The notes beneath the pieces were generated by a model. The model did not search any database, was not told the DNA's origin, and worked only from the letters and a program-made list of their open reading frames with translations. The translations under genes and the position numbers were made by a program. A stretch of DNA of 64,000 nucleotides from sequence record PQ464590.1; one strand, 5' to 3'. Of the stretch, positions 1 to 64,000 are shown one piece after another (the first letter of the stretch is position 1; every line of letters starts with the position of its first letter).

Positions 1-114
1 CGTGGAACTGAATCTTATTGGTAGTGGTGCAGTAGTACTGCCACCTGAAACAACTAAATTCAATGAACCAGTACTAGTTACAATATTTTTAGGGTGATTA
101 AAACTAATACTCAT
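1..114 (-). CDS. Partial CDS running off the left edge; probable virion/fibre protein
   Basis: ATG at 114 with AAGGA SD at 122-126; reads MSISFNHPKNIVTSTGSLNLVVSGGSTTAPLPIRFSST with no stop before the window edge. Function is inferred from composition only. Confidence 0.6.
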   Translation of the reverse strand, partial: MSISFNHPKNIVTSTGSLNLVVSGGSTTAPLPIRFSST

Positions 115-151
115 TAATTAATCCTTTTTATGTTAACTATAATGATATTTA

Positions 152-457
152 TTAGATAAGTCCGTTATCTAAGTCATCAGCTACTGCGTCAATCATATTA
201 GCTGCTAATTTCTTACCCATCTTGAACCATTCTGTTCCAGGGCTTCGAGTAGCATTCATTTGTTTTAGACGTTTATGAACTTCCTTTTCGGCTGCTTTAG
301 CGTCATCAAATTGTACCTCATGATACACTTCATAGTCTCTGAATGGAGATCCTGTTTGATACGTACTAAGGCGAGTTTTCATTTCAGATTTAGACGTGAA
401 ACCGATCTTAACCCATTCAGGCCAAGCAGCATTTGTGATTACGTAACAGATTTGCAT
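152..457 (-). CDS. T5orf172/GIY-YIG-superfamily domain protein
   Basis: Motifs CYVI..., VKIGFT, RL..YQTGSP, E...H..L and EWF match the T5orf172 (MUG113-like) pattern; GGAG SD upstream. Confidence 0.75.
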   Translation of the reverse strand: MQICYVITNAAWPEWVKIGFTSKSEMKTRLSTYQTGSPFRDYEVYHEVQFDDAKAAEKEVHKRLKQMNATRSPGTEWFKMGKKLAANMIDAVADDLDNGLI

Positions 458-487
458 AGTACCTCCATATTATCATGGAAGTATTTA

Positions 488-889
488 TCAGCCAATTTTG
501 AAGTTGATTCCGAGCTTAGATAGTTTGTCGAAACCGCTAACTGGACGTAGTTCAGGTGGGATTTCTGGACGACCAGTATGTTGAGTAGCATAAACATCAT
601 TCAGTACTGGTGCGTCAGCATGTTTTGAATTCAAAATATCTTTATATTTTTGGACATATTCTATGTATGTCATTTCAGTACTGTCACAGTTCATGATATC
701 TTTAATGTAATCGGTTTTCCTGTAACGATATGCCTCTACTGATTGAAATAGAAGTTCCATATCTTCAGAGTACGCGACTAGACTGTAGTCTTCAATTAGT
801 GTTTCGAAGTTACTGAACGCTGATTGAAGGAATTTATTGAAGTGCGGGAACGTGTATACCGTCACTGTCATACCATTTTTAATTTCCAT
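488..889 (-). CDS. Hypothetical protein (133 aa)
   Basis: ORF with AAGGAG SD and a TATAAT box upstream (about 912-917, minus strand); no recognised motif. Confidence 0.75.
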   Translation of the reverse strand: MEIKNGMTVTVYTFPHFNKFLQSAFSNFETLIEDYSLVAYSEDMELLFQSVEAYRYRKTDYIKDIMNCDSTEMTYIEYVQKYKDILNSKHADAPVLNDVYATQHTGRPEIPPELRPVSGFDKLSKLGINFKIG

Positions 890-919
890 ATTTTCTCCTT
901 GTCCTGTATTTAATTATAA

Positions 920-950
920 CAAAAGAAAAGGGACTCATCAAGAGTCCCTT
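920..950 (-). terminator. Intrinsic terminator after the major capsid gene
   Basis: Stem AAGGGACTC-atcaa-GAGTCCCTT (928-950) followed by a U-rich tract on the minus strand. Confidence 0.8.
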
Positions 951-993
951 AGTGTTTTTAATCAAATTATTAGAATCTAACTTACTTCTTCTA

Positions 994-2169
994 TTACATG
1001 AAGGTTACGTTGCGGATAGCAATTTTGCTGTAGTAGTCAGCAGCGTTACCTAGAGAGGAAGTACTGTCGGTCAACTGAACGTAGCCATAACGAGTTAGGA
1101 AGGTAGTTACTAGTTCACCAGTGTTCGGGTCCATTACAGTACCAGATGCCATTAGTGGGATGTACGGGCAGTAGAATACGCCAGCATCAGTTTCAGCATT
1201 ACCTTTGTAACCAATTAGTACGTCAGTACTGTCATCAGCATAGGTGTCAACATATACACGCATGGTGCTGTTTAGTACGCCTACAAACTTAACGTTAGTT
1301 GGTGCTTCGAACACACCTTCAGTGGTACGAGCAAAACTAGAAGTAGTTGCAGATTGTAGAATGGTTAGTGCAGTTGGGGAAACAACAGCCCAGTTAGCAG
1401 CACCACGTTTGGTACGACGAGCAACTTCGTTCGCTTGACGGTTGATTAGGGTTGCTAGAGCAGCGTGCTCATCACCAACGAAGGTTGCAACACCAGTAAC
1501 TTTAGCTTGGTCATAAGTAACCGCAGCAGCACCAGGTAGAGCACGTAGTTTGTGTAGTAGCTCTTGGTCGATTTCAGTAGTGATTTCTTGTGCGATTGCA
1601 GCCATTAGTTCTGCTTCAACGTCAATACCGTGTTGGGATTGTGCATCTTGTGCAGATTCAACAGTCCAACGAGCAGATAGACGACGGGATTTCGCTTCAA
1701 CCGTTTCACGTAGAATACGGATGTTTACGCGACGACCCATAGTACCTTCGAGTTGGGAAGTAGGTGCAGCACGTGGATTATCATTATCACCGTTAACATC
1801 ACCAGTATAAGACTTAGCGATTTTGTACGGGGATAGCATTTCTTCACCAGCTACAACGCCTGGTGCGTTATCAGCATATTGAACACGTAGAGTGTGGATT
1901 TGACCAACTGGGCCAGTCATAGGCTGAACACCAATGATTTCGTTAGCAATAACGGTTGGCATTACACGACGCATGATAGGTAGGATAACCTTGTTTAGAG
2001 TCGCGATGTTACCAGCGGAGGTTGCACCAGCAGATGCGTTTTCGCGTAGCATTACACGGCGATGGTTCTCTAGAACAGATTCCATTACTAGTTTACGGTT
2101 ATCTTTAAGACCTTCAGTTAGTTTACCTTTTACCGCAGCCCATTTAGATTCAGTTAATAGTTGTGACAT
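994..2169 (-). CDS. gp23: Major capsid protein, T4 gp23 family
   Basis: Motifs RRVMPTVIANEIIGVQPMTGPVG, RRLSARWTVESAQD, EITTEIDQE, FYCPYIPL and TRYG; last gene of the portal-protease-scaffold block. Confidence 0.97.
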   Translation of the reverse strand: MSQLLTESKWAAVKGKLTEGLKDNRKLVMESVLENHRRVMLRENASAGATSAGNIATLNKVILPIMRRVMPTVIANEIIGVQPMTGPVGQIHTLRVQYADNAPGVVAGEEMLSPYKIAKSYTGDVNGDNDNPRAAPTSQLEGTMGRRVNIRILRETVEAKSRRLSARWTVESAQDAQSQHGIDVEAELMAAIAQEITTEIDQELLHKLRALPGAAAVTYDQAKVTGVATFVGDEHAALATLINRQANEVARRTKRGAANWAVVSPTALTILQSATTSSFARTTEGVFEAPTNVKFVGVLNSTMRVYVDTYADDSTDVLIGYKGNAETDAGVFYCPYIPLMASGTVMDPNTGELVTTFLTRYGYVQLTDSTSSLGNAADYYSKIAIRNVTFM

Positions 2170-2212
2170 TATATATCTCCTTGAAAGATGTTTTCGCTTT
2201 TCAGTATGTTAT

Positions 2213-2218
2213 TATTTA
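2213..2218 (-). promoter_or_regulatory. T4-type late promoter (TAAATA) for the capsid gene
   Basis: TAAATA about 45 nt upstream of the ATG; a gp55 gene is present in the window. Confidence 0.6.
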
Positions 2219-2248
2219 TCACTGAAAAAGATTAGCTTTAAAAAATTA

Positions 2249-3364
2249 TTATTTTTTGGTCATTCCTGCTAGATGTTCAATCTCTTGGATGAACGCTAGA
2301 TCAGTACTGTCCATTTCATTTTCAACAATAGCTGCTCGATTTCCGGTAATAACTTTACCTTCCGCTAGAGTTTGTTTAGCCTGGGTATTAACTGCTGTGC
2401 GGCTATTTTTTGCAGCAGATTCATTTACAGTACCTTTAAGTACAGACTTATGGTACTTCTGGAAATCAGCCTTTAGACTATCGGTTGGGGAAGTCTGAAG
2501 TAGAGATTCCATAATTTGCTTCTGTTGAGGATTTAGAGGTTTAACAAGTTCAGACATAATAGCGTTACGGGCGTTTGTGTCTTCCATAATACGCATTTTA
2601 CGTTGTGCTTCAGCAGCAATTTGTTTTGACTCTTGAAGTTCTAGTTTAATACTAATAACTTCATCTTCATGACTCTTGATTGATTCGGTCAACTGACGTA
2701 GAAGAGAGTTTTCGTTATACTGTTTGCTATGGAATTCATTAGCAAAAGCTTCGAAAATTTTACGACCAAACATATTCTGTTTAGCTTCTTTTAGTTCAGT
2801 TTTGAGAGAAGACATGTTCTTATGAGTAGTTTCAGCGATATATACTGCTGCACTCTCAGATGCACGCTTGATGAAGTTCTGACGAGCTTCAGCAATTTGG
2901 CGGGAACCTTCTGCAATCAATTTAACACGAGTTTCAACCAACTGGCGTTTTTCTTTGTGGAAGTCCTGTAGTTCTTCTGCTAGGATTTTATTACTGAATC
3001 CTACAAACTTACTTAGACTTTCCTGAATTTGTTTACGTTCTTGACGCATACCTTGCACTTCTTCTGCTAGTACTGTGTTAGCAAATGTAGCGAAGTTACC
3101 TAGAGTTTTACGTAGAGTAACACGGTCTTCAGCTAGCTTGGATTTCTCTGCATACACAGCACCCATTTCTTCACTGATGATTCCGGTCATCATCTTGTCT
3201 AGTCCTTCAGTTAGACGGCCTAGATCTTCTTGGTAACGACTTTTCATTTCTTCACGCATTTCAGCAGCTACAGCGGCTTTTTCTTCATTCCATGCTTCCT
3301 GAATTAATGCTTTAGCTTCATCAGAAAGGCTAGATTCGTTTAGAAACTTATCTAATTTCGACAT
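2249..3364 (-). CDS. gp22: Prohead core scaffolding protein, T4 gp22-like
   Basis: Long coiled-coil E/K/A-rich protein between protease and capsid genes; contains L/V-x-E cleavage-like sites (FLNES, VNESA, LAEG). Confidence 0.85.
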   Translation of the reverse strand: MSKLDKFLNESSLSDEAKALIQEAWNEEKAAVAAEMREEMKSRYQEDLGRLTEGLDKMMTGIISEEMGAVYAEKSKLAEDRVTLRKTLGNFATFANTVLAEEVQGMRQERKQIQESLSKFVGFSNKILAEELQDFHKEKRQLVETRVKLIAEGSRQIAEARQNFIKRASESAAVYIAETTHKNMSSLKTELKEAKQNMFGRKIFEAFANEFHSKQYNENSLLRQLTESIKSHEDEVISIKLELQESKQIAAEAQRKMRIMEDTNARNAIMSELVKPLNPQQKQIMESLLQTSPTDSLKADFQKYHKSVLKGTVNESAAKNSRTAVNTQAKQTLAEGKVITGNRAAIVENEMDSTDLAFIQEIEHLAGMTKK

Positions 3365-3416
3365 TGATGTTCTCCTTTAAAGTACTGTTTAAATATAAGC
3401 ACTTTTGATGTACAAA

Positions 3417-3424
3417 TATTTATA
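3417..3424 (-). promoter_or_regulatory. T4-type late promoter TATAAATA for the scaffold gene
   Basis: Exact T4 late consensus in the intergenic gap. Confidence 0.65.
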
Positions 3425-3435
3425 AAAAAAATTTT

Positions 3436-4065
3436 TTAACCTTTTAATTTCTTGAAAAAATCGTGAATTTCACTTTCTACCTTATTAGTAGAGCGTTTCC
3501 CTTCAGCAATTCCTTTCTTTCCGTTGGCAGGTGAACCGTACTTGTTTTGTAGAGACTCAAATACTGCTTCTGGATAAGCATCTGGTGCACTTGGCTGTGC
3601 CACGATATCAATAGTAACAATCTCAAAATCAGATACGATACCGTTATGATCAACGTTACCGGAACCGCGAGAACTTACTCCAAGTTTAACACCAGCTTCT
3701 AACATCGCTCGTATGTTTTTGCCGTGTGAAGTTGGGAGTAGTTTAATTTCTGCCATTCCGTTATGACCATCCATCCAAACTTTAGTAATTTGAGCAGCAA
3801 CACGGTCTAAATTAATAGTTAGTGTTTCAGGGTGATCACATTCTACAAGAATGCTTTCACCACGTTGAAGACGCTGTGCCATCACTTGAACTGCATTAGC
3901 AATTTCAGATAGTGGATAGATACGTTCGTTTAAGTTACGTTTATCGGCTTGGATTGCAATACCACGAAGATAGCAATCCTTGCCGCCCAATTTGTTTTCT
4001 TGATATTCAAGTACAACATTTGAATCACTGAATGAAGACCACTCTCTCAACATATTGTTCGACAT
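3436..4065 (-). CDS. gp21: Prohead maturation protease, T4 gp21 family
   Basis: Motifs GIAIQAD..N.N.RIYP, E(C)DHP, LGVSSRGSG and DIVAQPSAPDAYP (His/Ser catalytic pattern). Confidence 0.93.
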   Translation of the reverse strand: MSNNMLREWSSFSDSNVVLEYQENKLGGKDCYLRGIAIQADKRNLNERIYPLSEIANAVQVMAQRLQRGESILVECDHPETLTINLDRVAAQITKVWMDGHNGMAEIKLLPTSHGKNIRAMLEAGVKLGVSSRGSGNVDHNGIVSDFEIVTIDIVAQPSAPDAYPEAVFESLQNKYGSPANGKKGIAEGKRSTNKVESEIHDFFKKLKG

Positions 4066-4093
4066 AATGATCTCCTTTGATTATATTTATGTA

Positions 4094-4954
4094 TTAGAAC
4101 TTAGGTGCTTTTGATGGAAGCGGAGACTTAGACTTTTCAGCTTTGTTCGTTGGCTTCTTAACATCTTTCATAAGACCTTTAGCGTTATCCATAACATTGT
4201 TCATGTCTTCAACTTTAGCGTGCTCTACATCTTTACCATCAAAGCTATCATCAACTACAGTTACAGTACCGTCTTTGATTTTAACTGGGTTAACACCATC
4301 AACTGGGGATTTAGCGTTCGATGCAACTGGAGATTTAGATTTAGCAGCATCGTTAGATGGTTTAGCAACAGATTTCATCTTGTATGCTTCGCCAACTTTT
4401 TCGTCACCGAAACCGACATCAGCAAATTCGTCGTCACCTTCAGCATCGAAATCAACGATTTCTTCTTCAGCACCAACGTCAGAACCATCAACGTCTAGGT
4501 CAACCTCACCGTCAGCACCAATTTCGTCAAACATACGGCTTAGACCGTCGATTGCGTCTTTGATGGAAGCCCATTGGTCTTCAGATGGTAGGTCATCACC
4601 GTCAACTTCAACTTCTTCTTCAGCACCGATATCAGCACCTTCTTCGTCACCGTCAACACCGATTTCTTCTTCACCAGCTTCAACTTCTTCTTCTTCTTCC
4701 TCACCGAGAGCATATTGAATCTCACCAGTTAGATCTTGAGATTGACCACTGTGAATATCTTCTTCAATTACTTCTTCTTCAGCTTCAACTTCAGATTCAC
4801 AAATGTCTGCTTCATCTTCCATTTCTTCTTCTAGTTTTTTGTTAATTTCCTGTGCTTGCTCAACAAAATACTTACGCATTTTCTTGTCAGCTACATCGGA
4901 TTCGCCATTTGCGAATGCTTGGATAGCTTCTTGCAATAGTTTAATATTTGCCAT
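4094..4954 (-). CDS. Highly acidic prohead core protein (positional equivalent of T4 gp67/gp68)
   Basis: Very D/E-rich with a K/P-rich tail; lies between portal and protease genes. Start moved to the ATG at 4954, which follows GGAGG. Confidence 0.7.
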   Translation of the reverse strand: MANIKLLQEAIQAFANGESDVADKKMRKYFVEQAQEINKKLEEEMEDEADICESEVEAEEEVIEEDIHSGQSQDLTGEIQYALGEEEEEEVEAGEEEIGVDGDEEGADIGAEEEVEVDGDDLPSEDQWASIKDAIDGLSRMFDEIGADGEVDLDVDGSDVGAEEEIVDFDAEGDDEFADVGFGDEKVGEAYKMKSVAKPSNDAAKSKSPVASNAKSPVDGVNPVKIKDGTVTVVDDSFDGKDVEHAKVEDMNNVMDNAKGLMKDVKKPTNKAEKSKSPLPSKAPKF

Positions 4955-5052
4955 TATATCCTCCAAAGATATACAAAATTTTATATTTTAGTATGTGATT
5001 ATTTATACTTTTTAAAAAGCGATTTTTGAAAAGGGTTCAAAAAGCGGTTTTT

Positions 5053-5283
5053 TTACATCATGCCACCACCATCAGGTGACGCAGGTGCAGGTGCATATAC
5101 TACAGATACGACTGAAGCACGTCTTGCCTCCTCGTTCTTCTTAAACTCACGGTACTTTCTTAGATTATTAAGAATACGTAACGTTAATTTAGGTTTACGA
5201 GTATCAGTAAGTTTATATACCGTCTGGTCATCTTCTGGATCATACATAGAGTCATCTCTAGATTCAAAGATTTCATCTAACAT
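5053..5283 (-). CDS. Small head-module protein (76 aa)
   Basis: AGGAG SD; DTRKPKLTL..LN.LRK motif; located between portal and the acidic core gene. Confidence 0.7.
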   Translation of the reverse strand: MLDEIFESRDDSMYDPEDDQTVYKLTDTRKPKLTLRILNNLRKYREFKKNEEARRASVVSVVYAPAPASPDGGGMM

Positions 5284-5301
5284 GTTATACTCCTAATGTG
5301 T

Positions 5302-5323
5302 GTTCACCTCATAAGAGGTGAAC
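5302..5323. other. Intergenic hairpin GTTCACCTC-ataa-GAGGTGAAC
   Basis: Perfect 9-bp stem downstream of the portal gene, without a clear U-tract; a terminator or processing site is possible. Confidence 0.45.
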
Positions 5324-5343
5324 TAATCATTGTTATTTATAGC

Positions 5344-7098
5344 TTAGAATGAATCTCCCAAATTATTGGGGTTAAAACCTGCATCTGCTTGCATATTTTG
5401 ATATTCAGCATCAGCACTTTCTAGGTTTCCATCCTCATCCATACCTAAATCCATTCCAGGATCATTAGGTGCGTCAATACCAACAGATGCCAACCCAGCT
5501 TCTTCTTCACCATCTGGTGAAGTTCCGTTCTCGAACGCTCCTGGGTTCTCTTGAATCCAGTACTGTTCATTCTTAACGATGTCTGCTTTATCAAAGCCCA
5601 TCTTCTCAAGAACTGTTTGCTTAGCAAGGAATGGTATGTCATTCAATGGTAGATACGTTTGAATCAATCGTGCATCCAACTCTGCCTGACGATAAGACGC
5701 TAGGTTAATTGGTGGATTAAAAATAACTTCAAAAGATGAAGCACTAATTGTATATCCATTATAAGTCATGTACCGTTTGAATTCTTTATCAAATACTCTA
5801 GCAACTAAACGTTGATAACGCATACATTGGTTGTTGAATCGTAATTCACTAGCCATTGCTTGTGTAGCACCATCACCAAATAATGATACGCCACCATCTG
5901 AACTCGGACCCATAGGTAGATAGGATGATGGTATCTGTAGACCACGAATTAGTTTGTCGTTGAAGTAACGCAAGTCATCAATTTGACCTAAGTTATCACC
6001 ACCAGGTAGTGTTTCAACACTAGAACCACGCCCTTCAGAAGTCTGAGGGAAGAAATAGTCCTCTAAAATACTTAGTGGGTTATATGCTGCGTCCATTAAA
6101 GATGTACTACCACCCTTGTTCGAAGGAATTCGACGCTGGTGGATTTCATTCTTAAATCGTTCTACATATGACATTGCTTGGTGTGTTTGCATGTCACCCA
6201 CATCAATTTTAAATACTCGACGCTCTGGTGCACGCTGTACACGGTAAATGATAATACTATCTTCAAGAAGTTCTTTTTGTTTATAAACTTTAAAGACTTC
6301 TTCTAAAATACTTGTTCCAAAAGGCCAAACTCCATCTTGTCCAGTATTTAGTGTGAGGTGAATTACGTGTTCTGCTGCAACTGGTATAATGTCCATGCGT
6401 CCATTAGTACTGAATGGGTCAGCACTATTTGCACTATTACCATAACCACCACCACCTGAACCGTTACTATACATGTTTCCGTTGGTTGCCATTCCGTTCG
6501 GTACTGCACCTGGATAAGTCATGCGGTCAAAGCCAATCTGTAAATTAGAGAATACTTTATCATGTAAATTCAATGATACATCTCTAATGTAATAAATCAC
6601 TGGGTTTTTACCAGTTGCTTCGTTTACATATACTTGTTCGACATTCATAGGGTTCACCCAGTACCAATCAAAGGTTTCTGGATCTCGAATAAAGAATTGA
6701 TCTCCGTACTTAAGGAGGCCACGAACAATTTCATAAATTCGTGTTTTGAAATCGTTCTGATCAGCCCATGACTCTAATCGGTCTTCTAATGTGGTTACTT
6801 CAGTATCACCAATGTTATCTTTATATTTTATATGAAATGGTAGACCGAAATCTTCAGTACTTTGAGTACAAAAGTCCGCAATAATGTTTAAAGCGGTACG
6901 AATTTCAGGGTCTTGATCCATTTGGTCGTACTGTCTATATCGATCAGTACGATTTGGCAACCCCGTATATACTACGGGGAGATATGATGCGAAGTTTGAT
7001 TTAGAACCAGAAGTTTCTAGACCGGATTTTTTTTGAGGGTCCGGTCTATTCGTTGAAACCTTCGATCTTGCCATTGTCATGTGTCGTTTCCAACTCAT
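5344..7098 (-). CDS. gp20: Portal protein, T4 gp20 family
   Basis: Motifs LLEDSIIIYRVQRAPERRVFKIDVG, EDYFFPQ..EGRGSSVETLPGG.NLG.IDDLRYF and L.IPSS.L. Confidence 0.96.
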   Translation of the reverse strand: MSWKRHMTMARSKVSTNRPDPQKKSGLETSGSKSNFASYLPVVYTGLPNRTDRYRQYDQMDQDPEIRTALNIIADFCTQSTEDFGLPFHIKYKDNIGDTEVTTLEDRLESWADQNDFKTRIYEIVRGLLKYGDQFFIRDPETFDWYWVNPMNVEQVYVNEATGKNPVIYYIRDVSLNLHDKVFSNLQIGFDRMTYPGAVPNGMATNGNMYSNGSGGGGYGNSANSADPFSTNGRMDIIPVAAEHVIHLTLNTGQDGVWPFGTSILEEVFKVYKQKELLEDSIIIYRVQRAPERRVFKIDVGDMQTHQAMSYVERFKNEIHQRRIPSNKGGSTSLMDAAYNPLSILEDYFFPQTSEGRGSSVETLPGGDNLGQIDDLRYFNDKLIRGLQIPSSYLPMGPSSDGGVSLFGDGATQAMASELRFNNQCMRYQRLVARVFDKEFKRYMTYNGYTISASSFEVIFNPPINLASYRQAELDARLIQTYLPLNDIPFLAKQTVLEKMGFDKADIVKNEQYWIQENPGAFENGTSPDGEEEAGLASVGIDAPNDPGMDLGMDEDGNLESADAEYQNMQADAGFNPNNLGDSF

Positions 7099-7113
7099 AA
7101 GCGTTTTACTCCA

Positions 7114-9264
7114 TTATAGGTTTTGAGCAGCAGTGGTGTTCTCTGCAATTTGTCTTAGATATCCACTAGAAGTACTGCTTAATTGGTTAGCTTGCTCTGT
7201 GGCACTCATAAGATTATTTATCACTTTCAAAATGCTCTCTTCCATGCTCTGTTTCTGTTCGAATGCCGGATCAATAGCTGATGTTTGTTCAGGTATCTCA
7301 ACTTTAGTAGGTTTAGTATAGGTTGGAGGCTCCATTACTTTTGGTGGCTGTGGTTTTTTAGGCTCAACAGAAGTTTGTGGTGGTATAACAGGTTTACCAT
7401 TAGGAAGTTGGTTAACTTCTTTAGGATCTTCTCCGGCCCACCAAGATTTTGCACTATCCCACCAGCCAGCAATCTTACTTTTCATAGAATCAAATGAAGA
7501 TTGAATACGTTTTTTCATATCTTCGTAATTGAAGTCCAATTTAGAAACTCCATCGAATATATCACCAACATGAGTGAAGATATTTCCTATAGTTTTCTGC
7601 AATTCATCAGAACTTTTTGACCAACCATCACCAGTTATCATTCCCCAAATAAGTTTTGCAAGACTTCCTGGAATATCAATAATATCCGAGAAGAAATTCT
7701 TAAATGCAGTAGTTAATGGTTCAGTATTTCCGGCAACAATTTTTAATAATTCAGTTGGAATGTTCATCAACACACCAAATGCTCCACCCATTCCTGTATC
7801 CATATAATTCAACAAGTCTTTGAACATTTTAGCTGGTAGCATAAAGATGCTATCGACTGAATCATATGCTTCCATGATATATTTCAATGAATTATCACGT
7901 GTGGTTGCCCATAGCTCTTTAAATGGACCAGTGATCGTGTCCGCAAGCCATGTATTGAATCGTGAAGTGAATTCTTCCAGTACTGGACTAACTTCAGCAG
8001 TGTTTTCATTCAGAAGCTTCATACTGTTTTGGAAATCTTGTAAGAATTTTGCTGCTTGTGTGTTCCCACCATCATATAATGCATCAATTTCTAATTGAAG
8101 TTGATGTTGGTGTTCATCTGTCCATTTTTTCAATAATCTCTGAATAGATTTTGCATCACGTTTTGGTCCATTCTGCAATTCAATCATTCGGTCTTTTAAC
8201 ATTTGTGCGAACTGTGAGTTAAATTCATCAGTTAATGGCTTCAACGTTAGACCTTGTGTATTGAACGCTTGGAATTGTGCACCAAATTGACCCATACTTG
8301 AAAAAACAATGTTCATCTGTTTATTCATTTCAGCAGCGTCATCTTCGGTTTTACCCCAAAATCGAGTTAATGCTCTAGCTGTTGCTTGACTATCAAAACT
8401 ATCAGTCATTCCTTCAAATGAACCCAAAAGCTGGTCAACACTCTTACCGACACTCTTACTTAGTTCAGTCATTTGCCTAACAAATAGATCAGTACTTTGA
8501 GCCTGATTGATATTTCTTAAAGATTCTTGTGAAGCATAAAGTTTTTGATATTTGAAGTTTCTGGCTGCTAGGTCAGCTAATTGCTCTTGAGAAACACCAT
8601 ACATACCATTGATATATTGCAATTTCTGAACAGAGTTCAATAAATTACCAAATTGCTCAACACCATTACCATATGTTCCTTCCATTGTAGCAAGAACATC
8701 GGCGTTCTTTTGTAATGCTTGTCCAAATTGAGCATTACTCATTAAGCTTTTACCAGCAGCACGCTCTAACGTACTCATACCAGTTGCTAATGTTAAACCT
8801 GAACTGTTTAATTGATTATACATTTCAAGTTGGGCGTTCATATAATCATATACTTTCATCCCAGCTTCAACAACAAGATTAAATGCTGATGTTACACCCC
8901 CAATAGCAGGGATTGCTTTTCCTAATGCACTACTTACGCCCATTGCGGATTGACCAAGTGAACCAAAAACGTTAGCTGAGGTTGCATTATTTCCAAGTAT
9001 AGTACTTCCAGCACCTCTCATGTTGCCGAACATACTCTTGAACATATTTGAGAATCGTTTAGAATCACCATGACCAGGTGGACGTGGGCCTCCGCCGCCT
9101 GGACCTCCACCAGCCCCGCCATTTCCACCAGTTCCAGGGCCATTCTTCTTAATAGTCTTGTTCATTTCAACTAAAAGTTCTGCCATAGCAGCTAAATGGT
9201 CATTACCAGTACTGGTTTTTGCGAGGATCTCTTGAAGTAGGTAATCACTCTGTGAAATCGCCAT
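7114..9264 (-). CDS. Probable tail tape-measure protein (716 aa)
   Basis: Helical A/Q/S-rich N-terminal half and aromatic-spaced amphipathic repeats (W/F about every 11 aa); adjacent to the gp26-like chaperone gene. At about 0.15 nm per residue it would give a tail near 105 nm (inference). Confidence 0.65.
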   Translation of the reverse strand: MAISQSDYLLQEILAKTSTGNDHLAAMAELLVEMNKTIKKNGPGTGGNGGAGGGPGGGGPRPPGHGDSKRFSNMFKSMFGNMRGAGSTILGNNATSANVFGSLGQSAMGVSSALGKAIPAIGGVTSAFNLVVEAGMKVYDYMNAQLEMYNQLNSSGLTLATGMSTLERAAGKSLMSNAQFGQALQKNADVLATMEGTYGNGVEQFGNLLNSVQKLQYINGMYGVSQEQLADLAARNFKYQKLYASQESLRNINQAQSTDLFVRQMTELSKSVGKSVDQLLGSFEGMTDSFDSQATARALTRFWGKTEDDAAEMNKQMNIVFSSMGQFGAQFQAFNTQGLTLKPLTDEFNSQFAQMLKDRMIELQNGPKRDAKSIQRLLKKWTDEHQHQLQLEIDALYDGGNTQAAKFLQDFQNSMKLLNENTAEVSPVLEEFTSRFNTWLADTITGPFKELWATTRDNSLKYIMEAYDSVDSIFMLPAKMFKDLLNYMDTGMGGAFGVLMNIPTELLKIVAGNTEPLTTAFKNFFSDIIDIPGSLAKLIWGMITGDGWSKSSDELQKTIGNIFTHVGDIFDGVSKLDFNYEDMKKRIQSSFDSMKSKIAGWWDSAKSWWAGEDPKEVNQLPNGKPVIPPQTSVEPKKPQPPKVMEPPTYTKPTKVEIPEQTSAIDPAFEQKQSMEESILKVINNLMSATEQANQLSSTSSGYLRQIAENTTAAQNL

Positions 9265-9274
9265 ACTATATCCT

Positions 9275-9300
9275 TATAAATAATTGTATAAAACTATTTA
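9275..9300. promoter_or_regulatory. Face-to-face late promoters between the tape-measure and chaperone genes
   Basis: TATAAATA on + at 9275-9282 and TAAATA on - at 9295-9300, within a 51-bp divergent gap. Confidence 0.55.
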
Positions 9301-9315
9301 TGATATGGAGTATAT

Positions 9316-10182
9316 ATGAGTAAGATGAACCCATTAGCACAGTACACTAAAATTGAAGTACTGTTTACAAAGCTAATCACTAACGATGTTATAAAATACC
9401 CCGAAGGTGTAGTGAGCAGTACAAAATGCGGTATCTGTGCTCGCTCTGCACGTGATGAGATTGTACTAAACACCGCAGATGCACTAATTGGTGGTGATGC
9501 AGTAGTTAAAGTTATAGAAAACTGTGTTCCTAATGTATCTGATGCTAGTAAATTGTATGTTAACGATGTTGAACAGCTTCTTATTGGTATCAAACTAGCA
9601 ACTAAAGATGAATCCTACGATATCAACGTAGAATGTCCAGAGTGTGAACATCTTGGTAGTTTCAGTCGTGATTTGAATTATCTAATGAACACTGCTACTT
9701 CTTTTGATAAACAACCAACTGTTACAATGGAAAACGGTCTAACTATTTTCTTCCGTCCACAAACATGGGCTGAACACTCTGAATTCAGTACTCGTGTATT
9801 CCAGCAACACAGTCGTTCTAAGAGTATTGATTTGTCAGAAGACATGCCCGAAGAAGAAAAAATTGCTATTTTTGCAGAAATCTTCCAGGAAATGACTCAA
9901 ATCAACTACGATATGATTGTCACTAGTATTGAAAAGATTATCACACCAGAAGATGTTGTAGTAACTGAACCTGAATACATTGCTGATTGGGTTGGCTCTC
10001 TAAGTAAAGCGGATTTGAAAATAGTTCGTGATGCGTCTGACGAGGTAGTGAATGTTGGTATTAGTCATAACATGGAAGTGGAGTGTAATAAATGCCATCA
10101 TGCGTGGGAAATTACTGGTCTACGATATGATCCATCTAATTTTTTCGGACTAGACTTCTCATCAGTAAGCCAGAAGAAATAA
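9316..10182 (+). CDS. Baseplate hub/tail assembly chaperone, T4 gp26-like
   Basis: Motifs MNPL.QY, ARDEIVLNTADAL..G.AV..VI..CVP, D...LLIGI..AT, CPEC and C-terminal CNKC; GGAG SD. Confidence 0.7.
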   Translation: MSKMNPLAQYTKIEVLFTKLITNDVIKYPEGVVSSTKCGICARSARDEIVLNTADALIGGDAVVKVIENCVPNVSDASKLYVNDVEQLLIGIKLATKDESYDINVECPECEHLGSFSRDLNYLMNTATSFDKQPTVTMENGLTIFFRPQTWAEHSEFSTRVFQQHSRSKSIDLSEDMPEEEKIAIFAEIFQEMTQINYDMIVTSIEKIITPEDVVVTEPEYIADWVGSLSKADLKIVRDASDEVVNVGISHNMEVECNKCHHAWEITGLRYDPSNFFGLDFSSVSQKK

Positions 10183-10355
10183 GTGAAATTATAAGGGAAA
10201 TGGAGTTCAACGTCAATGACATTCAGGTGTCATTGATGGATGCTGCTGTCGCAATAGAGAACACTAGCTATGAGGCTCTATTGAATATGCCAGTGCAAAC
10301 AAGGGACTTGATGGTGAAGTCGTACAACAAGAGACAAAAGAAAATGAATCAATAA
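10140..10355 (+). CDS. gp51-like short domain in the -1 frame (frameshift extension, or independent 51-aa gene from ATG 10200); not in the ORF track
   Basis: Open frame 10140-10355 (FFRTRLLISKPEEISEIIREMEFNVNDIQVSLMDAAVAIENTSYEALLNMPVQTRDLMVKSYNKRQKKMNQ). The SYEALLNMPV.TR motif resembles gp51/GT-type chaperone domains; the frame ends right at the terminator. Confidence 0.7.
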   Translation, partial: FFRTRLLISKPEEISEIIREMEFNVNDIQVSLMDAAVAIENTSYEALLNMPVQTRDLMVKSYNKRQKKMNQ

Positions 10356-10381
10356 CCAGCATATTGTTGCTGGTTTTTTTT
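10355..10381 (+). terminator. Intrinsic terminator
   Basis: ACCAGCA-tattgt-TGCTGGT followed by a T run. Confidence 0.8.
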
Positions 10382-10567
10382 ATGTCTAAAATTCTTGAAG
10401 ATTATATTTGATTAGCCAATCTTCGATTGTCTAAGAATTTTCAATTCATTTATCATTCACTTCGTTCATTCTAATGAATCTCAATTCATTTAATATTCTT
10501 ATGTACTTTAATACTTGACGGGATTTGTTGAGGCAATTTCATCCCCCCGCAGGGGAATGAAGACAAT

Positions 10568-10590
10568 AAAAAAAGACCCAATGAAGGATC
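10568..10590 (-). terminator. Intrinsic terminator of the candidate ncRNA
   Basis: GATCC-TTCATT-GGGTC followed by TTTTTTT on the minus strand. Confidence 0.6.
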
Positions 10591-11025
10591 TGAATATTGC
10601 TTGACGCTGATAGCATCGGAATTATTGTATCGTGAATTTCTGAACAAGTCAGAACGAAAGCGGGTTGCTCTGTTTCTCTCGAATTATCACGGTCATGTGC
10701 AACGGTCGTAGTCTTAGTACGCGTACGTTATAATCTATACAATCAAATCATAACGTTGTTCAAATTTCAGGCGGATCTATAGCCAGCCTTAAATCGAACT
10801 CCCTTAGCAAGTGTGGTAAGGCGTTCCTTATATGTCTATCGAGTGAACGTCTGTCTGCTTATCGCGTTCATTTATAGTGCCGCATTGCCGTGGGTGGTAC
10901 AAACTATGCCATCTCCTAACGGGTTTCTTCTGCACTGCGTAGTCATAGGTCTACTCATCCATCCTCTACATTTTCGAGTGAATTGGGTTTCGCCTGTATC
11001 ATTTTTACTGATCCCATGAGCCTGT
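10568..11025 (-). ncRNA. Candidate structured non-coding RNA (~460 nt)
   Basis: Starts 7 nt after the conserved promoter at 11032-11061 and ends at the hairpin GAUCC-uucauu-GGGUC plus U7 (10590-10568). No credible ORF; several stems contain G-U pairs only on this strand. Confidence 0.5.
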
Positions 11026-11031
11026 ACACTT

Positions 11032-11061
11032 ATTATATCACATTTTATAGATCTATCCCAA
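11032..11061 (-). promoter_or_regulatory. Conserved phage promoter, copy 1 (TTGGGA-N18-TATAAT)
   Basis: TTGGGATAGATCTATAAAATGTGATATAAT; the same motif occurs at four other sites. Confidence 0.75.
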
Positions 11062-11105
11062 AATTATTAAATACTTTACCACATAACAGTACTGAAGGAA
11101 TAACA

Positions 11106-11588
11106 ATGAGTAGAAGAAGACTAAAGGATTCAAAAGATGCTAGTCAGTATCGTTCTGAACTCCTAAAAGAACAAAAAGGATTAGATCCAATCATTAAGAA
11201 ACCAGTGAAAGACGCAGTACTTGACCATAAACATTACGGTGATCAAGAATGTCGTGCAGTACTGGAACGTACCGTGAACTCGTTCGAGGGTAAAGTCCAA
11301 AATGCGTTCAATCGGTATATTAAGCATCTCACCGATGCCGATATAAGCTCCGTATTACGCTCTCTAGCCGATTATTACGAGTTAGACACATCCCACCAGC
11401 CTATCCACCATACGGCCCTCACAATCGATGTGAAGAGGTTTAAAGCCCTACCAGCTAAGCAGCAAATTGAAGTACTGGAAAGCTTTGGAGTCATTCCAGA
11501 GAGTAATGTTAAGAAAAGAGCCAACCAAGCGAGAAAACTCATCAAGGAAGGTAAGCTAGATATGCAATTAATAAAAAAAGGAGCCTAA
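11106..11588 (+). CDS. gp49: Recombination endonuclease VII (Holliday junction resolvase), T4 gp49-like
   Basis: Q.G.DPI, VLDH.H, R.VL.R.VN.FEG and the downstream L..Y...D....PIH pattern align with gp49. Start moved to ATG 11106 after GAAGGA. Confidence 0.8.
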   Translation: MSRRRLKDSKDASQYRSELLKEQKGLDPIIKKPVKDAVLDHKHYGDQECRAVLERTVNSFEGKVQNAFNRYIKHLTDADISSVLRSLADYYELDTSHQPIHHTALTIDVKRFKALPAKQQIEVLESFGVIPESNVKKRANQARKLIKEGKLDMQLIKKGA

Positions 11589-11600
11589 CGGCTCCTTTTT
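11574..11600. terminator. Bidirectional terminator between convergent genes
   Basis: A6-GGAGCC-taac-GGCTCC-T5. Confidence 0.85.
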
Positions 11601-11602
11601 GC

Positions 11603-13747
11603 TTAGAAAAAATCGTCCAATGTAGTGTATTCCACTGAACTGAAACTGTCTTCTTTGACAATCTTCAAAATCTTTTCAGTCTTATTCAATAATTCCTCTC
11701 TGTGAGAGATAACAAATACGTTTTTGTTACGAATAGCCGCTAGATCCTGGAAAATAGTCCAAGTTTTCATTACACCGGAACTATCTAGACCTACATCAAT
11801 CATTTCATCGATACAAATCAAGTTTATACCCTGATATAATGACTCATAAGTGTCTCGGAACGCTAATGATAGTGCAATATTCACTCTCGTACGTTCACCT
11901 CTAGAGAGTTGTTTGTAATCATATGACTGATCATTCAATGTAATGTCCACACTAAGGTCATTCATGAAGATTACTTGGTGTGAAGAACCTACAGCATCGA
12001 TATAGTACTGTAAACGCGTGTTCAAGAACGAGATATTCTGTTCAATAATACGTTTACGCACATATGAATCTTTATTCAATAGTAGTTTAGCCAGGAAATC
12101 TTGGTGATTAGCTAACTTATCATGCTCATTGAACTCATCATACGACACTGGTTGTAAAGAAGTAGTTCTTAGTGTCTCAATCTGACTTAGGAATTGGTTC
12201 TCTGACTTCATTTCACGGTCTAAATCAGCAATCAATGTGTTATATTGATACTGTAGTGACTTCACATCAGAAGTACTGAACGATTCAGGAACTACCATTT
12301 CAGGAGTACCTTCTAATTCAGCATAAACCGATTGTACTTCAGCTTCATAGATGTTTACTTGAACCTCATCTAACTGTTTCTGAAGTTCCAGTACTTTATG
12401 TTCGTGCATTTGAGCACCAGATAAAGTAGGGTACATAGTATTAGGTTTAGGAGGCATATCAAAGATTTCTAAAGCATCTATCTCAGATTGAGTGTTTTTT
12501 ACCTGTAATTCAGCTACGGCAATATCAGCTTTGAGTGAATCAATGGATGTTTGTACCTGTTCTTTTAGCGTTACATGATTTTGGTCATGTTCAAGAGAAC
12601 CATTACATAGTGGGCACTTATTATCTAAGATATCCTGTAATTTCGCATCTTCTTTCGCTAAGTTCTGTACTAAACGTTCGATTGAACGCTTTGCAGTACT
12701 AATTTGTTGTTCCTTGAATCGTTTAGTATTCAAAGACTCTTTCAACATAGTATCTAACTGGTTCCAAATTTCCAATTCAGCATGTTTTGCAAGTTCTTGA
12801 GCAATATCAACGGTGTTCAAATCCTGAAGTACGTTCTGAACTTCCTCTTTATTTCGAGATAGTTGTAAATCGTACTCTTGGTATTTCTGAACTAACTGAT
12901 TTAGTCTGTTCTCAAGTACTTTACGTGCTTCATTATGTTTGATGGCTTCTTCCGCTTGGGTTGCGGCAACTAATAACTGTTCAAAGTCAACCCCTTCATA
13001 GTCTTTTAGCGAATTGGTGATTCCATCAATCTTAGTACGCTTATTTCGTTCGAATGTATTCGCTTGTTCTTGAAGAGTTTCAATACTTTGTTGAATACGC
13101 TCGTTGGACGCACTAATAGTCTCAATTTTGAACTTCTCTTGTTCTGCAAGTCTCTTGGACTCTTTGTGCATCTCTTTGAGTAGTTCCGCTTTCTCAGTAA
13201 GTTGAGTAATACCGAGTAATTCTTCAATCATATCACGTTGTTTTTGAGCCGACAATGACAGGAACGGTTCGACGTTCGCATTCAGTACTACAATGTGCTC
13301 AAATAGATGTTGAGAGATTCCTAGAATCTCGTTTAGATCCTCTTGGGTATCTTTTTTCTCACCACGTGATTCATCATCAACATTTTCACCATTCAATGTA
13401 TAGAAGTTGAAATACGTGGGATTTCTCCCACGCTCAATTCTGTATTCTACACCATCTTTGATGAAATCCACAAACACTTCACAGTACTTTGTATTCGTCT
13501 TGTTTACTAAGTTCGGTATTTTGATTTCGTTACCGATACTTTTTCCATATAAACCGAAGACGATACCCTGAATGATTGCTGATTTACCTACGCCATTACG
13601 ACGACCTGCATTATCAGCACCGTCTAGTAACACATCGTTGTTTTGACCCAGTACTAAAGAGATATCAGTACTATCTAAGTCCACTACTTGTGGTGCGTTA
13701 CCGAATGAGAAGAAATTTCTCATTGAAATACTTTTTATGGTCAACAT
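11603..13747 (-). CDS. gp46: Rad50/SbcC-like recombination ATPase, T4 gp46
   Basis: N-terminal RNFFSFG, Walker A NGVGKS, coiled coil with CPLC zinc hook, signature LSRGE, Walker B ICIDE and H-loop ISHR. Confidence 0.95.
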   Translation of the reverse strand: MLTIKSISMRNFFSFGNAPQVVDLDSTDISLVLGQNNDVLLDGADNAGRRNGVGKSAIIQGIVFGLYGKSIGNEIKIPNLVNKTNTKYCEVFVDFIKDGVEYRIERGRNPTYFNFYTLNGENVDDESRGEKKDTQEDLNEILGISQHLFEHIVVLNANVEPFLSLSAQKQRDMIEELLGITQLTEKAELLKEMHKESKRLAEQEKFKIETISASNERIQQSIETLQEQANTFERNKRTKIDGITNSLKDYEGVDFEQLLVAATQAEEAIKHNEARKVLENRLNQLVQKYQEYDLQLSRNKEEVQNVLQDLNTVDIAQELAKHAELEIWNQLDTMLKESLNTKRFKEQQISTAKRSIERLVQNLAKEDAKLQDILDNKCPLCNGSLEHDQNHVTLKEQVQTSIDSLKADIAVAELQVKNTQSEIDALEIFDMPPKPNTMYPTLSGAQMHEHKVLELQKQLDEVQVNIYEAEVQSVYAELEGTPEMVVPESFSTSDVKSLQYQYNTLIADLDREMKSENQFLSQIETLRTTSLQPVSYDEFNEHDKLANHQDFLAKLLLNKDSYVRKRIIEQNISFLNTRLQYYIDAVGSSHQVIFMNDLSVDITLNDQSYDYKQLSRGERTRVNIALSLAFRDTYESLYQGINLICIDEMIDVGLDSSGVMKTWTIFQDLAAIRNKNVFVISHREELLNKTEKILKIVKEDSFSSVEYTTLDDFF

Positions 13748-13761
13748 CCTTGTTTCTCCAA

Positions 13762-14796
13762 TTATAATGAGGTGTAAATTTGCATGAGTAGATTCTTATC
13801 GAACATTGGCGAGTCAATCTCACTAATCTGTTTCAGTACTATTTCATCAACTGTTTCAGTTTCTTCAGTACTTTCAGTACTCCCAGCAGTTTCTTCGAGT
13901 AATGCTTTGCGGTTCGTTACTACGTTGAACTCACGAACATTATTCACCGTACAGAATAGTTCTCGAATGAACGAGATTTCATCCATAGTTACTGGAATAT
14001 CAACCTGAACCTTAGCAATTACATTGTCTTGAATATAATAGGAAGGATCAGATAGAAGTTCAGATAATGTGAAAGTCCTATATTTAGGTGCGTCTTCCCA
14101 CGCCACAAAATACGGGTCTTTTCCATGTTCCAGAATCATAATTCCTCGTGCATCATCCCATGTATCAGAGAAGTTGTGCGGGAAGCAGTTTCCAGTATAA
14201 AGTATTTTTGTTCCTTGCGGTGTTATCTTAGATTGTCTCTTATGGAAGTGACCACTGAACACATACTCACAGCCACTGAAAGAATCTTCAGTCTCTTTGC
14301 CGTGATTAGGCATTTCCACCATCTTGTTCAGTAAGTATCCAGGAAGTTCCAAGTGACCGAACACGTATTTGCTACGTAGAGAAGGTAAACGAGTATACTC
14401 GTCATCAATCATGAACGGTATAAATGTGCAGTCATCAATAGTTTCCATTTCATTTATGAAATGTATGTTCTCGAATGCTTCTGCCATATTGATACTGGTT
14501 ACTTCACGCTTGTTCTTATGATACATGTCGTGGTTTCCGACAAGAAAATAAGTCTTCTCAAAGTTTTGGTCCAGTAGTTTCATAATCTCTAAACCGTAGT
14601 TCAATGTACTGATATTGACATTACTACGGTTATGGAAGAAGTCTCCCATAAAGACACAAACTTTAATGTCTTTACTGATAGCTTCGCGAATCATGAACTT
14701 GATGAACTTCAGACAATCTTCATTGTGCTCTTTACTGTTATTCTTCAATCCTAGATGAATATCAGTGAACGTTACCGCTTTATCAAATAGTGCCAT
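13762..14796 (-). CDS. gp47: Mre11/SbcD-like nuclease, T4 gp47
   Basis: Metallophosphoesterase motifs TDIHLG, GDFFH, GNHD, GHLE and SGHFH; start moved to MALFDK at 14796. Confidence 0.95.
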   Translation of the reverse strand: MALFDKAVTFTDIHLGLKNNSKEHNEDCLKFIKFMIREAISKDIKVCVFMGDFFHNRSNVNISTLNYGLEIMKLLDQNFEKTYFLVGNHDMYHKNKREVTSINMAEAFENIHFINEMETIDDCTFIPFMIDDEYTRLPSLRSKYVFGHLELPGYLLNKMVEMPNHGKETEDSFSGCEYVFSGHFHKRQSKITPQGTKILYTGNCFPHNFSDTWDDARGIMILEHGKDPYFVAWEDAPKYRTFTLSELLSDPSYYIQDNVIAKVQVDIPVTMDEISFIRELFCTVNNVREFNVVTNRKALLEETAGSTESTEETETVDEIVLKQISEIDSPMFDKNLLMQIYTSL

Positions 14797-15646
14797 TGTT
14801 TTTCCTTTCTTGCATTTGTATTTCAATTTCGAGTTGACGTGTATGACTTGGGTTAAAACCATTAAGTTCTAACAGGTCATCGCGTATATTACGTACATTC
14901 TTTTCAGCGTTCAGTACTGAACGGAATGCGTTATTCACGAAAGAGGTATAATACGAGAACGGATTCAATTGCACAGCGGGTTTATCTTTTTTGTACAAAA
15001 TGCTTTCTTTGAACAGGAGTGCGTTCTTCACCAATTGGATTCGAGCATCACCCATCATCTCATCTAAGTACGTATAGTTACGATAGTTAGTTTTATGTGA
15101 GATTTCTTCTGCGAGTTTGATAAACATTTTACCAAGCTCATTAGTCATTCTACCATGAGTTTGGCTAAATTCACCATCTTCCAAATCACCTTTCCAGTGA
15201 GAACGACCAATTTCAAACAGTTCACCATGTTCATCAACGATATAGTGTTTGAATGGTTCGAAGTTCACACGTACTTTATCACCTTTCCCGTTCGATGTAT
15301 CAATTGGTATATGTTCGTCAGTGATGACGCGAATAACAACTTCATCGATTGGAACAGATGTCAGTACTAAACCTTTCTCTTCAGCCAGTTCTTTAGCTTT
15401 CTTAGCAGATAGTCCTTCTGCATTTCTTAGTTTTTCAACTGCTTCATTATTGAGTCGTTTGATTCGAGCCGCCGAAGCTTTCTCAAGAATCTCTTCAGTA
15501 ATTTCTGATTCATCGAAAACGATGTAGTCATACATACTGTACGCTTGGTCCAATAAGTAGCAGTACGACATCTTACTTATGTGAATTTCTCTAAGTAAGT
15601 CAGCGTTGTTCAAATACTTTTTACGCTTTTGTCTTGTTATAGTCAT
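14783..15646 (-). CDS. gp55: Late-transcription sigma factor, T4 gp55 family
   Basis: Motifs YLNNADLL.EI, LG.MF.KLA..IS.K.NYRNYTY.DEM and NPFSYYT...NNAF; adjacent to gp47 as in T4-like phages. Confidence 0.9.
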   Translation of the reverse strand: MTITRQKRKKYLNNADLLREIHISKMSYCYLLDQAYSMYDYIVFDESEITEEILEKASAARIKRLNNEAVEKLRNAEGLSAKKAKELAEEKGLVLTSVPIDEVVIRVITDEHIPIDTSNGKGDKVRVNFEPFKHYIVDEHGELFEIGRSHWKGDLEDGEFSQTHGRMTNELGKMFIKLAEEISHKTNYRNYTYLDEMMGDARIQLVKNALLFKESILYKKDKPAVQLNPFSYYTSFVNNAFRSVLNAEKNVRNIRDDLLELNGFNPSHTRQLEIEIQMQERKNNGTI

Positions 15647-15697
15647 TGTAAATCTCCATGTGTAAATCTCATAGAACGATCCGTGTTCTACCCCTCT

Positions 15698-15727
15698 ATT
15701 ATATCACATTTTTTTGATCCATCCCAA
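15698..15727 (-). promoter_or_regulatory. Conserved phage promoter, copy 2 (drives gp55-gp47-gp46)
   Basis: TTGGGATGGATCAAAAAAATGTGATATAAT. Confidence 0.75.
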
Positions 15728-15730
15728 ACA

Positions 15731-15736
15731 TAAATA
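15731..15736 (+). promoter_or_regulatory. Late promoter TAAATA for the baseplate operon
   Basis: TAAATA about 30 nt upstream of ATG 15766. Confidence 0.6.
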
Positions 15737-15765
15737 CATCAAATGACAATTATTGGAGAACTAAA

Positions 15766-16497
15766 ATGATTGATCGCAGAATCAGACTTCGCCCCCGTCC
15801 AGATGCACAAGACTATGTATATGGTGACTTGGGTGACAAGAAAAACCCTACAATTCTTTCGTTTTTACGTTCAACCAACGGAATGGTATGGAACTATACA
15901 CCTATAGTTTCCGAATCCCGTCAAGTAAACTATGAAACGGAACAACCTGTTCACTCGAACAGTTCATATAACAATTATAAATGTACTTCCAATACTGCTT
16001 TCACTATACAAGGTGAATTTTATGCTAATACAGCTACTGAAGGGATGTACCTGCTAAGTTGTTTACACTTTATCCGTAGTATGTCACTAATGGACTTCGG
16101 ACGGAAAGCAGCAGCTAACCAAGTTCCTAATAGAGCAGTTGTGGGTGCTGCACCTCCAATTCTATTACTAAGTGGTTATGGTCGTTATATGTATAACGAT
16201 ATTCCAGTGATACTTAAGAACTACCAATTCAACTTCGCCAACGATGTATCTTATATTCAAGTTCCTGTTAATACAGCAACAGATATCTATGATTTCACAG
16301 AAAAAGGCACTCGTGAGTTCTTTAATCAACTTCGCAGTACTGGTTATATGAACGCAGAGAATGAAGTATGGGTTCCTCAAAAGGTATCAGTAACAATTCA
16401 ATTGGAAGAGCAACCGACTTCAGATTACATGACAAAAAAGTTCAACCTGAATGACTTTAAAACAGGTAAACTATTAAGAAAGGGAGGCTTTATCTAA
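15766..16497 (+). CDS. Baseplate/tail-tube initiator-like protein
   Basis: First gene of the baseplate block; P..LL.GYG.YM..D.PV.L..Y pattern typical of tube-initiator (gp48/gp54-like) proteins. Product call is positional. Confidence 0.5.
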   Translation: MIDRRIRLRPRPDAQDYVYGDLGDKKNPTILSFLRSTNGMVWNYTPIVSESRQVNYETEQPVHSNSSYNNYKCTSNTAFTIQGEFYANTATEGMYLLSCLHFIRSMSLMDFGRKAAANQVPNRAVVGAAPPILLLSGYGRYMYNDIPVILKNYQFNFANDVSYIQVPVNTATDIYDFTEKGTREFFNQLRSTGYMNAENEVWVPQKVSVTIQLEEQPTSDYMTKKFNLNDFKTGKLLRKGGFI

Positions 16498-16811
16498 TGG
16501 CAGCCAAATATAGTCAATATTCACCTTATGCTAAGGTGAAACAAACATGGTATCTTGATTACAATTTACCAAAAGGTATTCCACCAGCCGATTCTGATGT
16601 TGAATACGAAATACCAAACAAATATGATGAACAGCCGTGGCGTTTAGCGTATGAATTGTATGGTAATGAACGTCTTTATTACATTTTTTCATTACTTAAC
16701 CCAAATGAACTTGCTGACCCAATTTATGATTTCACAGCAGGTAAAACCATTCGTATCCCAACAGTCCAGCGTATGCAAAGCTATCTGAGTGGTACTCGGA
16801 ACGTCAAATAA
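16497..16811 (+). CDS. gp53: Baseplate wedge protein with LysM-like fold, T4 gp53-like
   Basis: Y....P..LAYELYG..RLY.IF..LNP.....PI.DF.AG..IRIP motif. Confidence 0.8.
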   Translation: MAAKYSQYSPYAKVKQTWYLDYNLPKGIPPADSDVEYEIPNKYDEQPWRLAYELYGNERLYYIFSLLNPNELADPIYDFTAGKTIRIPTVQRMQSYLSGTRNVK

Positions 16812-16822
16812 AAGGAAGCAAC

Positions 16823-19030
16823 ATGGCAGACAATATCCCAGGAACTAATCCTAACACTCCGAACGCATTCGCCGCGAAACCAAGCGACGAACGCCCAAAG
16901 AACACAAATGCGAGTAGTACTGAAGACTTGTCAATGAAGGTTGATTGGAATCTTAATGACATTGTTCTACCTTATGAAAACATATTACTAAAATATCATA
17001 ATGTTACATGGAATTTTTCCTTATACAGTATGACCCCTGAAGACTATACACTTTTTTGGGATGAACCAAACCAAGAAATTACAAAATACATCATTGCACA
17101 GTCTGGTGTAACTGGACGTTATTCTATTTCGAATGTAAAAATGAATAGTGTTGCACCTGCAACTCCTGGAAGTACTACAAACTTCTCTTTTAATAGCTGT
17201 GTAGTTGAAATAGCTGAAGATAGTGGTATGAGTCTTTGGGATGAAATAGTTGTTATGTCAAACCGTCTAGGATATCGTAAATTTATGGACGTCCCAATGG
17301 TTCTTGAATTAAACTTCATTGGATTTGATCAAAATACTGGTGTCCCACGTACTATTAGTCATTTGAACAGAAAATGGAAAGTTCGTATTAATAATATTAA
17401 AGGTCAGGCAACACAAAGTGGTGGTACAATAAAATATGTTATGGATCTAGTTGCTGACCGTACCGCATTAGTTGATAACAAAGATTGGACCATGTTAGAG
17501 CCGTATTCTTGTAATGCTGCAACATTTGGTGAATTTTGTCGTAGTATTGAGCAGAAACTTAATTCACAAGCAGAAGAACAATATGGTTATTTGACATTTA
17601 AGTACCCAGCGTTTGCTAATGGTGAGTTTTTCAGGATTCATGTCCCCGAAGAGCTTGCAGCTATGCGAATTAACTACGATGCAAAGCAAAGTGCTGAAAC
17701 TGGCCCTACTCCATCTGGTGCTGATGGTGCAAAGAGGTTCTCTTGGGCAGCAAGTGTACCATTCTCTCGTGCAATTGATGATGTACTGGACTGTTGTGTT
17801 CCAATAAATGAAAGTACTGACCGTAAACGTCAATTTGTTAACATCATTCCAGTTCGTAGATATGTTGGTTATGACAACATTCGTAATACTGCTGCATATA
17901 AGAATGAATTTTACATAATTAAGTACAAAATTGGTGATGTAACTAGTGAAGATGACCTAGATGATCAAAAATTCAATATGGAATACTTCTTTGAGAACGC
18001 ATATAAGTTCGCAGATCCTAATGACGGTACACCAAAGCTTAATATTAAGCGGTATGATTATCAATTCACTGGTTTAAACCAAGAAATATTGGATCTGGAC
18101 TTAAAATTTGACCAAGGATTCAACTTAGCAGTTACAAGGAACCCTACTACCCAGATAGATTTTGATAACCGTCTGGGTACACACGCCGCAGAGTACTTAG
18201 TACTGGACGATGTTCGGTACGACACGTCAATGAGTACTAACATAACTGCTATGTGGGCTAAAAAGACCCAACTAGAAACAGAAGAACGTAACGGTACTAG
18301 AGTACTCACCGAAGAAGAACAGCAATTCATTCGTGATGCTAATGCAGTCGCTAGTGAAAAGCAGGGTGTTTCTGTAGAAAGTGAAGAAGAGCAAGGTCGT
18401 TTTGATATGCACGTTCGAGAAAGTGAGTACATTGAAGATTACCGTAACGAATATGACTTGACTTATGCGGGAACCGAGGGAATTGGTTCAGACAACGGAC
18501 AAGTTAAGACCATCCCACTTGAGCCAACAAACATTGTAACCGCAACGAGCGGCTCTGTCAATGATAACAGTTCAGATTATGAGATGGACCGCCGACTAAT
18601 GCGTGACAACTACTATAACCGTGCATTTTTGGCACGTATAGATATGAAAGTAGTTGGAGATCCATATTGGTTGGGTTGGAGTGATTATTCGTATCTTCAG
18701 TACCTAGATCGTGCTGCAAATGACCTAGAATTGGATGTAGAAGATGATGATATACATTTTGCTAACTACATAAACAGTGAAGCGTATTTTCTTTTGAACC
18801 TAAAACCAGTTGTGGCTATTAGTAATAATACCGGTATTCTAGAAATTGACACACCTACTATCTTTACTCAAACAATTTACCGAGTGAACCGTGTAATTAG
18901 TGAGTTTGATAGTAATGGTAAATTTACACAACAATTACAAGGTGGTCTAGTCGTCCGTTCTCTCCGTAGACGTGACCAAATCACTGATTATGACGAAGGA
19001 ACAGCAAGTAATGGCAACCAACAACAGTAA
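16823..19030 (+). CDS. Baseplate hub protein (gp27-like)
   Basis: Large protein immediately before the spike gene; C-terminal V.GDPYW and Y.V..V.S.F..G.FTQ.L motifs typical of hub proteins. Confidence 0.65.
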   Translation: MADNIPGTNPNTPNAFAAKPSDERPKNTNASSTEDLSMKVDWNLNDIVLPYENILLKYHNVTWNFSLYSMTPEDYTLFWDEPNQEITKYIIAQSGVTGRYSISNVKMNSVAPATPGSTTNFSFNSCVVEIAEDSGMSLWDEIVVMSNRLGYRKFMDVPMVLELNFIGFDQNTGVPRTISHLNRKWKVRINNIKGQATQSGGTIKYVMDLVADRTALVDNKDWTMLEPYSCNAATFGEFCRSIEQKLNSQAEEQYGYLTFKYPAFANGEFFRIHVPEELAAMRINYDAKQSAETGPTPSGADGAKRFSWAASVPFSRAIDDVLDCCVPINESTDRKRQFVNIIPVRRYVGYDNIRNTAAYKNEFYIIKYKIGDVTSEDDLDDQKFNMEYFFENAYKFADPNDGTPKLNIKRYDYQFTGLNQEILDLDLKFDQGFNLAVTRNPTTQIDFDNRLGTHAAEYLVLDDVRYDTSMSTNITAMWAKKTQLETEERNGTRVLTEEEQQFIRDANAVASEKQGVSVESEEEQGRFDMHVRESEYIEDYRNEYDLTYAGTEGIGSDNGQVKTIPLEPTNIVTATSGSVNDNSSDYEMDRRLMRDNYYNRAFLARIDMKVVGDPYWLGWSDYSYLQYLDRAANDLELDVEDDDIHFANYINSEAYFLLNLKPVVAISNNTGILEIDTPTIFTQTIYRVNRVISEFDSNGKFTQQLQGGLVVRSLRRRDQITDYDEGTASNGNQQQ

Positions 19031-21698
19031 ACAGTTCGCACAGAACCAGTTAGCCCGTTTCGATCCTAATTTCATGCAATTGGGTATTGTAATGGACAAC
19101 CGTGACCCAACACATTCAGGTAAATTGAAAGTTTGGATAGAAGGTTCACAAAGTGATCGTGATTCAAAAGACGGGTGGATTGAAGTTAAGTACTTAGCAC
19201 CATTCGCAGGTAGAACCCCTGGTGTTCCAGGGGCTAACTCATACAGCCAGTACCCAAAAGGGTATGGTTTTTGGGCTGTACCACCGGATGTTGGATGTAC
19301 AGTAGCTGTTATGTTTAAACAGGGACGTATATTTGATGGATATTGGTTCGCATGTCTGTATGATGACCGTATGAACACGATGGTTCCTGGTATGGCTACT
19401 CAAGTACTACCAAATAGTGGTTATGATATGCCAGTTCCCGTAACAGACTATGATCGTAACACGATACAAACTACATTGGAAGAAAAATATCCAAACGTAC
19501 CAATGATTGAAGGACTAAAGAAACAAAACTTGCTATATGATGAAGAAAAAGGTTGTGCTAACCGTTCAAGTACTCGTCAAACTACCAGTACTGTTTATGG
19601 GATGACTTCACCTCGTGGTAACAGCTTTATCTTGGATGATGGCTATACGGAAGCCGAAATGAATGCACCAACATGGGATCAAGACCCAGATGGTTATCAG
19701 GATACGCAATTTAACAACCCTGTTAACGATACAGTGGTTGGTGGACGTAAAAATGAAGGGATTGTCCTACGTACTCGCAGTGGTGCTCAAATCTTATTGA
19801 GTGAAGCTACTGGAGATGTGCTAATCATAAACCGTGATGGAACTGCACGTATTGAATTTAGCGGCGATGGTGATATTAATATGCACTGTGACAAAAACAT
19901 TAACATCCGTGCCGGATTGGACATTAATATTAACGCTGGGGGTTCTGTTAACTACGATGTAGGACAAGATATGAACTGGCACGTTAATGGTAATACCAAG
20001 TTGAATCTGGTTGGGTCATTGGATACTAAAGTAGGTTCACAAGTAGTAATAAATGCAGGTGCGGATCTTCGTTTAGTTACTGCCGCATCACTTAGATTGC
20101 AAAGTGGTTCAAGTACTAACGTTACTGCTGGTTCTGATATATCAATGAAAGGTACTACTGCTAACGTAATAGGTACTTCATCAGTGAATATTAGTGGTGG
20201 TGGTCAAAACCTAACTGTTGACTCTTCAGGAAACACTGGTACAGCAGAGTTCATGGCTCCGAACTTCCGAACTCCATCTACTGGTTTAAATGAACACATT
20301 CACATGATTTCTTCATGGTCGAACGCATCTAATCACGGAAGTTCAGTTGAGCCTCCTATTCAGGGTGGTGGAAGTGGTAGTGCTAACTCTCCTATCGCAC
20401 CAGAACCTGCGAATGATGTTGAAGTACAAACAGTTGCATTACAAGAAACCGAAGCTGTTCAGTACATTAACAGTACTGCCGAAGTAGGTGAAGTTCTAAC
20501 TCAAGATTTAACTCAAGATCCTGCCGAAATGACCTACCCACAAACATTTGAAGGACTTCAGATGTTAATGCCAGTTAATGGTATTATTCGTGAATACGGT
20601 TATTGGGGTAAGAATGTACCAACTGAAAGAGGAACTACTGCTAACCGTAATGGATGGATTATTCAAGCTAAAGGTGATGTTGTAGCTCCAGACGAAGGTA
20701 TGATTACCTTAATTGGTAACGATGGAGTTGTTATAACTCATAGAAGTGGATACAAATCTGTATTTTATGGATTAACTGTAGGTTCTATATACGACAAAGA
20801 TGTAGTTGATAAAGGTTCTAAGATTGGTGTAGCTAATGGTAATCTAATAATGGAAGTTCGAACAAAAACTGCTAATTTGTTTGGATTTAGCGGTACTGTT
20901 GATCCTGGATTGTTCTACACTACTGTAACTGGTCAAGGAGCAGACGCAGCAGGTAAGACACTAATACTTGGTGAAGTATCTAATAAAAATGCACCTCCTA
21001 TATCACAAAGTTCATCATCAATAGATAGTGATGAGCTTGTGGTTATTAAGAAGGTTCGAGGAATTGGTACTGGTTATTCTCAACGTGGTTCTAAACGTAT
21101 TCCACGAAGAACAACCGCTCGCTCAAGAGCAACAAGTAATTACCAAGATTCTGCACCACGTGTTGATTTGAGTAAGATTGATAAAACACAGATTGGTTGG
21201 AAAGTACAGGCAAGTGATAAACAATTAGTAGATGACTGTAAAGAGTTTGAAGGTTCAATTGCATATCAGACTCGCGTTGGTACATTCCGCAATGGTAAAT
21301 TCTGGCAATATCCAGATCCAACACCGAACGTTGGTAACGATATCGGATATGGACACTTAATTACTCGTCAAGAGCAAATGAGTGGGAAATACGATAATGG
21401 TTTAACCCCAGATGAAGCAGACCAACTTCTAATTCGAGATTTACAATCAGCCGTTGATGGTGCTTACCGTATATACGCACAATATGGTCTACATACTCCT
21501 TATATGGCACAAGTCGTATTAGTTGAAATGTGTTTCCAAATGGGTGCAGGGGCTGTTCGTAAATTTACAGGAATGTTGAATGCATTAAAAGCAGGAAACT
21601 ATAAGTTAGCCGCTCATGAAATGCGTGACAGTACTTGGTACAGACAAACACGCAGACGTGCTGAAGAAATGGCTCGCAGAATTGAGGCTTGTGCATAA
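19011..21698 (+). CDS. gp5: Central spike, gp5/VgrG-like, with C-terminal M23-like and lysozyme domains
   Basis: OB-fold motifs (V..N.DP...G.LKV, G.G.WAVPP.VG..V.V.F), beta-helix repeats, HIH tip, degenerate M23 domain, and GH24 lysozyme (E..., IGYGH, EMCFQMG, S.WY.QT..RA). Start at ATG 19011 after GAAGGA. Confidence 0.85.
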   Translation: MATNNSKQFAQNQLARFDPNFMQLGIVMDNRDPTHSGKLKVWIEGSQSDRDSKDGWIEVKYLAPFAGRTPGVPGANSYSQYPKGYGFWAVPPDVGCTVAVMFKQGRIFDGYWFACLYDDRMNTMVPGMATQVLPNSGYDMPVPVTDYDRNTIQTTLEEKYPNVPMIEGLKKQNLLYDEEKGCANRSSTRQTTSTVYGMTSPRGNSFILDDGYTEAEMNAPTWDQDPDGYQDTQFNNPVNDTVVGGRKNEGIVLRTRSGAQILLSEATGDVLIINRDGTARIEFSGDGDINMHCDKNINIRAGLDININAGGSVNYDVGQDMNWHVNGNTKLNLVGSLDTKVGSQVVINAGADLRLVTAASLRLQSGSSTNVTAGSDISMKGTTANVIGTSSVNISGGGQNLTVDSSGNTGTAEFMAPNFRTPSTGLNEHIHMISSWSNASNHGSSVEPPIQGGGSGSANSPIAPEPANDVEVQTVALQETEAVQYINSTAEVGEVLTQDLTQDPAEMTYPQTFEGLQMLMPVNGIIREYGYWGKNVPTERGTTANRNGWIIQAKGDVVAPDEGMITLIGNDGVVITHRSGYKSVFYGLTVGSIYDKDVVDKGSKIGVANGNLIMEVRTKTANLFGFSGTVDPGLFYTTVTGQGADAAGKTLILGEVSNKNAPPISQSSSSIDSDELVVIKKVRGIGTGYSQRGSKRIPRRTTARSRATSNYQDSAPRVDLSKIDKTQIGWKVQASDKQLVDDCKEFEGSIAYQTRVGTFRNGKFWQYPDPTPNVGNDIGYGHLITRQEQMSGKYDNGLTPDEADQLLIRDLQSAVDGAYRIYAQYGLHTPYMAQVVLVEMCFQMGAGAVRKFTGMLNALKAGNYKLAAHEMRDSTWYRQTRRRAEEMARRIEACA

Positions 21699-21731
21699 AT
21701 ATTTTTACCACTAAATAAAAGAGGGAAAAAT

Positions 21732-22220
21732 ATGAGCAATTGGGTTTTACAAAATAACGATTCAGTATTCATGAAAGATGTTAAAGAACATGAAGGGACT
21801 ATCGCTTATCAAACTAAAAAAGGATATTTCAAAAATGGTCGTTTTGTAGTTTATAAAGATAGTCTCGGTTTACCTACAATCGGATACGGTCATCTAGTAC
21901 TAAAAGGTGAATCTTTTGCAGCAGGTCTAACCGAGGCAGAAGCTGATGCTCTATTAGTAAAAGATGCTACCGTAGCATTTAATGATGCTCGTTCAATTTA
22001 TGAACAATACGGTATGAAAGGACCAGTTGAACTTCAACGTGTTCTTTGGCAGATGTGTTTCCAAATGGGAAAATCCAGAGTTCTAGGTTTCCGTAAAGCA
22101 TTAACTGCAATGGGTGCTGGAGATTATAAAGAAGCTGCTCGCCAAATGCGTGACAGTACCTGGTATAAACAAACTACATCTCGTGCTGAACTTATGGCGA
22201 AGATCGTAGAAGGACTATAA
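21732..22220 (+). CDS. T4-type lysozyme (GH24), probable endolysin
   Basis: Motifs HEG, D-x5-T (DSLGLPT), TIGYGH, MCFQMG and S.WY.QT..RA. Confidence 0.9.
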   Translation: MSNWVLQNNDSVFMKDVKEHEGTIAYQTKKGYFKNGRFVVYKDSLGLPTIGYGHLVLKGESFAAGLTEAEADALLVKDATVAFNDARSIYEQYGMKGPVELQRVLWQMCFQMGKSRVLGFRKALTAMGAGDYKEAARQMRDSTWYKQTTSRAELMAKIVEGL

Positions 22221-22229
22221 GGATAAAAT

Positions 22230-22622
22230 ATGGCAGTAATATACAAGGGTTTTGCTTCTCCTGTTGTTGGAAGAACTGAAGTACTGTATGATGTTGAATT
22301 AGTTAAGCGTGACTTACTTAATCACTTCCGTACTCGCAAAGGTGAACGTGCAATGGATGCCGAATATGGTTTCATTGGATGGGATTTACTTTTTGAATTA
22401 GATGTCTATAGCAACAAACAACTTCTTGAAGCGGACGCTCGTAGAATTGTTGCCACTGACCCTAGAGTAGCATTACAGTACATCGAAGTTTTAAGTACTG
22501 ACAGAGGCTTCAGGGTTAACATATTCTTAGAGTACGTTGAACTGGATACAGAAGAACAACTTTTCATTGAATTTGATAGATTAGCGAACGAAAAGATGTC
22601 AATCATTTCTAACGCATCATAA
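22230..22622 (+). CDS. gp25: Baseplate wedge protein gp25-like
   Basis: D.ELVK.DLLNHF.TRKGER.M...YG and DPRV motifs. Confidence 0.88.
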   Translation: MAVIYKGFASPVVGRTEVLYDVELVKRDLLNHFRTRKGERAMDAEYGFIGWDLLFELDVYSNKQLLEADARRIVATDPRVALQYIEVLSTDRGFRVNIFLEYVELDTEEQLFIEFDRLANEKMSIISNAS

Positions 22623-22625
22623 CAT

Positions 22626-22652
22626 AAGACTCCTTCGGGAGTCTTTCTTTTT
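22626..22652 (+). terminator. Intrinsic terminator
   Basis: AAGACTCC-ttcg-GGAGTCTT followed by a T-rich tract; UUCG loop. Confidence 0.8.
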
Positions 22653-22693
22653 GGATAAATAATTCTATATTAATACGTGAGGTATATTAGAAT

Positions 22694-25600
22694 ATGGCAC
22701 AGCAAAAAAGACAATCAAATCTATATGCGGCGGAAGATTGGAAACAAGTATATGAAAGTTTCTACAAAATTAACCTTCAAGCATACGATTTCGATACCAT
22801 CCGTGAGAGCATGGTAAAATATCTACGTATCCAGTACCCAGATCAGTTCAATGACTGGATCGAAAACGACGAATTTATTTTCATTCTAGATACTATCAGT
22901 ATGCTAGGACAGAACTTAGCTTTCCGTATGGATATGAACACCCGTGAAAACTTCCTTGACACTGCTGAAAGACGTGCTTCAGTACTGAAACTTGCGAAGA
23001 TGATTTCTTATTCACCTAAGCGTGCTTATCCAGGGCGTGCATTGGCAAAAATTACAGAAGTTAAAACGAACCAGGATGTTCTTAATAGCTTCAACCAATC
23101 ACTTAAAGGACGTTCTATTCAGTGGAACGACCCAGCAGACCCAAATTGGTACGAGAACTTCATCCTAGTAATGAATAGCTCATTTATCAGTACTAACCAG
23201 TTTGGTAATCCTGTTAAGAAAAGTATGATTAATGGTATCAATACACAATTGTACAGGATGAACACCCTACCAATGAGTGCACCGAATATGCCATTTACTG
23301 CGAACATTAATGGTGAATCTGTTACTTTTGAAGTGGTGAATCCTGATATTAGTAGTGTTGGTGTGGAAGAACGTATGCCAGAACCACAAGATCAGAAATA
23401 CATGATTTATTCTAATGATGGTAATGGTTTTAGCTCTCCAGATACTGGTTTCTTTGTGTATTTCAAACAAGGATCACTATCATATAGTGATTATCAGTAC
23501 GATGTTCGTATCGAAAACCGCCTACAAGATATTGATGTTGATAATATCAACCAAACTGATGTTTGGGTACAGGAAATTAACAATGACGGTATTGTACGTA
23601 CTAAATGGACTCAAGTTCCATCTATGGAAAGTATTGCATATAACTCAGTGGATCGCCAAAAGAAAACAATTTACTCCGTGAGTACTCGTGACCGCGATCA
23701 AATCACTATTAAGTATCCAGATGCCCGTAGTGGTGTTGTTCCTCGTGGTACATATCGTGTATGGTACAGAGTTAGTAATGGTAAAACCTATACCATAAAA
23801 ACGAGCAGCATTCAAAACAAAAGTATTAAGTATGTGTACCGTACTAAGAGTCAATCGATTTATGAAAACAGCACACTTGATATTAAGTTCACTTTACAGC
23901 GTGAATCTACGTTAGCACAAAGTGCAGAAACCATTGAGCAAATTAAAGACCGTGCACCGCAAATGTACTATACTCAAGACCGTTTTGTAACTGGTGAAGA
24001 CTATAACATCGCTCCGTTGATGCTAGGAAACGCAGTAATTAAAGGAAAAGCACTTAATCGTATATACAGCGGTATGTCTCGTTTCATCGATATAAATGAT
24101 CCTACCGGAAAATATCAAAATACTGATGTTTTCAGTGATGATGGTGCACTTTATAAGGAAAAAGTTAATCCATCTAACTCAGTACTGTTACCTACAACTA
24201 AAAGCAATGATAGTATTGTTATTGACAGTATTCAACCACTAATTGGTGAGAACTCTGTTATTCAACATTACCAAAATTGGGAACCAAACACAGTAACCGT
24301 TACATTCAACCAAATATGGACACCAGAACACAACTCTGGATATAGTAATAACACATATGGTAGATTTTTACAGAGTGGTGTTGCTGTTACGACATATGAA
24401 GTCGGTACATTGCTTAAAATGCAAAGTTCAGCAGGTAATACCATGTGGACTTCTATAGTATCAGTACTATCAGATGGTTATTATGTTCTTTCTTCTGGTG
24501 TTGATGCATCGATGACAATTTCAACGTATATTAAACCGTATCGTGTTAAGTTTAGTACATCAGAAGTTCAGACTATTGCATCTATGTTGGACCGTAAAAC
24601 AAACTTTGTAATAATTTACGATGCTGATAGCAGCACTTGGATTCCAATAGAGGGTTCTTACAGTACTGACACTATTCTATACCAAGGAGTGAACTATCCA
24701 ATCCTGATTAATGTACAATATACTGCTGAATCATGGGAGTTTATAAGCACTGGTCTAGAATACATATTTGTTGGGGGAAGTAAGGTTAAATTCTACTTCG
24801 TTAGTTCGAAAAAGATATCAGATATCAGTACTGGTACTGTTCAAGCTGATAAAATTTCCGTTCTTAACAACAACCCATCATATAATAGCAACCTAGGATA
24901 CAGTTCGAACATTAATTTCCAAATTTTCGACACTATCCAGCAGGAAAACGGTTATTTGGATGGTTCGCGAGTTGTAATCACTAGTCAAAACACCGATAGT
25001 AACGGTATTCCATTAGAACCTAACATGTATGAGGATTTAGTTCCAACTTTAACGGGTGAAAACTTGAGAAAATATGGTGGCGTGTTGGTATTCCGTGAAA
25101 ATGATGATTTTACGATTGATGTTCTTGATGTAGATTCACGTTTTACCTTGTTTGACAGCACTTGGACTTACACATTAGCAAATGCTAACGCTGAAGTCAA
25201 TGCATATAGGAAAAAAGAGTTCATTCGGAACGTTGAGATTCGTAGTAATAACATGAGTGACTTGTACAATAAAGGTTCTGGTTTCGTTATAGGGTTCCAA
25301 TACGATGGACAGTACTATTTTGTCGAACAAACTGTTGGTAATAACAATGAACGCTTAGATATGTTCCTTTCCAATATGACATTACCTGATGATACTATGA
25401 CGATGACCCCAGAACTTGCTTTCTATCGTGCTATCATTAATGAAGGTGAAGATTCAGTTCAAGAAAACCGTAAACTATCCTATTATGGATATAAGAACGT
25501 ATCGAACGAATATAGTGTCAAAACTGGTGCACGTACTGGTGTTAACTTCCAATGGAAACACTACGCTCCAGATGATAATAGAATAGACCCTAGCCGTACT

Positions 25601-26155
25601 AACTTAATTGATATGTACGTACTAACTACTAACTATTATGATGCTGTAAACGTATGGATTAAAAATGGTGCTGTAGGTGAATTCCCTAAACCACCGACAT
25701 CTGTTGAATTGCAAGACTTATTCACTGATGTAGAGAGTAAGATGGTAATTAGTGACAGTGCAATCTGGCACAGTGCTGAATTCTTAAAACTATTCGGTCA
25801 AAGTGCTGATGAGGACTATCGTGCTGATTTAAAAATCGTAAAACTACCAAATACTGCATTAAGTAATGATGAAATTCGTCAGAAGGTTGTCGAATTAACC
25901 AGAACTTACTTCGATGTTCAAAACTGGGACTTTGGCGAGACATTTTACTTCACTGAATTGAGTACATATATTCAAACTAGCATGGCAACTGACGTTGCAG
26001 CCGTTGTTATTGTTCCACAGAACCCTAACAGCAAGTTTGGTGAATTGTTTGAGATTCCATGTAGACCTGATCAACTTTTCATTAGTACTGCAACTGTAGA
26101 TAACGTACAGATTGTTAGTTCTCTAGCGAAAAGTAATATCAATATAGGTAACTAA
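22694..26155 (+). CDS. gp6: Baseplate wedge protein gp6-like (1153 aa)
   Basis: N-terminal DFD.IR.SM..YL, E..EF..ILD, ENFLDTA.RR.SV.KLA.MI.Y.PKR and E.I..IK.RAP..YYTQ.R.VT.EDY motifs. Confidence 0.85.
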   Translation: MAQQKRQSNLYAAEDWKQVYESFYKINLQAYDFDTIRESMVKYLRIQYPDQFNDWIENDEFIFILDTISMLGQNLAFRMDMNTRENFLDTAERRASVLKLAKMISYSPKRAYPGRALAKITEVKTNQDVLNSFNQSLKGRSIQWNDPADPNWYENFILVMNSSFISTNQFGNPVKKSMINGINTQLYRMNTLPMSAPNMPFTANINGESVTFEVVNPDISSVGVEERMPEPQDQKYMIYSNDGNGFSSPDTGFFVYFKQGSLSYSDYQYDVRIENRLQDIDVDNINQTDVWVQEINNDGIVRTKWTQVPSMESIAYNSVDRQKKTIYSVSTRDRDQITIKYPDARSGVVPRGTYRVWYRVSNGKTYTIKTSSIQNKSIKYVYRTKSQSIYENSTLDIKFTLQRESTLAQSAETIEQIKDRAPQMYYTQDRFVTGEDYNIAPLMLGNAVIKGKALNRIYSGMSRFIDINDPTGKYQNTDVFSDDGALYKEKVNPSNSVLLPTTKSNDSIVIDSIQPLIGENSVIQHYQNWEPNTVTVTFNQIWTPEHNSGYSNNTYGRFLQSGVAVTTYEVGTLLKMQSSAGNTMWTSIVSVLSDGYYVLSSGVDASMTISTYIKPYRVKFSTSEVQTIASMLDRKTNFVIIYDADSSTWIPIEGSYSTDTILYQGVNYPILINVQYTAESWEFISTGLEYIFVGGSKVKFYFVSSKKISDISTGTVQADKISVLNNNPSYNSNLGYSSNINFQIFDTIQQENGYLDGSRVVITSQNTDSNGIPLEPNMYEDLVPTLTGENLRKYGGVLVFRENDDFTIDVLDVDSRFTLFDSTWTYTLANANAEVNAYRKKEFIRNVEIRSNNMSDLYNKGSGFVIGFQYDGQYYFVEQTVGNNNERLDMFLSNMTLPDDTMTMTPELAFYRAIINEGEDSVQENRKLSYYGYKNVSNEYSVKTGARTGVNFQWKHYAPDDNRIDPSRTNLIDMYVLTTNYYDAVNVWIKNGAVGEFPKPPTSVELQDLFTDVESKMVISDSAIWHSAEFLKLFGQSADEDYRADLKIVKLPNTALSNDEIRQKVVELTRTYFDVQNWDFGETFYFTELSTYIQTSMATDVAAVVIVPQNPNSKFGELFEIPCRPDQLFISTATVDNVQIVSSLAKSNINIGN

Positions 26156-26158
26156 TAC

Positions 26159-26188
26159 AAGGCGACTTCGGTCGCCTTTATTTCTTTT
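26159..26188 (+). terminator. Intrinsic terminator
   Basis: AAGGCGAC-ttcg-GTCGCCTT followed by a T-rich tract. Confidence 0.8.
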
Positions 26189-26195
26189 ATAAATA
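26188..26195 (+). promoter_or_regulatory. Late promoter TATAAATA
   Basis: Exact T4 late consensus upstream of the giant structural gene. Confidence 0.65.
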
Positions 26196-26230
26196 ATACA
26201 AATGAAGAAATGAATTTTATGGAGAATAAA

Positions 26231-29200
26231 ATGTCGAATGAATTTAAGTTCCAGCCTACCACTGTGGCAGATGCTGTACAGAAGAAGCTTTTCATCAAAA
26301 GATTACCAGAGTGGATGCAAGGCTTAGAACAGATCCAAACTTTTTGCGGTGATATAATTCAGCAATGGTTCAATCCTGCTGAACAAGAAATCGTGGACGG
26401 TTATATTGGTGATCGTGGTACGCCAGCAGCAGCAGGTAAGATCTTCATCAAAGAGAAAACCGAACAGCGTCAAGATTATCAGCTATCCCCAGTGTATGTT
26501 TCACGCAACGCTGATACTTCAGTGCGTTCAATGCAATTTTACGAAGATTTAGTTGGTTATATGTCCCACTATGGTGCGTTGGCAGATAATCAGTCACGCC
26601 TATTCGACGGTAAATTTTATTCATGGACTCCACCAATTAACCCTAACAAAATGATGAACTACAGTTCTTATGTTTGGGACAATGATAACGAATTCGGTCT
26701 TTCTCCAGACTACATCGTAATGGAACGCGGTGCTGATAACGGAAACACTTGGTCTTTACAGAACTTTTGGTACACCGTAGGACAAACTCTATCCGATGGT
26801 ACTGTTCTAACCGACGAAATGACTCTTGATTCACGATTCACTCATGCTCAAGCTCCAATTATTGAATATAACAAAAATATTGAGCTATTAAATTACGGTA
26901 CTAAATTCCGTGGAGTTGTTGATTACCTATCCGACTCTTTACAGCCTGAAGATATCGTACAAAAATCTCTAGCTGATAGTATTCGCATTGATGGTTTTAT
27001 CCTTAAAGCTGGTGATCGTATTCTATTCACCAGTATCGGTAATAGCGGCGAAAATAACCGAATCTATAAAGTCTATATTAAACGTATGGATGACGGTACT
27101 CAAGTTTATGGCCTAGCATTGGATGAAGATGAAGAATCACAAGAACGACCAACAGGTGAACCACTACGTGGAGATGTAGTTCTAATTAAATCTGGTAACG
27201 TGTATGGCAACACTGCTATGTACTGGACAGGTTCTATTTGGACTAGAGCACAAGCTAAACCAGCAGCAAACACTGCACCATTGTTCCAGTTATATGATAA
27301 AAACGGAACTAAACTAGACGATCCTCAAATTTATGCAAATAGTACTTTTAAAGGTTCTTCTCTATTCGGACTAAAGATTAATTTCGATTACAACTTTAAC
27401 AGAATTTATAATGCGAACGTAGAACTAAGTTCTTACAACTACTATGTGTTTGAAAACTTCATGCAAAGTGTTCGTTATGAATACGAAAAAGTTGGCGTTT
27501 TAACTGAAATCCCTGGATTGTACTTCTACAACGTAGTTGACAGTACTGGTGCTATGAATCTAAAATCTGATTGGGTACGTAGTTCTGAATATTCTAAGCA
27601 GTATGTTCGTCAGGTTCCAGAAGTAACCAAAACTTCAATGTATAATGTTTTCAGCACTGTGCAAGAAATGAATTCTTTCCCTAATCCAGTAGAAAACATG
27701 TACGCATACGTAATGGATGTGGATAGTACTTACAAATATTACAAAGCAACTAACAGTACTTTCATGGATTGGCACTTAGAACCATCAAACGATGCAGTTC
27801 CATCTGAAGTATATGAACACACTTATGAAGTTGCACAGAACATTGATCCGACTAATGATTCTGATGTTTTCTTGTTAGAAATTGATGGCGTTGAAAGCAC
27901 TGATTATACCTTCAATTTAAATTTAGATGGTAAAGTTGAATCTGTTGAAATAGATCAGAGTGTTGAAATCAATGAAGACACTGTGATTGTTATCAGAACT
28001 TACAGCCCAACTGAAGTTCCTGATTTAACTCTAGGTTCTTATGAGATTCCTATTAACCTACAAAATAACCCGTACAACGATTATATCAAATATATCGACC
28101 AAAGTTTATATACTCCGCACTTCAATGAAATTATTTCTCGCAACATTACTTCTGGTAAAGTTGATGACTATAATAACTATGAAGAACGTCTATCACTAGG
28201 TCTAGTTGATAATAGCGTTGGTACTAAGATTATTCAAAACGAAGCTTCCATGCTTCCACTAATGATTAACACTGCGAACGAAGACATCGATCTATTCGAA
28301 GCTATTATGTTCATGCAGACTGAATACTTCCGATTCGTTAACAAGTTTAACGCACAGATGATTTCAATGTACGATGCAGATCCGTCCGCATTTAACGCAA
28401 ATAGTGCTACCAATATTGTTGATGCTATTTTTGACATTATTAACGTAGGAAAAAATAGTTCCTTCCCATTCTATCTAGATGGTATGGGTTCATCACCTAC
28501 TAATATTCGTGCTTTCGTACCACCAACTCCACAGTTCATTGGTATTTTAAAGGCATTCGCACCACAAAAAGCAACTTATTTGTATGCTGGTAGTGAGATG
28601 GGTTGCTATAACGTATCTCATACAGGTACTATCTCTAAAGCATATAAAGTACTGAATGGTGTTACTAAGATGGATGACGTTATTTTTGAATTGGAATCTC
28701 GTATTTTCAATAGCATTGATAACGCATTTAAAGATATCGATTATGTTCCTGCAATGGAAAGTAATAACTTATTCCCTACTCCGTATTTCACTGACACTGA
28801 TTATACTGCTGAGGAGAAGAAAACCTTATTACTACGTGGATACATTAACTTCATAGCTACTAATGGTATTGATAATGGAACACGTAATTATGACCAAAGT
28901 AACTGGATGACTTGGAACTATAAAGGAACCAAATATGTTGTTGACGGTGTTGTAACTGATTACGTTGCAAGTGGTTCATGGCGTGCCATATATTCTGACA
29001 TGTTCGGTACGTATCGCCCAGCTACCCACCCGTGGGAAATGTTCGGATTTGCACAACGTCCAACTTGGTGGAATCAGGAATATGAACCAACCAAGATCCG
29101 TCTAGGCGAAGATCCAACTGATGTGGTTTATGTTTATGAAGCAGAGGTTGTTGACGAAAATGGACAATTAGTTCCTAGTGGACTATGGGATGTGAATGGT

Positions 29201-32200
29201 GTTAAAGGAGATGCAAGTACTGGTACTATCCTTTATGGACATAACGCTGGTACGTATGCTAAATTTAAACGTTTTGGTACGCAGCCATTTACAATTGAAA
29301 GTACTGGTAAATTTACCTCTGATGGTGAAGAAATTCGCACCTTCAAACTAATTGCTCCTGAAATTCTAGGTTTAGTATCTGGTTCATTGAACTACCGTGC
29401 AGAACCGTGGGCATATGGTGACATGGGTGAAATGGAATTCACGTACAGAAACACTGCTATGTTCAGTTATGACCAAGCACTACTGTTGTATCGTGCTAAA
29501 CCAGCACAGTTCGCAAACTACTTCTATGATACTCGTGGTAGTACAATTAAAGACGTATATACTGGTCTTCCGCAATTCCTATTCGGTGAAACCAACCAAC
29601 GCTTGAACTGTAACAGTACTACCATCGTCAATGGAGAAAATAACAACCGAGTTTTAGGTTATCAAATGTTCATTAGTGATTACTTGACCTATGAGCACAA
29701 AGATATTACTACAAAATATGGTGATGTATTACGTAATTCACATATTAATATTGGTCATAAACTTAGTGGGTTTACTAAAGAAGATCAATTAAGTTTCTAC
29801 GCTGAAAGCTTTGGTTTAATTTCACAAGAGAACCAACACATTGGTTTAGTTCGTAGTTCATCACTACGTGATGAATCTATGAGTGCTGTAGAAATCACAT
29901 GGACTGGTACTGGTTATAAAATTGGTGGTTATGATTTAGTTGGTGCTAAATTCCCTTACCTTGTTCCTAATAAGAACGGTAAGAAACTAACAACTAAAGT
30001 TGGAACTCGTTCAGTAGTTCAATATGTCAATTATACCAATGAAGTTCGTGTTATTGAATATGGCACAGTACTGAATTCATTCCAAGAAGTATTCACATTC
30101 CTATGTGGATATGGTGAGTACTTGGAGTCTCGTGGATTCATTTTTGAGGAACATGACGAAAATGGTGATCCACTAAACTGGACTCGAATTGCTAAGGATT
30201 TCTTGGCATGGAGTGCTGGTGCATTGGTTCAAGGTGATTACATCTCTTGTTCACCAAGCTCGGAAAGTATTAAGTTCGGTTCTGATTTTGGCTCTGTTCA
30301 ATCCGTTGCACAATTCAACGGTGGTGTATGGACTTTATTGGATGATAACAATACTGGTATTCGTCCATATGAAATCGAAACGGCTCGTATTGGTAATGTA
30401 TTGACTGTTAGAACTACTGTAGAATCTGATAAACGCATTGCACTTATTCGTTTAAGTCTAGTTGCGTATGAACATGCAGTAATTTTTGATGATACTACAA
30501 TCTTTGGTGATAAGATTTACATTCATACGTATGGTTCTATTCAAGAACTAATAAGAATGTACGGTTATGTCACTGGTGGTTGGAATGGTCGCTTAGAAGC
30601 ACCAGGATTTATCATTTTGGAATCTGGAACTATCCCTGATTTTGAAAAACTAGTAGATGACTTCACACATTACTACGATACTGAAGATCCTGTATCTGAT
30701 GTACAGCTACGTGCACTTGCTCGTCACCTAATCGGTTATCAGACTCGTGAGTACTTGAATAACATGATTACTTCAGAACCAGCACGTGTTGATTTCTACA
30801 AAGGATTCATTCGCGACAAAGGTACTAACCAAGTACTAGAGCGTGTATTGCGTGTGTCTAAGTCTTATAATACTGAAGGGTATAAAGCACTTCAGGAATG
30901 GGCTTTTAAAGTTGGTGAATATGGCAACGTTAATGGTAAGAAAAATTTACAGTTCCAATTGTTGAATAACCAGTTTAAACAACAACCACAACTGGTACAA
31001 TTTGATGTTAACGCTACTGCTGAAACTTCTGGTAATGATATTGTGTATTTTGGTGGCATTGGTGAGGATTCACGTTGGATTACTCGTCCACATGGTGATT
31101 TCGCGTTCCCTATGCGTTCAGGTCGCTCTGAAAATATCAACCTACCGGATATTGGACCAGTAACATTGGATGAAGTATCGTACGTTACACGCGATTTTGG
31201 AAGCACATATCTAGACCGTATGACTTACATTGCAAATAACGATAAAATGCCTGAATCTGTTTGGGTATTGGAAGATGCTGACGGAAACTGGAACATTTAT
31301 GATATCGAAGCTACAGCGGTTCGCCTTAAAAGTATTGAGCCAATCATTACTGATGACCAATATGCAGTACAGAAGGTCAAATTAGTACTGAATGGTGCAT
31401 CTGGTATGAATAACGGCGATACTTACTTCTTCGTTGATGAATCTGACTATATGCCAGATGCATTACGTGTAGAAAGTCAGTACTTCAACACAGGTGACTC
31501 TTCAGTTCTCATTGTTGCACTAGATACTAGCATTAGTTTCGACTTCACCGGTGCTGAACCAGTAATGTATCGTTATGTTCCACGTTTCAGTACTACTGCT
31601 GAGAAGAAAAGTTATATTGACCACAAATACTCATTCAAAGCAGTTGAAAGTACACTATTTGATAAAGCCAGTACTTATAACTCAATGACTAACGTTATTG
31701 AATTATATTTGAACACCTATGATCCTATTAATGGGGTTCTACCTGGGACAGCTATGGTAGATGTGAAACATATCAGCACTCAAGACCCAGCAACGTACAA
31801 TAGTGAGGGTGAAACCATCCTAGCGTGGGGTTCTGATAAAGTTGGTGATGTATGGTGGGACACTTCTAACGCATTCTTTATGGATTATACTAGACCAATA
31901 TTTGATTCTAACGGAAACATCGACACTGATGCAACATTAGAGTACAAACGTTATAACTGGGGTAAACTTCTACCACAAGGTTCTATCGATGTACTTGAAT
32001 GGGTTAAATCACCAGTTGAGCCGTATAATTGGAGCCAATACTGTGTAGATCAACAGAAGAAAAACAAAGGTGAAAACAAAAACATGCCGTCAGGCACTGC
32101 ATTAACTGAAAACTACTCTTATTTTGTTGAATATGATGCTGTCACGAATACATACGTACCAACTTATTATTTCTGGGTCAAAGATACAATCTTTGTTCCA

Positions 32201-35200
32201 GACGTAAAAGGCCGTACTAAACCGTGTAACGAAATTGCACGTATCATTCGTGATCCATCTGTGCTAGGAGTTCCTTGGTTCTCCCCGATTGATGAAAACT
32301 CTTTCATTCTATCAAATATGCAACACGATATCAACGATGATAAGAGCATCTTGACTATTTCGTACAAAGAAAATCATGACGACATCGTTAAGCATGAACA
32401 ATATCAGTTATGTAAAGAAGGTGATAATTACAACTTCAACCCAAGCATTTGGACATCTTTATGGAACTCGTTGGAGTGCCAAGAAACTCTAAATGACGGA
32501 ACTGTTCATGAACTATCTTACCCAAGTACTGAACTTGGATTAGGAGCAAGTAAAACTTGGTTCATGTATCCAATTGAAGCCCGTAGAAACTTTGTTAGTT
32601 CTGCTAATAGAATCTACAAGGGTATCAACATGGTTACAAACACTGTTGCTATGAATGAAGTGTTCAATGTTAAAACGCAAGCTACGAACCCGAATGAAGT
32701 AGGATTCAAAGTACTGAACTATAACAATGAACTAGTAATTACTACTAATGAAAATAAATTTGTAGAGAACGATGCAGTTCTAGTTAATACGAATGGTACT
32801 TTACCTGCACCTCTTAACAGAACTAGTGTTTACTTCGTACATTTCGATGAGAATAATTATATTCATCTAATGAATAGCCCAAGTACCTCTGGGAACGCGG
32901 TTGTTATCACTCTAGAAAACCGTGGCGAAGGTCAACACACAATGATCAAACAGTCTGATTACATCGATGCTCTTGGAACTTCACTTGATATGACAATGTA
33001 TTGGGATTTGGCTGATTGGTATGATGAAGGGTATGACGAATATTCTGAGTACACTGAAGAAAGTAGTATCCAAATTGCTAATACCAAGAACTATCAAGTA
33101 GGTGACTTAATTCGTATTACGGATGCTGATGGTACATGGACTCTATACGAGAAAACCATGTCTCGTGGTACAGTACAATGGGTTGCTGTTGGTCGTCAAA
33201 ATAGTACTATACAATTGAACAACCTATTGTATAATGGGTATACTCAATATGACAGTACTGGTAAGATAACCAACACCGAGAAAAACGTTCGTGCGGCTTT
33301 GAACCTATTGAAGAATTCCTTCTACGGTGAGCAAAGCAATGTAGTATTTGATATGGTGAAATATGTTCACACTGAACAACAAGTTGTGGATTGGGTGTTT
33401 AAAACCTCCTATATCTACATCGTTGGTCTAGATCAATCATTACAAAGTAATTACGACAATGATACGAACCTAATTGGTGATATCGTTCAGTACTTTGAAG
33501 AAGTAAAACCATACAGAACTAAAATTCGTTCTCAGATTGAACAAAAAACTTCTGATGAAGACGAAATCAACGGACTACTCAACGATTTAGATCCTAACGG
33601 ATACATTTATGTTGATGGTGCTTGGATTAAAACACAAAAAGATATTTGGGACTATGAACGTGCAGAGTATAATACAGTGTCACAGAAATGGGAAATTGTT
33701 GGCTCTCTACCGAGTGACTTTGTTACTCCGAACCGTAGATTCCAGGAAATCGATGTAATACTTGATTTTGATAATATCCAATGTAAACCATCCAAGAACT
33801 TACAAGACCGTCAGGTTCTAGAAGACGTTAACAGCAAGTACCAAAGACAAGACCAGGACTTCTTGGTTAGTGGTTCTCATTATAAACTTCAACGTTTTGA
33901 GTACACTACTCCAGTTGAACCAGATATTGAACATAATGCGATGATGATCTCTTTAATTAGTGAAAAATATCCGCAATTCAACCCAGTATTTGGAATCTCT
34001 GCTGGTGTAGCTGAATTACTACAAGGTTTCAATAACGATTTGGTCAAAACTGAAGAATTAAATTCTTTCATCCAAAGTACCAGTGACTCGGTATTTGGGT
34101 CTGACCAAGAAGTTCAAGAAATCAAGAATTATCTTGACTATAATACCTTAGCGAACCGTTTGAAGTTGTATACCACTAAGAGTGACTCAGCGATCAGTAA
34201 TGAAGTTGACTGTCCATTCAAAGGTCTAGCACTAAGTGATAATCCAAGTACTCGTTTGCCATTTGGTTTCAGTGCGAGTTCAGATTATAACTATGGTTAT
34301 GTTAACTACTCTCAAGAAATGTATAACAAGATTCTTGAATTAGCTCGTGCAGCAATGCCGAACTTAACAGGGGATGATTTGTATGCATATGTCGAAGAAG
34401 AGTACGGCTTGTATCCGTGGCGTATCGATAAAGAGTCCAATGGACGCTTCTATAGCGATGCTGTGCACGTTCTAGCTGCAATGCGTGGCATTGTTAACCC
34501 AGCCGACAGTGATCCGCTAAGTGCTGCGTATGCGATTCTAAACAACTCTGACATTGATACTTATGCAATGGTCATGGTTCCACGTAAATTCGTTTACTTG
34601 TTGAGCCAAACGACCCCTGGTGTTGATTATTCAATTCCAATTGATAAGAGCATTGAAGAGTATATGGAAGACTTGTTCATCACTGACAATGACATGGTTG
34701 TGCTTAGTCAGCCAACATTAGATGATATTCCAGAAGATATGAACAATCCATTATACTCTGATTATCAACAAATCTTGTCAGGTTTAAATGAAGCTAAGTA
34801 TTATGATGATATGAACGCATTTGATAACCTAGCACTAGAATCACAAACTAAGTTCATCGTTTCTGATGTTACTGGTCTAGCTAGTACTGCAACTGACCCT
34901 GTGTTTGTTGACATATCTGAGCTTAACCCGTCAAAAAGAGACATGGCACAATTGAGATTCACTGTTGATGGTTATGGGTTTGATACTGTAGTCGCAGACC
35001 AATTGAGAGATCAAGGTCGCTACCAAGTAGAAGGTTACATTATTCAGAACCCGTATAATCGTTCTGAGGCACTTGTTAGTATTCCTCGTTATGATGCAGC
35101 ACAGCAACATATGAACCGCGAGAACATCGTCAAGAATGAAATCAAGTACAGCTACCGAATTAAAGCAATCACTGGTCAAACTGGCGTAGTAACACTAGAA

Positions 35201-36223
35201 GGTACTAATGACTTTAAAGTTGGTGAAACTGTAGCAGTATTCGTTCCTAATGGTGAAGACTATGCAATTGCAAATGTTGATGGAACCTGGACTAATATCC
35301 TTCAGGTCAGTAATGTTAAAGACGGAAATCGTCCTAAGTTATTCAAAGTGACTAAGGTTAGTGGTAAAAGCATTACAATTGGTGGATTAATCTTTGATAG
35401 TACCTACAATGGTGCAGATGTCAAATGGCTAAGACACAATAGCCCAACTAGTATCAACGTTGTACGTGTAACATCGTTCACTGACCCAGAGTTCAGTACT
35501 GGAATTCAGAAGTACACCAACAATCGTTCTTATCGTGTTGATGCACTTGATTATGATGTATTCTACGATACCTCTCTAATCGGTGGCACTTACACAGATG
35601 GTCTAGTACCAGATGAGTATGATGAGTGGTACTGTACTAATGAAATGCAGACTTTACCTGATGGCTCAGTTATCGATAACGGTTATTACATGCCAGTGTA
35701 CGGGAAAGGTGTTCTAAGCGAACTTGTTCGAGCTAAGACAACTGATTCTTTAGAGATTTTCGTATATGAGTATAAAATAGCTGATATTGGACCTCAACGA
35801 AATGGTGATGGCTGGTTGTATAGCAAACCGTTGATTGATGATACATACATCAATAATAACTGTACGGTAACAGTACTATTCAAATCTTTAGACAACTACA
35901 CGTATGTAAGTACTCCGAAGAGTGCTGGTGACGCTACCATTTTAAATAATGTTGTGTCAATGAATGGTGTACAGTTTGAAGATATTGTTAGTACTAAAGC
36001 TGAACAGATGCTGGTTCGCAACAACAATAACGTTCTTCGTGGTTATAACGGAACGGCTGAATATTACTATGAAAAAGACCAATATTATACAATCACTTCC
36101 TTGAACTTAGGTAATAGTGAAGATATTGTTGAGTACGGTAATGGTTATGCTGCGATCCCTGTATCAACGTATTCCAGTAGTCTAGTAATAAATGGAAGTA
36201 CTGTAGAAAAACTACTTAAGTAA
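26231..36223 (+). CDS. Giant virion structural protein (~3330 aa), probable baseplate wedge/gp7-like scaffold
   Basis: Uninterrupted 10-kb ORF after gp6 with its own late promoter and GGAG SD before ATG 26231; beta-rich, aromatic-rich composition. Product call is positional. Confidence 0.7.
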   Translation: MSNEFKFQPTTVADAVQKKLFIKRLPEWMQGLEQIQTFCGDIIQQWFNPAEQEIVDGYIGDRGTPAAAGKIFIKEKTEQRQDYQLSPVYVSRNADTSVRSMQFYEDLVGYMSHYGALADNQSRLFDGKFYSWTPPINPNKMMNYSSYVWDNDNEFGLSPDYIVMERGADNGNTWSLQNFWYTVGQTLSDGTVLTDEMTLDSRFTHAQAPIIEYNKNIELLNYGTKFRGVVDYLSDSLQPEDIVQKSLADSIRIDGFILKAGDRILFTSIGNSGENNRIYKVYIKRMDDGTQVYGLALDEDEESQERPTGEPLRGDVVLIKSGNVYGNTAMYWTGSIWTRAQAKPAANTAPLFQLYDKNGTKLDDPQIYANSTFKGSSLFGLKINFDYNFNRIYNANVELSSYNYYVFENFMQSVRYEYEKVGVLTEIPGLYFYNVVDSTGAMNLKSDWVRSSEYSKQYVRQVPEVTKTSMYNVFSTVQEMNSFPNPVENMYAYVMDVDSTYKYYKATNSTFMDWHLEPSNDAVPSEVYEHTYEVAQNIDPTNDSDVFLLEIDGVESTDYTFNLNLDGKVESVEIDQSVEINEDTVIVIRTYSPTEVPDLTLGSYEIPINLQNNPYNDYIKYIDQSLYTPHFNEIISRNITSGKVDDYNNYEERLSLGLVDNSVGTKIIQNEASMLPLMINTANEDIDLFEAIMFMQTEYFRFVNKFNAQMISMYDADPSAFNANSATNIVDAIFDIINVGKNSSFPFYLDGMGSSPTNIRAFVPPTPQFIGILKAFAPQKATYLYAGSEMGCYNVSHTGTISKAYKVLNGVTKMDDVIFELESRIFNSIDNAFKDIDYVPAMESNNLFPTPYFTDTDYTAEEKKTLLLRGYINFIATNGIDNGTRNYDQSNWMTWNYKGTKYVVDGVVTDYVASGSWRAIYSDMFGTYRPATHPWEMFGFAQRPTWWNQEYEPTKIRLGEDPTDVVYVYEAEVVDENGQLVPSGLWDVNGVKGDASTGTILYGHNAGTYAKFKRFGTQPFTIESTGKFTSDGEEIRTFKLIAPEILGLVSGSLNYRAEPWAYGDMGEMEFTYRNTAMFSYDQALLLYRAKPAQFANYFYDTRGSTIKDVYTGLPQFLFGETNQRLNCNSTTIVNGENNNRVLGYQMFISDYLTYEHKDITTKYGDVLRNSHINIGHKLSGFTKEDQLSFYAESFGLISQENQHIGLVRSSSLRDESMSAVEITWTGTGYKIGGYDLVGAKFPYLVPNKNGKKLTTKVGTRSVVQYVNYTNEVRVIEYGTVLNSFQEVFTFLCGYGEYLESRGFIFEEHDENGDPLNWTRIAKDFLAWSAGALVQGDYISCSPSSESIKFGSDFGSVQSVAQFNGGVWTLLDDNNTGIRPYEIETARIGNVLTVRTTVESDKRIALIRLSLVAYEHAVIFDDTTIFGDKIYIHTYGSIQELIRMYGYVTGGWNGRLEAPGFIILESGTIPDFEKLVDDFTHYYDTEDPVSDVQLRALARHLIGYQTREYLNNMITSEPARVDFYKGFIRDKGTNQVLERVLRVSKSYNTEGYKALQEWAFKVGEYGNVNGKKNLQFQLLNNQFKQQPQLVQFDVNATAETSGNDIVYFGGIGEDSRWITRPHGDFAFPMRSGRSENINLPDIGPVTLDEVSYVTRDFGSTYLDRMTYIANNDKMPESVWVLEDADGNWNIYDIEATAVRLKSIEPIITDDQYAVQKVKLVLNGASGMNNGDTYFFVDESDYMPDALRVESQYFNTGDSSVLIVALDTSISFDFTGAEPVMYRYVPRFSTTAEKKSYIDHKYSFKAVESTLFDKASTYNSMTNVIELYLNTYDPINGVLPGTAMVDVKHISTQDPATYNSEGETILAWGSDKVGDVWWDTSNAFFMDYTRPIFDSNGNIDTDATLEYKRYNWGKLLPQGSIDVLEWVKSPVEPYNWSQYCVDQQKKNKGENKNMPSGTALTENYSYFVEYDAVTNTYVPTYYFWVKDTIFVPDVKGRTKPCNEIARIIRDPSVLGVPWFSPIDENSFILSNMQHDINDDKSILTISYKENHDDIVKHEQYQLCKEGDNYNFNPSIWTSLWNSLECQETLNDGTVHELSYPSTELGLGASKTWFMYPIEARRNFVSSANRIYKGINMVTNTVAMNEVFNVKTQATNPNEVGFKVLNYNNELVITTNENKFVENDAVLVNTNGTLPAPLNRTSVYFVHFDENNYIHLMNSPSTSGNAVVITLENRGEGQHTMIKQSDYIDALGTSLDMTMYWDLADWYDEGYDEYSEYTEESSIQIANTKNYQVGDLIRITDADGTWTLYEKTMSRGTVQWVAVGRQNSTIQLNNLLYNGYTQYDSTGKITNTEKNVRAALNLLKNSFYGEQSNVVFDMVKYVHTEQQVVDWVFKTSYIYIVGLDQSLQSNYDNDTNLIGDIVQYFEEVKPYRTKIRSQIEQKTSDEDEINGLLNDLDPNGYIYVDGAWIKTQKDIWDYERAEYNTVSQKWEIVGSLPSDFVTPNRRFQEIDVILDFDNIQCKPSKNLQDRQVLEDVNSKYQRQDQDFLVSGSHYKLQRFEYTTPVEPDIEHNAMMISLISEKYPQFNPVFGISAGVAELLQGFNNDLVKTEELNSFIQSTSDSVFGSDQEVQEIKNYLDYNTLANRLKLYTTKSDSAISNEVDCPFKGLALSDNPSTRLPFGFSASSDYNYGYVNYSQEMYNKILELARAAMPNLTGDDLYAYVEEEYGLYPWRIDKESNGRFYSDAVHVLAAMRGIVNPADSDPLSAAYAILNNSDIDTYAMVMVPRKFVYLLSQTTPGVDYSIPIDKSIEEYMEDLFITDNDMVVLSQPTLDDIPEDMNNPLYSDYQQILSGLNEAKYYDDMNAFDNLALESQTKFIVSDVTGLASTATDPVFVDISELNPSKRDMAQLRFTVDGYGFDTVVADQLRDQGRYQVEGYIIQNPYNRSEALVSIPRYDAAQQHMNRENIVKNEIKYSYRIKAITGQTGVVTLEGTNDFKVGETVAVFVPNGEDYAIANVDGTWTNILQVSNVKDGNRPKLFKVTKVSGKSITIGGLIFDSTYNGADVKWLRHNSPTSINVVRVTSFTDPEFSTGIQKYTNNRSYRVDALDYDVFYDTSLIGGTYTDGLVPDEYDEWYCTNEMQTLPDGSVIDNGYYMPVYGKGVLSELVRAKTTDSLEIFVYEYKIADIGPQRNGDGWLYSKPLIDDTYINNNCTVTVLFKSLDNYTYVSTPKSAGDATILNNVVSMNGVQFEDIVSTKAEQMLVRNNNNVLRGYNGTAEYYYEKDQYYTITSLNLGNSEDIVEYGNGYAAIPVSTYSSSLVINGSTVEKLLK

Positions 36224-36229
36224 CAAAAC

Positions 36230-36260
36230 AAAAAGGAGCCGAAAGGCTCCTTTTTTTTTT
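36230..36260. terminator. Bidirectional terminator between convergent genes
   Basis: A5-GGAGCC-gaaa-GGCTCC-T10. Confidence 0.85.
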
Positions 36261-38557
36261 TATTCTACAACTTTCTTAGAACGTTTTGGTTTGATAACAA
36301 GTTTGTTATCTACTTCATCAAAGGTCACAGTACCGCCATTCTGGAGAGAACCGCAAAGCATTTCTTTCGCCAGTGGTACACGAATATTCTGCTCGATGGT
36401 ACGCTTCATTGGACGTGCACCCATACCCGCCTGTACGCCGTTCTTAGCTAACCAAGCTACTGCTTTATCAGTTAGTTTCACATTCACACCACGACCCGCT
36501 ACAGCGTCATTTAGGCCATTCATGAACTTCACAATAACTGCATCAATCGCTTCAGTACTTAGTTCGTTGAATTTCACAACACTATCGATACGGTTTAGGA
36601 ACTCTGGACGTAGGAAACTTTTTAGGGCTTTATCCATTCCATCATCTCCACCAGAACCACCAATTGCACGCACTTGAGCTTGGCTCGCTCCCAGGTTAGT
36701 AGTCATAATAACAGTTACGTTATTGAAGAATACTGTTTTACCTTGGGAACCCGTTAGACGACCTTCATCCAGTACTTGTAGGAATGTCAGTAGAATTGAC
36801 GGGTGAGCTTTTTCGATCTCATCAAGTAGTAGGATGCAGTTCGGGTATTGCTCAACTTTGTCTAGTAGTAAACCGTTACCAGATTCATGCCCAACATATC
36901 CAGGCGGTGAACCGATTAGTTTAGATACTGTATGTTCTGCACTGAATTCGGACATATCAAAACGAATCAGTTCAGAACCCATTGCATCAGCAAGTGCTTT
37001 CGCAATTTCGGTTTTACCAGTACCAGATGGTCCTTGGAAGATGAACGCACCTTGTACTGACGCAGAATCACGTAGACCTGCACGGGCAACCATAACGTTA
37101 TCGACAAGTTTCTGTACTGCTTCTTCTTGTCCGAATACACGAGCACGTAGTGCATCTGGTAGACTAGTCATACGCTCTGATTCATTACATGCTACCACAC
37201 TCACATCAAGGTTAGCAATACGTGCAACCACGAATTCGATATCAGACTTCTGGATAACTGCTTCTGGTGTTGCTTTAGAGCGGTTACGTGCTGCTGCTGC
37301 GTCCATTAGATCAATCGCTTTGTCTGGGAAGCGTTTGTTCTGTAGAAACTTCTTAGAAAGATTCATCACTGCATCAATCGCTTCAGTACTGAAGGTTACG
37401 CTGTGGAATGCTTCATATGACGCTTTTACACCCTCTACAATTTCACGAGTTTCAGCAAATGTTGGTTCAAGTACATCAACTTTCATGAAACGACGAGCTA
37501 GTGCACCATCTTTCTCGATATGTTTACGATATTCTTCGTAAGTAGTTGCACCGATGATGCGGATTTCACCACGAGATAGTGCTGGCTTGATTAGGTTACT
37601 CATATCCATAGAACCAGAAGAGCTTGCACCTGCACCCATGATAGTGTGTAGTTCATCAATGAATACAATAGTGTTTTCACGCTTCTTCAGTTCAGTCAAG
37701 AAGTCAGTAACACGCTCTTCGAATTCCCCGCGATACTTAGTGCCAGCAGTGAACGCACCCATATCGAGAGACAGTAGTTCTACATCTTGAAGATGCTCTG
37801 GAACATTACCTGCAACGATGGCTTGTGCTAGACCGTCAACGATCTGGGTCTTACCAACACCTGCTTCACCTGCTAGGCACGCATTCTTCTTAGTCTTGCG
37901 AGAAAGAATCTCTACAAGGTTCTGTAGTTCACCAGTACGACCGATCATTGGGTCTAGCTTACCATCACGAGCTAGTTCAGTCAGGTTCGTGGTGTAGTCT
38001 TCGATTGTTTTCTTCTTAGACTCTGGATGCTGATGTGACACTCTTTTCCCCTCTTTGGTCGGTTCATCAAACGTTTTCTGTAGCTGAACACCAGGCTCAA
38101 TAGATTCAACGTACTTCTGTAAAGCACGGGCTACTTCTGTACGGGAAGTACCAACTTCTTCTAAAGCAGCTTCCAGTGCTGATTTAGGGAATGATAGACA
38201 TTCGAACAGTACAAAGTACGGTGCAATTGTGTAATCATCGGTTTTTAGTTGTTCCAGTACTGCTTTTTTACTCAATTCTTTCATGATACGTGCCATCTGG
38301 ATACTCATCGCTGCCTGGTCTTCATCAATAGCTTCAGCAGTGCTGATTGGAATATCAGGGAAATCAGTATTTTTTAGATGAGTAACGATACGGTCTTCCA
38401 ACGCTTTTGCGTTGAGTGACATGGAATTTAGTGCTTCAATGATACTAGGAAGCTTCAGTACTGTGACTGCCAAATGGTCGATTGACATAAAACGATGACC
38501 AAGGGACAGGGCTAAGCTTTCAGTTTCTTGAAATAGTTCTACAAAGCTACGGCTCAT
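36260..38557 (-). CDS. clpA: ClpA-like Hsp100 AAA+ ATPase
   Basis: Clp N-domain; D1 with LDPMIGR, GEAGVGKT, pore loop GTKYRG and FIDELH; D2 with GPSGTGKT, GSPPGYVG, LLDEIEKAH and RPEFLNRID, GARP; no ClpB middle domain. Confidence 0.92.
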   Translation of the reverse strand: MSRSFVELFQETESLALSLGHRFMSIDHLAVTVLKLPSIIEALNSMSLNAKALEDRIVTHLKNTDFPDIPISTAEAIDEDQAAMSIQMARIMKELSKKAVLEQLKTDDYTIAPYFVLFECLSFPKSALEAALEEVGTSRTEVARALQKYVESIEPGVQLQKTFDEPTKEGKRVSHQHPESKKKTIEDYTTNLTELARDGKLDPMIGRTGELQNLVEILSRKTKKNACLAGEAGVGKTQIVDGLAQAIVAGNVPEHLQDVELLSLDMGAFTAGTKYRGEFEERVTDFLTELKKRENTIVFIDELHTIMGAGASSSGSMDMSNLIKPALSRGEIRIIGATTYEEYRKHIEKDGALARRFMKVDVLEPTFAETREIVEGVKASYEAFHSVTFSTEAIDAVMNLSKKFLQNKRFPDKAIDLMDAAAARNRSKATPEAVIQKSDIEFVVARIANLDVSVVACNESERMTSLPDALRARVFGQEEAVQKLVDNVMVARAGLRDSASVQGAFIFQGPSGTGKTEIAKALADAMGSELIRFDMSEFSAEHTVSKLIGSPPGYVGHESGNGLLLDKVEQYPNCILLLDEIEKAHPSILLTFLQVLDEGRLTGSQGKTVFFNNVTVIMTTNLGASQAQVRAIGGSGGDDGMDKALKSFLRPEFLNRIDSVVKFNELSTEAIDAVIVKFMNGLNDAVAGRGVNVKLTDKAVAWLAKNGVQAGMGARPMKRTIEQNIRVPLAKEMLCGSLQNGGTVTFDEVDNKLVIKPKRSKKVVE

Positions 38558-38600
38558 TATGTGTATCTCCTAAGTTGGTTTTTATTCGTACGTATACTTT

Positions 38601-38630
38601 ATTATATCACATCTTTGTCATCCATCCCAA
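38601..38630 (-). promoter_or_regulatory. Conserved phage promoter, copy 3 (drives the ClpA-like gene)
   Basis: TTGGGATGGATGACAAAGATGTGATATAAT. Confidence 0.75.
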
Positions 38631-38670
38631 AAAATAAATACAATTATAGATTCTTTTCTGGAGATTCAAC

Positions 38671-40167
38671 ATGTCATATAAAATGTGGAAAAAAGGCCGT
38701 ACAACTGATTACAGTTTTATCGACCGCAACATAGCCGAACAGTATAACATCGGTGGTGTCGATATGTGGCTCTATGCCTATGTCGGACCAAAACAGTTAA
38801 AATCAAGTGATGACGATATTACCTTCCAAAACGGAGATAGTCAATCAGATGTTTCAAAAATCGGTGATATTATTTTCGGTGAAACCGCACAACGCGAGTA
38901 CAACCTAGAAGCTATCACACTTAGTGCAGTTTATCAAGTGCAAGAAGCAACACCGGATCTTAAGATGCCTGGTATCTTCTTCAATTTTAACACAATGGAC
39001 ATCACTGTTCATTACAATACAATGATGCAACGTGTCGGACGCAAGATCATGCCAGGTGATGTACTAGAATTACCAAACCTACGTGATTTTGATGTAATTG
39101 GTAAAGATAGTGGTTTAAACCGCTTCTACGTGGTACAGGATTCGTTCAGAACATCCGAAGGTTACTCTGCTACATGGCAACACCATATTTTCAAACTACG
39201 TGTAAAACCTCTTACCGATAGCCCAGAGTATTCTGGTATATTAGGCAACAATAACTATCCTGATAATCCAGATGATCCTAATAATGGCAACGGGAATAGT
39301 AGTTCAGGTAATGGTGGTTCTGAAAATAGCAACTACAATAACGAAATGGATATTATGAATAAAATCATCATCCAAGCTGATGATGAAGTCCCATACATCC
39401 ACTGGACCAATGAACATATCTATGATGATCGTTCTGATATATGGGATCTATCCCGTGTAATCCTAAATGGTTATGAGTTCCCATCTGAACCATCACCTGA
39501 CATGTTCTTTATTAAGAAAACATACCCAGTACTGTACGAAAAAGAGTACAATACATGGAGTATAGTAGAAGTAGACTATGGAACAACGTTCCCACGCCGA
39601 CCAAAGGACGGTGATTTCTTCTTCAAGGAGCAAGACGCTGATGTTAGCGGATTTACGTTGTTCCAGTACAATAAAGAATTGAAACGTTGGATGGATTGTG
39701 ACTTACCATACACGAATGAGGACAAAGTTCCAGCCACCGCCGATGATTTTTACGTACTATATCACAACCCACAACTTTATCAAGTACTTTCTGACGGAAA
39801 AACGTGGGTAATTCCACCAGATGAACATTCAAACGTTCCATTTACCTCTAGCAGTATCGCAGCAGACTTGACGATGCCTGAAGACATGCGTCCAAAGATA
39901 CCACCAGCAAGAGGGACAGTTGGTGAAGGGATAATGTTCCCTGATGACCCAAGTGATGGTGAATACTTTTACCGTACTGATTATACGCCCGTAACCCTAT
40001 GGGAATACTCTGATGATAAGAAATCATGGGTGCAATTCAACTACGGTGGAAGACAACCGTGGACTGGTGCTGATAAAGCCAAAACTGACTTCGTCAATAG
40101 CCCAAATCGTGTCCCACTTGAAGATGCAGTTAAACCGAACATCGTTTATCGTGTTCATAAGAAATAA
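38671..40167 (+). CDS. gp14: Neck protein, T4 gp14-like, with C-terminal extension
   Basis: DY.FIDR.I.EQ..IGG, F.E...R.Y, ITVHYN.M...GRKIMPGDVLELP and W..HI.KL.VKP motifs; precedes the gp15-like gene. Confidence 0.75.
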   Translation: MSYKMWKKGRTTDYSFIDRNIAEQYNIGGVDMWLYAYVGPKQLKSSDDDITFQNGDSQSDVSKIGDIIFGETAQREYNLEAITLSAVYQVQEATPDLKMPGIFFNFNTMDITVHYNTMMQRVGRKIMPGDVLELPNLRDFDVIGKDSGLNRFYVVQDSFRTSEGYSATWQHHIFKLRVKPLTDSPEYSGILGNNNYPDNPDDPNNGNGNSSSGNGGSENSNYNNEMDIMNKIIIQADDEVPYIHWTNEHIYDDRSDIWDLSRVILNGYEFPSEPSPDMFFIKKTYPVLYEKEYNTWSIVEVDYGTTFPRRPKDGDFFFKEQDADVSGFTLFQYNKELKRWMDCDLPYTNEDKVPATADDFYVLYHNPQLYQVLSDGKTWVIPPDEHSNVPFTSSSIAADLTMPEDMRPKIPPARGTVGEGIMFPDDPSDGEYFYRTDYTPVTLWEYSDDKKSWVQFNYGGRQPWTGADKAKTDFVNSPNRVPLEDAVKPNIVYRVHKK

Positions 40168-40175
40168 GGAAAACT

Positions 40176-41516
40176 ATGAAGGTACAATATTATTACGATG
40201 GTCAGTTCCGTAGAGTTCTGAAGCATCTTATCAGAGTTTTTGGAGAATTTAAAGTATTATCTTCAATCGATGAATCAGGAAACCCCGTTTATCGGGGTGT
40301 TCCGTGTCGTTATGCTGATATTTCCAGGATGACGGCGTATATTATCAATGGTGGATCTGAAAATACGTTACCAACTGCTCCAATGATGACGATTAGTGTT
40401 CAATCACTAAAAATGGACCGTCCTAGTATTCGTTCACCTGTTTCAGAAACAATTGTTATGGGTAGTAACGTTTCACCAGCACAAAATGAATACGAAAAGA
40501 AGTTAGATCAACAATATCAGATCACACGCTACAATCCAGTACCTTGGGATTTGACTTTTGATTTAAATATTTGGACTACCACACTACAAAATAAAATGGA
40601 ACTATTTGAACAGATAACTACTCTATTTTCTCCGTCAGTGACACTTCAATTGTCTGAAAACCCATTAGATTGGACTTCAGCAGTTGATGTAGAACTAATA
40701 GATTGTCAATTTAGTTCACGAAATGTCCCACAAGGTACAGATTCAGAGTTGGACATCATGACATTATCATTTAAGTGTCCTATTTGGTTATCTCTACCTG
40801 CAACAGTGCAAAAACCTAAACTAATCCAACAAATTGTAACTGGTGTGCACACGGCTCGTGATGAACTCGATTTTGAGCTAACAGATTGGTCTGAACCTAT
40901 TGTAGATGTATTCACTCCGAAAAATATGTGTATACTAGTGGATCAATTGGAAAGCACAAACAGTACTAGTACTAATTATGAGCTAACTTTAGTCAATTCA
41001 TCATTAGGACATCTAAGTGCTAACAGTAAAATCTTCTCATGGAATGTATATCTTAAGTATCTTGAGCCTAATTTCGAAGAAAAGGAAATGTTTATCAAAT
41101 TCCAACGTGGAATTGAAGATTCACAGGCAATCAAAGGAACTGTTGTGAGTATTGGTGAGGGTGATAGGGCAAATAAACTAATTGTGTCTGTTGATACTTC
41201 CTTAATGAAGCGTCAATTGGCAATAAATGGCTTTATCACTGAAGATACTGACCTAATCAACGCGATATCCGCTGAATATTACGTAAATATATCAGAGAGA
41301 GACATCATTTACAAGGGAATAACCATTCCACCAGAATATATTGTCAAAATTGAAGGAAATTCTGCTGAAATTATAGATCCGAACCTCTTCACTGAATACA
41401 TTTACAACTCACAAGACCAAGAACAATACAAATACACAGCAAAATTTGGTTGGCATAAAGCAATTATGAACAAATACCGTCAAGGTTATTGGAGAATTGG
41501 CTTTAAAGACAAATAA
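40176..41516 (+). CDS. gp15: Tail terminator/sheath stabiliser, T4 gp15-like
   Basis: QYYYDGQ.RR.L..LIRVF, VP.RYAD, PVPW.L.F.L.IW......K.EL.EQI..LF.P motifs. Confidence 0.8.
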   Translation: MKVQYYYDGQFRRVLKHLIRVFGEFKVLSSIDESGNPVYRGVPCRYADISRMTAYIINGGSENTLPTAPMMTISVQSLKMDRPSIRSPVSETIVMGSNVSPAQNEYEKKLDQQYQITRYNPVPWDLTFDLNIWTTTLQNKMELFEQITTLFSPSVTLQLSENPLDWTSAVDVELIDCQFSSRNVPQGTDSELDIMTLSFKCPIWLSLPATVQKPKLIQQIVTGVHTARDELDFELTDWSEPIVDVFTPKNMCILVDQLESTNSTSTNYELTLVNSSLGHLSANSKIFSWNVYLKYLEPNFEEKEMFIKFQRGIEDSQAIKGTVVSIGEGDRANKLIVSVDTSLMKRQLAINGFITEDTDLINAISAEYYVNISERDIIYKGITIPPEYIVKIEGNSAEIIDPNLFTEYIYNSQDQEQYKYTAKFGWHKAIMNKYRQGYWRIGFKDK

Positions 41517-41526
41517 GGAATCCATT

Positions 41527-41997
41527 ATGACAAACGAAGCAGTAGGAGCAATATTTCTATCCAAGAAAACGGGGAGGATGATGCTCAATTTAAGATCCGA
41601 CTCAGCCACGTATTCAAATAATTGGGGCTTCGTTGGTGGTAAGATCGAATCCGGTGAGTCACCACTCCAAGCATTACATCGAGAAATGAATGAAGAGCTT
41701 GGTGACTCTGTTCCGATGATTGAAGACATCATACCATTCGATGTTTTCAGTACTAAAAATTGTAAATTTAGATACTACTCATTTATTGTCGTAGTCCCTG
41801 AAGAGTTTATTCCTGAATTGAACCACGAAAGTGCTGGATATTCATGGGTACGTATTGGTAATTGGCCTAAGCCACTTCATCCAGGTGCAAAAAGTACATT
41901 GTATAACACGAATATAGTTACTGACTTTAATGCATTATGGGAATCAATAAAAAATGGCAAACCGTTCTTTAACAGTTTGCCATCATCTATCTTTTAA
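41527..41997 (+). CDS. Nudix hydrolase
   Basis: Nudix box GGKIESGESPLQALHREMNEELG; ELNHE..GY.W and PLHPG motifs. Start at ATG 41527 after AAGGA. Confidence 0.9.
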   Translation: MTNEAVGAIFLSKKTGRMMLNLRSDSATYSNNWGFVGGKIESGESPLQALHREMNEELGDSVPMIEDIIPFDVFSTKNCKFRYYSFIVVVPEEFIPELNHESAGYSWVRIGNWPKPLHPGAKSTLYNTNIVTDFNALWESIKNGKPFFNSLPSSIF

Positions 41998-42001
41998 AAA
42001 C

Positions 42002-42028
42002 AAAAGGAGCCGATTGGCTCCTTTTTTT
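42002..42028. terminator. Bidirectional terminator between convergent genes
   Basis: A4-GGAGCC-gatt-GGCTCC-T7. Confidence 0.85.
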
Positions 42029-43121
42029 ATACTCCAACTGGTGGTACACCAGTAATTTTTAACAGTACTGACCATTGTGTTAGTGTACTTTGACCTGCAC
42101 CCAAACCATTTACTGTACCGTCTACACGAATACCTAAATGCTTTGGAGAGTTCAAAGATGCAAGAACATAATTCTCATAATCAGCACCTGTCGTACCTGT
42201 ACCATCAGGAATCGTTGGGTCTACTCCGTTAATAACAACGTTCACGTCCCATGTATCTTGAGTACTGGTGATTTCATCTTTAATCTGCGTTAGGTTAGCA
42301 ACCTTACGTGGATCTGGAATTTGTTGTGCCTGAGCAACTCCAGGAACAATAGTACCTGCATTATCTACGTAAAATTGTCCTTTAATGGACCAAGTTTTAT
42401 AGTTCGCTGGAACTGGAATGATCCCCCCACTTACTTGAACTTGTCTTGCAATGATATTCATTTCAAAGAAATAGTTCGCCCCGAAGTTGAACACCCCATC
42501 ACCATTCTGAAAGACTGTATAACCATTATCATCAACTAACGGTGCTCCACCAACGTTAAAATATGCAACTGGTCTAGTACTGGCAGTTTGTGTGTACTGA
42601 ATGTACTTTACGTTGTCATCATAGTTAATGTCTAGAAGACGTTCATATTGCTTGTTTAATGGTCGAGTAGTTTGAATCTCTCGCCATTCTTTATCTTTCA
42701 TCAGAACCATAAGTCTATCACCATTGTTGGTGAGAACCATACGTCCCATATTAGAGTTTGTACCATCAGGAACAGTGTTAAAAATGGTAATCATTGGAAT
42801 GGTAGCCCATTCTAATTCAGTTTGTGGTGTATTTGGTTGTGCCGCACCATCTTTTAATGCAATTAACAACTCACCAGCACCAGTTGTATTCTTATACCAT
42901 AACTGACCTAAAATATTACCTTTAGGTGCGAACTGACTAGCGAAATTTTCCGCGAGCCATAGGGCGTTTTCGTTTAGTGCTTGTCCATAACCTACTTTGT
43001 TCCGACCTACCAAGTTAATCGGAACTGGGTTTTGATTCGGCATATTTGGGCCAAGGATTTCATTATTTGCGACAGATGCATATACTTTACCATTGGCACG
43101 TTTAATTTCATAGTTGTTCAT
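42027..43121 (-). CDS. Virion structural/fibre-associated protein
   Basis: N-terminal Y.I....G, LVGRN..GYG..LNEN.L.LAENFA pattern, which I recognise from large-myovirus tail-associated proteins. Confidence 0.6.
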   Translation of the reverse strand: MNNYEIKRANGKVYASVANNEILGPNMPNQNPVPINLVGRNKVGYGQALNENALWLAENFASQFAPKGNILGQLWYKNTTGAGELLIALKDGAAQPNTPQTELEWATIPMITIFNTVPDGTNSNMGRMVLTNNGDRLMVLMKDKEWREIQTTRPLNKQYERLLDINYDDNVKYIQYTQTASTRPVAYFNVGGAPLVDDNGYTVFQNGDGVFNFGANYFFEMNIIARQVQVSGGIIPVPANYKTWSIKGQFYVDNAGTIVPGVAQAQQIPDPRKVANLTQIKDEITSTQDTWDVNVVINGVDPTIPDGTGTTGADYENYVLASLNSPKHLGIRVDGTVNGLGAGQSTLTQWSVLLKITGVPPVGV

Positions 43122-43130
43122 CTTCTATCC

Positions 43131-43742
43131 TTATTGTAATTGTACACGCACTGTGTATTTTACTTGTAGCACGCGGTTAGCACTCTTTTCAACTGGGTGG
43201 AAGATAATATGAGATAGTGGAAGGCCACTAGTACCGTCAGTATATAAACCTAGTTCGTCAAATACGTATGTTCCATCCATTGAAGTACTAGAACTAACGG
43301 ATTGGTCGGATGGTTCACCTAACCCTAGGGTACAAACACATATAATATCCGTATAAGCTTGGCCTGGGATATGAACAGTACTGATATCATTGTATTGTGC
43401 GTCTACACCAGTGTTGATGCGTGGGTTAATTTTTTTAGAATACGTTTCAGAATATAAACCACCATAAGAAGTTACACGTGGCGATTTATAGGTAACACGC
43501 CCAGTACTTAGTACTACAGTCCCACCGTTACCAAACCGCATTTCTGAAATAGCACCTAGACTAATACCAGAACTATCAACGTTCGCTGCAAGTGCATCAG
43601 CAATAGCTCGACTCATATTTTCTGGGTGAATAGCGTTTGACTTGTCCAGCACTACTGATGTATTGGAAGGATCTGTTACATCGGTAATTAGAACATGACC
43701 CTTGACGAACAATCTTGGTTGTTCAATTTTGTTGTTTTCCAT
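43131..43742 (-). CDS. Virion structural protein (tail-collar/baseplate-like)
   Basis: GHVLI.D, NAIH.ENMS, M.FGNGG, L..GEP..Q, YVFDELGL and HIIFHPV.KS.NR...V.YTVR motifs. Confidence 0.6.
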   Translation of the reverse strand: MENNKIEQPRLFVKGHVLITDVTDPSNTSVVLDKSNAIHPENMSRAIADALAANVDSSGISLGAISEMRFGNGGTVVLSTGRVTYKSPRVTSYGGLYSETYSKKINPRINTGVDAQYNDISTVHIPGQAYTDIICVCTLGLGEPSDQSVSSSTSMDGTYVFDELGLYTDGTSGLPLSHIIFHPVEKSANRVLQVKYTVRVQLQ

Positions 43743-43751
43743 TTTTGATCC

Positions 43752-44249
43752 TTAAAAGTTAATCTGTACTTCTTCTAACTTACCAGCCATTCGTTTCTGG
43801 TACTCATTTGGGTCTGTGGAAATATAATTACGGTCCACCCCAACGCGAAGGTAAGTGAAGTTTCCGGTTACGGTTTCAGCGAATGTACCAGTTGCACCGA
43901 TTTCCACGATCATTTGATCTCTACGTGCATCCCAGATTCGGGTATCCGTGAATTCTAGATAGTAGTTGCAGCTTTCGGTGAATTTGATTGGGAACCAATC
44001 TTCTTCCTTCGGATTACTTGCTAGAGTTGCTTGAACATAAATTCGTCCAGTAAATTGACGTAGTGTGAAAGCAATTGTGTGTAACCCTGTAGTGCTGCCA
44101 TAATATCCACCAGCCGCGAGTGCTAGCGATACTTCATTCCAGTGATAGTCATTATTGGTATCGTACCAAGAATCAGTGTCTTGGAAGTCATACCATTCAC
44201 CATCTTTGCCCTTCCTTTTGAAGAGAAAATTCTTTGATCTTAAAGCCAT
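43752..44249 (-). CDS. Hypothetical protein, probably structural
   Basis: Aromatic-rich beta-sandwich-like ORF in a late-promoter-driven operon (TATAAATA at 44281-44288, minus strand). Confidence 0.7.
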   Translation of the reverse strand: MALRSKNFLFKRKGKDGEWYDFQDTDSWYDTNNDYHWNEVSLALAAGGYYGSTTGLHTIAFTLRQFTGRIYVQATLASNPKEEDWFPIKFTESCNYYLEFTDTRIWDARRDQMIVEIGATGTFAETVTGNFTYLRVGVDRNYISTDPNEYQKRMAGKLEEVQINF

Positions 44250-44355
44250 TGTCGTAAGCCCTCTTTTATGAACTTTTACTTATTTATACAACGACGAATG
44301 TAATAAGAGAGTGATAAATATTCATAATATGGCAATACAATATAAGGACATACAT

Positions 44356-45477
44356 ATGACAATTTCATTCAATAATGGATCTGTTGGTTCCTGTAATAAT
44401 TCTGGAATTTTAAAACTCCAGATTAACTCTGCTGGTCATCTTATCTGTACTTACGTGGATAACACAATTGAAGATTTAGGTCTTGTGGTTGGTCGCGATG
44501 GGACAAATGGTACAAATTTTTACCCTGATGAAGTTGGTTTTGAAATTCCAGACAGTCAATTTAGGGCTGAAAAGGATATTGGTTGGTCTTATTTAAGTCT
44601 AGCTAATAACACGAGTATTCTGTACTTTAAAACATCAGCACCAGATGTAGTTCCGGCGACGTGGAACTCAGTAGAATTCGGAAAAGGTGACAAAGGTGAC
44701 GCTGGACGTCCATTCACCATTGACAGTCAAGGGACAACATTACCAACAACTGGACTATTTGATGAATATACATTCTTAAATACCACTACTGGTATGATTC
44801 AGATTTATGATTTAGACACTACTACATGGAGAGGACCATTCCCGTGGGTTGGTAAACAAGGTATTCAAGGGGTATTTAAAATAGATCTTGAATCTGATGA
44901 ACTTCCACCAATAGATGATCTCCCATTAAACTACATGGTATATGACACTGATGACGGATTCTTATACTATGTAGAAGAAAACCCTGATAATCCAGGCCAA
45001 AAACAATGGAGTAAAGGTATTCTGTTCCGTGGTAAGCAGGGTGAGAAGGGTGATAGTATCAAGGGTGATCCAGGTGAACCAGGTGCAAGCGTTTATGCTG
45101 TGCATAACGTCATTGATACTTCTTACACTAACGCATTACTTGTTATCGGAACTGTACCAATTGGATACGTTATCACAAATATTCAGGTTAATGTTGAACA
45201 GGCATATACTTTCCCTGTGACTGACATGTTAGTACGATTTGGTGGTACTGCACAATCGGAAATAGACGGTACAGTTATTGCACCATTTGATTACTTTGAT
45301 ATTAATACCGCTCGTAAGTACATCGTAGATGAAATTAACCACGAGCCGAGTGATAAAGAAGAAATTATCTCGTGTATTTTTAACGAATCTGTTAACAATA
45401 GCCCAGTAGGTAAAATGTCCATTTATGTTCAAATGGCAAAACAATTACCTGATCAGCCAATTTCAGATAATATCTAA
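44356..45477 (+). CDS. Fibre protein with short collagen-like G-X-Y tracts
   Basis: GKGDKGDAG, GKQGIQG and GKQGEKGDSIKGDPGEPG; start at ATG 44356 after AAGGA; late promoter at 44315-44320. Confidence 0.7.
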   Translation: MTISFNNGSVGSCNNSGILKLQINSAGHLICTYVDNTIEDLGLVVGRDGTNGTNFYPDEVGFEIPDSQFRAEKDIGWSYLSLANNTSILYFKTSAPDVVPATWNSVEFGKGDKGDAGRPFTIDSQGTTLPTTGLFDEYTFLNTTTGMIQIYDLDTTTWRGPFPWVGKQGIQGVFKIDLESDELPPIDDLPLNYMVYDTDDGFLYYVEENPDNPGQKQWSKGILFRGKQGEKGDSIKGDPGEPGASVYAVHNVIDTSYTNALLVIGTVPIGYVITNIQVNVEQAYTFPVTDMLVRFGGTAQSEIDGTVIAPFDYFDINTARKYIVDEINHEPSDKEEIISCIFNESVNNSPVGKMSIYVQMAKQLPDQPISDNI

Positions 45478-45489
45478 GGAGAATGTAAA

Positions 45490-46356
45490 ATGGCAGTTTT
45501 TTCTAATTTAGAAGGAACAATGAAAAAAACGTTCATCCTTGGTAAAAATGGTGCACGTTTCAGTACTGACGGTACTGAAGTAGTTGTTCAAAATTATACT
45601 GGAACTGATTTAATTCCAGTATCCGCTGGCGAACCTATTAATCCAGATAACCTAGTAACTCTATCATATTTTAACGCACATAGTGGTGGTTCTGCTGGTG
45701 GTGCGTTATCGGGAACTACAGTTCCTGATGTATCTCTAGGTAATAATGGTGATATGTATTTCCAGGTTGATGCAACGTCAGTTGTCCAAATCTTTTTCAA
45801 AGATCAAGGAATCTGGAAACCTTTCGCATCCCCGACACCGCCTGAAGATTCTGATTACGTAACTGCATTTACTGTGCAGCCATCAGAATTCACGCAGCAA
45901 GGCCAGAACTATGTGTACAGCATCCCAGCTAGTACTCATCAACGCGGCTCTAATCTGCTTGTACAGGTGCAAGATCCACTCGGTAACACAATCGGGACAG
46001 ATGTAATAGTGGACAGTACTGGTAATATTACAATCAGACAGGTTGCACAACCTACTGAAATCCAAATCATCAAGTTAATAGGAGTAACTGATATGACCCA
46101 ACCATATAATGCGTTAGTCAATAAGATTGATTGGGTAGCTTCAGGTGATAAATTTAATTTCACCGTTACCGCTACCACGCATAACCAAGAAATTGGACCA
46201 CTATATCTAGCTATGTATGAAAACGTGGTCGATGGTGCAACTTCGGCTGCCCCTTATGCCCTCATTACACTAGATAGTGTGATCGATAGTTCCGGTAATG
46301 TAACATTCACCTCGTATGTTCCATTGAGCGGAAAAGTCGTCATTAGCGGCAAATAA
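45490..46356 (+). CDS. Virion structural/fibre protein
   Basis: AAGGAG SD; SG.T.P..SLG.NGD.YF motif; repeated H-Q...L.V/A segments; same late operon. Confidence 0.65.
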   Translation: MAVFSNLEGTMKKTFILGKNGARFSTDGTEVVVQNYTGTDLIPVSAGEPINPDNLVTLSYFNAHSGGSAGGALSGTTVPDVSLGNNGDMYFQVDATSVVQIFFKDQGIWKPFASPTPPEDSDYVTAFTVQPSEFTQQGQNYVYSIPASTHQRGSNLLVQVQDPLGNTIGTDVIVDSTGNITIRQVAQPTEIQIIKLIGVTDMTQPYNALVNKIDWVASGDKFNFTVTATTHNQEIGPLYLAMYENVVDGATSAAPYALITLDSVIDSSGNVTFTSYVPLSGKVVISGK

Positions 46357-46363
46357 TTAAATG

Positions 46364-46393
46364 TCCAGAATACGGCTGTATTCTGGATTTTTT
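46364..46393 (+). terminator. Intrinsic terminator
   Basis: TCCAGAATAC-ggct-GTATTCTGGA followed by T6. Confidence 0.8.
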
Positions 46394-46467
46394 GTCCAAT
46401 AACTCATAAATACATAAAATATAGTTCAGGATAAGTGTTCCTTATTACAATCCAACGGAGGGATTAC

Positions 46468-49400
46468 ATGTATTCTATAAAATCTGATCTAGGTGTATTA
46501 GGTAATAGTACATTAGAAAAAGCACTACTCGTTAAAGGCGATGCCATTTTTAAACAAAATGTCACCGTTGAAGGGACTGTGACTTTTGCTGATGCAACTT
46601 TCACCCAACTCACTGTCACTGGCACGGCTGCTTTCGCAGATATTACCGCATCTGGTGACACAACATTAACAAACCTCGCGACAACTGGAAACACTGTTCT
46701 CGGTGATGCAAGTACTGACACCGTTGTAGTTAACGGTACTGCTTCTTTTGCCGCACCAGTTTCACTAGCTGGCGATGTAACCCAAGCGGCTGGTACAGCA
46801 TCATTCAATGATGTAGCTGCTAAAACTCTAACCGTTGATGGTCTTTCTAAGCTTGACGGAAATCTTGAAATGAAACCAACCAGTACTGCTACTCTAGGCG
46901 ATACTGATGTTCAAGACCTAACCGTTAATGGCGTAACCGTAATTAAAGGTACTAGTACTTTTGAAGAGAAAGCAACCTTTGGTGATGTAGAGATTAACGG
47001 TACTCTATCTGGTACTCTAACAATGGAAGATGGCAGTTTCACTAACTTAACTGTTTCCAACGATAGTACTCTAAACAAACTAAGCGTAACTGGTAACGCA
47101 GTTTTCGGTAACAACATTTCTGGTCTAACCAGTACTGCTACCCTAGCTAACGTAACCATGAACGGTCAAGCTGCTATTATCACGTTCAACTACAACGATG
47201 TAGCTAATCCATCCTACATTAAATCAAGTATTCAGCCATACAAAGTTAGTACTCAAGAAATTCAATCTAATATCGCTGATATCACTCGTATTGAAGTAGG
47301 TTCTGAAGCTGATGCTACCAGTACTAATGGTCTACATTCCCTTGGTAAAGCAACTATGGATTACGTTGCAATCAAAGGTAACACCACCATCGGTACTTCA
47401 CAACCACAACTAACTGTTGCTGGTGCATCTGTATTCTCTGGTACAACAACTGTTGGTGATCTAGTAATCACTGGTTCAGTAACTGGTCTAACCTTTGATG
47501 ATATCACTACAAATAACTTGACTGTATCTGGTGCAAGTTCTCTACAGAACGTAACCATGAGTGGGAACCTAACTGCTCTAAACAGTACTGCAACTATTCA
47601 AAACATCACAATGAATGGTCAGTCTGCACTACTAACATTTAACTACACTGATAGTTCTAACCCTTCGTACATCAAATCTAGTATTCAACCTTACAAAGTA
47701 AGTTCTCATGAATTCCAAGGCGATGTGGCTAGTATTCGTGAACTAAGCACTGGTGTTCTAAATGATACTATCATTGGTCACAAAGGTCTAGGTGTGAACG
47801 AGCTAGATTACGTACACGTTAAAGGTAACAGCACAATCGGAACTTCTCGTAAACAGCTAATTGTTGACGGTGACAGCCAATTTGCAGGTACTACAACTGT
47901 TAACAACATCGTAGTAACTGGTACTACTACTGGTATCACTGCGGACGTTGCTGGTGCAGACATTACCCCTAACAGCGTAACTGCAACTGCTGGCGTTGAA
48001 GCTGCAACTCTAGAAAGTACAACTACTACCACTGTTGGTACTGACCTAACTGTACTAAACGGAACTGCGACTATTAAAGATCTAGTTGTTACTGGTACTA
48101 CTACTGGTGTTACCGTTGAAGCAAACGTAGATGGACTAGATATCAAACCTGCTTCGGTTGAAACAACTTCTGATATTATTGCAGGTGCTGATTTAACTGT
48201 TGCTGGTACATTGTCTGGGGCTTCATCTACTGCATTGAAAACCAATTCAATTTCCGTAACTGGTACTGTAAATGTTAGTCAAAATGTGAATGCAGCAGGG
48301 GCTTCCTTTACACAAGCAGGAACTGGTCTAGATGTTACCAACAATGCTCATGTCGGTGGAACACTAACTGTTGATGGAGACACTGCATTCGGTGGCGAAA
48401 CTGGTACTACCACAATTCACGACCTAGTTGTTACTGGTACTACTACTGGTGTTACTGTTGTTGCCGATGTTGATGGTCTAGATATCAAACCTGCTTCAGT
48501 AGAATCTACTGGTATTGTTACTGGTACAAACCTAACTGCATCTGGTACTGTTTCTGGTGCAACCGTTCAAGCTGGTGCATTAACTGTAACGAATGACAGT
48601 ACTGTAGGTGGTGATTTAACCGTAACTGGTACGCTATCTGCTGGTGCTATTGATTTAAGCGGAACTGACATTAGTGCAAATAAACTAACAACTACAACTA
48701 CAGTAGACGTAGGAACTGACCTAACTGTTGGTGGCACTGCAACTGTAACTGGTGCAGCACAGTTTAATAATACACTAACCGTAACTGGTCTTTCTACATT
48801 AGGTGCAGTAACTGCATCCGACGTTCAAGCTTCTGGCACGGCACAAGCAAATTCACTAAATGTTACAACTGATGGTGTAATCGGTGGTGATTTGTCAGTA
48901 ACTGGTACACTAACTGCTGGTACTATTGATTTAGGTGCTGCTGATATCTCTGCAAATAGTCTTACGACTGTTGCTGGTGTTACAGTTGGCTCTGATTTGT
49001 CAGTAGCTGGTAACGTAACTGGTACACTAAAAACTACCAACGTAACTACGAGTGGTACTCTAGGAGTAACTGGTGCTTCCACCCTAGGTTCAGTAACTGC
49101 AACAACTGTTGGTGCTTCAGATCTAAATCTATCAGGTACACTATCTGTTACTGGTGCAGCAACATTCGATGGTGATATCACCTCTTCAACTGAAACTGTT
49201 GCAATTGCAAAAAATACTGCAATTACTGGTGATTTGGCGGTTTCTGGCACACTAACTGCTGGATCAATTGACCTAAGTGGTACTGCAATTAATGCTGCAT
49301 CACTTGATACTACTGGAAATGCTCATGTTGGTGGTGATTTAACAGTAGATGGCACTTTCGACCTATCTGGTACTGACCTAGCAGCAGCTTCACTTGCAAG

Positions 49401-50955
49401 TGCTGGTAACACTACTGTAGGTTCTGCATTGGTACTAACTACTGGTACTGTAACTGGTTCACCTTCTATTTCTGGTACACTAACTGTTGCTGGTGCATCA
49501 ACTGTTGCAGATTTAGCTGTTGGTGGTACAATTACTAAAGCTGGTGGCGGTAATCTTGCAATTACTCCTAGCACCGATTTCGCTGGTGATGTAGCCGTAG
49601 CTGGTGATGTAACCGTAACTGGTACTCTAACACCATCTGGTGGTTTAGACCTAAGTTCTGCTGATATCACAGCTAATAGCTTGAGTGTTGCTCAAGGTGT
49701 GGAAACTACTCAAAATGCAACCATCGGAACTTCATTAACTGTTGGAACCACGCTAGGCGTAACTGGTGCAAGTACATTGTCTGGTGGTGTAACTACTACT
49801 ACTGTATCTGCTTCTGGTCTAGTATCTGCTGGAACTCTAACCAGTACTGGAATCGCAACCCTAAGTGGTGGTGTAACTACTACTACTGTATCTGCTTCTG
49901 GTCGTGTAACTTCTATCGAAGCACAAGTTGGTGCTGGTTCATTCGACACTAACTACAAATTGAACGTGAATGGTAACAGTATCTTCAACGGTGATGTATT
50001 CATTGCTGGTAGATTGAACGGTACTATCGACCTAAGTGGCGTTGACTTGAACCCACGTAACGTAACTGCGTCTGGTAACGGTTCATTTGCTGGTACATTG
50101 TCTTCTGGTGATACGTTTACTGCTCCTACTGGTATCTTTGGTGTTGAAGGAAGCGTAAACAACAGTCTACAAGTTAACGGTAACGTTGTTGCAACAGGTG
50201 ACTTCGAAGTTGGTGGTGTAATTAAAGGTACTCTTGACCAATCTGCTGCTGCTGTTACAGTAGGTTCTCTCGAAACTGCTCTAGCTGGTGGTATTACTAT
50301 TGGTGGAAACGGTCCTCTAGTTCTTGGTTCAGGAGGTATCATTACTGGTGCTCCAGTAATAAGTGGCAACACTACTGTTGGTGGTACATTCACCAGTACT
50401 GGTCTAGCTACTCTAAACGGTGGACTAACCGTAACCGGAACAACAACTCTAGGTTCTACAACTTTAGGTGCTACAACTGCTGCAAGCCTATCTGTTACTG
50501 GTATTAGTACTTTAAGTGGCAACACTACTGTTGGTGGTACTCTAGATGTAACTGGTAAAACCACTGTTGCTGATCTAGAAATCACTGGTACTCTAACTAC
50601 TAATGTCGCTGATTTGGTAACTGACTCTGTTAGTACTAAGCGTTATACTGTTAAACCAATGAACGTAGAAACTACAGTAACTTCAGGTTCTTGGACTCCA
50701 GATGGTACAAGTAACGTTTACAACGTAACAGTAACCGGAGCGACTCAGATTGGTAACATGCCTAACCCAAGTGGTGAAGCTGGTTCTTGGTTCATTTACT
50801 TGACCAATACCGATGGCGGTGCAATCAGTATGGGTTCTGCTTATGCACAACCTTTAGGAGAATGGGGTACTACTCCAGGTGGCGTAACTATCTGTCAAAT
50901 CGTGTACTGCGGTGTTGGCTCAATTTACGATGTATTCCTATCACAACGTGCTTAA
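46468..50955 (+). CDS. Long repetitive T/G/V/S-rich fibre protein (~1495 aa)
   Basis: Short beta-strand repeats (L.V.G..T..G.L.V.G) with internal duplications and a distinct C-terminal domain; late promoter at 46407-46412; GGAGG SD before ATG 46468. Confidence 0.8.
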   Translation: MYSIKSDLGVLGNSTLEKALLVKGDAIFKQNVTVEGTVTFADATFTQLTVTGTAAFADITASGDTTLTNLATTGNTVLGDASTDTVVVNGTASFAAPVSLAGDVTQAAGTASFNDVAAKTLTVDGLSKLDGNLEMKPTSTATLGDTDVQDLTVNGVTVIKGTSTFEEKATFGDVEINGTLSGTLTMEDGSFTNLTVSNDSTLNKLSVTGNAVFGNNISGLTSTATLANVTMNGQAAIITFNYNDVANPSYIKSSIQPYKVSTQEIQSNIADITRIEVGSEADATSTNGLHSLGKATMDYVAIKGNTTIGTSQPQLTVAGASVFSGTTTVGDLVITGSVTGLTFDDITTNNLTVSGASSLQNVTMSGNLTALNSTATIQNITMNGQSALLTFNYTDSSNPSYIKSSIQPYKVSSHEFQGDVASIRELSTGVLNDTIIGHKGLGVNELDYVHVKGNSTIGTSRKQLIVDGDSQFAGTTTVNNIVVTGTTTGITADVAGADITPNSVTATAGVEAATLESTTTTTVGTDLTVLNGTATIKDLVVTGTTTGVTVEANVDGLDIKPASVETTSDIIAGADLTVAGTLSGASSTALKTNSISVTGTVNVSQNVNAAGASFTQAGTGLDVTNNAHVGGTLTVDGDTAFGGETGTTTIHDLVVTGTTTGVTVVADVDGLDIKPASVESTGIVTGTNLTASGTVSGATVQAGALTVTNDSTVGGDLTVTGTLSAGAIDLSGTDISANKLTTTTTVDVGTDLTVGGTATVTGAAQFNNTLTVTGLSTLGAVTASDVQASGTAQANSLNVTTDGVIGGDLSVTGTLTAGTIDLGAADISANSLTTVAGVTVGSDLSVAGNVTGTLKTTNVTTSGTLGVTGASTLGSVTATTVGASDLNLSGTLSVTGAATFDGDITSSTETVAIAKNTAITGDLAVSGTLTAGSIDLSGTAINAASLDTTGNAHVGGDLTVDGTFDLSGTDLAAASLASAGNTTVGSALVLTTGTVTGSPSISGTLTVAGASTVADLAVGGTITKAGGGNLAITPSTDFAGDVAVAGDVTVTGTLTPSGGLDLSSADITANSLSVAQGVETTQNATIGTSLTVGTTLGVTGASTLSGGVTTTTVSASGLVSAGTLTSTGIATLSGGVTTTTVSASGRVTSIEAQVGAGSFDTNYKLNVNGNSIFNGDVFIAGRLNGTIDLSGVDLNPRNVTASGNGSFAGTLSSGDTFTAPTGIFGVEGSVNNSLQVNGNVVATGDFEVGGVIKGTLDQSAAAVTVGSLETALAGGITIGGNGPLVLGSGGIITGAPVISGNTTVGGTFTSTGLATLNGGLTVTGTTTLGSTTLGATTAASLSVTGISTLSGNTTVGGTLDVTGKTTVADLEITGTLTTNVADLVTDSVSTKRYTVKPMNVETTVTSGSWTPDGTSNVYNVTVTGATQIGNMPNPSGEAGSWFIYLTNTDGGAISMGSAYAQPLGEWGTTPGGVTICQIVYCGVGSIYDVFLSQRA

Positions 50956-50972
50956 TATAAAGGAGAAGCCAA

Positions 50973-51605
50973 ATGATTTACTTGCTAGTAGATAAAGATC
51001 AAACGACCCAGGAATGGGTCGTTCTAAAAACAATTACATATCCAATTAACGTCCGTGGTCTTTCTGGTGTCATCTATGGTGACATCAGAGTTCTAACCCT
51101 TGAAGAGCGTAAAGCTGAGGGATTTTGGACCCAAGTAGATGTTTATGAAGATAATGGAGAGTTCAAAGAATTCTCTAGTAAAGATGTTACCTTTAATGAA
51201 GAAACTGCTGAAATGGTAAACACTTATCATTATGTTCTAATGGATCTAGACATCATCAAAGAAGAACTAAAAAATCGTGTGATTAATCACCGTGAATCTC
51301 TTCTAATTGGTGGTTTTACTAAAGATGGAAAAGTTTATAGTACTACATATGATGCACGCGTTCTGTTACAAGGATTCGTTCTAGAAAGTATGATTAATAC
51401 TGAGCTTGCCGAAGTGACTATTCGTTTACCTGATGACACTGATTCTACACTAACAGTTCAAGAATTGAAAGACCTAGTTAGTGAATTGTATTCTTATACC
51501 GAATCGTTATTCATTAAAGAAAGCACTATTCGTAGTAACATTGATAATGCTACCGACTATGATGCAGTTCGTGCAGCAGCAGTGTGGGACGATATCCCAC
51601 TTTAA
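50973..51605 (+). CDS. Tail fibre assembly chaperone-like protein (DUF4376-like C-terminus)
   Basis: Follows the fibre gene; K..LK..V..HR..L..GGF..DG..Y.T....R..L.G and ..A..YDAV.A..W patterns. Confidence 0.6.
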   Translation: MIYLLVDKDQTTQEWVVLKTITYPINVRGLSGVIYGDIRVLTLEERKAEGFWTQVDVYEDNGEFKEFSSKDVTFNEETAEMVNTYHYVLMDLDIIKEELKNRVINHRESLLIGGFTKDGKVYSTTYDARVLLQGFVLESMINTELAEVTIRLPDDTDSTLTVQELKDLVSELYSYTESLFIKESTIRSNIDNATDYDAVRAAAVWDDIPL

Positions 51606-51612
51606 TACATAT

Positions 51613-51640
51613 AGGTCAACTTCGGTTGGCCTTTTCTTTT
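51613..51640 (+). terminator. Intrinsic terminator
   Basis: AGGTCAAC-ttcg-GTTGGCCT followed by a T-rich tract. Confidence 0.75.
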
Positions 51641-51689
51641 GTCTGAACCAAATAAATACTTGATATAAATCTATTCAAAGGACAAATTA

Positions 51690-53594
51690 ATGGCTAGTGT
51701 ATATAGAATTAAAGGGGCTGGCGGTGTAGTCATTGAAAGTAATACTTTCTTAGAACTCCCAAAGGCTACACAGCAAACTACCTCTGATACCAAACGTGAA
51801 GGTATGATCCGTTATAACACTGCTTGGTCTGCATTTGAAGGTGTAATTAAATTCACTGACGGATCAGTAGCGTATCGTAGATTTGCACAGTTAGATAATA
51901 ACGGTCGTCTATTGACCTCACAGCTTCCAGACAGCGTTACAAGCGGACTAGAGTACGTAGGTACATACTCACCACTATCGGACGACATAGACCCTCCTAT
52001 GACGGCTGGTGTGTACACAGCACTTCCTATGTCATCCAGTACTAACTTAGGGGATTACTACATTATTCGTGGCATTATGGATGCTGCTCAAGCACACTAT
52101 ACTGCAAATAACCCTACTACCGCAACAGTAACTTTTACACCTACTAACCCAAGTGGTCAAGGTAACTGGTTACAAATAAAATACTACGTGGATGCAAATC
52201 CATCAGTTCCAGGAACTAAAATGGTTTCAGCAGCGTTCGGAAGATTAGTTACTCCAATTCCTGCTGGTCATGATGGTTTAACTTCCTTAGCAACTGACCC
52301 TGAATTAACCGCTGCATTCTCTGCTAGCAGTACTATTGGTACTGAAAAAGCATTAACTGATGGTGATTGGGTTATCATGACTACGAACAAAGTTCAACGT
52401 CTTCGTAATACCCGCGTAAGTATTCTTGCGAGTTCAGTATCTTATGATAATTCAATCATAAATGGTTCTGGTCGTCGTACATCATCCTCTGGTGGAACAG
52501 TACAGACAGTCATCGATACCATCCTTCTGGACGGCCTACGTCGCACAGGAGACTCTATGGTGAACGATGGCAGCATAGGCAAGGGAAGGTTCGCTGTAGT
52601 GTATGGTACTGCCACTGAGCCGTCTATTGCGTTTAATGACGCTGCTTATAACCCAACGAGCAACCCAGGAACTGATCCAACGAAATGGACTGATACAAGA
52701 ACTGGTATTTTCCGTCAAGCTGCTGGTAGTATTGGTTTAACTTCCAATGGTACTGAACGTTTACGTGTTGATACAGTAGGTCTTAAACTATTCCAAGGCT
52801 CAGGTGTTAACCAAGTAAGTAACCCAGCTATTCAAATTAGCGGCACTGGAAACACTGTTCCTGCTGGCATAACTGCACTGAACAACATAATTTACCTCAC
52901 AACTAATGGTAAATCTCAAGTTGAAATCGCAGATGGTACAAGTACTTTCAACTACAACGTAACAATTAAAGGTAATACTATTATCGGTGATGCAAGTACT
53001 GATACGTTGAGTGTAAACGCTACTAGTACTTTTGCAGCTAATAGTACATTTAATGGCACTAGTAATCGGTTCAAGAATATTAACATGATGCCAGCAGGTA
53101 TTCTAACCTTTGAACATGCTACCACATCCACGGCAATTGTGCAAGAAACTGGTAATTTTAGATTAAACATGTCCTCTTTTGCTGATGTAACGATTTATGA
53201 TGGTGCAACTATCCGTACTCGTTTCAACCGCTATGGCGTTCAACTTCCAGTACTAAACCCTATTAACAATGCTGTTGGTGTCGATGGTATGATCGCATTC
53301 AGCCCACAGCGTAACACTGTTATGCAAAAGGCTAATGGTCAGTGGACTACTGTTAGTGGTGGTGGTGTTGAACAATCATTTACTACTGCATCATGGGTAC
53401 TAAGTGGTTCTAACTATACTTACACTATTACTGGTGCAAATATACAAAGTATTCAAGTACAAGAAGCGGTAGGAGCAAACTTCAACCAAGTAGAAGTTGA
53501 TAGTGTTGTTATTTCTGCAAGCAATGCAGTGATAAGTATACCGAGTTCACCTGATGTTCGTTTCGCAGGTCGTGTAATCATAACTTATAGATAA
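51690..53594 (+). CDS. Tail fibre/virion protein (634 aa)
   Basis: LELP..T.......EGMIRYNT....FEG, LDNNGRL.TSQLP, G.A.EPSIAF....TGIFR.....IGL.SNG.ERLR and DGMIAF motifs typical of myovirus fibres; late promoter at 51653-51658. Confidence 0.7.
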   Translation: MASVYRIKGAGGVVIESNTFLELPKATQQTTSDTKREGMIRYNTAWSAFEGVIKFTDGSVAYRRFAQLDNNGRLLTSQLPDSVTSGLEYVGTYSPLSDDIDPPMTAGVYTALPMSSSTNLGDYYIIRGIMDAAQAHYTANNPTTATVTFTPTNPSGQGNWLQIKYYVDANPSVPGTKMVSAAFGRLVTPIPAGHDGLTSLATDPELTAAFSASSTIGTEKALTDGDWVIMTTNKVQRLRNTRVSILASSVSYDNSIINGSGRRTSSSGGTVQTVIDTILLDGLRRTGDSMVNDGSIGKGRFAVVYGTATEPSIAFNDAAYNPTSNPGTDPTKWTDTRTGIFRQAAGSIGLTSNGTERLRVDTVGLKLFQGSGVNQVSNPAIQISGTGNTVPAGITALNNIIYLTTNGKSQVEIADGTSTFNYNVTIKGNTIIGDASTDTLSVNATSTFAANSTFNGTSNRFKNINMMPAGILTFEHATTSTAIVQETGNFRLNMSSFADVTIYDGATIRTRFNRYGVQLPVLNPINNAVGVDGMIAFSPQRNTVMQKANGQWTTVSGGGVEQSFTTASWVLSGSNYTYTITGANIQSIQVQEAVGANFNQVEVDSVVISASNAVISIPSSPDVRFAGRVIITYR

Positions 53595-53595
53595 T

Positions 53596-53629
53596 AAAAA
53601 AGGAGCCTATAAAGGCTCCTTTCTTTTTT
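53596..53629. terminator. Bidirectional terminator between convergent genes
   Basis: A6-GGAGCCT-ataa-AGGCTCC followed by a T-rich tract. Confidence 0.85.
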
Positions 53630-53648
53630 ATACCAAATGTGAAGTTCA

Positions 53649-54581
53649 TTATACCGCCATTGGTGCTTTGATTGTCGCATCTGGATCGTAATTCAGTAAC
53701 TTGAATGAATCCATAGTGAAGGAATCAATATCAGTAACGGTACTGTCAATCCATAATTCAGGTAGTTCTTTCGGTGTACGAGATAGCTGCTCTTTCACCT
53801 GTTCTACGTGGTTGGAATAGATATGACAATCACCACCCATCCAAATGAACTCACCAACATCTAGACCAAGTACTTGTGCTAACATGTGAGTTAGTAATGA
53901 ATAGCTTGCAATATTGAACGGTACACCAAGGAACAGGTCAGCACTGCGTTGATATAGAGTACATGATAGCTTACCATCTACTACAAAGAACTGGCTGAAG
54001 CTGTGGCATGGTGGGAGTGCCATTTTATCTAAGTCACCAACGTTCCATGCGGAAAGGATGTGACGACGACCGAATGGATCGTTCTTTAGGCCATCTAACA
54101 GTACTGCAATCTGGTCAATAGTACGTTGCATAATGTACATACCACTGATGGTTTGTTCAACCATTTCATAACCCATTTCAGTATGTTTTACTACTTCGTT
54201 GTAAATTCCTGGAAGAATTACCACATCACGCCATTCCCGCCATTGTTTACCATATACTGGACCTAGTTCACCATCTAAGTACCCTAGAGCTACACCCTGA
54301 TTCCGATAGTTGTCAGTCCAGATTGTGCGTTTCTCTTCATCGCGAGTACCATGTAGAATTTCACAAAGTCTACGTTCGTCATGGGAACCTTCGAGGAACC
54401 ATAGTAGTTCAGAGGACATTGCTTTCCAAGCTAAACGTTTAGTTGTTGTTGCTGGGAATCCTTTCTGAAGATCGAAACGCATAGTTTGACCAATTAGTTT
54501 GTAGGTTCCGGTTCCAGTACGGTCTTTGCTAAAAGTACCATTAGCTAGTACGTTCTTGTACAGATCGTGTAGTTGTTGCAT
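53649..54581 (-). CDS. thyA: Thymidylate synthase ThyA
   Basis: Motifs [48 protein letters not shown] and GDCHIYSNH. Confidence 0.97.
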
Positions 54582-54831
54582 GTGCTATCCTTAGTTCAAA
54601 TATTTCCTTTCTCAACTCATAAATTTGTGCGTTGAGTACATCAATTTTATTTCCAAAAGTATCTACTAGTCGGTCAATATGTTCGGAATGTTCACGGTTT
54701 AGACGGTCAGCTACACTTACTTCGGCAGCATCATAACCATCAGAGAATCCGTCTTTGTAACCATCGCGTATTCCATCGTTAGTACCTTCATCATACCCAC
54801 GTTCATATCCCTCATTGTAATCTTCGCTCAT
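54541..54831 (-). CDS. Hypothetical protein with G-x3-G repeats (FliH-like low complexity)
   Basis: [29 protein letters not shown] followed by a coiled coil; coupled to the upstream gene. Confidence 0.65.
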
Positions 54832-54834
54832 AAC

Positions 54835-55422
54835 TCACCTGAAGAGTGATACAAATGAATCCATTTGTTTTTGTGTCGTTTCGCGGGAACCTATACCTGT
54901 CCAATTACCATGTGGTGTTGGAACTTCCAGTACTGCTACGAATTCTTTTACATTGTAATCGTAGTAGTATGCTTGCTTAGCGTACGGGTCATAACAATAT
55001 ATTTCAGGTTCTTCATACTGGTCGATGTACATTTGTATTGCCCATGCAGTGCCACCAGCAACTTGTGTTGGCGAAACAACTTCTGCAATGCAATATACTC
55101 GTTCAGTTAGTAGAACTTGAAAACTGTTTCGTGCCAATAGGTTGTACACATATGTACCAGGCTTAGGAACAGAACGCCCCAGAGACTGATTGGCTTTCTT
55201 TAGTTTGTCTTTTACTGTTGGGTCTTGAAGAACTGAATTAGGCAACTTCAGTACTGTATCGTCTGATACATGGTACTTGTGTTTGTCGAATGAGAAATGA
55301 ATTTCTTGGAAACCATTCTCCGAAGCCCAGATACCAAAAAGGCGGTCAGCACCTTCTGCCCCGCCACTATAACAGACATTATTCAGACTCTTCAAACTAT
55401 CATAAAGTTCATCATTAGTCAT
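54835..55422 (-). CDS. SLOG-superfamily (YpsA/LOG-like) nucleotide-binding protein
   Basis: SGGAEGAD glycine-rich loop, LARN and GGTAWA motifs. Confidence 0.7.
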   Translation of the reverse strand: MTNDELYDSLKSLNNVCYSGGAEGADRLFGIWASENGFQEIHFSFDKHKYHVSDDTVLKLPNSVLQDPTVKDKLKKANQSLGRSVPKPGTYVYNLLARNSFQVLLTERVYCIAEVVSPTQVAGGTAWAIQMYIDQYEEPEIYCYDPYAKQAYYYDYNVKEFVAVLEVPTPHGNWTGIGSRETTQKQMDSFVSLFR

Positions 55423-55705
55423 CTTTGTTTTCCAGTTTAGAAAGTAATTCTTTCACTTTTGTATCTTCGAGTGAATAGCTAGTTTCTAATGCAGCTAGTA
55501 GTACTGCTGAAGTACGGATAAGTGATTCTCTGAACTCTTCGAACGTAACATGTTTATCAGAACGGCTTGCACCCTCAAAAAGATAATAGGCTGCAAGTGC
55601 AGCCCAATCGTTTTTAGTTTTGTGCACATCAGACAGAGTATTTGGGTTCTCTGCCTGACGATTGCGTTCCGCGATAATCATTTCTAAAATCTCATCGCGT
55701 GTCAT
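55415..55705 (-). CDS. MazG-like all-alpha fold protein, degenerate
   Basis: I.AERNRQ...ND.W....(YYLFE)...ESLIRTSAVLLAALE resembles small phage MazG-like proteins, but the acidic EExxE cluster is altered. Confidence 0.5.
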   Translation of the reverse strand: MTRDEILEMIIAERNRQAENPNTLSDVHKTKNDWAALAAYYLFEGASRSDKHVTFEEFRESLIRTSAVLLAALETSYSLEDTKVKELLSKLENKDD

Positions 55706-55709
55706 ATTA

Positions 55710-56366
55710 TTACGCCTTACGTGCAGCTAGTTCTTTCTTCACAGCTTCAATTGCTTTAGTCTGTGATATACCTTCTGGTAGTTCAATGTAGAACACTTTA
55801 CGTTCAGCATCAGCTTGAGGTGCTTCAGAAGGGCGACGGGTTGGGTCGATAGCGTATGCACGTTCAAAGGTTTCCTTTGAAAGCTGTGCGTACTGTTCAG
55901 CGTCCGCTAGAAGACGATCAACGATAGTATTACGTTCAACACTATCATCATCAACTTTTGGTTTGAATGGGTTGTATTCGGATACAGTACCGTCTTTGTG
56001 AGCTTTAGGAGCAGCTTGTTCTGCGATGCTAGCATTTAGCTCTTCTAGACAAATTTTGTTACCGTTTCCTACGTGCATGTCAATGTCACAAGTGCGTTGT
56101 TTACGAATATAACCGTAACCATGAAGAACATCAAGCATTTTACGTTGGTCCAAATAACCAATCTTGTCCATTACTTCCCATAGGTCAATGGAGTCTTGAC
56201 CACGCCCCATGATTAGCTCAGTAACTGCGTAGTTGTATACTTCTGGAATTGAATCACGGTAGATAACTAGGCAGTGCTTAGGATCATCAGGAATTTCACG
56301 CCATACAACGAAAACTCGTGAACCAGTACTGCGAACTACACCTTCATGGCGGGTAATCTTACTCAT
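55710..56366 (-). CDS. Conserved-looking hypothetical protein
   Basis: Start moved to MSKITRHEG at 56366 (GGTG SD); HEG.VRSTG.RVFVVWRE.P.DP.HCLVI motif; function unknown. Confidence 0.7.
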   Translation of the reverse strand: MSKITRHEGVVRSTGSRVFVVWREIPDDPKHCLVIYRDSIPEVYNYAVTELIMGRGQDSIDLWEVMDKIGYLDQRKMLDVLHGYGYIRKQRTCDIDMHVGNGNKICLEELNASIAEQAAPKAHKDGTVSEYNPFKPKVDDDSVERNTIVDRLLADAEQYAQLSKETFERAYAIDPTRRPSEAPQADAERKVFYIELPEGISQTKAIEAVKKELAARKA

Positions 56367-56592
56367 TATCACCACCCTTTTCTGCTGCTTCTGCTGCTTC
56401 TGCTGCTTCAACAGCAGCATTGTGCTCAGCGATAACTGCATTACTGAACTTGATAAAACGTTCAACAACTGGTGCAACTTTCACTAGGTCTTCAACACTG
56501 AAAGCATTAGCTTGGATAGCAGCTTCCATGATTTTGGTAGCATTGATAATGTCAACCACTTCTAGACTGTGTTGGGTATTTTCTTCACTCAT
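56359..56592 (-). CDS. Small hypothetical protein
   Basis: GGAG SD before ATG 56592; first gene after promoter copy 4. Confidence 0.7.
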   Translation of the reverse strand: MSEENTQHSLEVVDIINATKIMEAAIQANAFSVEDLVKVAPVVERFIKFSNAVIAEHNAAVEAAEAAEAAEKGGDNE

Positions 56593-56628
56593 TTTATACA
56601 CTCCATGTATTATTGTTGTTACATACTT

Positions 56629-56658
56629 ATTATATCACATTTTTCGGGTCCATCCCAA
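56629..56658 (-). promoter_or_regulatory. Conserved phage promoter, copy 4 (drives the operon ending in thyA)
   Basis: TTGGGATGGACCCGAAAAATGTGATATAAT. Confidence 0.75.
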
Positions 56659-56690
56659 AAAAAATAAAGGCGTGAATTGAAATTCACGCC
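56657..56690 (-). terminator. Intrinsic terminator after the vWA gene
   Basis: GGCGTGAAT-ttca-ATTCACGCC followed by TTTATTTTTTTT on the minus strand. Confidence 0.8.
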
Positions 56691-56702
56691 AGTATTTACT
56701 AA

Positions 56703-58151
56703 TTATGCATTTTGGTATTTGTTCGCTTCGTATTCGTAGTGAACAGTTTCACCAAACGGTGCAATCTTCTTAGGGTTAGAGTGGATTACGAAGAGAGTCT
56801 TACAGTAATCTTTATCGCCCCATGACTGCCACGGTTCACCGTCTGTGAACATAATCAGTTGTTTTGGTTTGTAGTTGTCATTCTTCATGTGAGTCCAAAC
56901 GGCCTCGAAGTCTGTACCACCACCACCATGTACTGGATATTCGAGAATTTTCTTCTCTTCACCAGTTTTGTAGTCACGTACTGTATATACTTGAGTATCA
57001 AACGTCATGATACGAATCTTGAACTGTTTGAACTGCTTAGTAATACCTAGTACTTCACCGATAAAATCACGTAGCATTTCATTACTGATACTACCTGATG
57101 CATCAAGTGCAATTGCAATGTCAATGTCGTCATCTGGTTTCAGACCTGGGAAGATCGGAGAACCAAAGAACGAACCACTATGACCAAAACCGTTACTCCA
57201 TGAACGACGACTTGGGTTCGAGAAAATAACATCCGATTTCAAGTACGAACGCAGAGTACGTTGCAGTTTAGAACGCCAATCGATTTTCGGTGCTTTGAAT
57301 GTATCAATCATACGTGCGATTTCAGCAGGTGTTCCGCCAGCACGTGCAGCATTCATCATAGCAGTTTTGAAATCTTCCATGTATTCACGACGCTTAGCGT
57401 CTGAAATGTCGTTACCATCAGCATCTTTCTGTGCTTCTTGTGGTACGTCATGTTGGTCGATTGTGCCGCCTTTTCCTTTTCCTTTACCTTTCTTCTTGGA
57501 CTTCTTACCGTTCCCGTTGCCGGAACCGTTACCATCACCGTCCTGGTCGTCACCTTCACCTTCACCTTCTTCGTCACCTTCGCCGTCCTGCTGCTCTTTC
57601 TTCTCTTCGTCTTCGAGAATCTTGTAAATCTCTTCAGCAGTCATACCATCAAATTTAGGATCGAATAGCCATGAAGATTGAATCTGACCAATCTTATCAC
57701 GTACCAGAATCTGGTTGATTGCGTAGTCAGCAGCCTTATTATACAGCTTAGGATCACGCATACCGCGACGTAGGAAGTGATCGTAAGCACAGTGCAGGAT
57801 TTCATGACACAGTACTGCGATAAGGTTCGCATCACTTAGACCATTGAGAATATCATTGATCTGCTCTGTTGTCACGTCATCAATAGACTCACGGAGTGCT
57901 TCTTCGTATTTTTCACGGTCTTCTTGATTCTGAAGACCCATAACGAATTCAACGTTGTAGTAAAGGTGCTTACCATCTACTGCCATAGTACGACACCAAG
58001 TATCGTTAGGTACTGGACGTAGACGTGATGCAAGAACACCAAAGAATGGGAAAGTCAGCATCAGTGAAGTACGTGCCAGAATTAGACGGTCGTTACATTC
58101 TTTCAGTACTGACTCAGGAAGTTTACGAGCTAGATGATCGTGTTTTGCCAT
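56703..58151 (-). CDS. Metallopeptidase-like plus vWA domain protein (DUF2201-like)
   Basis: TMAVDG..LYYN, HEILH (HExxH), N.AADYAIN, acidic/Gly linker, DW...L, MIDAS DASGS and GGGGTDF..V motifs. Confidence 0.88.
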   Translation of the reverse strand: MAKHDHLARKLPESVLKECNDRLILARTSLMLTFPFFGVLASRLRPVPNDTWCRTMAVDGKHLYYNVEFVMGLQNQEDREKYEEALRESIDDVTTEQINDILNGLSDANLIAVLCHEILHCAYDHFLRRGMRDPKLYNKAADYAINQILVRDKIGQIQSSWLFDPKFDGMTAEEIYKILEDEEKKEQQDGEGDEEGEGEGDDQDGDGNGSGNGNGKKSKKKGKGKGKGGTIDQHDVPQEAQKDADGNDISDAKRREYMEDFKTAMMNAARAGGTPAEIARMIDTFKAPKIDWRSKLQRTLRSYLKSDVIFSNPSRRSWSNGFGHSGSFFGSPIFPGLKPDDDIDIAIALDASGSISNEMLRDFIGEVLGITKQFKQFKIRIMTFDTQVYTVRDYKTGEEKKILEYPVHGGGGTDFEAVWTHMKNDNYKPKQLIMFTDGEPWQSWGDKDYCKTLFVIHSNPKKIAPFGETVHYEYEANKYQNA

Positions 58152-58174
58152 TGTATTAGTTTCCTCAGTTGATT

Positions 58175-58198
58175 AAAAGGGAGAACATATGTTCTCCC
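58175..58198 (-). terminator. Hairpin/terminator between the AAA and vWA genes
   Basis: 20-bp perfect palindrome GGGAGAACATATGTTCTCCC followed by TTTT on the minus strand. Confidence 0.6.
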
Positions 58199-58205
58199 AG
58201 ATACA

Positions 58206-59534
58206 TTACGCTAGTGAGCGTGCTTTACGGACTAATTCGCTGTACTTCTTCACGAACGGCTGGAACGCTGGAACTTCTTTATAAGAAATCGCAACTTTAG
58301 CCTGGGTGATGGTACGAATTGCTAGTACCGACAGTTCAGCTTGTGTAGCAGAGAAGTTATGCTCCAGGAACACAATGAAGTTGTTCGCTAGTTCACCCCA
58401 CTCTTCAACGCTTAGGCGTTTTTCCATCTTCTCATTGTACAGGTCAATGATCTTATACACTAGGTTCAGTGCAATGAAGTAGTTGGAGGAGATATCCAGA
58501 TTCTTGTCAATCTCTTTGATTTGACCAGTTAGAATCTTCATGGTATCTGGTAGCTTAGCTACGTTCTCAACGTACTCGATGTACTCAACTGCGATACCGT
58601 CAGTGATACGACCTGCAACCATCGCACGGTAAATCTCTTTGTCCAGAAGACCTTTACTGTTTAGATCTTCGTACTCAGCAACCTTTTCCCATGAACGAGG
58701 TGAAGTACCACCAGCGTGAGAAGGGTTGTTCGGGTCTAGCGTGTTGAAGTGCTTAGCACCAGTATTACTGATGAATGCAACAGTTGCCGCGTTTAGACGT
58801 TTGCCGATTGCGTAGTCATCAATCCAATCCTGATGGTAAGGAACAACTTCGATGTGAGTCATACGGTCACGTAGCGGAGTTGCTAGAGTGAACGTTACAC
58901 CACCATCGGTATCACGGTTCCCTGCTGCCAGAATCAGTGCAGTCTTAGGCAGTTTCATCTCACCAACACAACGGTCGAGGATTAGCTGGTAAGACGCTGC
59001 CTGAACGATTGGCATTGCGGAGTTGATTTCGTCAAACAGAATCACGCCTTTCCAATCTTCTGGTAGTTTCAGTACTTTTGGTGCTGCCCAAACTACTGCG
59101 GTTTCAGAAACATATTCTTTTGCTTCTGCTAGCTCGGATTCCATCAGTAGCTGACCGTTAGTTTTACGGAAAAGCTTCTCTGGAACCGGAATACCACGTA
59201 GGTCAGTCGGTTCAATCTGTGATAGACGGAAGTCGATGAAGTTCGTATCCTGGTCAATCAGTTTAGAGTTTAGAGTATCGTACTCACGTTGTAGTGCTTT
59301 CTTATCATCACCTTCTGCTTCAGCAATTGCTTGCAGTAGGAAAGTTAGACGACCTTCGTTGTCCTTACGTAGTGGATAGTTCTCATCTGCGTACTGACGT
59401 GCGATAGCGGATTTACCGATACCAGGGGAACCCCAAATCATTAGACTGTCTAGACACATATCCGCAGCAGCCATTGCTTTTTTAGCTTGCTTAGGAGTTA
59501 GTTTGGTGTTTAGCATATCAACTTGGTTAGTCAT
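58206..59534 (-). CDS. MoxR-like AAA+ ATPase
   Basis: Walker A GSPGIGKS, D.RLSQIEPTDLRG.P, Walker B LFDEIN.A, AAGNR, PLRDRM and SPRSWE motifs; paired with the vWA gene. Confidence 0.9.
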   Translation of the reverse strand: MTNQVDMLNTKLTPKQAKKAMAAADMCLDSLMIWGSPGIGKSAIARQYADENYPLRKDNEGRLTFLLQAIAEAEGDDKKALQREYDTLNSKLIDQDTNFIDFRLSQIEPTDLRGIPVPEKLFRKTNGQLLMESELAEAKEYVSETAVVWAAPKVLKLPEDWKGVILFDEINSAMPIVQAASYQLILDRCVGEMKLPKTALILAAGNRDTDGGVTFTLATPLRDRMTHIEVVPYHQDWIDDYAIGKRLNAATVAFISNTGAKHFNTLDPNNPSHAGGTSPRSWEKVAEYEDLNSKGLLDKEIYRAMVAGRITDGIAVEYIEYVENVAKLPDTMKILTGQIKEIDKNLDISSNYFIALNLVYKIIDLYNEKMEKRLSVEEWGELANNFIVFLEHNFSATQAELSVLAIRTITQAKVAISYKEVPAFQPFVKKYSELVRKARSLA

Positions 59535-59665
59535 GTTATTTCGTTCCTTTTGTTTAGGTAGTGTAAAAGTTTTTCGTATTATACCATATCCACTGGCAAA
59601 AGAGAAGGCACTTTTGATTTTAATCTTCAGTGCCTTGTAGAAATCCGTTCTATCTCTTAATTCGT

Positions 59666-59695
59666 ATTATATCACATTTTTTGAGTTCATCTCAA
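59666..59695 (-). promoter_or_regulatory. Conserved phage promoter, copy 5 (drives the MoxR-vWA pair)
   Basis: TTGAGATGAACTCAAAAAATGTGATATAAT. Confidence 0.7.
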
Positions 59696-60066
59696 ATATA
59701 AATGAGAAATAATTTTTCAAAGTCGTCACAACAAAATGTCAGTTCAGTTACTACAATCGCATCAGAGATGAAGATGTTGTAACCTTCAACATAATACGGT
59801 GTTTTGCAAATCCTGTCAAGCGATAAAAACAGTACTGAACGATTCATATCTCTTGGTAATGGAATTGATGTGAACTCATAGAGTTTGTTGTCTTTACACA
59901 AGTCTCTTCCGAAATCACTCAATCTCATTCCCCCACCTGCTCTGTAGTTGAAGAATATTGACTTCAAGAGCAATCTATCAGTGAGGTCAGAATCTGGTTC
60001 GTAGACTGTTCGCACATTCGCTAATACATCTAATTGAAACTCAGTGCTATCAGTCTGTGGTATCAT
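59692..60066 (-). CDS. Hypothetical protein (124 aa)
   Basis: ORF coupled to the upstream operon; GG.RL..FG motif; no recognised family. Confidence 0.7.
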   Translation of the reverse strand: MIPQTDSTEFQLDVLANVRTVYEPDSDLTDRLLLKSIFFNYRAGGGMRLSDFGRDLCKDNKLYEFTSIPLPRDMNRSVLFLSLDRICKTPYYVEGYNIFISDAIVVTELTFCCDDFEKLFLIYI

Positions 60067-60067
60067 A

Positions 60068-60505
60068 TTATGGACCTACAAAACCATTCCGTTCAGCATA
60101 GGAAGAACCAGATTTTTTCTCGTAGTGTTGTTTACCAGAACTATCGATTTTCGGTCCCATACCACCAGCACCATATTCGTTGCCATCAATTTTATCGAGC
60201 GGCATAAGTTCTTCTTGAACTACGTCGTCTTGATGAGATGTACTATACCCTGCTCCGTGGAGACTGTCAAGCGTTTGTTTCACATTTTTTAGAGATTTTA
60301 AAAATTCATCGTAGTCTTCGATTTCTTCTGAACTGATTGCATCTATAACTCCGCGAATGGAGATGACAATTTCCTTCAAAAGATCTTGAGGGGAGAGTTC
60401 CTCTTCGGAACTCTCTTCTTCAGACTCAACACCAATCTCTTCAACTTCTTCCTCGTTCATAATCCCTTCAAGTGATTCAACGAGTGATCGGTAATCGTAT
60501 TCCAT
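60068..60505 (-). CDS. Acidic protein, probable internal head protein
   Basis: D/E-rich; LVE-SL cleavage-like motif at the N-terminus. Confidence 0.6.
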   Translation of the reverse strand: MEYDYRSLVESLEGIMNEEEVEEIGVESEEESSEEELSPQDLLKEIVISIRGVIDAISSEEIEDYDEFLKSLKNVKQTLDSLHGAGYSTSHQDDVVQEELMPLDKIDGNEYGAGGMGPKIDSSGKQHYEKKSGSSYAERNGFVGP

Positions 60506-60506
60506 A

Positions 60507-61694
60507 TTACCGTCCTTTCATGTAAGCATTAAAGCGAGCATTAATACTCTCAAGGATGTCTTCTAGCTTATCGTCTTCTTCTTCATTCTCTTCATTACCT
60601 TCTGGAGAGAACTCACCGTCTTCAGATTCTGCTAGAGGGTTATCACCTAGTGCAGTGCCTGGAGTACGTTTGAATGGATGACGTGAATTTTCGATACCAG
60701 CAGTATCAACCATACTTGGATCTGGCTCGTTGTCAAGTTCTTCTTCAAGGTTACGCCTCCAGTAGAATCCATCAGCACCTGGAATAACAACGAAGTGTTC
60801 ATATTCAGTTCCGTTTGTTAGTTTCATTGCATCATGTACTGCTGCACTGTGAGAACGGAACGGACCATGCTCTTTCGAGTCAACTACGTGATGGTCATCA
60901 CCGAAATCACGACGATCATCAGAATCTTCATTTGTTGGTTGGCGGGTTGCTCTCCAGTAGTAACCATCTTTACCTTGATTTACTTCAAAGTGTTCAAATT
61001 CAGTACCATCCGTGACACGCATAGCATCTGCAACTGCACGGTCATGAGAGCGGAATGGTCCATGCTCTTTGGAATCAACAATGTGATGATCATCTCCAAA
61101 ATCACGATGGTCGTCTTCTTGAATTGCCTCAGCATCTTCATCTAAAGATAAATCAGGTAGAAGTGCTTCATCAATTACATCTTTGCCAGCTTCTTCTTCA
61201 TCATCTTCAATTGATTCTGCATCATCCATAATACCATCAGCAGCTTCATCTTCATCAGCCTCTAGGCTTTCACCTAAACCAGCTAGTGAAGACATACGAT
61301 CCATATCGAATTCGTCATCAGCACTGAAATCATCTTCAGCATCCAATTCTAATGCAGGTTGACCATCTAAGTCAAGAGAAACTTCATCGTCAGCACCAAA
61401 ATCAGTAACTGTGCCAGCAAGATCATCAACTGCTGCACCTAGTTCTGCTGCACCGTCAGCCGGAGAATCAGGAGCCATTGCATCTGCTGGGTTCATGATA
61501 GGTTGGGTTTCATCACCAGAGGAATCAAAGTCAAATGGTTCCATTTTTGGCAATTCAGAGAATCCAGGGTTCATACCACCCTCAGATTCAGCTTGCCCTG
61601 CGAGGGCAAGCATACGGGATAGTGTCTCAAAGTCACTTGATTCTAACCCATTTACGTCAAGCTTGATAGATGCTTCATTGATTTTATTTTTCAT
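60507..61694 (-). CDS. Highly acidic protein with a duplicated 65-aa His-rich module, probable internal head protein
   Basis: INE-A, LGE-S, LAE-S and ILE-S motifs; tandem DD(H/R)RDFGDDHH...YW modules. Confidence 0.65.
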   Translation of the reverse strand: MKNKINEASIKLDVNGLESSDFETLSRMLALAGQAESEGGMNPGFSELPKMEPFDFDSSGDETQPIMNPADAMAPDSPADGAAELGAAVDDLAGTVTDFGADDEVSLDLDGQPALELDAEDDFSADDEFDMDRMSSLAGLGESLEADEDEAADGIMDDAESIEDDEEEAGKDVIDEALLPDLSLDEDAEAIQEDDHRDFGDDHHIVDSKEHGPFRSHDRAVADAMRVTDGTEFEHFEVNQGKDGYYWRATRQPTNEDSDDRRDFGDDHHVVDSKEHGPFRSHSAAVHDAMKLTNGTEYEHFVVIPGADGFYWRRNLEEELDNEPDPSMVDTAGIENSRHPFKRTPGTALGDNPLAESEDGEFSPEGNEENEEEDDKLEDILESINARFNAYMKGR

Positions 61695-61711
61695 GTTATA
61701 AATCCTTGTAA

Positions 61712-63214
61712 TTATTCATCACTACTATTTAATGCTTTCAAAATTTTGATAGCATCTTGTTCTTTCCCTGATAAAATCAAGTCCGCTGCTAGTAATGATA
61801 CTTTATCACCACGAGTCATCAGTACTGTAATCTTACGAGCTTTAGGGTGTGCTTTTATTTGTTGTGCTAGTGATTCTAATCCAGAATCAACGCCAGCTTG
61901 TGCAGGTTCTTCAGTACTGTTAGGTTCAGAAGGAGGGACATCTACTGGAGAATCTTGTACAACATCTTGTTGAACTTCTACTTCTTCAGCATCTTCTGGC
62001 TTATTAGCAGCACGCATCTTATCCAATATACCAGCAGCGGCACTTTTTGGTGCTAGTTTACCTTTAGAACTAATGAAACGGTCATCACCAACATAGGTAT
62101 ATTCGATTCCTTTTCCTGACTTCCACTTGTCACCAATCTTAACATCAGCAGTTTCATTATATTTGTCAATTTTAGCTTTAGCTGCACGATCAATACTCAT
62201 AGCAGCAGAACTATTCATAGGCTTTTTAGTTTGGGAACTAATCCATTGACCACCTTTTCGAATATACTGCACACCAGCACGAGAAGTAATAAGATATCCT
62301 TCTGGGATTTCAGTACTGGAACTCTCATCTCCTTCAGCTTCACGAACTTCTGAACGTTTTTCTTGACCATATCGACCCATTACTTGTGGTTGGAATGGTT
62401 TCTGAGAAGGTTTTTGTACTTTACCAGCATCTTGAATATCTTTCTCTGGTTTAGCACCAGTTAATGAAGGGAAGTCAGCAGGGTTTTTCTGTACAAATTG
62501 AATATATTGTTGTTTTACTGACTGTGCTTTTGCATCATCTAATACTACATTACCGTCATTATCGCAGAAGTTTTTACCATTCCACTCGGCTCGCATATTT
62601 TTGTCACGCAACATGATAGTACTGTTAACAGGTAGAACATCATTGCCAGTTTCATGACGTAACCAACGAGCTTGACGAATCCCTTCAGCCCATAATTTTT
62701 TAGTAAGTACGTTATCAGCAGTACTCCCATCTCTTAGACTCACAAAACGGGATTGTTTTGGAATAAAACGATATCCTTGAACTTCCAAACCAGCAGGGAT
62801 TGTAATATCTTCTGCATGTGGTGGAAGAATGAAGAAATTAAGAGCGTTCCACTCCTTGTCTAAGGTTTCCCGTGATACATCATAGACACGTTGATCATCT
62901 GCAATCACTTCACTAAGTACTGAAGATTCTGAAAGTAGAATACCATCCTCAGTGAAGCGATTTTTTCCAACATAAGTATAAGTCTTACCAGTGAAATTGA
63001 AGCTTTCTCCAATCATTCGAGTATTATTACGGTTATGTTCGATAATTTGTTTCTTAGCTGCCTCATTCATTTGGGGAGCTTTGTTTGGATCGATCATCTT
63101 CATATTCTTATGATTGAACCAAATTCCTTCAAAATAAATGTATTCGGAACCTTTATGTGAAGTGTAAATGTAGCCATTTGGTACTACTCTATTAGTACCG
63201 AAAAGATTTATCAT
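61712..63214 (-). CDS. Protein with a duplicated ~90-aa domain, probable virion protein
   Basis: Two copies of P.GY..TS..G..Y.....W........M......M/I..AAK..I..(H/Y)N....IG......G..YTYVG..RF. Confidence 0.65.
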   Translation of the reverse strand: MINLFGTNRVVPNGYIYTSHKGSEYIYFEGIWFNHKNMKMIDPNKAPQMNEAAKKQIIEHNRNNTRMIGESFNFTGKTYTYVGKNRFTEDGILLSESSVLSEVIADDQRVYDVSRETLDKEWNALNFFILPPHAEDITIPAGLEVQGYRFIPKQSRFVSLRDGSTADNVLTKKLWAEGIRQARWLRHETGNDVLPVNSTIMLRDKNMRAEWNGKNFCDNDGNVVLDDAKAQSVKQQYIQFVQKNPADFPSLTGAKPEKDIQDAGKVQKPSQKPFQPQVMGRYGQEKRSEVREAEGDESSSTEIPEGYLITSRAGVQYIRKGGQWISSQTKKPMNSSAAMSIDRAAKAKIDKYNETADVKIGDKWKSGKGIEYTYVGDDRFISSKGKLAPKSAAAGILDKMRAANKPEDAEEVEVQQDVVQDSPVDVPPSEPNSTEEPAQAGVDSGLESLAQQIKAHPKARKITVLMTRGDKVSLLAADLILSGKEQDAIKILKALNSSDE

Positions 63215-63226
63215 GATTGTCTCCTA

Positions 63227-63775
63227 TTATGACAGCATTGCTAGAAGCTGCTCACGTTCTGCTTGAGATAGAGCAGATAACTTAGCGTCTAGACCACCAG
63301 CTTCTGAATTTCCTTGTGCTGGAGCAGATTGTGCAGGCTGCTCAGTATTAGTACTGGAGCTTGGCTGTCCTTGTGGTTGTGGTTTAGCAGAATCATCACC
63401 TTGATTGTACTGTGCAGTTGTTTGTTTACGAGCAGCTTGTAGAAGAGCATTACCAACATCTTTAGGACTAAAAGAAAGATTCTGATTAGTTCCTAGAGCA
63501 GATGTATCTAGACCATTACTCTTGAAAAATGCTGCAACATCAGCGAAAGGTACAGAAGATTGTGCTTTACCATATTTACGTCCAATCATTCTTTTGAATT
63601 CTACCCATAGACGGTTAGCTAGTTCACCAGATTCTTTAGCTCCAGCTTCTACCTGACCAGAACCAAACATACCTTTAACTCCACCTTTAGCGGAATCAAT
63701 GGCTGATTGGGTACGAGAATACGGACGCTCATTCAACGGTTCCGCATCTTCAAATAGTTCGTTTAACATACTCAT
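63227..63775 (-). CDS. Hypothetical protein, probable internal head protein
   Basis: LNE-L and LNE-R motifs at the N-terminus; Q/P-rich linker near the C-terminus. Confidence 0.65.
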   Translation of the reverse strand: MSMLNELFEDAEPLNERPYSRTQSAIDSAKGGVKGMFGSGQVEAGAKESGELANRLWVEFKRMIGRKYGKAQSSVPFADVAAFFKSNGLDTSALGTNQNLSFSPKDVGNALLQAARKQTTAQYNQGDDSAKPQPQGQPSSSTNTEQPAQSAPAQGNSEAGGLDAKLSALSQAEREQLLAMLS

Positions 63776-63780
63776 TCGTA

Positions 63781-63999
63781 TTATCCTTTTTTACCATATC
63801 CAGCAGACATGAACTCTGCATAATTAGCTTTCTTTGCTCCTAGTTTATTTAGAGCATCCTGAACTGCATCTTCTGCACGTTCTTGTCCAGCGAGTTCCTG
63901 ACCTTCTGGTTCCGCTTTACCAAATGGTTCACTTAGTACTGGGATATATTCATCCAATTCTAGTTCATCAGCGGTTTCTAGTTCCATTTCAATTGGTTC
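63781..63999 (-). CDS. Acidic protein, 5'-truncated by the window edge
   Basis: The frame stays open upstream of ATG 63987 (EPIE...) to the edge, so the true start probably lies outside the window. Confidence 0.6.
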   Translation of the reverse strand, partial: EPIEMELETADELELDEYIPVLSEPFGKAEPEGQELAGQERAEDAVQDALNKLGAKKANYAEFMSAGYGKKG

Positions 64000-64000
64000 G

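Follow-up and report, generated by a model that had tools for sequence, protein, structure and literature searches.

Dense occurrence of the palindrome (C)AGTACT(G) in Erwinia phage Hallingskeid and its close relatives, a putative site for a lineage-specific DNA-binding protein

Among the closest described counterparts of the DNA word examined here is HIP1 (GCGATCGC) of cyanobacteria, the core of which is reported to be methylated by orphan methyltransferases (PMC6105098, PMC6604393). The word (C)AGTACT(G) of Erwinia phage Hallingskeid resembles HIP1 in being an octamer palindrome that recurs every few hundred to roughly a thousand base pairs, in coding DNA in all frames as well as in non-coding DNA, far above compositional expectation and as a trait conserved within a clade. 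It is unlike HIP1 in its sequence, in residing in the genome of a lytic phage rather than of a cell, in having no modification reported at AGTACT in Hallingskeid (PMC11780129), and in its additional, fixed presence within early promoters.

Abundance, symmetry and reading frames of the word

Hallingskeid is a 366-kb RaK2/121Q-like jumbo myovirus, and the window analyzed here is a 64-kb stretch of its genome (PQ464590.1, bases 186001-250000; window positions 1-64000) with late and structural genes on both strands. It contains 496 GTAC, 151 AGTACT, and 45 perfect CAGTACTG sites. A sequence-only reading of the window had tallied about 45 octamers by eye, which matches the exact count, and dinucleotide shuffles of the window gave a mean of 1.37 and a maximum of 4. 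The many 7/8 matches that it had claimed were also found, with 152 one-mismatch octamers compared to 28.9 expected, and the nine AGTACT positions that it had listed for the first 3.4 kb were all correct, each with an outer C or G. With 151 copies compared to 23.8 expected, the AGTACT enrichment is real and stronger than had been stated. The whole genome carries 412 CAGTACTG, 1,313 AGTACT, and ≈3,900 GTAC sites, corresponding to about one AGTACT per 280 bp and one octamer per ≈890 bp, and to a 10-11 fold over-representation of AGTACT and ≈3 fold of GTAC. Across the genome, the density of the word is lowest in the window (2.4 AGTACT per kb versus 5.5 per kb in the early region). A 50-kb sample of E. 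coli K-12 contains 0.22 AGTACT per kb and no CAGTACTG, compared to 3.6 and 1.1 per kb, respectively, in the phage.

The word is symmetric. C precedes AGTACT in 54% of copies and G follows in 52%, the flanks vary independently of each other, information ends at 8 bp, and the flank symmetry holds on either side regardless of gene strand. CAGTA not followed by C is enriched only ≈1.6 fold compared to ≈8 fold for CAGTAC, which implies that the palindromic core matters and a one-strand word does not. Intragenic sites showed neither clustering nor helical phasing (near-Poisson spacing, CV 0.89), and no AGTACT-free gap exceeded 2.2 kb in the 350 kb analyzed. Such spacing is compatible with density being what matters and gives no structural hint of cooperative binding.

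AGTACT copies occur in genes on both strands of the window and in three frames: AGT-ACT (Ser-Thr, 91 copies), nnA-GTA-CTn (Val-Leu, 49), and nAG-TAC-Tnn (10). Permutation of synonymous codons with the protein kept gave 39.9 ± 5.9 AGTACT compared to 150 observed, with an enrichment of 3.2-4.9 fold in each of the three frames, and 2.9 ± 1.6 CAGTACTG compared to 45. The octamer expectation was 8.3 ± 2.7 under a codon-Markov null, and a third-base shuffle keeping the protein and every dinucleotide gave 8.5 ± 2.5 octamers and 77.3 ± 6.4 AGTACT. No octamer of the window deviates more strongly from the codon-preserving null than CAGTACTG (z = 25), and the remaining strong outliers with substantial counts overlap it. 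Enrichment thus persists under nulls that preserve protein, codons or dinucleotides and is not confined to one frame, which bears out the earlier argument against a simple amino-acid effect and supports a HIP1-like iterated palindrome rather than a codon or amino-acid artefact. (C)AGTACT(G) is a feature of the DNA duplex as such and not of the protein level.

The word distorts codon pairs and dipeptides. Ser-Thr is the most over-represented dipeptide (1.70 fold, versus 0.97 fold for Thr-Ser), Val-Leu is at 1.46 fold versus 0.90 fold for Leu-Val, and AGT-ACT encodes 64% of all Ser-Thr pairs. All six top-ranked codon pairs contain GTAC, as do most of the top ranks.

The perfect octamers lie throughout the window. 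Leftmost are copies at 602-609 (Val-Leu, as nCA-GTA-CTG) and 676-683 (Ser-Thr, as AGT-ACT) in CDS 488-889(-), followed by Ser-Thr copies at 1224-1231 in the major head protein gene (994-2169(-)) and at 2302-2309 in CDS 2249-3364(-). The portal gene (5344-7098(-)) holds the sole perfect CAG-TAC-TGn (Gln-Tyr) copy, at 5558-5565. CDS 7114-9264(-) carries one Val-Leu (7978-7985) and one Ser-Thr copy (9207-9214), the endonuclease VII gene a Val-Leu copy at 11257-11264(+), and the late sigma factor gene (14783-15646(-)) a Val-Leu copy at 14912-14919. Ser-Thr copies follow at 16335-16342 in CDS 15766-16497(+) and at 19586-19593 and 20471-20478 in CDS 18990-21698(+). CDS 22694-26155(+) has Val-Leu copies at 22980-22987 and 24180-24187 and Ser-Thr copies at 24661-24668 and 24826-24833; the giant virion protein gene (26231-36223(+)) has Ser-Thr copies at 27541-27548, 33253-33260, and 35494-35501 and a Val-Leu copy at 30066-30073. 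In CDS 36260-38557(-), a Ser-Thr copy at 37384-37391 is joined by Val-Leu copies at 38255-38262 and 38456-38463. Further Val-Leu copies lie at 39527-39534 in CDS 38671-40167(+) and at 42063-42070 in CDS 42027-43121(-), and Ser-Thr copies at 43376-43383 in CDS 43131-43742(-) and at 45561-45568 and 46014-46021 in CDS 45490-46356(+). Every copy in the tail fibre gene (46468-50955(+)) is Ser-Thr (46881-46888, 47130-47137, 47583-47590, 48597-48604, 49842-49849, and 50394-50401). Val-Leu copies occupy the thymidylate synthase gene (54099-54106; gene 53649-54581(-)), the DprA-like gene (54928-54935 and 55249-55256; gene 54835-55422(-)), and the HNH endonuclease gene (57810-57817 and 58104-58111; gene 56703-58151(-)), with a Ser-Thr copy at 56324-56331 in CDS 55710-56420(-). 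The rightmost are Val-Leu copies at 59830-59837 in CDS 59692-60066(-) and 61820-61827 in CDS 61712-63214(-), and Ser-Thr copies at 61912-61919 and 62311-62318 in the latter. Among hexamers, five AGTACT copies (starts 13650, 13667, 13835, 13867, and 13876) lie in 13650-13881, which runs from the 5' end of the gp46/SbcC-like gene (ending at 13747) across a short gap into the 3' end of the gp47/SbcD-like gene (starting at 13762), and two copies abut as AGTACTAGTACT at 40962-40973 in the tail sheath gene.

Non-coding copies, early promoters and relatives

Two sites had been read as non-coding. The 7/8 match cAGTACTt at 3380-3387 is truly so: it lies in a 5' UTR on the minus strand, with the late promoter TATAAATA (3417-3424) on one side and the Shine-Dalgarno sequence and ATG (3362-3364) on the other. 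The octamer at 11087-11094 falls within the annotated endonuclease VII CDS (11016-11588(+)). However, it lies 12 nt upstream of an in-frame ATG at 11106 that is preceded by a Shine-Dalgarno sequence (aagga), so a 5' UTR reading is plausible, and this copy is probably in the 5' UTR of that gene. The 1,992 non-coding bases of the window, with one AGTACT, are too few on their own to establish non-coding enrichment, which is instead evident in the early region of the same genome, where annotated intergenic DNA of bases 1-50 kb contains 61 AGTACT in 5,019 nt compared to 1.5 expected.

The word is also embedded in early promoters, which lie elsewhere in the genome and had been overlooked. In about half of the sigma70-type early promoters the word adjoins the -10 hexamer, and in many cases the -35 hexamer too: 21 of 46 read AGTACTG-TATAAT or AGTACTGG-CATAAT, and 14 of 46 also have an AGTACT that touches or overlaps the -35 hexamer, 27-30 nt upstream of the -10. 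The layout is the same in putative 121Q and RaK2 contigs, in which other spacer sequence has diverged. Promoter copies could in part represent a TG-type extended -10 element.

Relatives were taken from IMG/VR loci of at least 10 kb. In the 17 with a major capsid protein 91-96% identical to that of Hallingskeid, which we take to include 121Q, GAP32, RaK2, BF, and fHe-Yen9-04, AGTACT is the top hexamer palindrome (17 of 17, 3-6 fold) and the only strongly enriched one, and GCGC is absent from all 17. By contrast, loci with a capsid protein 61-73% identical showed no AGTACT enrichment, and several of them avoid GTAC. Two relatives (L036 and L041) lack GCGC yet show no AGTACT enrichment. Only phages of Enterobacterales show the trait, and the preference for C/G flanks varies by lineage (53% in Hallingskeid, 33% in pooled relatives). 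Both the clade-wide occurrence and the accompanying total absence of GCGC had escaped the sequence-only reading. In Hallingskeid, GCGC does not occur anywhere in the 366 kb, and a scan of 300 kb found no copy of 22 hexamer palindromes; most other restriction-type palindromes have been purged while AGTACT accumulates.

The rate at which AGTACT sites are lost is about half that of neighbouring hexamers. Compared with relatives 81-91% identical, 70% of sites were conserved versus 50% of neighbouring same-frame hexamers (n = 573), while ten control hexamers stayed within ≈0.2 of their local controls, with an excess over control never above 0.08. At Ser-Thr pairs conserved with relatives of ≈70% identity, AGT-ACT is used in 73% of cases in Hallingskeid and 65% in the relatives, and where AGT-ACT is missing from the other genome the figure remains 40%.

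Candidate explanations for maintenance of the word

The best fit to these data is a binding site for a protein, and we tentatively put at about 0.4 the probability that the word is a selected site for a two-fold symmetric, lineage-specific DNA-binding protein. Selection would keep (C)AGTACT(G) dense across the RaK2/121Q/GAP32-like clade of enterobacterial jumbo phages, and a dimeric, sequence-specific reader made by the phage lineage would bind it, the half-sites CAGTA and TACTG contributing approximately independently around the GTAC core. Since sites lie about randomly every ≈280 bp, in all frames and on both gene strands, with fixed copies at promoters, the reader would act on the phage DNA as a whole. 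It may mark or coat this DNA, in which the word is at least 16 times as dense as in the host, and would also be placed where early promoters could be switched. A part in packaging, in the nucleoid or in gp46/47 recombination, as raised by the sequence-only reading, would be a candidate role. Pfam scans of annotated regulators and of genes beside the phage sigma factor yielded no candidate reader. That the word occurs in only about half of the early promoters counts against a binding protein. The same statistics would be expected if the symmetric reader were an enzyme (topoisomerase, nuclease, or methyltransferase), and slower site loss would also be expected under site-restoring repair.

An unlikely alternative is that the word is favored as a site by a symmetric DNA enzyme of the phage rather than by a binding protein. 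Such an enzyme could be a T4-type topoisomerase II (cuts staggered by 4 bases across GTAC), a nuclease of replication or recombination, or the packaging apparatus, and a large number of sites would accelerate decatenation, recombination-dependent replication, or packaging of the 366-kb genome. The two-fold symmetry with a 4-bp core, the even spread with gaps of at most 2.2 kb, and the compatibility with density-type selection all accord with it, and genes are present for topoisomerase II subunits, a UvsX/UvsY/gp46/gp47-type recombination set, endonuclease VII, and a large terminase. However, nothing ties any such enzyme to GTAC, the fixed -10/-35 placement in early promoters is left unexplained, and motif-linked nicks, reported in a published phage set only for another phage, were not reported for Hallingskeid (PMC11780129). 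Quite unlikely is the mechanism favored by analogy with HIP1, in which a methyltransferase marks GTAC or AGTACT and very-short-patch-type repair or conversion restores near-cognate sites to the full word, so that the word accumulates. The octamer is about as abundant as HIP1, site loss is slowed as restoring repair predicts, and the phage encodes a PF05869 (Dam) adenine methyltransferase and a short C5 cytosine methyltransferase whose target-recognition region is also short; a mild excess of CCAGG and a halving of CTAGG/CCTAG imply some Dcm/VSP-like footprint. Methylation-directed repair, as the sequence-only reading had proposed, nevertheless conflicts with a native-versus-amplified nanopore comparison of Hallingskeid, one published Tombo analysis inspected by hand, that found modification only at GATC and CCWGG (PMC11780129), where ≈3,900 modified GTAC sites should have stood out. 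Methylation of RaK2 has been reported as CpG, and genome annotations include no vsr-like gene. Moreover, AATACT/AGTATT (1.36 fold), AGCACT/AGTGCT (1.6 fold), and NGTACT (1.8-2.7 fold) are enriched and only AGGACT/AGTCCT falls below 1 (0.69 fold), which implies that there is no strongly depleted repair precursor. The lack of modification at the word and of a strongly depleted neighbour is evidence against HIP1-style methylation and repair.

It is very improbable that the word targets a host protein, for example by titrating or activating the nucleoid-occlusion factor SlmA or another enterobacterial regulator. The SlmA consensus GTGAGTACTCAC contains AGTACT, the trait is limited to phages of Enterobacterales, and early promoters must function with host proteins only. 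But SlmA sites require G1, T2, and a purine at position 3, where the phage has C (G only 5-7%); GTRAGYRCTYAC has no match in 366 kb, and AGTACT with SlmA-type flanks occurs 33 times compared to 73 expected. No such enrichment is known from other enterobacterial phages. Least credible, and largely refuted, is that the word is functionless in itself and arises as a by-product of a codon-pair or translation preference, the palindrome purge, context-dependent mutation bias, or spread of a promoter element. Ser-Thr codon pairs do make up 60% of the window copies, other palindromes are strongly avoided (the 22 absent hexamers), and the word overlaps the TG-type extended -10 position in promoters. 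Yet every frame and intergenic DNA are enriched, flanks are symmetric irrespective of gene strand, and matched hexamers disappear faster than the sites do. No avoided word compels the use of AGT-ACT or GTA-CTG, L036 and L041 lack GCGC without being enriched in AGTACT, and of the ≈1,250 sites in a 350-kb scan only 58 adjoin a -10-like hexamer.

Comparison with other recognized words

ScaI (AGTACT) and RsaI (GTAC) sites are identical in sequence to the phage word. Other type II sites show textbook avoidance in Hallingskeid, with GCGC absent, but for AGTACT the usual sign of phage avoidance is reversed (10-11 fold up), and no protecting modification has been reported (PMC11780129). The SlmA sites of E. 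coli share the central AGTACT in a palindrome read by a dimeric helix-turn-helix protein; unlike them, the phage word lacks or disfavors the required flanks, and the genome contains no consensus match.

DNA uptake sequences (USS/DUS) and Chi are likewise short words that mark a cell's own DNA, and their reading by a protein machine maintains them at about one per kb. Findlay and Redfield are said to have reported in 2009 that USS bias peptide composition, which parallels the bias of AGTACT for Ser-Thr and Val-Leu. In contrast to the palindromic viral word, USS/DUS and Chi are asymmetric, orientation-biased, and cellular, and have known readers. The hydroxymethylcytosine self-mark of T4, to whose superfamily Hallingskeid belongs, is a functional analogy only: the T4 mark is chemistry, whereas that of Hallingskeid would be sequence, in the form of word frequency. 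By this analogy, phage proteins could use the density of the word to distinguish phage from host DNA.

Abundance of the octamer in the window, genome and proteome

Erwinia phage Hallingskeid is a 'group 2.2' jumbo myovirus whose kin are RaK2, 121Q, CBB and EJP2 (PMC11780129). Its genome is 366,158 bp in length, and its host is Erwinia aphidicola B01_10. The window is identical in sequence to PQ464590.1 186001-250000 and contains late and structural genes (major head protein, portal, baseplate, tail fibres and a 3,330-aa virion protein), as well as genes encoding endonuclease VII and a gp46/47-like nuclease. An HNH endonuclease gene (482 aa; window 56703-58151, minus strand) lies there next to small hypothetical genes, with an ATPase gene on its other side. 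The rest of the genome has at least five further HNH genes, and these genes may encode homing endonucleases. Genome-scale counts rest on 300 kb, 350 kb or the full 366 kb, as given with each figure, where figures for 300 kb omit 50-100 kb of the Hallingskeid genome.

The window contains 45 perfect copies of the octamer palindrome CAGTACTG compared to 1.37 expected and a maximum of 4 in dinucleotide shuffles. This exact count bears out the sequence-only reading, which had proposed a highly iterated octamer and whose AGTACT positions all match. The hexamer AGTACT and one-mismatch octamers were likewise in excess (151 vs 23.8 and 152 vs 28.9 expected, respectively), and the most enriched palindromes in the window were GTAC among tetramers and AGTACT among hexamers (7.2-fold by composition). 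The full 366,158 bp contain 3,916 GTAC, 1,313 AGTACT, 412 CAGTACTG and 0 GCGC, and CAGTACTG is 88-fold over the ≈4.4 copies expected on a 350-kb basis. As is typical of HIP1-type words, the octamer is over-represented genome-wide by orders of magnitude and occurs independently of frame in coding and non-coding DNA.

Synonymous-codon permutation within each gene yielded 39.9 ± 5.9 AGTACT compared to 150 observed in window coding DNA and 2.9 ± 1.6 CAGTACTG compared to 45 observed, with enrichment of 3.2-4.9 fold in all three reading frames. A codon-Markov null gave 8.3 ± 2.7 octamers. The strictest null, in which protein sequence and codon usage are fixed along with all dinucleotides, also those that span codon junctions, still gave only 77.3 ± 6.4 AGTACT (150 observed) and 8.5 ± 2.5 CAGTACTG (45 observed). 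When all window octamers were ranked against the codon-preserving null, CAGTACTG came first (z = 25), and the remaining strong outliers with substantial counts were words that overlap it. Copies of AGTACT in window coding sequences fall into the frames AGT-ACT (91), nnA-GTA-CTn (49) and nAG-TAC-Tnn (10), in genes of both strands. Together, the three protein-preserving nulls, the per-frame counts and an enrichment in intergenic DNA rule out a codon-pair or dipeptide artefact, in agreement with the initial view that the word is not a simple amino-acid effect. None of the three refutations set out beforehand (disappearance of the enrichment under a dicodon-preserving null, confinement to one frame, and equal counts of other palindromic octamers in related phages) overturned the octamer claim.

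The pressure for the word is strong enough to alter amino-acid sequences. No dipeptide of the predicted proteome is more over-represented than Ser-Thr (839 vs 493 expected; 1.70-fold), and the reverse dipeptide Thr-Ser stands at 0.97-fold; the corresponding values are 1.46-fold for Val-Leu, 0.90-fold for Leu-Val and 1.56-fold for Gln-Tyr. Moreover, AGT-ACT encodes 64% of Ser-Thr pairs (538 vs 124 expected from codon usage), and every one of the most deviant codon pairs (GTA-CTG, nCG-TAC, AGT-ACT and CAG-TAC) contains GTAC.

Symmetry of the word and its place in promoters

AGTACT is preceded by C in 54% of sites and followed by G in 52%, and both flanks are present in 30% of sites compared to 28% from the product, implying that the flanks are independent; outside the octamer, the positions flanking AGTACT are uninformative. 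A at -1 and T at +1 of GTAC likewise occur almost independently of each other (151 sites with both vs 132 predicted from margins), and GGTACC is absent. CAGTA is enriched only ≈1.6 fold unless C follows, which implies that the palindromic core is essential. The same requirement excludes a primase half-site, in which CAGTA would template pppACUG. The flank preferences are mirror images of each other regardless of gene strand, which points to a two-fold symmetric reader of duplex DNA and away from an RNA or one-strand signal.

The 1,992 bases of non-coding DNA in the window contain one AGTACT. This copy (window 3381) had been assigned to non-coding DNA from the sequence alone and indeed belongs to a 5' UTR, with a T4-type late promoter, TATAAATA (window 3417-3424, minus strand), on one side and the ribosome-binding site on the other. 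The promoter precedes the ATG of CDS 2249-3364 by 53 nt; this gene sits between genes for the head protease and the major head protein. A second copy attributed to a 5' UTR, the octamer at window 11087, is directly upstream of a Shine-Dalgarno sequence and an in-frame ATG at 11106, so the attribution holds for that start, but the copy lies inside the endonuclease VII CDS as annotated from 11016. Translation from ATG 11106 (preceded by aagga) would give an endonuclease VII of 160 aa, close to the 157 aa of the T4 enzyme, and the true start is probably downstream of the annotated one at 11016.

AGTACT is sparsest in the window, and 275 copies are found in the early region (bases 1-50 kb). The annotated intergenic DNA of this region (5,019 nt) contains 61 AGTACT compared to 1.5 expected, nearly all within sigma70-type early promoters that recur on the minus strand. 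These promoters have two layouts, AGTACT-aTTGACA-N9-AGTACTGG-CATAAT and aAGTACTTGCAw-N10-cAGTACTG-TATAAT. Among 46 sigma70-like promoters that were located without using the word, AGTACT ends 1-2 nt upstream of the -10 hexamer in 21, and 14 have a further AGTACT 27-30 nt upstream of the -10 hexamer that abuts or overlaps the -35 hexamer. Paired copies are 20-22 bp apart and bracket the -35 hexamer. Other promoter families do not contain AGTACT; two such sigma70-like early families (genome 1-23 kb) carry a G+C-rich, partly self-complementary spacer, as in GGGGTTGACTTCGGTTAGCCCCTTTGC-TATTAT and GGCTTGACAGTCTCCCTCTTTTTTGG-CATAAT. The AGTACT-bearing layout recurs in early promoters on contigs of 348,532 and 345,809 bp from two relatives, which we take to be 121Q and RaK2, where AGTACTG is invariant in an otherwise diverged spacer.

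Over 350 kb, AGTACT adjoins a -10-like hexamer at 58 of ≈1,250 sites, none of them in the window, so that a role as a promoter element would account for no more than a small fraction of the copies. Spacing of AGTACT in the same 350 kb is near Poisson (CV 0.89; largest gap 2.2 kb), with no helical phasing or pair-distance peak. Clustering, helical phasing and position within genes were each rejected as explanations, given this Poisson-like spacing and the lack of a start-codon-linked pattern in the window.

Conservation in relatives and contrast with other palindromes and host DNA

An IMG/VR search with the capsid protein returned 80 loci. AGTACT is the top hexamer palindrome (3-6 fold) and GCGC is absent in 17 of 17 loci of at least 10 kb whose capsid protein is 91-96% identical; these loci presumably include 121Q, GAP32, Serratia phage BF and Yersinia phage fHe-Yen9-04. 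By contrast, loci with a capsid protein 61-73% identical, sampled as loci of about 20 kb, show no AGTACT enrichment, and several strongly avoid GTAC. Avoidance is strong in five of these distant loci (L055, L035, L041, L059 and L032; capsid protein 65-68% identical), with 1 GTAC compared to 59 expected in L055, implying that GTAC-specific restriction is a real hazard elsewhere in the phage group. The outer C/G preference is weaker in most relatives (33% pooled) compared to 53% in Hallingskeid, and G at -1 is rare everywhere. This difference in flank preference, together with enrichment in close but not distant loci, leads us to conclude that word enrichment is specific to the enterobacterial clade and that its fine specificity varies by lineage.

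In codon alignments with relatives at ≈66% amino-acid identity, AGT-ACT is used at 73% (Hallingskeid) and 65% (relatives) of Ser-Thr pairs common to both genomes, and where Hallingskeid has the word, a relative has it too in 75% of cases; where Hallingskeid lacks it, the relative still has it in 40%. The pressure is therefore pervasive rather than restricted to a few conserved sites. In relatives that are 81-91% identical, 70% of AGTACT were unchanged compared to 50% of same-frame neighbouring hexamers (n = 573), a loss rate about half that of the neighbours. Ten control hexamers, including one-mismatch neighbours of AGTACT, stayed within ≈0.2 of their local controls, and their excess over control never exceeded 0.08. 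Conservation in relatives, raised as a check by the sequence-only reading, thus came out in favour of the word, and its slower loss implies that existing sites are protected by selection or by a restoring process.

Of the 64 hexamer palindromes, 22 have no copy in the 300 kb that were scanned; among these are CAGCTG, CCATGG, CGATCG, CTCGAG, CTGCAG, GAGCTC, GCATGC, GGATCC, GGTACC and GTCGAC. Each of the 22 holds at least four G/C bases, and all match familiar type II restriction sites; GAATTC (1.7-fold) and GATATC (1.5-fold) are not avoided. AGTACT (10.3-fold) is the only strongly enriched hexamer palindrome over the same 300 kb, where CGTACG is next (2.0-fold) and GTAC is over-represented 2.8 fold. 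Hence, AGTACT and GTAC show the reverse of restriction-site avoidance. GCGC is absent from the window (0 vs 95 expected) as from the full 366 kb, and either host restriction or protection against the phage's own nuclease directed at host DNA could lie behind this.

A 50-kb sample of E. coli K-12 (2,000,001-2,050,000) contains 0.22 AGTACT, 2.0 GTAC and ≈7 GCGC per kb and no CAGTACTG, so that the word is at least 16 fold denser in phage than in host DNA and GCGC shows the opposite contrast. Relative to composition, GTAC in this sample is about half (101 vs 195) and GCGC about twice (357 vs 182) the expectation, a mirror image of the phage.

Possible origins and readers of the word

The word is a feature of the DNA itself, symmetric, confined to one clade and composed of additive half-sites; it is lost more slowly than its surroundings and is built into early promoters. 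The interpretation that we favour, at a probability of roughly 40%, is that a dimeric, lineage-specific DNA-binding protein reads it. Binding would mark phage DNA along the whole genome and would also act at early promoters, where two copies bracket the -35 hexamer. Two points weigh against a dimeric reader: a symmetric enzyme or repair process would leave similar statistics, and a scan of the annotated regulators and of the neighbours of the phage sigma factor gave, apart from that factor itself and a DksA-type zinc finger, no DNA-binding domain, and hence no candidate.

Methylation-directed repair in the manner of HIP1, one of the mechanisms first proposed for this octamer, is a process of this kind. 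The phage encodes two methyltransferases, a PF05869 Dam-type enzyme and a C5 enzyme of 285 aa with a short variable region. The variable region of the C5 enzyme (genome 104901-105758) is very short, like that of Dnmt3 catalytic domains. A published comparison of native and whole-genome-amplified nanopore signal from Hallingskeid reports only 6mA at GATC and 5mC at CCWGG (PMC11780129), whereas RaK2 DNA has been reported to be CpG-methylated. Modification at ≈3,900 GTAC sites should have been obvious. Moreover, eight of the nine classes of one-mismatch neighbours of AGTACT stand at 1.2-2.7 fold over 300 kb, including the transition neighbours AATACT/AGTATT (1.36-fold) and AGCACT/AGTGCT (1.6-fold). 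Only AGGACT/AGTCCT is below 1 (0.69-fold), such that none of the nine classes is a strongly depleted precursor. A sink of very-short-patch-like repair, as CCWGG is in E. coli, was therefore rejected, and the published data and the lack of a depleted precursor argue against methylation-directed repair as its source. For CCWGG itself, CCAGG is at 1.55-fold and CTAGG and CCTAG are at 0.52-0.55 fold in the whole genome, a weak Dcm/very-short-patch-like footprint in a CCWGG-methylated lytic phage. Origin of GTAC by double deamination of HhaI-type GCGC, or as a by-product of purging GCGC, was rejected: it would not explain the 73% usage of AGT-ACT at conserved Ser-Thr pairs or the slower loss of AGTACT, and two GCGC-free distant relatives (L036 and L041) lack AGTACT enrichment. 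In addition, CpG is gone after the first deamination of GCGC, so the second step is not driven.

A host reader was considered in the form of the E. coli nucleoid-occlusion factor SlmA, which binds GTGAGTACTCAC through half-sites of the form G1, T2, purine3, A4, G5, pyrimidine6, in which G1, T2 and the purine are required (PMC3020112). The phage word matches at positions 4-6, but has C in 53% and G in 7% of sites at position 3, and positions 1-2 are not enriched. SlmA sites were rejected, as the phage contains no consensus match and SlmA-type flanks occur on 33 AGTACT compared to 73 expected (366 kb).

A broader extension of the dimeric-reader model strikes us as unlikely. According to it, this clade of T4-superfamily jumbo phages, which lacks base hypermodification, would carry a sequence-encoded self-mark, consisting of AGTACT saturation (at least 16 fold over host) and zero GCGC, that phage proteins read to tell phage from host DNA. 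Such reading might spare phage DNA from a phage nuclease, direct transcription shut-off or early-promoter switching, or choose DNA for packaging.

Phages are expected to lose short palindromes, which are restriction targets. Hallingskeid has lost 22 hexamers and GCGC, yet it holds ≈1,300 apparently unmodified ScaI sites and ≈3,900 RsaI sites. The benefit of the word must suffice to re-shape phage proteins, and several genera have retained the word. If its reader were found, phage biology would gain a new genome-wide DNA signal. In practice, RsaI or ScaI should shred these phages and many common enzymes will not cut them, recoded or engineered jumbo phages that are therapeutic candidates may lose fitness without the word, and word density provides a simple signature for recognising the clade in metagenomes. 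No description of the word was found in literature searches on the octamer, AGTACT over-representation and highly iterated palindromes in phages, or in the Hallingskeid, CBB and RaK2 papers.

Among known systems, the word is best filed as an over-represented protein-read word or highly iterated palindrome, here in a lytic phage clade and opposite in sign to palindrome avoidance. It differs in sequence from cyanobacterial HIP1, which is GCGATCGC compared to CAGTACTG in the phage. If it does serve as a self-mark, word frequencies would play, through sequence, the part that hydroxymethylcytosine plays through chemistry in T4.

What the first reader, a model, noticed from the sequence alone, without database searches (positions are those of the whole stretch)
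10137..10355. Lambda G/GT-style -1 frameshift in the gp26-like chaperone, next to the tape measure
Seen: an in-frame slippery heptamer T TTT TTC at 10140-10146, 12 codons before the stop of ORF 9316-10182. The -1 frame has TAA directly before the heptamer (10137-10139), then stays open for 71 codons to TAA 10353-10355, which abuts the terminator. The extension ends in a gp51/GT-like motif (SYEALLNMPVQTRDLMVKSY). The 20 codons between the slip site and ATG 10200 are stop-free. Known: long-tailed phages make tail chaperones G and GT by a -1 frameshift just upstream of the tape-measure gene; T4 uses separate genes 26 and 51. Inference: here gp26 and gp51 are joined by recoding, which would link the T4 hub chaperones to the G/GT system; the gene is divergent from the tape measure rather than upstream of it.
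Basis: partly seen in the sequence, partly recalled or inferred. Interest (0 to 1): 0.75.

Follow-up and report, generated by a model that had tools for sequence, protein, structure and literature searches.

The report
Conserved frameshift in phage tail chaperone
A giant bacteriophage's T4 gp26/gp51-like tail-hub chaperone gene very probably makes a short and a long protein from one gene by a programmed -1 ribosomal slip; other phage tail genes are known to do this, but no database record of this phage or its relatives annotates it.

Summary
The window is Erwinia jumbo phage Hallingskeid (PQ464590.1). Every sequence detail in the finding is correct. ORF 9316-10182 is a full-length PF12322 (T4 gp26/gp51 family) protein. 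An in-frame T_TTT_TTC lies at 10140-10146. The -1 frame is closed just before it and then open for 71 codons, up to a terminator.

The heptamer alone is at chance level in the window (16 found, 19 expected). The comparative evidence is strong:
- All 41 related loci read have a canonical in-frame heptamer and a 70-90-codon -1 ORF starting at it.
- The -1 peptide is conserved from the heptamer onward, even where the gp26-like protein is only 24-27% identical.
- The zero-frame tail varies from 1 to 12 codons.
- The first ATG in the -1 ORF wanders between codon 4 and codon 35. PA5oct has no start codon at all.
- Four distant lineages moved to other canonical heptamers and kept the same -1 peptide.

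T6 gp26 (short) and gp51 (long) are both PF12322 paralogues. The extension resembles the C-terminus of gp51.

So one gene most likely yields a gp26-like and a gp51-like product. This is a new member of a known kind. The T4 gp26/gp51 chaperone link was published in 2022, and I could not read that paper. No product has been observed.

The parts
9316..10355 (+). Whole two-frame gene: the zero-frame ORF plus the overlapping -1-frame ORF. I read it as one recoded gene with a 288-aa product and a predicted 346-aa product (277 zero-frame codons plus 69 -1-frame codons).
   Evidence: lengths computed from the coordinates.
9316..10182 (+). Zero-frame ORF, 288 aa: a T4 gp26/gp51-family protein (PF12322, phrog_150 'baseplate hub'). 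It has four invariant Cys (two CxxC pairs). The last 11 residues after the invariant Phe-Phe are not conserved and are predicted disordered.
   Evidence: E 8.5e-24, profile 9-218 of 219; (AF2 pLDDT 84.4; residues 278-288 below 50)
10140..10146 (+). Slippery heptamer T_TTT_TTC in the zero-frame X_XXY_YYZ register. Both tRNA-Phe can re-pair cognately in the -1 frame.
   Evidence: Invariant at positions 1-6 in 19 non-identical GenBank loci and present in 17 of 17 IMG/VR loci. U_UU.U_UU.C is an experimentally shift-prone motif in E. coli (PMC4066793).
10140..10355 (+). -1-frame open reading frame: 71 codons plus stop. An upstream stop bounds it immediately at 10137-10139. The predicted fold is four helices. 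This is the proposed C-terminal extension of the long product.
   Evidence: alignment A1; pLDDT 86; similarity to the gp51 C-terminus
10147..10199 (+). Stretch between the heptamer and the first ATG of the -1 frame. It holds no start codon, yet it is conserved as protein in the -1 frame, and third-position variation follows the -1 frame.
   Evidence: entropy by -1-frame codon phase 0.84/0.57/1.20; -1 frame aa identity 0.51 against 0.37 and 0.34 in the other frames; the zero frame has a stop in 13 of 13 loci and the -1 frame in 0 of 13..
10200..10355 (+). The 51-aa ORF as annotated in GenBank (XPP58715.1, hypothetical protein; phrog_18291). It is the 3' part of the -1 ORF.
10354..10382 (+). Intrinsic-terminator-like hairpin (8 bp stem, 6-nt loop) with a T run. 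It overlaps the stop of the -1 ORF and ends the transcription unit.
9275..9282 (+). TATAAATA, 41 nt upstream of the ATG. It matches the T4-type late-promoter consensus (from my own knowledge). GGAG at 9307-9310 is a well-spaced Shine-Dalgarno for ATG 9316.
   Evidence: The same octamer lies 42-53 nt upstream of the gene in 9 other loci.
7114..9264 (-). Divergent neighbour, 716 aa, annotated 'virion structural protein': a candidate tape measure (T4 gp29 analogue).
   Evidence: phrog_14121; weak tape-measure phrogs, E 5.8e-5 and 1.8e-3; RaK2 note: similar to a tape measure protein; CBB_251: 29 peptides, 50% coverage in virions; MS-detected in fENko-Kae01 and PA5oct. Against: (no significant BLASTP match to T6 gp29).

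Best explanation
The gp26/gp51-family gene of phage Hallingskeid is a recoded gene. Most ribosomes read 9316-10182 and release a 288-aa gp26-like protein. At T_TTT_TTC (10140-10146) a fraction of ribosomes slip back one base, with the two tRNA-Phe re-pairing in the -1 frame. These ribosomes continue for 69 more codons to 10353-10355. The result is a roughly 346-aa gp51-like protein that shares the first 277 residues and ends in a four-helix extension.

By analogy with lambda G/GT and T4 gp26/gp51, the pair would act late in infection as non-virion chaperones for assembly of the tail hub and tape measure. The slip would fix their ratio.

Shown: the signal, the two frames, their conservation, and family membership. 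Inferred: the slip itself, its frequency, and the chaperone role.
For: 1. Signal: a canonical in-frame heptamer. It is a shift-prone motif in E. coli, where the tetramer ranking is A_AA.G >> U_UU.C > U_UU.U (PMC4066793).
2. Conservation of the signal:
- T_TTT_TTC is in register in 19 of 20 GenBank loci, from Erwinia, Escherichia and Klebsiella phages to PA5oct, Atu_ph07, Phosso and SCTP-2 (24-27% protein identity). Xoo-sp13 has T_TTT_TTT.
- It is present in 17 of 17 IMG/VR loci.
- The codon before it varies (N, H, S, Y, R, D, A), but its third base is always T.
- Chance is about 2e-7.
3. The -1 ORF starts 0-3 codons before the heptamer in 18 of 20 loci and runs 73-90 codons. It is conserved as protein from the heptamer on (A1), with wobble-position variation in the -1 phase.
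4. The zero frame ends 1-12 codons after the heptamer, with unrelated tails. That tail is predicted disordered.
5. Independent initiation cannot explain it:
- The first ATG falls at codon 4, 5, 8, 15, 21, 22, 33 or 35, depending on the locus.
- PA5oct has no ATG, GTG or TTG in the whole ORF.
- 19 of 20 loci have no start codon upstream in the -1 frame.
6. The site moved but the product was kept. Four distant metagenomic relatives use A_AAT_TTT or T_TTT_TTA in register and have the same -1 peptide start.
7. No in-frame fusion exists in this clade. None of 86 close clusters (all 172-296 aa) and none of the 150 best 50%-identity representatives carries the extension in frame. 138 of the 150 stop 0-18 aa after the C-terminal Phe-Phe.
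8. T6 carries the two forms as separate paralogues. gp26 (208 aa) ends 3 aa after its Phe-Phe. gp51 (249 aa) continues in frame with a block like the window's -1 peptide and a similar C-terminus.
9. Context: a late-promoter-like motif, one terminator after both ORFs, and adjacency to the large virion protein.
Against: - No protein, ribosome-profiling or RNA data exist for any of these phages at this site, so the slip is inferred.
- Hallingskeid has no stable RNA structure 3' of the heptamer (MFE -6.9 kcal/mol, z +1.9) and no upstream SD-like stimulator. Efficiency may therefore be low. Lambda G/GT works at about 1 in 30 (PMC5009743).
- Phe-Phe is itself invariant at the protein level, so part of the nucleotide conservation is protein constraint.
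- The C at heptamer position 7 is also the first base of a conserved -1-frame Arg codon.
- ATG 10200 could additionally give a free 51-aa product.
- Chaperone function is not shown. Foldseek against PDB found no solved relative, and no Pfam tail-assembly-chaperone family matches.
- The title of Vladimirov et al. [quoted passage not shown] I could not read how far that covers these phages.
Confidence: 0.85

Rival explanations
1. Two separate genes. The small ORF is translated on its own, from ATG 10200 here and from other starts or by stop-start coupling in relatives. The heptamer is only a by-product of the conserved Phe-Phe.
For: Every GenBank record that annotates the ORF treats it as a separate hypothetical protein. 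Some relatives have stop/start overlaps typical of coupling (BF17, PBECO4, Turkey5, XbC2, Phosso). An AAGGG lies before ATG 10200. Phe-Phe is invariant as protein.
Against: - Protein-level conservation and -1-phase wobble extend from the heptamer through 20 codons that hold no start codon.
- Start positions are not conserved. PA5oct has no start codon, and RaK2's first ATG is at codon 33 of 73.
- The -1 frame opens right at the heptamer in nearly all loci.
- The third base of the preceding codon is always T.
- Variant lineages keep a canonical heptamer.
- The AAGGG ends 2 nt from the ATG, which is poor spacing.
Confidence: 0.06
2. The long protein is made, but by RNA polymerase slippage on the T run. 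An extra U in a fraction of mRNAs would give the same protein as a ribosomal -1 slip.
For: The site is a homopolymer (T6). The title of Vladimirov et al. [quoted passage not shown] UUUUUUU and AAAAAAA are avoided in E. coli genes, partly because of slippage. The protein product would be indistinguishable.
Against: - T6 is shorter than the runs of about 8-9 known to give productive slippage (my own knowledge).
- The run always starts at codon position 3, the tandem-slippage register. Transcription would not require that.
- Variant lineages have only T5 but a perfect A_AAT_TTT heptamer in register.
- The second Phe codon is TTC in 11 of 12 clusters, although TTT is 66% of Phe codons and would lengthen the run. 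This point is partly confounded by the -1-frame Arg codon.
Confidence: 0.1
3. Artefact or decay. Either a homopolymer-length error in the assembly splits what is really one ORF, or a frameshift mutation has split it.
For: Hallingskeid was studied with Nanopore reads (PMC11780129), and homopolymers are error-prone.
Against: The same two-frame layout appears in 41 loci from independent isolates and metagenomes sequenced over more than a decade. None of 236 related protein clusters has the extension in frame. The zero-frame tails have diverged in length while the -1 frame stayed open.
Confidence: 0.01

Closest known systems
Lambda G/GT and the conserved -1 frameshift of tail assembly chaperone genes in long-tailed phages (Levin et al. 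1993; Xu, Hendrix and Duda 2004; reviewed in PMC5009743)
   Same: Two overlapping ORFs. A heptamer lies a few codons before the stop of the first ORF. The short and long products share an N-terminal part, and the extra domain has about 70 residues. The gene is a late morphogenesis gene next to the candidate tape measure. The chaperone is not listed among virion proteins (CBB).
   Different: The gene is divergent from the candidate tape measure instead of directly upstream on the same strand. The N-terminal part is about 277 aa with four Cys, much larger than gpG. No match was found to Pfam chaperone families or to any solved structure. The heptamer is T_TTT_TTC rather than lambda's.
T4-type gp26 and gp51 (baseplate hub subunit and hub assembly catalyst), reported as the tail assembly chaperones of T4-like phages by Vladimirov, Gautam and Davidson 2022 (PMID 34826709; not held, known here only from citing papers)
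   Same: Same protein family: T6 gp26, T6 gp51 and the window's protein are all full-length PF12322. gp26 stops 3 aa after its Phe-Phe, like the short product. gp51 continues in frame with a block and a C-terminus resembling the window's -1 ORF.
   Different: Straboviridae carry two paralogous genes, gp26 on one strand and gp51 on the other ahead of 27-28-29. T6 gp26 has no slippery heptamer: its Phe-Phe is TTC TTT. The jumbo phages have a single gene plus a frame change. The gp51 extension is about 48 aa against 69 aa.
-1 frameshift proposed for the tail assembly chaperone of Pakpunavirus/Vandenendeviridae and Andersonviridae myophages, with a conserved GTTTTT motif (PMC12846349)
   Same: T-rich slip site at the 3' end of the short ORF. 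The downstream piece is routinely annotated as a separate hypothetical gene. The argument rests on the -1 frame being open in every genome.
   Different: A different protein family and position (directly upstream of the tape measure). Those phages are not PF12322 carriers as far as shown here.
E. coli dnaX and IS3/IS1 -1 frameshift cassettes (PMC4066793)
   Same: X_XXY_YYZ tandem slippage. U_UU.U_UU.C is one of the heptamers used by IS elements.
   Different: Those cassettes usually have an upstream SD-like or a downstream hairpin or pseudoknot stimulator. None is evident in Hallingskeid. Strong 3' hairpins occur only in some distant relatives (Atu_ph07 z -4.2, Xoo-sp13 z -3.6).

Membership tests
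PF12322 T4_baseplate (T4 gp26/gp51 family) | Full-length match to the family profile above the gathering score | tested here: met
   84.9 bits against a cut-off of 24.5, profile positions 9-218 of 219; phrog_150. Foldseek BFVD hits to 'baseplate hub assembly protein, T4-like', E down to 3e-22, TM about 0.8.
PF12322 T4_baseplate (T4 gp26/gp51 family) | Two CxxC pairs (putative zinc site) kept across the family | tested here: met
   C107, C110, C257 and C260 are invariant in A2 and A3. T6 gp51 has weak Zn-ribbon hits. Metal binding itself was not tested.
gp51-type long form (PF12322 plus C-terminal domain, PF28602 in precomputed tables) | C-terminal extension homologous to that of gp51 | tested here: inconclusive
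   hhalign of A1 against 97 gp51 homologues: E 1.5e-3 (full length) and 2e-4 (C-terminal part), probability 17-50%. 0 of 300 column shuffles reach the score. The shared junction block is seen in 55 of 97 gp51 homologues, in 12 of 19 -1 ORFs, and once in the six-frame translation of the window. PF28602 is not in the local Pfam copy. Foldseek BFVD with the extension found only its own orthologues.
Programmed -1 ribosomal frameshift cassette | X_XXY_YYZ heptamer in the zero-frame register, conserved in relatives | tested here: met
Programmed -1 ribosomal frameshift cassette | -1 ORF open from the heptamer and under protein-coding selection without its own conserved start | tested here: met
Programmed -1 ribosomal frameshift cassette | Stimulatory element (3' hairpin or pseudoknot, or 5' SD-like). 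Common but not obligatory. | tested here: not met
   Hallingskeid z +1.9 and the enterobacterial clade z -0.4 to +1.9. Significant hairpins occur only in Atu_ph07, Xoo-sp13 and Phosso. No SD-like sequence lies upstream.
Programmed -1 ribosomal frameshift cassette | Trans-frame protein observed | not testable with these tools
   No proteomic or ribosome-profiling data were available. No paper found mentions it.
Tail assembly chaperone, G/GT type | Gene directly upstream of, and co-oriented with, the tape measure gene | tested here: not met
   The gene is adjacent to the 716-aa candidate tape measure but divergent from it. The layout is the same in most relatives. In Vibrio phage 2.275.O the large gene is upstream on the same strand.
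Tail assembly chaperone, G/GT type | Sequence or fold membership in a recognised chaperone family | tested here: not met
   Pfam, NCBIfam and PHROGs give only gp26/gp51-type families. Foldseek against PDB has no hit with E below 0.4.
Tail assembly chaperone, G/GT type | Absent from mature virions | tested here: inconclusive
   The CBB virion MS table lists CBB_247 and CBB_251 but not CBB_249 or CBB_250. This assumes RefSeq and paper numbering agree. RefSeq nevertheless labels gp250 'structural protein'.
Tail assembly chaperone, G/GT type | Short form binds the tape measure; the extra domain of the long form binds the tube protein | not testable with these tools
   Binding cannot be tested here. 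Modelling the long form would need a joined two-frame sequence, which I did not build.

The most novel reading that the evidence does not exclude
The PF12322 proteins are a zinc-binding chaperone family with no detectable fold relationship to gpG-type chaperones. They have nevertheless arrived at the same short/long -1 frameshift design. The frameshift is the ancestral and by far the commonest state: it spans more than a thousand 50%-identity clusters of jumbo and other myoviruses, and the slip site has migrated between canonical heptamers. On this reading, the textbook T4 pair gp26/gp51 is a derived case in which duplication hard-wired the two products into two genes.
Probability: 0.35. Interest if true: 0.6.

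Novelty: new member of a known kind. Interest (0 to 1): 0.45.

Why it matters
- Annotation. None of the 20 GenBank records examined annotates the recoding. The 3' part is called a hypothetical protein or, in RaK2, PA5oct and fENko-Kae01, is left out altogether. The predicted long product is therefore missing from the proteomes of a large phage group, including phages considered for therapy or biocontrol.
- T4 biology. The data give an independent line of support for reading gp26 and gp51 as the short and long forms of one chaperone. That role has been unclear since neither protein was placed in baseplate structures (my own knowledge).
- Recoding. The site is a clean natural example of a slip site that stays canonical while moving by one codon, and it works across hosts from Enterobacterales to Rhizobiales and Pseudomonas. 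That makes it a useful set for studying the U_UUU_UUC motif with and without 3' hairpins.

The kind of mechanism is well known, and the T4 link was published in 2022, so this extends known work rather than breaking new ground.

Tried and rejected
- Structural link to solved chaperones: Foldseek against PDB with a good model (pLDDT 84) gave nothing.
- Family search of the extension gave nothing beyond phrog_18291: Pfam on all 19 members, NCBIfam, PHROGs at E up to 1.
- The word-index protein search with the 71-aa -1 ORF found only one near-identical cluster. I reached the small-ORF homologues by exact look-up instead.
- Foldseek BFVD with the extension found only its own orthologues and did not reach gp51.
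- A conserved RNA stimulator was rejected for the enterobacterial clade.
- Tape-measure identity of the neighbour through T6 gp29 (BLASTP E 0.04) and through PDB sequences was not established.
- The key paper (PMID 34826709) is not held. Six citing papers gave only two one-sentence summaries, and these differ.
- The Hallingskeid paper, the CBB paper and the PRFect paper do not mention this frameshift.
- I tried to learn how cyanophages encode the pair. 80 kb of S-RIM8 held no annotated or HMM-detectable PF12322 gene, and I stopped there.
- The search for related loci in IMG/VR returned only 17 close relatives.
- Assembly error and pseudogene were considered and rejected (see rivals).
Full report
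**What the window is.** The region is 100% identical to Erwinia phage Hallingskeid (PQ464590.1, 366 kb; window position = record position minus 186,000). Hallingskeid is a jumbo myovirus with a 131-nm contractile tail. [quoted passage not shown] Its host is a plant-surface bacterium, and the phage is not a virus of animals, people or crops.

**The observation.**
- ORF 9316-10182 (+) is 288 aa.
- TTTTTTC at 10140-10146 is in the X_XXY_YYZ register of that ORF.
- TAA 10137-10139 closes the -1 frame just before the heptamer.
- The -1 frame is then open for 71 codons to TAA 10353-10355.
- The 20 codons before ATG 10200 hold no stop and no ATG, GTG or TTG.
- A terminator-like hairpin at 10354-10375 with a T run follows.
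- Upstream lie TATAAATA at 9275-9282 (T4-type late-promoter consensus, from my own knowledge) and a well-spaced GGAG.

The heptamer by itself means nothing: there are 16 copies in the window against 19 expected. No gene here is broken. I count zero breaks.

**What the proteins are.** The 288-aa protein is a full-length member of PF12322, the T4 gp26/gp51 family (E 8.5e-24; phrog_150). The AlphaFold model is confident (pLDDT 84, pTM 0.82). Only the 11 residues after the invariant Phe-Phe are disordered. Foldseek finds 'baseplate hub assembly' proteins of many myoviruses in BFVD but nothing in the PDB. The annotated 51-aa ORF belongs to phrog_18291, of unknown function.

The divergent neighbour at 7114-9264 (716 aa) is a virion protein in relatives, according to mass spectrometry. 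It has weak tape-measure profile hits and a length in proportion to the tail. Its identity as the tape measure is plausible but not shown.

**Comparative test.** I read 20 GenBank loci, 17 IMG/VR loci and 4 metagenomic contigs. The GenBank phages were Hallingskeid, EJP2, 7t3, fENko-Kae01, BF17, Turkey5, GAP32, fHe-Yen9-03, PBECO4, RaK2, CBB, XbC2, Kaldavass, A4, Vibrio 2.275.O, PA5oct, Phosso, Atu_ph07, SCTP-2 and Xoo-sp13.
- T_TTT_TTC is in register in 19 of the 20 GenBank loci and in all 17 IMG/VR loci. Xoo-sp13 has T_TTT_TTT.
- The residue before the heptamer varies, but the third base of its codon is always T. Heptamer positions 1-6 are invariant.
- From the codon usage of these genes, the chance that 12 clusters below 75% nt identity all carry T_TTT_TTY is about 2e-7.
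- The -1 frame opens 0-3 codons before the heptamer in 18 of 20 loci and runs 73-90 codons.
- The zero frame ends 1-12 codons after the heptamer, with unrelated tails.
- The -1 translation aligns from its first residue across all lineages (alignment A1).
- In the stretch up to Hallingskeid's ATG, variation peaks at the third position of -1-frame codons. Pairwise protein identity there is 0.51 in the -1 frame against 0.37 and 0.34 in the other two frames.

**Why the small ORF is not a separate gene.** The first ATG of the -1 ORF falls at codon 4, 5, 8, 15, 21, 22, 33 or 35, depending on the phage. PA5oct has no ATG, GTG or TTG anywhere in the ORF. RaK2's first ATG is at codon 33 of 73. In 19 of 20 loci there is no start codon in the -1 frame upstream of the heptamer. 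In Hallingskeid the AAGGG ends 2 nt from the ATG. Independent initiation may add a free small protein in some phages, but it cannot explain what is conserved.

**The site can move.** A profile search of 1.84 billion representatives found 1,418 relatives. Of the best 150, 138 stop 0-18 residues after a C-terminal Phe-Phe, and none carries the extension in frame. The same holds for 86 closer clusters. Twelve of the 150 lack the Phe-Phe. The DNA of four of these shows other canonical heptamers in register: A_AAT_TTT one codon upstream, with only a T5 run, or T_TTT_TTA. The -1 frame there begins with the same residues. This keeps the tandem-slippage logic rather than the homopolymer length. It is my main argument for a ribosomal slip over polymerase slippage. 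Polymerase slippage remains possible and would give the same protein.

**Stimulators.** Hallingskeid and its enterobacterial relatives show no stable structure after the heptamer (z from -0.4 to +1.9). Atu_ph07, Xoo-sp13 and Phosso have strong hairpins 7-8 nt downstream (z -4.2, -3.6 and -3.1). U_UU.U_UU.C is among the heptamers that shift without a stimulator in E. coli, and U_UU.C is the second-best tetramer (PMC4066793). Lambda makes GT at about 1 in 30 (PMC5009743). A low, signal-only frequency would therefore be in character.

**Relation to T4.** In phage T6 (NC_054907.1), gp26 (208 aa) and gp51 (249 aa) lie back to back, and gp51 heads the 27-28-29 hub and tape-measure operon. Both are full-length PF12322 proteins. 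gp51 has about 48 extra C-terminal residues, listed as PF28602 in precomputed tables.
- T6 gp26 stops three residues after its own Phe-Phe, which is encoded without a slippery run.
- T6 gp51 continues in frame through a block of Phe, a basic residue, two Leu, Pro, two acidic residues and Ile/Val. In the gp51 family these columns are 70-98% conserved. The window's -1 frame shows the same kind of block right after the heptamer.
- hhalign puts the last ~30 residues of the extension on the last ~30 of gp51 (E 1.5e-3 and 2e-4). A global alignment lines up both blocks, and 0 of 300 column shuffles reach the observed score.

So the short product corresponds to gp26 and the predicted long product to gp51. 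The jumbo phages use one gene with a frame change, and the Straboviridae use two paralogues.

[quoted passage not shown] The paper is not held. One citing paper says some T4-like phages carry a short gene and a long fused gene instead of frameshifting. Another says poly-T -1 signals are known in their TAC-N genes. The link between the T4 hub chaperones and G/GT is therefore not new, and part of what I show may already be in that paper. What I can state is narrower. None of the 20 GenBank records annotates the recoding, and no held paper on these jumbo phages mentions it.

**Verdict.** I put the probability of a programmed -1 ribosomal frameshift giving a gp26-like and a gp51-like product at about 0.85. 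The chaperone role is inferred from family, timing signals, neighbourhood and analogy, at about 0.6. Membership of the G/GT chaperone family by sequence or fold was tested and not met, so the claim is 'works like', not 'is a member of'.

- In my reasoning I once placed a few residues from both frames side by side.
- The long form was never assembled, which is why it was neither folded nor searched.

Noticed in passing
L039 1087-1093, L040 and L042 (same pattern), L041 863-869: Distant PF12322 genes that lack the C-terminal Phe-Phe use other canonical heptamers in register: A_AAT_TTT one codon upstream, or T_TTT_TTA. The -1 peptide start is unchanged, so the slip site has migrated.
   Followed up: partly
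L017 3330-3395 (Atu_ph07), L019 3207-3275 (Xoo-sp13), L016 (Phosso): Strong hairpins begin 7-8 nt after the heptamer (z -4.2, -3.6 and -3.1). The enterobacterial clade, including the window, has none. The frameshift stimulators appear to be lineage-specific.
   Followed up: partly
window 9634-9645 and 10084-10095 (Cys107/110 and Cys257/260 of the 288-aa protein): Four invariant cysteines in two CxxC pairs suggest a zinc site. They probably explain odd database names for homologues, such as 'ribosomal protein S27E' (JGI) and 'Lead, cadmium, zinc and mercury transporting ATPase' (fHe-Yen9-03).
   Followed up: partly
L015 3331-3558 (PA5oct), L010 2334-2555 (RaK2), L004 2396-2614 (fENko-Kae01): The -1 ORF is not annotated at all in these three GenBank records. 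In PA5oct it has no canonical start codon.
   Followed up: yes
window 10188-10216, minus strand: A near-consensus sigma-70-type promoter (TTGACG, 17 nt, TATAAT; 11 of 12) lies inside the -1 ORF and points antisense into the gp26-like gene. The number of promoter-like sites in the region is at chance level.
   Followed up: no
window 10441-10452 and 10481-10492; 10540-10558: In the intergenic region after the terminator, the 12-mer TCAATTCATTTA occurs twice about 40 nt apart. A G+C-rich hairpin (CCCC..GGGG) follows.
   Followed up: no
L042 1-1401: In one metagenomic relative, the large divergent neighbour (1,376 aa) carries lysozyme and M23 peptidase domains, as some tape measure proteins do. 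This fits the tape-measure reading of the neighbour.
   Followed up: no
window 7417-7530 (residues 578-615 of the 716-aa protein) and T6 gp29 residues 379-417: A short Trp-rich stretch of the candidate tape measure resembles one in T6 gp29 (BLASTP E 0.04 for the single comparison). This is suggestive only.
   Followed up: no
BFVD entries A0A343LED6 and A0A343LED7 (Leptospira phage LE4): A gp26-like protein (290 aa) and a 71-aa protein with adjacent accession numbers both gave weak structural hits to the two parts. The same two-ORF layout may exist far outside the jumbo phages.
   Followed up: no
rows H199 and H206: A few recent Straboviridae records already name gp51 homologues 'tape measure protein assembly chaperone' or 'baseplate assembly chaperone'. 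The 2022 reinterpretation is reaching annotation.
   Followed up: no

Follow-up and report, generated by a model that had tools for sequence, protein, structure and literature searches.

What is transcribed from a promoter that points into DNA without a reading frame? The question is raised by Erwinia phage Hallingskeid, a jumbo myovirus with a 366-kb genome that is grouped with 121Q, PBECO4, GAP32, CBB and BF. The window analysed here is a stretch of 64,000 nucleotides (PQ464590.1, bases 186001-250000), and positions below are those of the window unless the record is named. Five near-identical promoters lie on its minus strand, with -35-like ends at 59694, 56657, 38629, 15726 and 11060. ORFs of 442, 80, 765 and 287 aa start 27-131 nt downstream of four of them; no ORF of at least 40 aa starts within 260 nt of the fifth (11060). 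This promoter and ORF check confirms what a first-pass annotation had claimed, namely that one promoter copy aims into ORF-free DNA and the other four drive protein ORFs. That annotation had gone on to propose an undescribed large phage ncRNA of about 460 nt, or else an R-loop primer RNA for an origin.

The promoter in question (11061-11032, minus strand) is of the sigma-70 type and reads TTGGGA-18-TATAAT with TG before the -10 box; a promoter scan gave 10/12 consensus matches with the TG present. Its parts are a -35-like TTGGGA/TGGGAT, a short palindrome in the spacer and an extended -10 box, TGA-TATAAT (11040-11032). Transcription is predicted to start near A11025, a position that is inferred and not mapped. 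Members of the window's promoter family (11060, 15726, 38629, 56657 and 59694, minus strand) follow the pattern TGGGAT(A/G)GA...AAAATGTGATATAAT, and a palindrome such as GATAGATCTATA is frequent between the -35-like box and the -10 box. This promoter class, given for phage CBB as TGAAACG plus a -10 box upstream of DNA-synthesis genes, has been called 'divergent RpoD-like' (PMC5259590).

The element behind the promoter occupies roughly 11061-10380 on the minus strand, between the endonuclease VII gene and a baseplate-hub operon. The endonuclease VII gene lies on the plus strand, most likely at 11106-11588. Its GenBank start, ATG 11016, overlaps the RNA promoter (region 11016-11105); the alternative ATG 11106 has a Shine-Dalgarno-like GGAA upstream and fits the 160-aa orthologues. 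The hub operon (9316-10355, plus strand) converges on the element and ends in a plus-strand terminator hairpin with an 8-bp stem and T8 (10354-10375), which is likely both the end of the read-through RNA and the outer edge of the element. GenBank draws three short plus-strand ORFs, CDS0412-0414 (30-68 aa), over the RNA at 10515-11019; they are probably spurious. Elsewhere in the Hallingskeid record, at 48853-49420, another stretch of ~570 nt, within an array of minus-strand genes, has no ORFs except tiny ones on the opposite strand. The RNA-family profile does not match this stretch, which may be another non-coding element.

A blastn search of 50,697 phage records found the region in 62 jumbo phages at 68-88% identity. 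Most of the matched genomes carry it at 4-5 separate places, and most records annotate nothing there. The search for homologues in related jumbo phages recovered about 60 distinct, non-identical copies, gathered by pattern scans of IMG/VR and profile searches. Another ~29 loci in viral contigs met a loose pattern only; they had no family similarity, most were GC-rich, and we discarded them as chance matches. Hallingskeid itself has five copies, all on one strand (52.7-53.3k, 119.3-120.0k, 196.4-197.1k, 275.6-276.3k and 340.9-341.7k of the record, the third being the window copy). In a tree the copies fall into five paralogue classes. Each is monophyletic across GAP32, CBB, BF and Yen9-04, and in the 121Q and Hallingskeid lineages the paralogues are homogenised to some degree. 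Between genera, megablast matches the RNA element only and not the flanking genes; hence the element is under stronger constraint than its protein-coding neighbours. The promoter aligns in every homologue, and bacterial copies, described below, read TGAAAYG...TATACT. The homologue alignments contain no coding signal in the form of three-base periodicity or a conserved ORF, and the region holds only short non-conserved ORFs. Mismatches are flat over codon phases (8326/8428/8485), and 2936 of 3674 indels (80%) are not multiples of 3.

In the alignments, invariant blocks alternate with inserts of variable length. As far as comparison of sequences can establish a fold, they define an RNA with three 5' helical domains and a 3' domain that two pseudoknots lock in place; its single-stranded loops and junctions are long and invariant. 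All helices are given for the minus strand. In the 5' domain (10942-11019), P1 (11019-11012/10949-10942; 92% paired, 49 double changes versus 13 in shuffles, 0/300) encloses hairpin P2 (11011-11008/11001-10998; 86% paired, 90 double changes versus 35, 0/300) and P3 (10980-10976/10966-62, one bulge; conserved loop GAAAAUGUA), and the conserved strand CAGAUGAGUAG comes next. Domain 2 (10876-10936) arranges P4 (10936-10932/10880-10876; 100% paired, 48 double changes, 0/300 shuffles) and the nearly invariant P5 (10922-10919/10891-10888; 100% paired) about a hairpin that varies; the strands GAAGAAACCCGU and CACGGCAAUGCGGCAC are invariant. The P6 region (10800-10870) comprises hairpin P6 (10870-10864/10850-10844; 89% paired, 125 double changes versus 32, 0/300), conserved GAUAGACAUAUAAGG, the small hairpin P6a (10830-10827/10820-10817; 85% paired in a register slid by +2) and conserved UAAGGGAG. 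A variable insert (10757-10799) follows, with an optional hairpin (GGCUGG 10788-10783/CCGCC 10774-10770) whose loop is CUAUAGAU. According to the alignments, an optional module with the same conserved loop (AAUAUAGAUCC) is found here or inside P11 and is present or absent copy by copy. This hairpin module (10770-10788, loop (A/C)UAUAGAUCC) has two insertion points, after UAAGGGAG or inside P11, and may be a peripheral tertiary-contact element.

The 3' double-pseudoknot domain (10603-10756) contains P7-P12, PK1 and PK2. Compensatory changes are seen in P7 (10756-10745/10736-10725) and P11 (10654-10649/10643-10638). P9 (10691-10687/10635-10631) and P10 (10680-10676/10660-10656, loop AAACAGAGCAACCCG) are 100% paired, as are both pseudoknots: PK1 joins the P7 loop (10742-10737) to 10630-10625, just 3' of P9, and PK2 joins 10703-10699 to 10668-10664. 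P8 lies at 10721-10718/10710-10707, and P12 (10617-10613/10607-10603) pairs in both indel variants but has a score of only 31% in the MAFFT columns. The four stems that the first-pass annotation had picked out by eye turn out to be family-wide helices, namely P7, P11 and P6, which have compensatory changes, and P12. The 9-mer UUCACUCGA that it had seen twice is indeed present at 10982-10974 and 10847-10839; it is not conserved, however, and about 0.5 such repeats are expected by chance by our estimate.

We tested the 3' domain (10762-10598) on 52 sequences, 48 of them distinct, with a proposed structure of 49 pairs. Cells were paired in 87.5% of cases versus 66.3% in shuffles (0/500), the covariation score was 0.572 versus 0.192 shuffled (0/500) and 0.07-0.13 in partner-slid controls, and 35 pairs change on both sides. 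RNAalifold independently predicts P7-P11; run on the whole-length MAFFT alignment, it recovers only part of the fold. PK1 occurs in eight six-base versions, every one perfectly complementary (52/52 copies), and by eye its pairing also fits the bacterial copies. Covariation at PK1 cannot separate intra- from intermolecular pairing. One conjecture is that these paralogue-specific six-base codes pair between molecules, which would give RNA-only multimers sorted by paralogue. For the 458-nt Hallingskeid window sequence taken alone, folding energy does not go beyond shuffles (z = -1.15 sense, +0.93 antisense). Support for the fold therefore comes from covariation, and the stems first noticed could not have been demonstrated from one sequence. 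Structure conservation in relatives, the absence of which would have refuted a structured RNA, was found: the helices covary in the jumbo-phage homologues. Across these, G-U cells outnumber A-C cells by 391 to 139 and several pairs are near-invariant G-U. Hence the RNA is the minus strand, as had been argued from G-U pairs in the single sequence, and a purely DNA-level element is excluded.

Where does the RNA end? A terminator scan located the hairpin with U7 that had been described as closing the ORF-free DNA, at 10591-10567 (minus strand; T1, 6-bp stem 10591-10574, U7 10573-10567). T1 is found in three paralogue classes, and the 93-99k class builds it from GUCAGA/UCUGAC plus U8. Two classes, 24-35k and 335-340k, lack it, as does the Hallingskeid 341 kb copy; in bacterial copies a hairpin remains, without the U-run. 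Beyond T1, all phage and bacterial copies have a C-run/G-run hairpin, T2 (10561-10552/10547-10538, loop UGCG, minus strand), with many G-U pairs. No U-run follows T2, which is thus not a terminator by form. Next comes a motif that is likewise present in all phage and bacterial copies, CAACAAAUCCCGUCAAG (CAACAAAUCYCGUCAG; 10530-10514, minus strand). The G-run of T2 has an alternative partner in a downstream UCCC/CCCC (10546-10543 with 10523-10520, within 10520-10547), which is 88-100% canonical across copies and may be a structural switch. The tail domain (10400-10490, minus strand) has a closing stem (GAAUU 10487-10483/AAUUC 10439-10435) and an inner hairpin with conserved ACGAAGUGA. A last hairpin with a 5-bp stem, GAC-[CAAUC GAA GAUUG, 10429-10417]-GG (minus strand), was counted in at least 39 of 70 copies; its stem has at least seven compensatory versions, and every variant seen is Watson-Crick. 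A+U makes up 67% of the tail and 59% of the core, and the purine content of the tail is 57%.

Two further observations concern the tail. TGAAT/ATTCA-like motifs recur every 10 bases at 10441-10490 (AATGAATTGA at 10490 and 10450, AATGAACGAA at 10470, GTGAATGATA at 10460); they may form an array bound by a protein, or may merely belong to the hairpins of the tail. We also considered a tail TTGAC as a -35 box, and by eye found no consistent -10 box at 17 bp except in one paralogue class.

Conservation and covarying hairpins thus extend ~230 nt beyond U7, to about 10400, with a tail of ~130 nt. It follows that the functional end of the RNA is not at U7 and that the unit measures ~680-700 nt (roughly 11061-10380). 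The proposed transcript of ~460 nt survives as a probable short form, a core of ~458 nt ending at T1; it does not survive as the conserved unit, in which U7 is internal and not universal.

Does this RNA belong to a known family? Rfam 15 gave no match at gathering score in the whole window. With the threshold relaxed to E 10 for 10300-11200, and to E 5 for a bacterial homologue, nothing but noise appeared; no Rfam family, group I/II introns, 6S, OLE and HEARO included, matches either the phage or the bacterial copy. ARAGORN found no tmRNA or tRNA in the window. Together with Rfam 15, this agrees with the early statement that no tmRNA, RNase P or intron hallmarks were recognised. RNase P is recognised by conserved P4 strands of the GGAAAGUCC / ACAGAAxCCGGCUUA type plus a universal core. 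A likeness to it was noticed by eye in ACAGAGCAACCCGCUUUCG; we rejected it, as that stretch is the P10 loop plus 3' strand and takes part in PK2, and no RNase P model matches. The RNA is not described in the genome papers on CBB, phAPEC6 and fEgEco12 or in the literature searched. Judged by comparative evidence, the element is a gene for a large pseudoknotted ncRNA of an uncatalogued family, its biochemical function unknown. The idea of an undescribed large phage ncRNA is in this respect borne out, but the RNA is peculiar neither to Hallingskeid nor to this locus, with five paralogues per genome and copies in bacteria.

The bacterial copies came from a scan for a 23-base pattern in which each bacterial species was represented by one genome. 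Seven full-length homologues were found, all in Enterobacterales assemblies except one 2.8-kb contig binned as Clostridium; the hosts include Serratia, Enterobacter and Buttiauxella chromosomes. The copies have a tyrosine or large serine integrase immediately upstream and a CI/LexA-type repressor towards which they converge, or else ParB-like genes beside them; this places them inside integrated temperate elements. In E. coli, a copy is present in 2 of 5,426 complete genomes. That of LR-29-1 is 80.6% identical to the BF syntenic copy and occupies a 1.4-kb gap without annotation in an island next to ffs; the island bears an integrase and the candidate defence system PDC-M45 (DuOB + DUF488). Metagenomes add copies of both the jumbo-phage and the bacterial type; plasmids and sequenced temperate phages gave no match to the RNA. 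Bacterial and jumbo-phage copies share no protein neighbours in 624 kb of jumbo-phage loci, and the only proteins to which Pfam, PHROGs and PADLOC gave a name were integrases, CI, ParB-like proteins and the PDC-M45 neighbours. In Klebsiella phage K64-1 the syntenic hub-endonuclease VII spacer is without the element: a matching terminator is followed directly by the A+T-rich promoter region of endonuclease VII, which is ~110 nt long. This empty site gives the boundaries of the cassette. Alcyoneusvirus phages gave no match in any blastn search. Taken together, the empty K64-1 site, the lack of an Alcyoneusvirus match and the copies in bacterial mobile elements indicate that the RNA is accessory, portable cargo.

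What might such cargo do? The reading we favour, though we rate its chances as no better than even, is an autonomous accessory structured RNA that is transcribed by the host polymerase in two lengths and acts in trans as a folded RNA or ribonucleoprotein. Transcription, the two lengths and trans action are all inferred, and no transcript, partner or phenotype is known. Host RNA polymerase would start near 11025; some transcripts would stop at the U7 hairpin and give the ~458-nt core, and the remainder would pass the C/G hairpin and the structured tail to ~10350, giving ~680 nt. The RNA may then act away from its own gene, either as a compact scaffold or in the manner of a ribozyme-like particle, and its invariant loops would bind a protein or RNA common to Enterobacterales hosts or their mobile elements. 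As accessory cargo it could serve in phage-host or phage-phage conflict, with five diverged paralogues raising dosage, providing several specificities, or both. Independence from neighbouring genes, horizontal spread and the optional internal terminator are demonstrated by the comparisons. Trans action is proposed only because of context and the stand-alone form of the gene, whose promoter is common to protein operons; at the syntenic and prophage copies the neighbouring genes converge, so there is nothing downstream to regulate. Three points weigh against parts of this reading. A gene that acts purely in trans would not be expected to show the regular 50-85 kb spacing and the common orientation of the copies. 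The paralogue classes are old, distinct and not homogenised, and position-specific roles fit them at least as well as dosage. Finally, the gene start 20-40 nt after the tail in four of the five classes would also be explicable by a leader function.

The spacing bears on the strongest rival. In Hallingskeid the gaps between the co-oriented copies are about 67, 77, 79, 65 and 78 kb; across genomes the copies keep one orientation and gaps of 50-85 kb, with a CV of 0.10-0.21 in seven genomes (random placement of five points, P 2e-4 to 4e-3 per genome). Such evenness argues for a role that depends on position and keeps the origin-primer idea open, even though the genomes are related and the spacing is effectively one observation. 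Each copy would be an origin, of the ColE1 RNA II or T4 oriF/oriG type, whose transcript forms a persistent RNA-DNA hybrid at the C/G hairpin and A+T-rich tail and primes or loads the replisome, five spaced, co-oriented origins serving the 366-kb genome. We consider this unlikely, but not to be dropped. A promoter consensus for a promoter-driven transcript is present and conserved, although transcription itself was not observed; the RNA is similar in size to ColE1 RNA II; a C4/G6 element precedes a tail of 67% A+U with phased TGAAT-like repeats; and the cassette is portable among mobile elements. On the other hand, the tail is not purine-rich (57%) and covaries as hairpins, like the core, and in three classes a good intrinsic terminator precedes the zone where the hybrid would form. 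So many invariant loops and two pseudoknots are more than known primer RNAs need. In close relatives that share the replication genes, the site is empty and there is no copy. Nor do the prophage copies, which stand alone, lend support. Cumulative GC skew lacks an inflection at the 276 kb and 341 kb copies, which is weak evidence in T4-like phages. An R-loop origin primer is neither shown nor excluded. A broader version, also improbable in our judgement, is that the five co-oriented copies act in cis, with a cassette of promoter and folded RNA that marks R-loop replication-initiation or chromosome-organising sites in giant phages and integrative elements.

The genes downstream suggest a different action in cis. 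In four of the five paralogue classes a co-directional gene starts 20-40 nt past the tail and heads a long same-strand array, and T1 lies directly after the core. The nascent RNA might thus stay on RNA polymerase, as put of HK022 and EAR do, and make it resistant to terminators, driving the long co-directional arrays or, where genes converge, read-through against the opposing gene (cI in prophages, the hub operon here); the prophage copies, aimed into cI, are without the U-run. We hold little hope for this explanation. On their own strand, neither the window copy and its orthologues, opposite the converging hub operon, nor the prophage copies are followed by a gene; they are thus not in the position of an antitermination leader, which the other four classes do occupy. 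In at least one class the tail contains, by eye, a promoter-like site of its own for the next gene. Moreover, 460-700 nt with a compact, trans-like fold is much for an antitermination function, put and EAR being 70-120 nt long.

The cassette could also be a selfish RNA gene that persists by duplication and transfer rather than by benefit to its carrier. It is multi-copy and intergenic, has its own promoter, is present or absent at the K64-1 site and turns up in unrelated mobile elements. We give this scant credence, as syntenic positions are kept across genera, each class is monophyletic across GAP32, CBB, BF and Yen9-04, and loops and pseudoknots are under strong purifying selection in every copy; terminal inverted repeats or target duplications were not noticed in the alignments, without a dedicated search for them. 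That there is no RNA at all, only a DNA-level site or the small proteins of the three opposite-strand GenBank ORFs, is hardly tenable despite the annotation of CDS0412-0414 as hypothetical proteins and the all-Watson-Crick variants of the tail hairpin, since codon periodicity is absent, the frame is lost at most indels, the ORFs are not conserved, and the near-invariant G-U pairs would become A-C if the other strand or the DNA were the functional form.

What is new, then, is a pseudoknotted large RNA family that is multi-copy and regularly spaced in jumbo phages and common to bacterial mobile elements. To our knowledge, large structured RNAs with conserved pseudoknots are rare, and those known are ribozymes, ribonucleoprotein cores or unsolved (OLE, GOLLD, ROOL). 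The fivefold, even, co-oriented layout, and the fact that the RNA has moved between lytic jumbo phages and temperate elements, point to a role in genome organisation or in conflict between mobile elements and hosts. If the cis-acting reading were true, this would be a structured pre-primer or marker RNA family without a known phage counterpart. The family occurs in cultured phages of E. coli, Salmonella, Serratia, Erwinia and Yersinia (121Q, PBECO4, phAPEC6, BF, CBB, GAP32) and is hence open to ordinary phage genetics in laboratory strains. The analysis also corrects annotation, as short 'hypothetical proteins' are called over the RNA loci in many GenBank records.

Among known systems, the T4 origins oriF and oriG are comparable in that Hallingskeid is a member of the wider T4-like group, that an early or middle-type promoter would give the transcript and that a genome has several sites. 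We know of no conserved RNA structure shared by T4 origins, which are located inside genes; in the present family the RNA fold is the conserved feature. The put and EAR RNAs resemble it in their place between a promoter and a terminator, close to both, where long gene arrays begin, as in four of the five classes. They differ in length from the 460-700 nt found here, and one class and the prophage copies have no downstream genes. The ColE1 RNA II pre-primer is a promoter-driven folded RNA of ~550 nt that is followed by a G-run/C-run element and a DNA-synthesis start site and needs only host enzymes. Our RNA is similar in being a folded RNA predicted to be promoter-driven and followed by a C-run/G-run element, but it has an internal terminator, much stronger conservation of sequence and pseudoknots, and no plasmid match. 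No conserved promoter of the antisense RNA I type was seen opposite the element: the only plus-strand promoter-like sites, at 10427-10456 and 10601-10628, are at chance level (14 found, 13 expected), and the latter overlaps the PK1 sequence, which is variable between copies.

ORF-free transcripts are also known from the jumbo phage PA5oct, a distant relative of Hallingskeid's phage group, where RNA-seq defined ncRNAs of 236-619 nt (PMC7318152). We compared one of these, ncRNA002 (451 nt), with the RNA family and rejected it as a homologue for lack of similarity; the comparison was limited to ncRNA002. The closest parallels in kind are GOLLD (RF01998) and ROOL (RF03087) of Firmicutes phages and prophages, which are likewise several hundred nt long with many helices, pseudoknots and highly conserved loops, and are stand-alone phage or prophage genes whose function is not known. 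Both are reported to form RNA-only multimers (bioRxiv 10.1101/2024.12.08.627333). There is no match to them in sequence or structure, the hosts here are Enterobacterales, no tRNA genes are nearby in the window, and the present RNA occurs as five diverged paralogues per genome at regular spacing. With more than 400 nt, a multi-domain pseudoknotted fold supported by covariation and long invariant unpaired stretches, it nevertheless meets the criteria for a large ornate ncRNA, and its likeness to OLE, GOLLD and ROOL is one of kind, not of descent.
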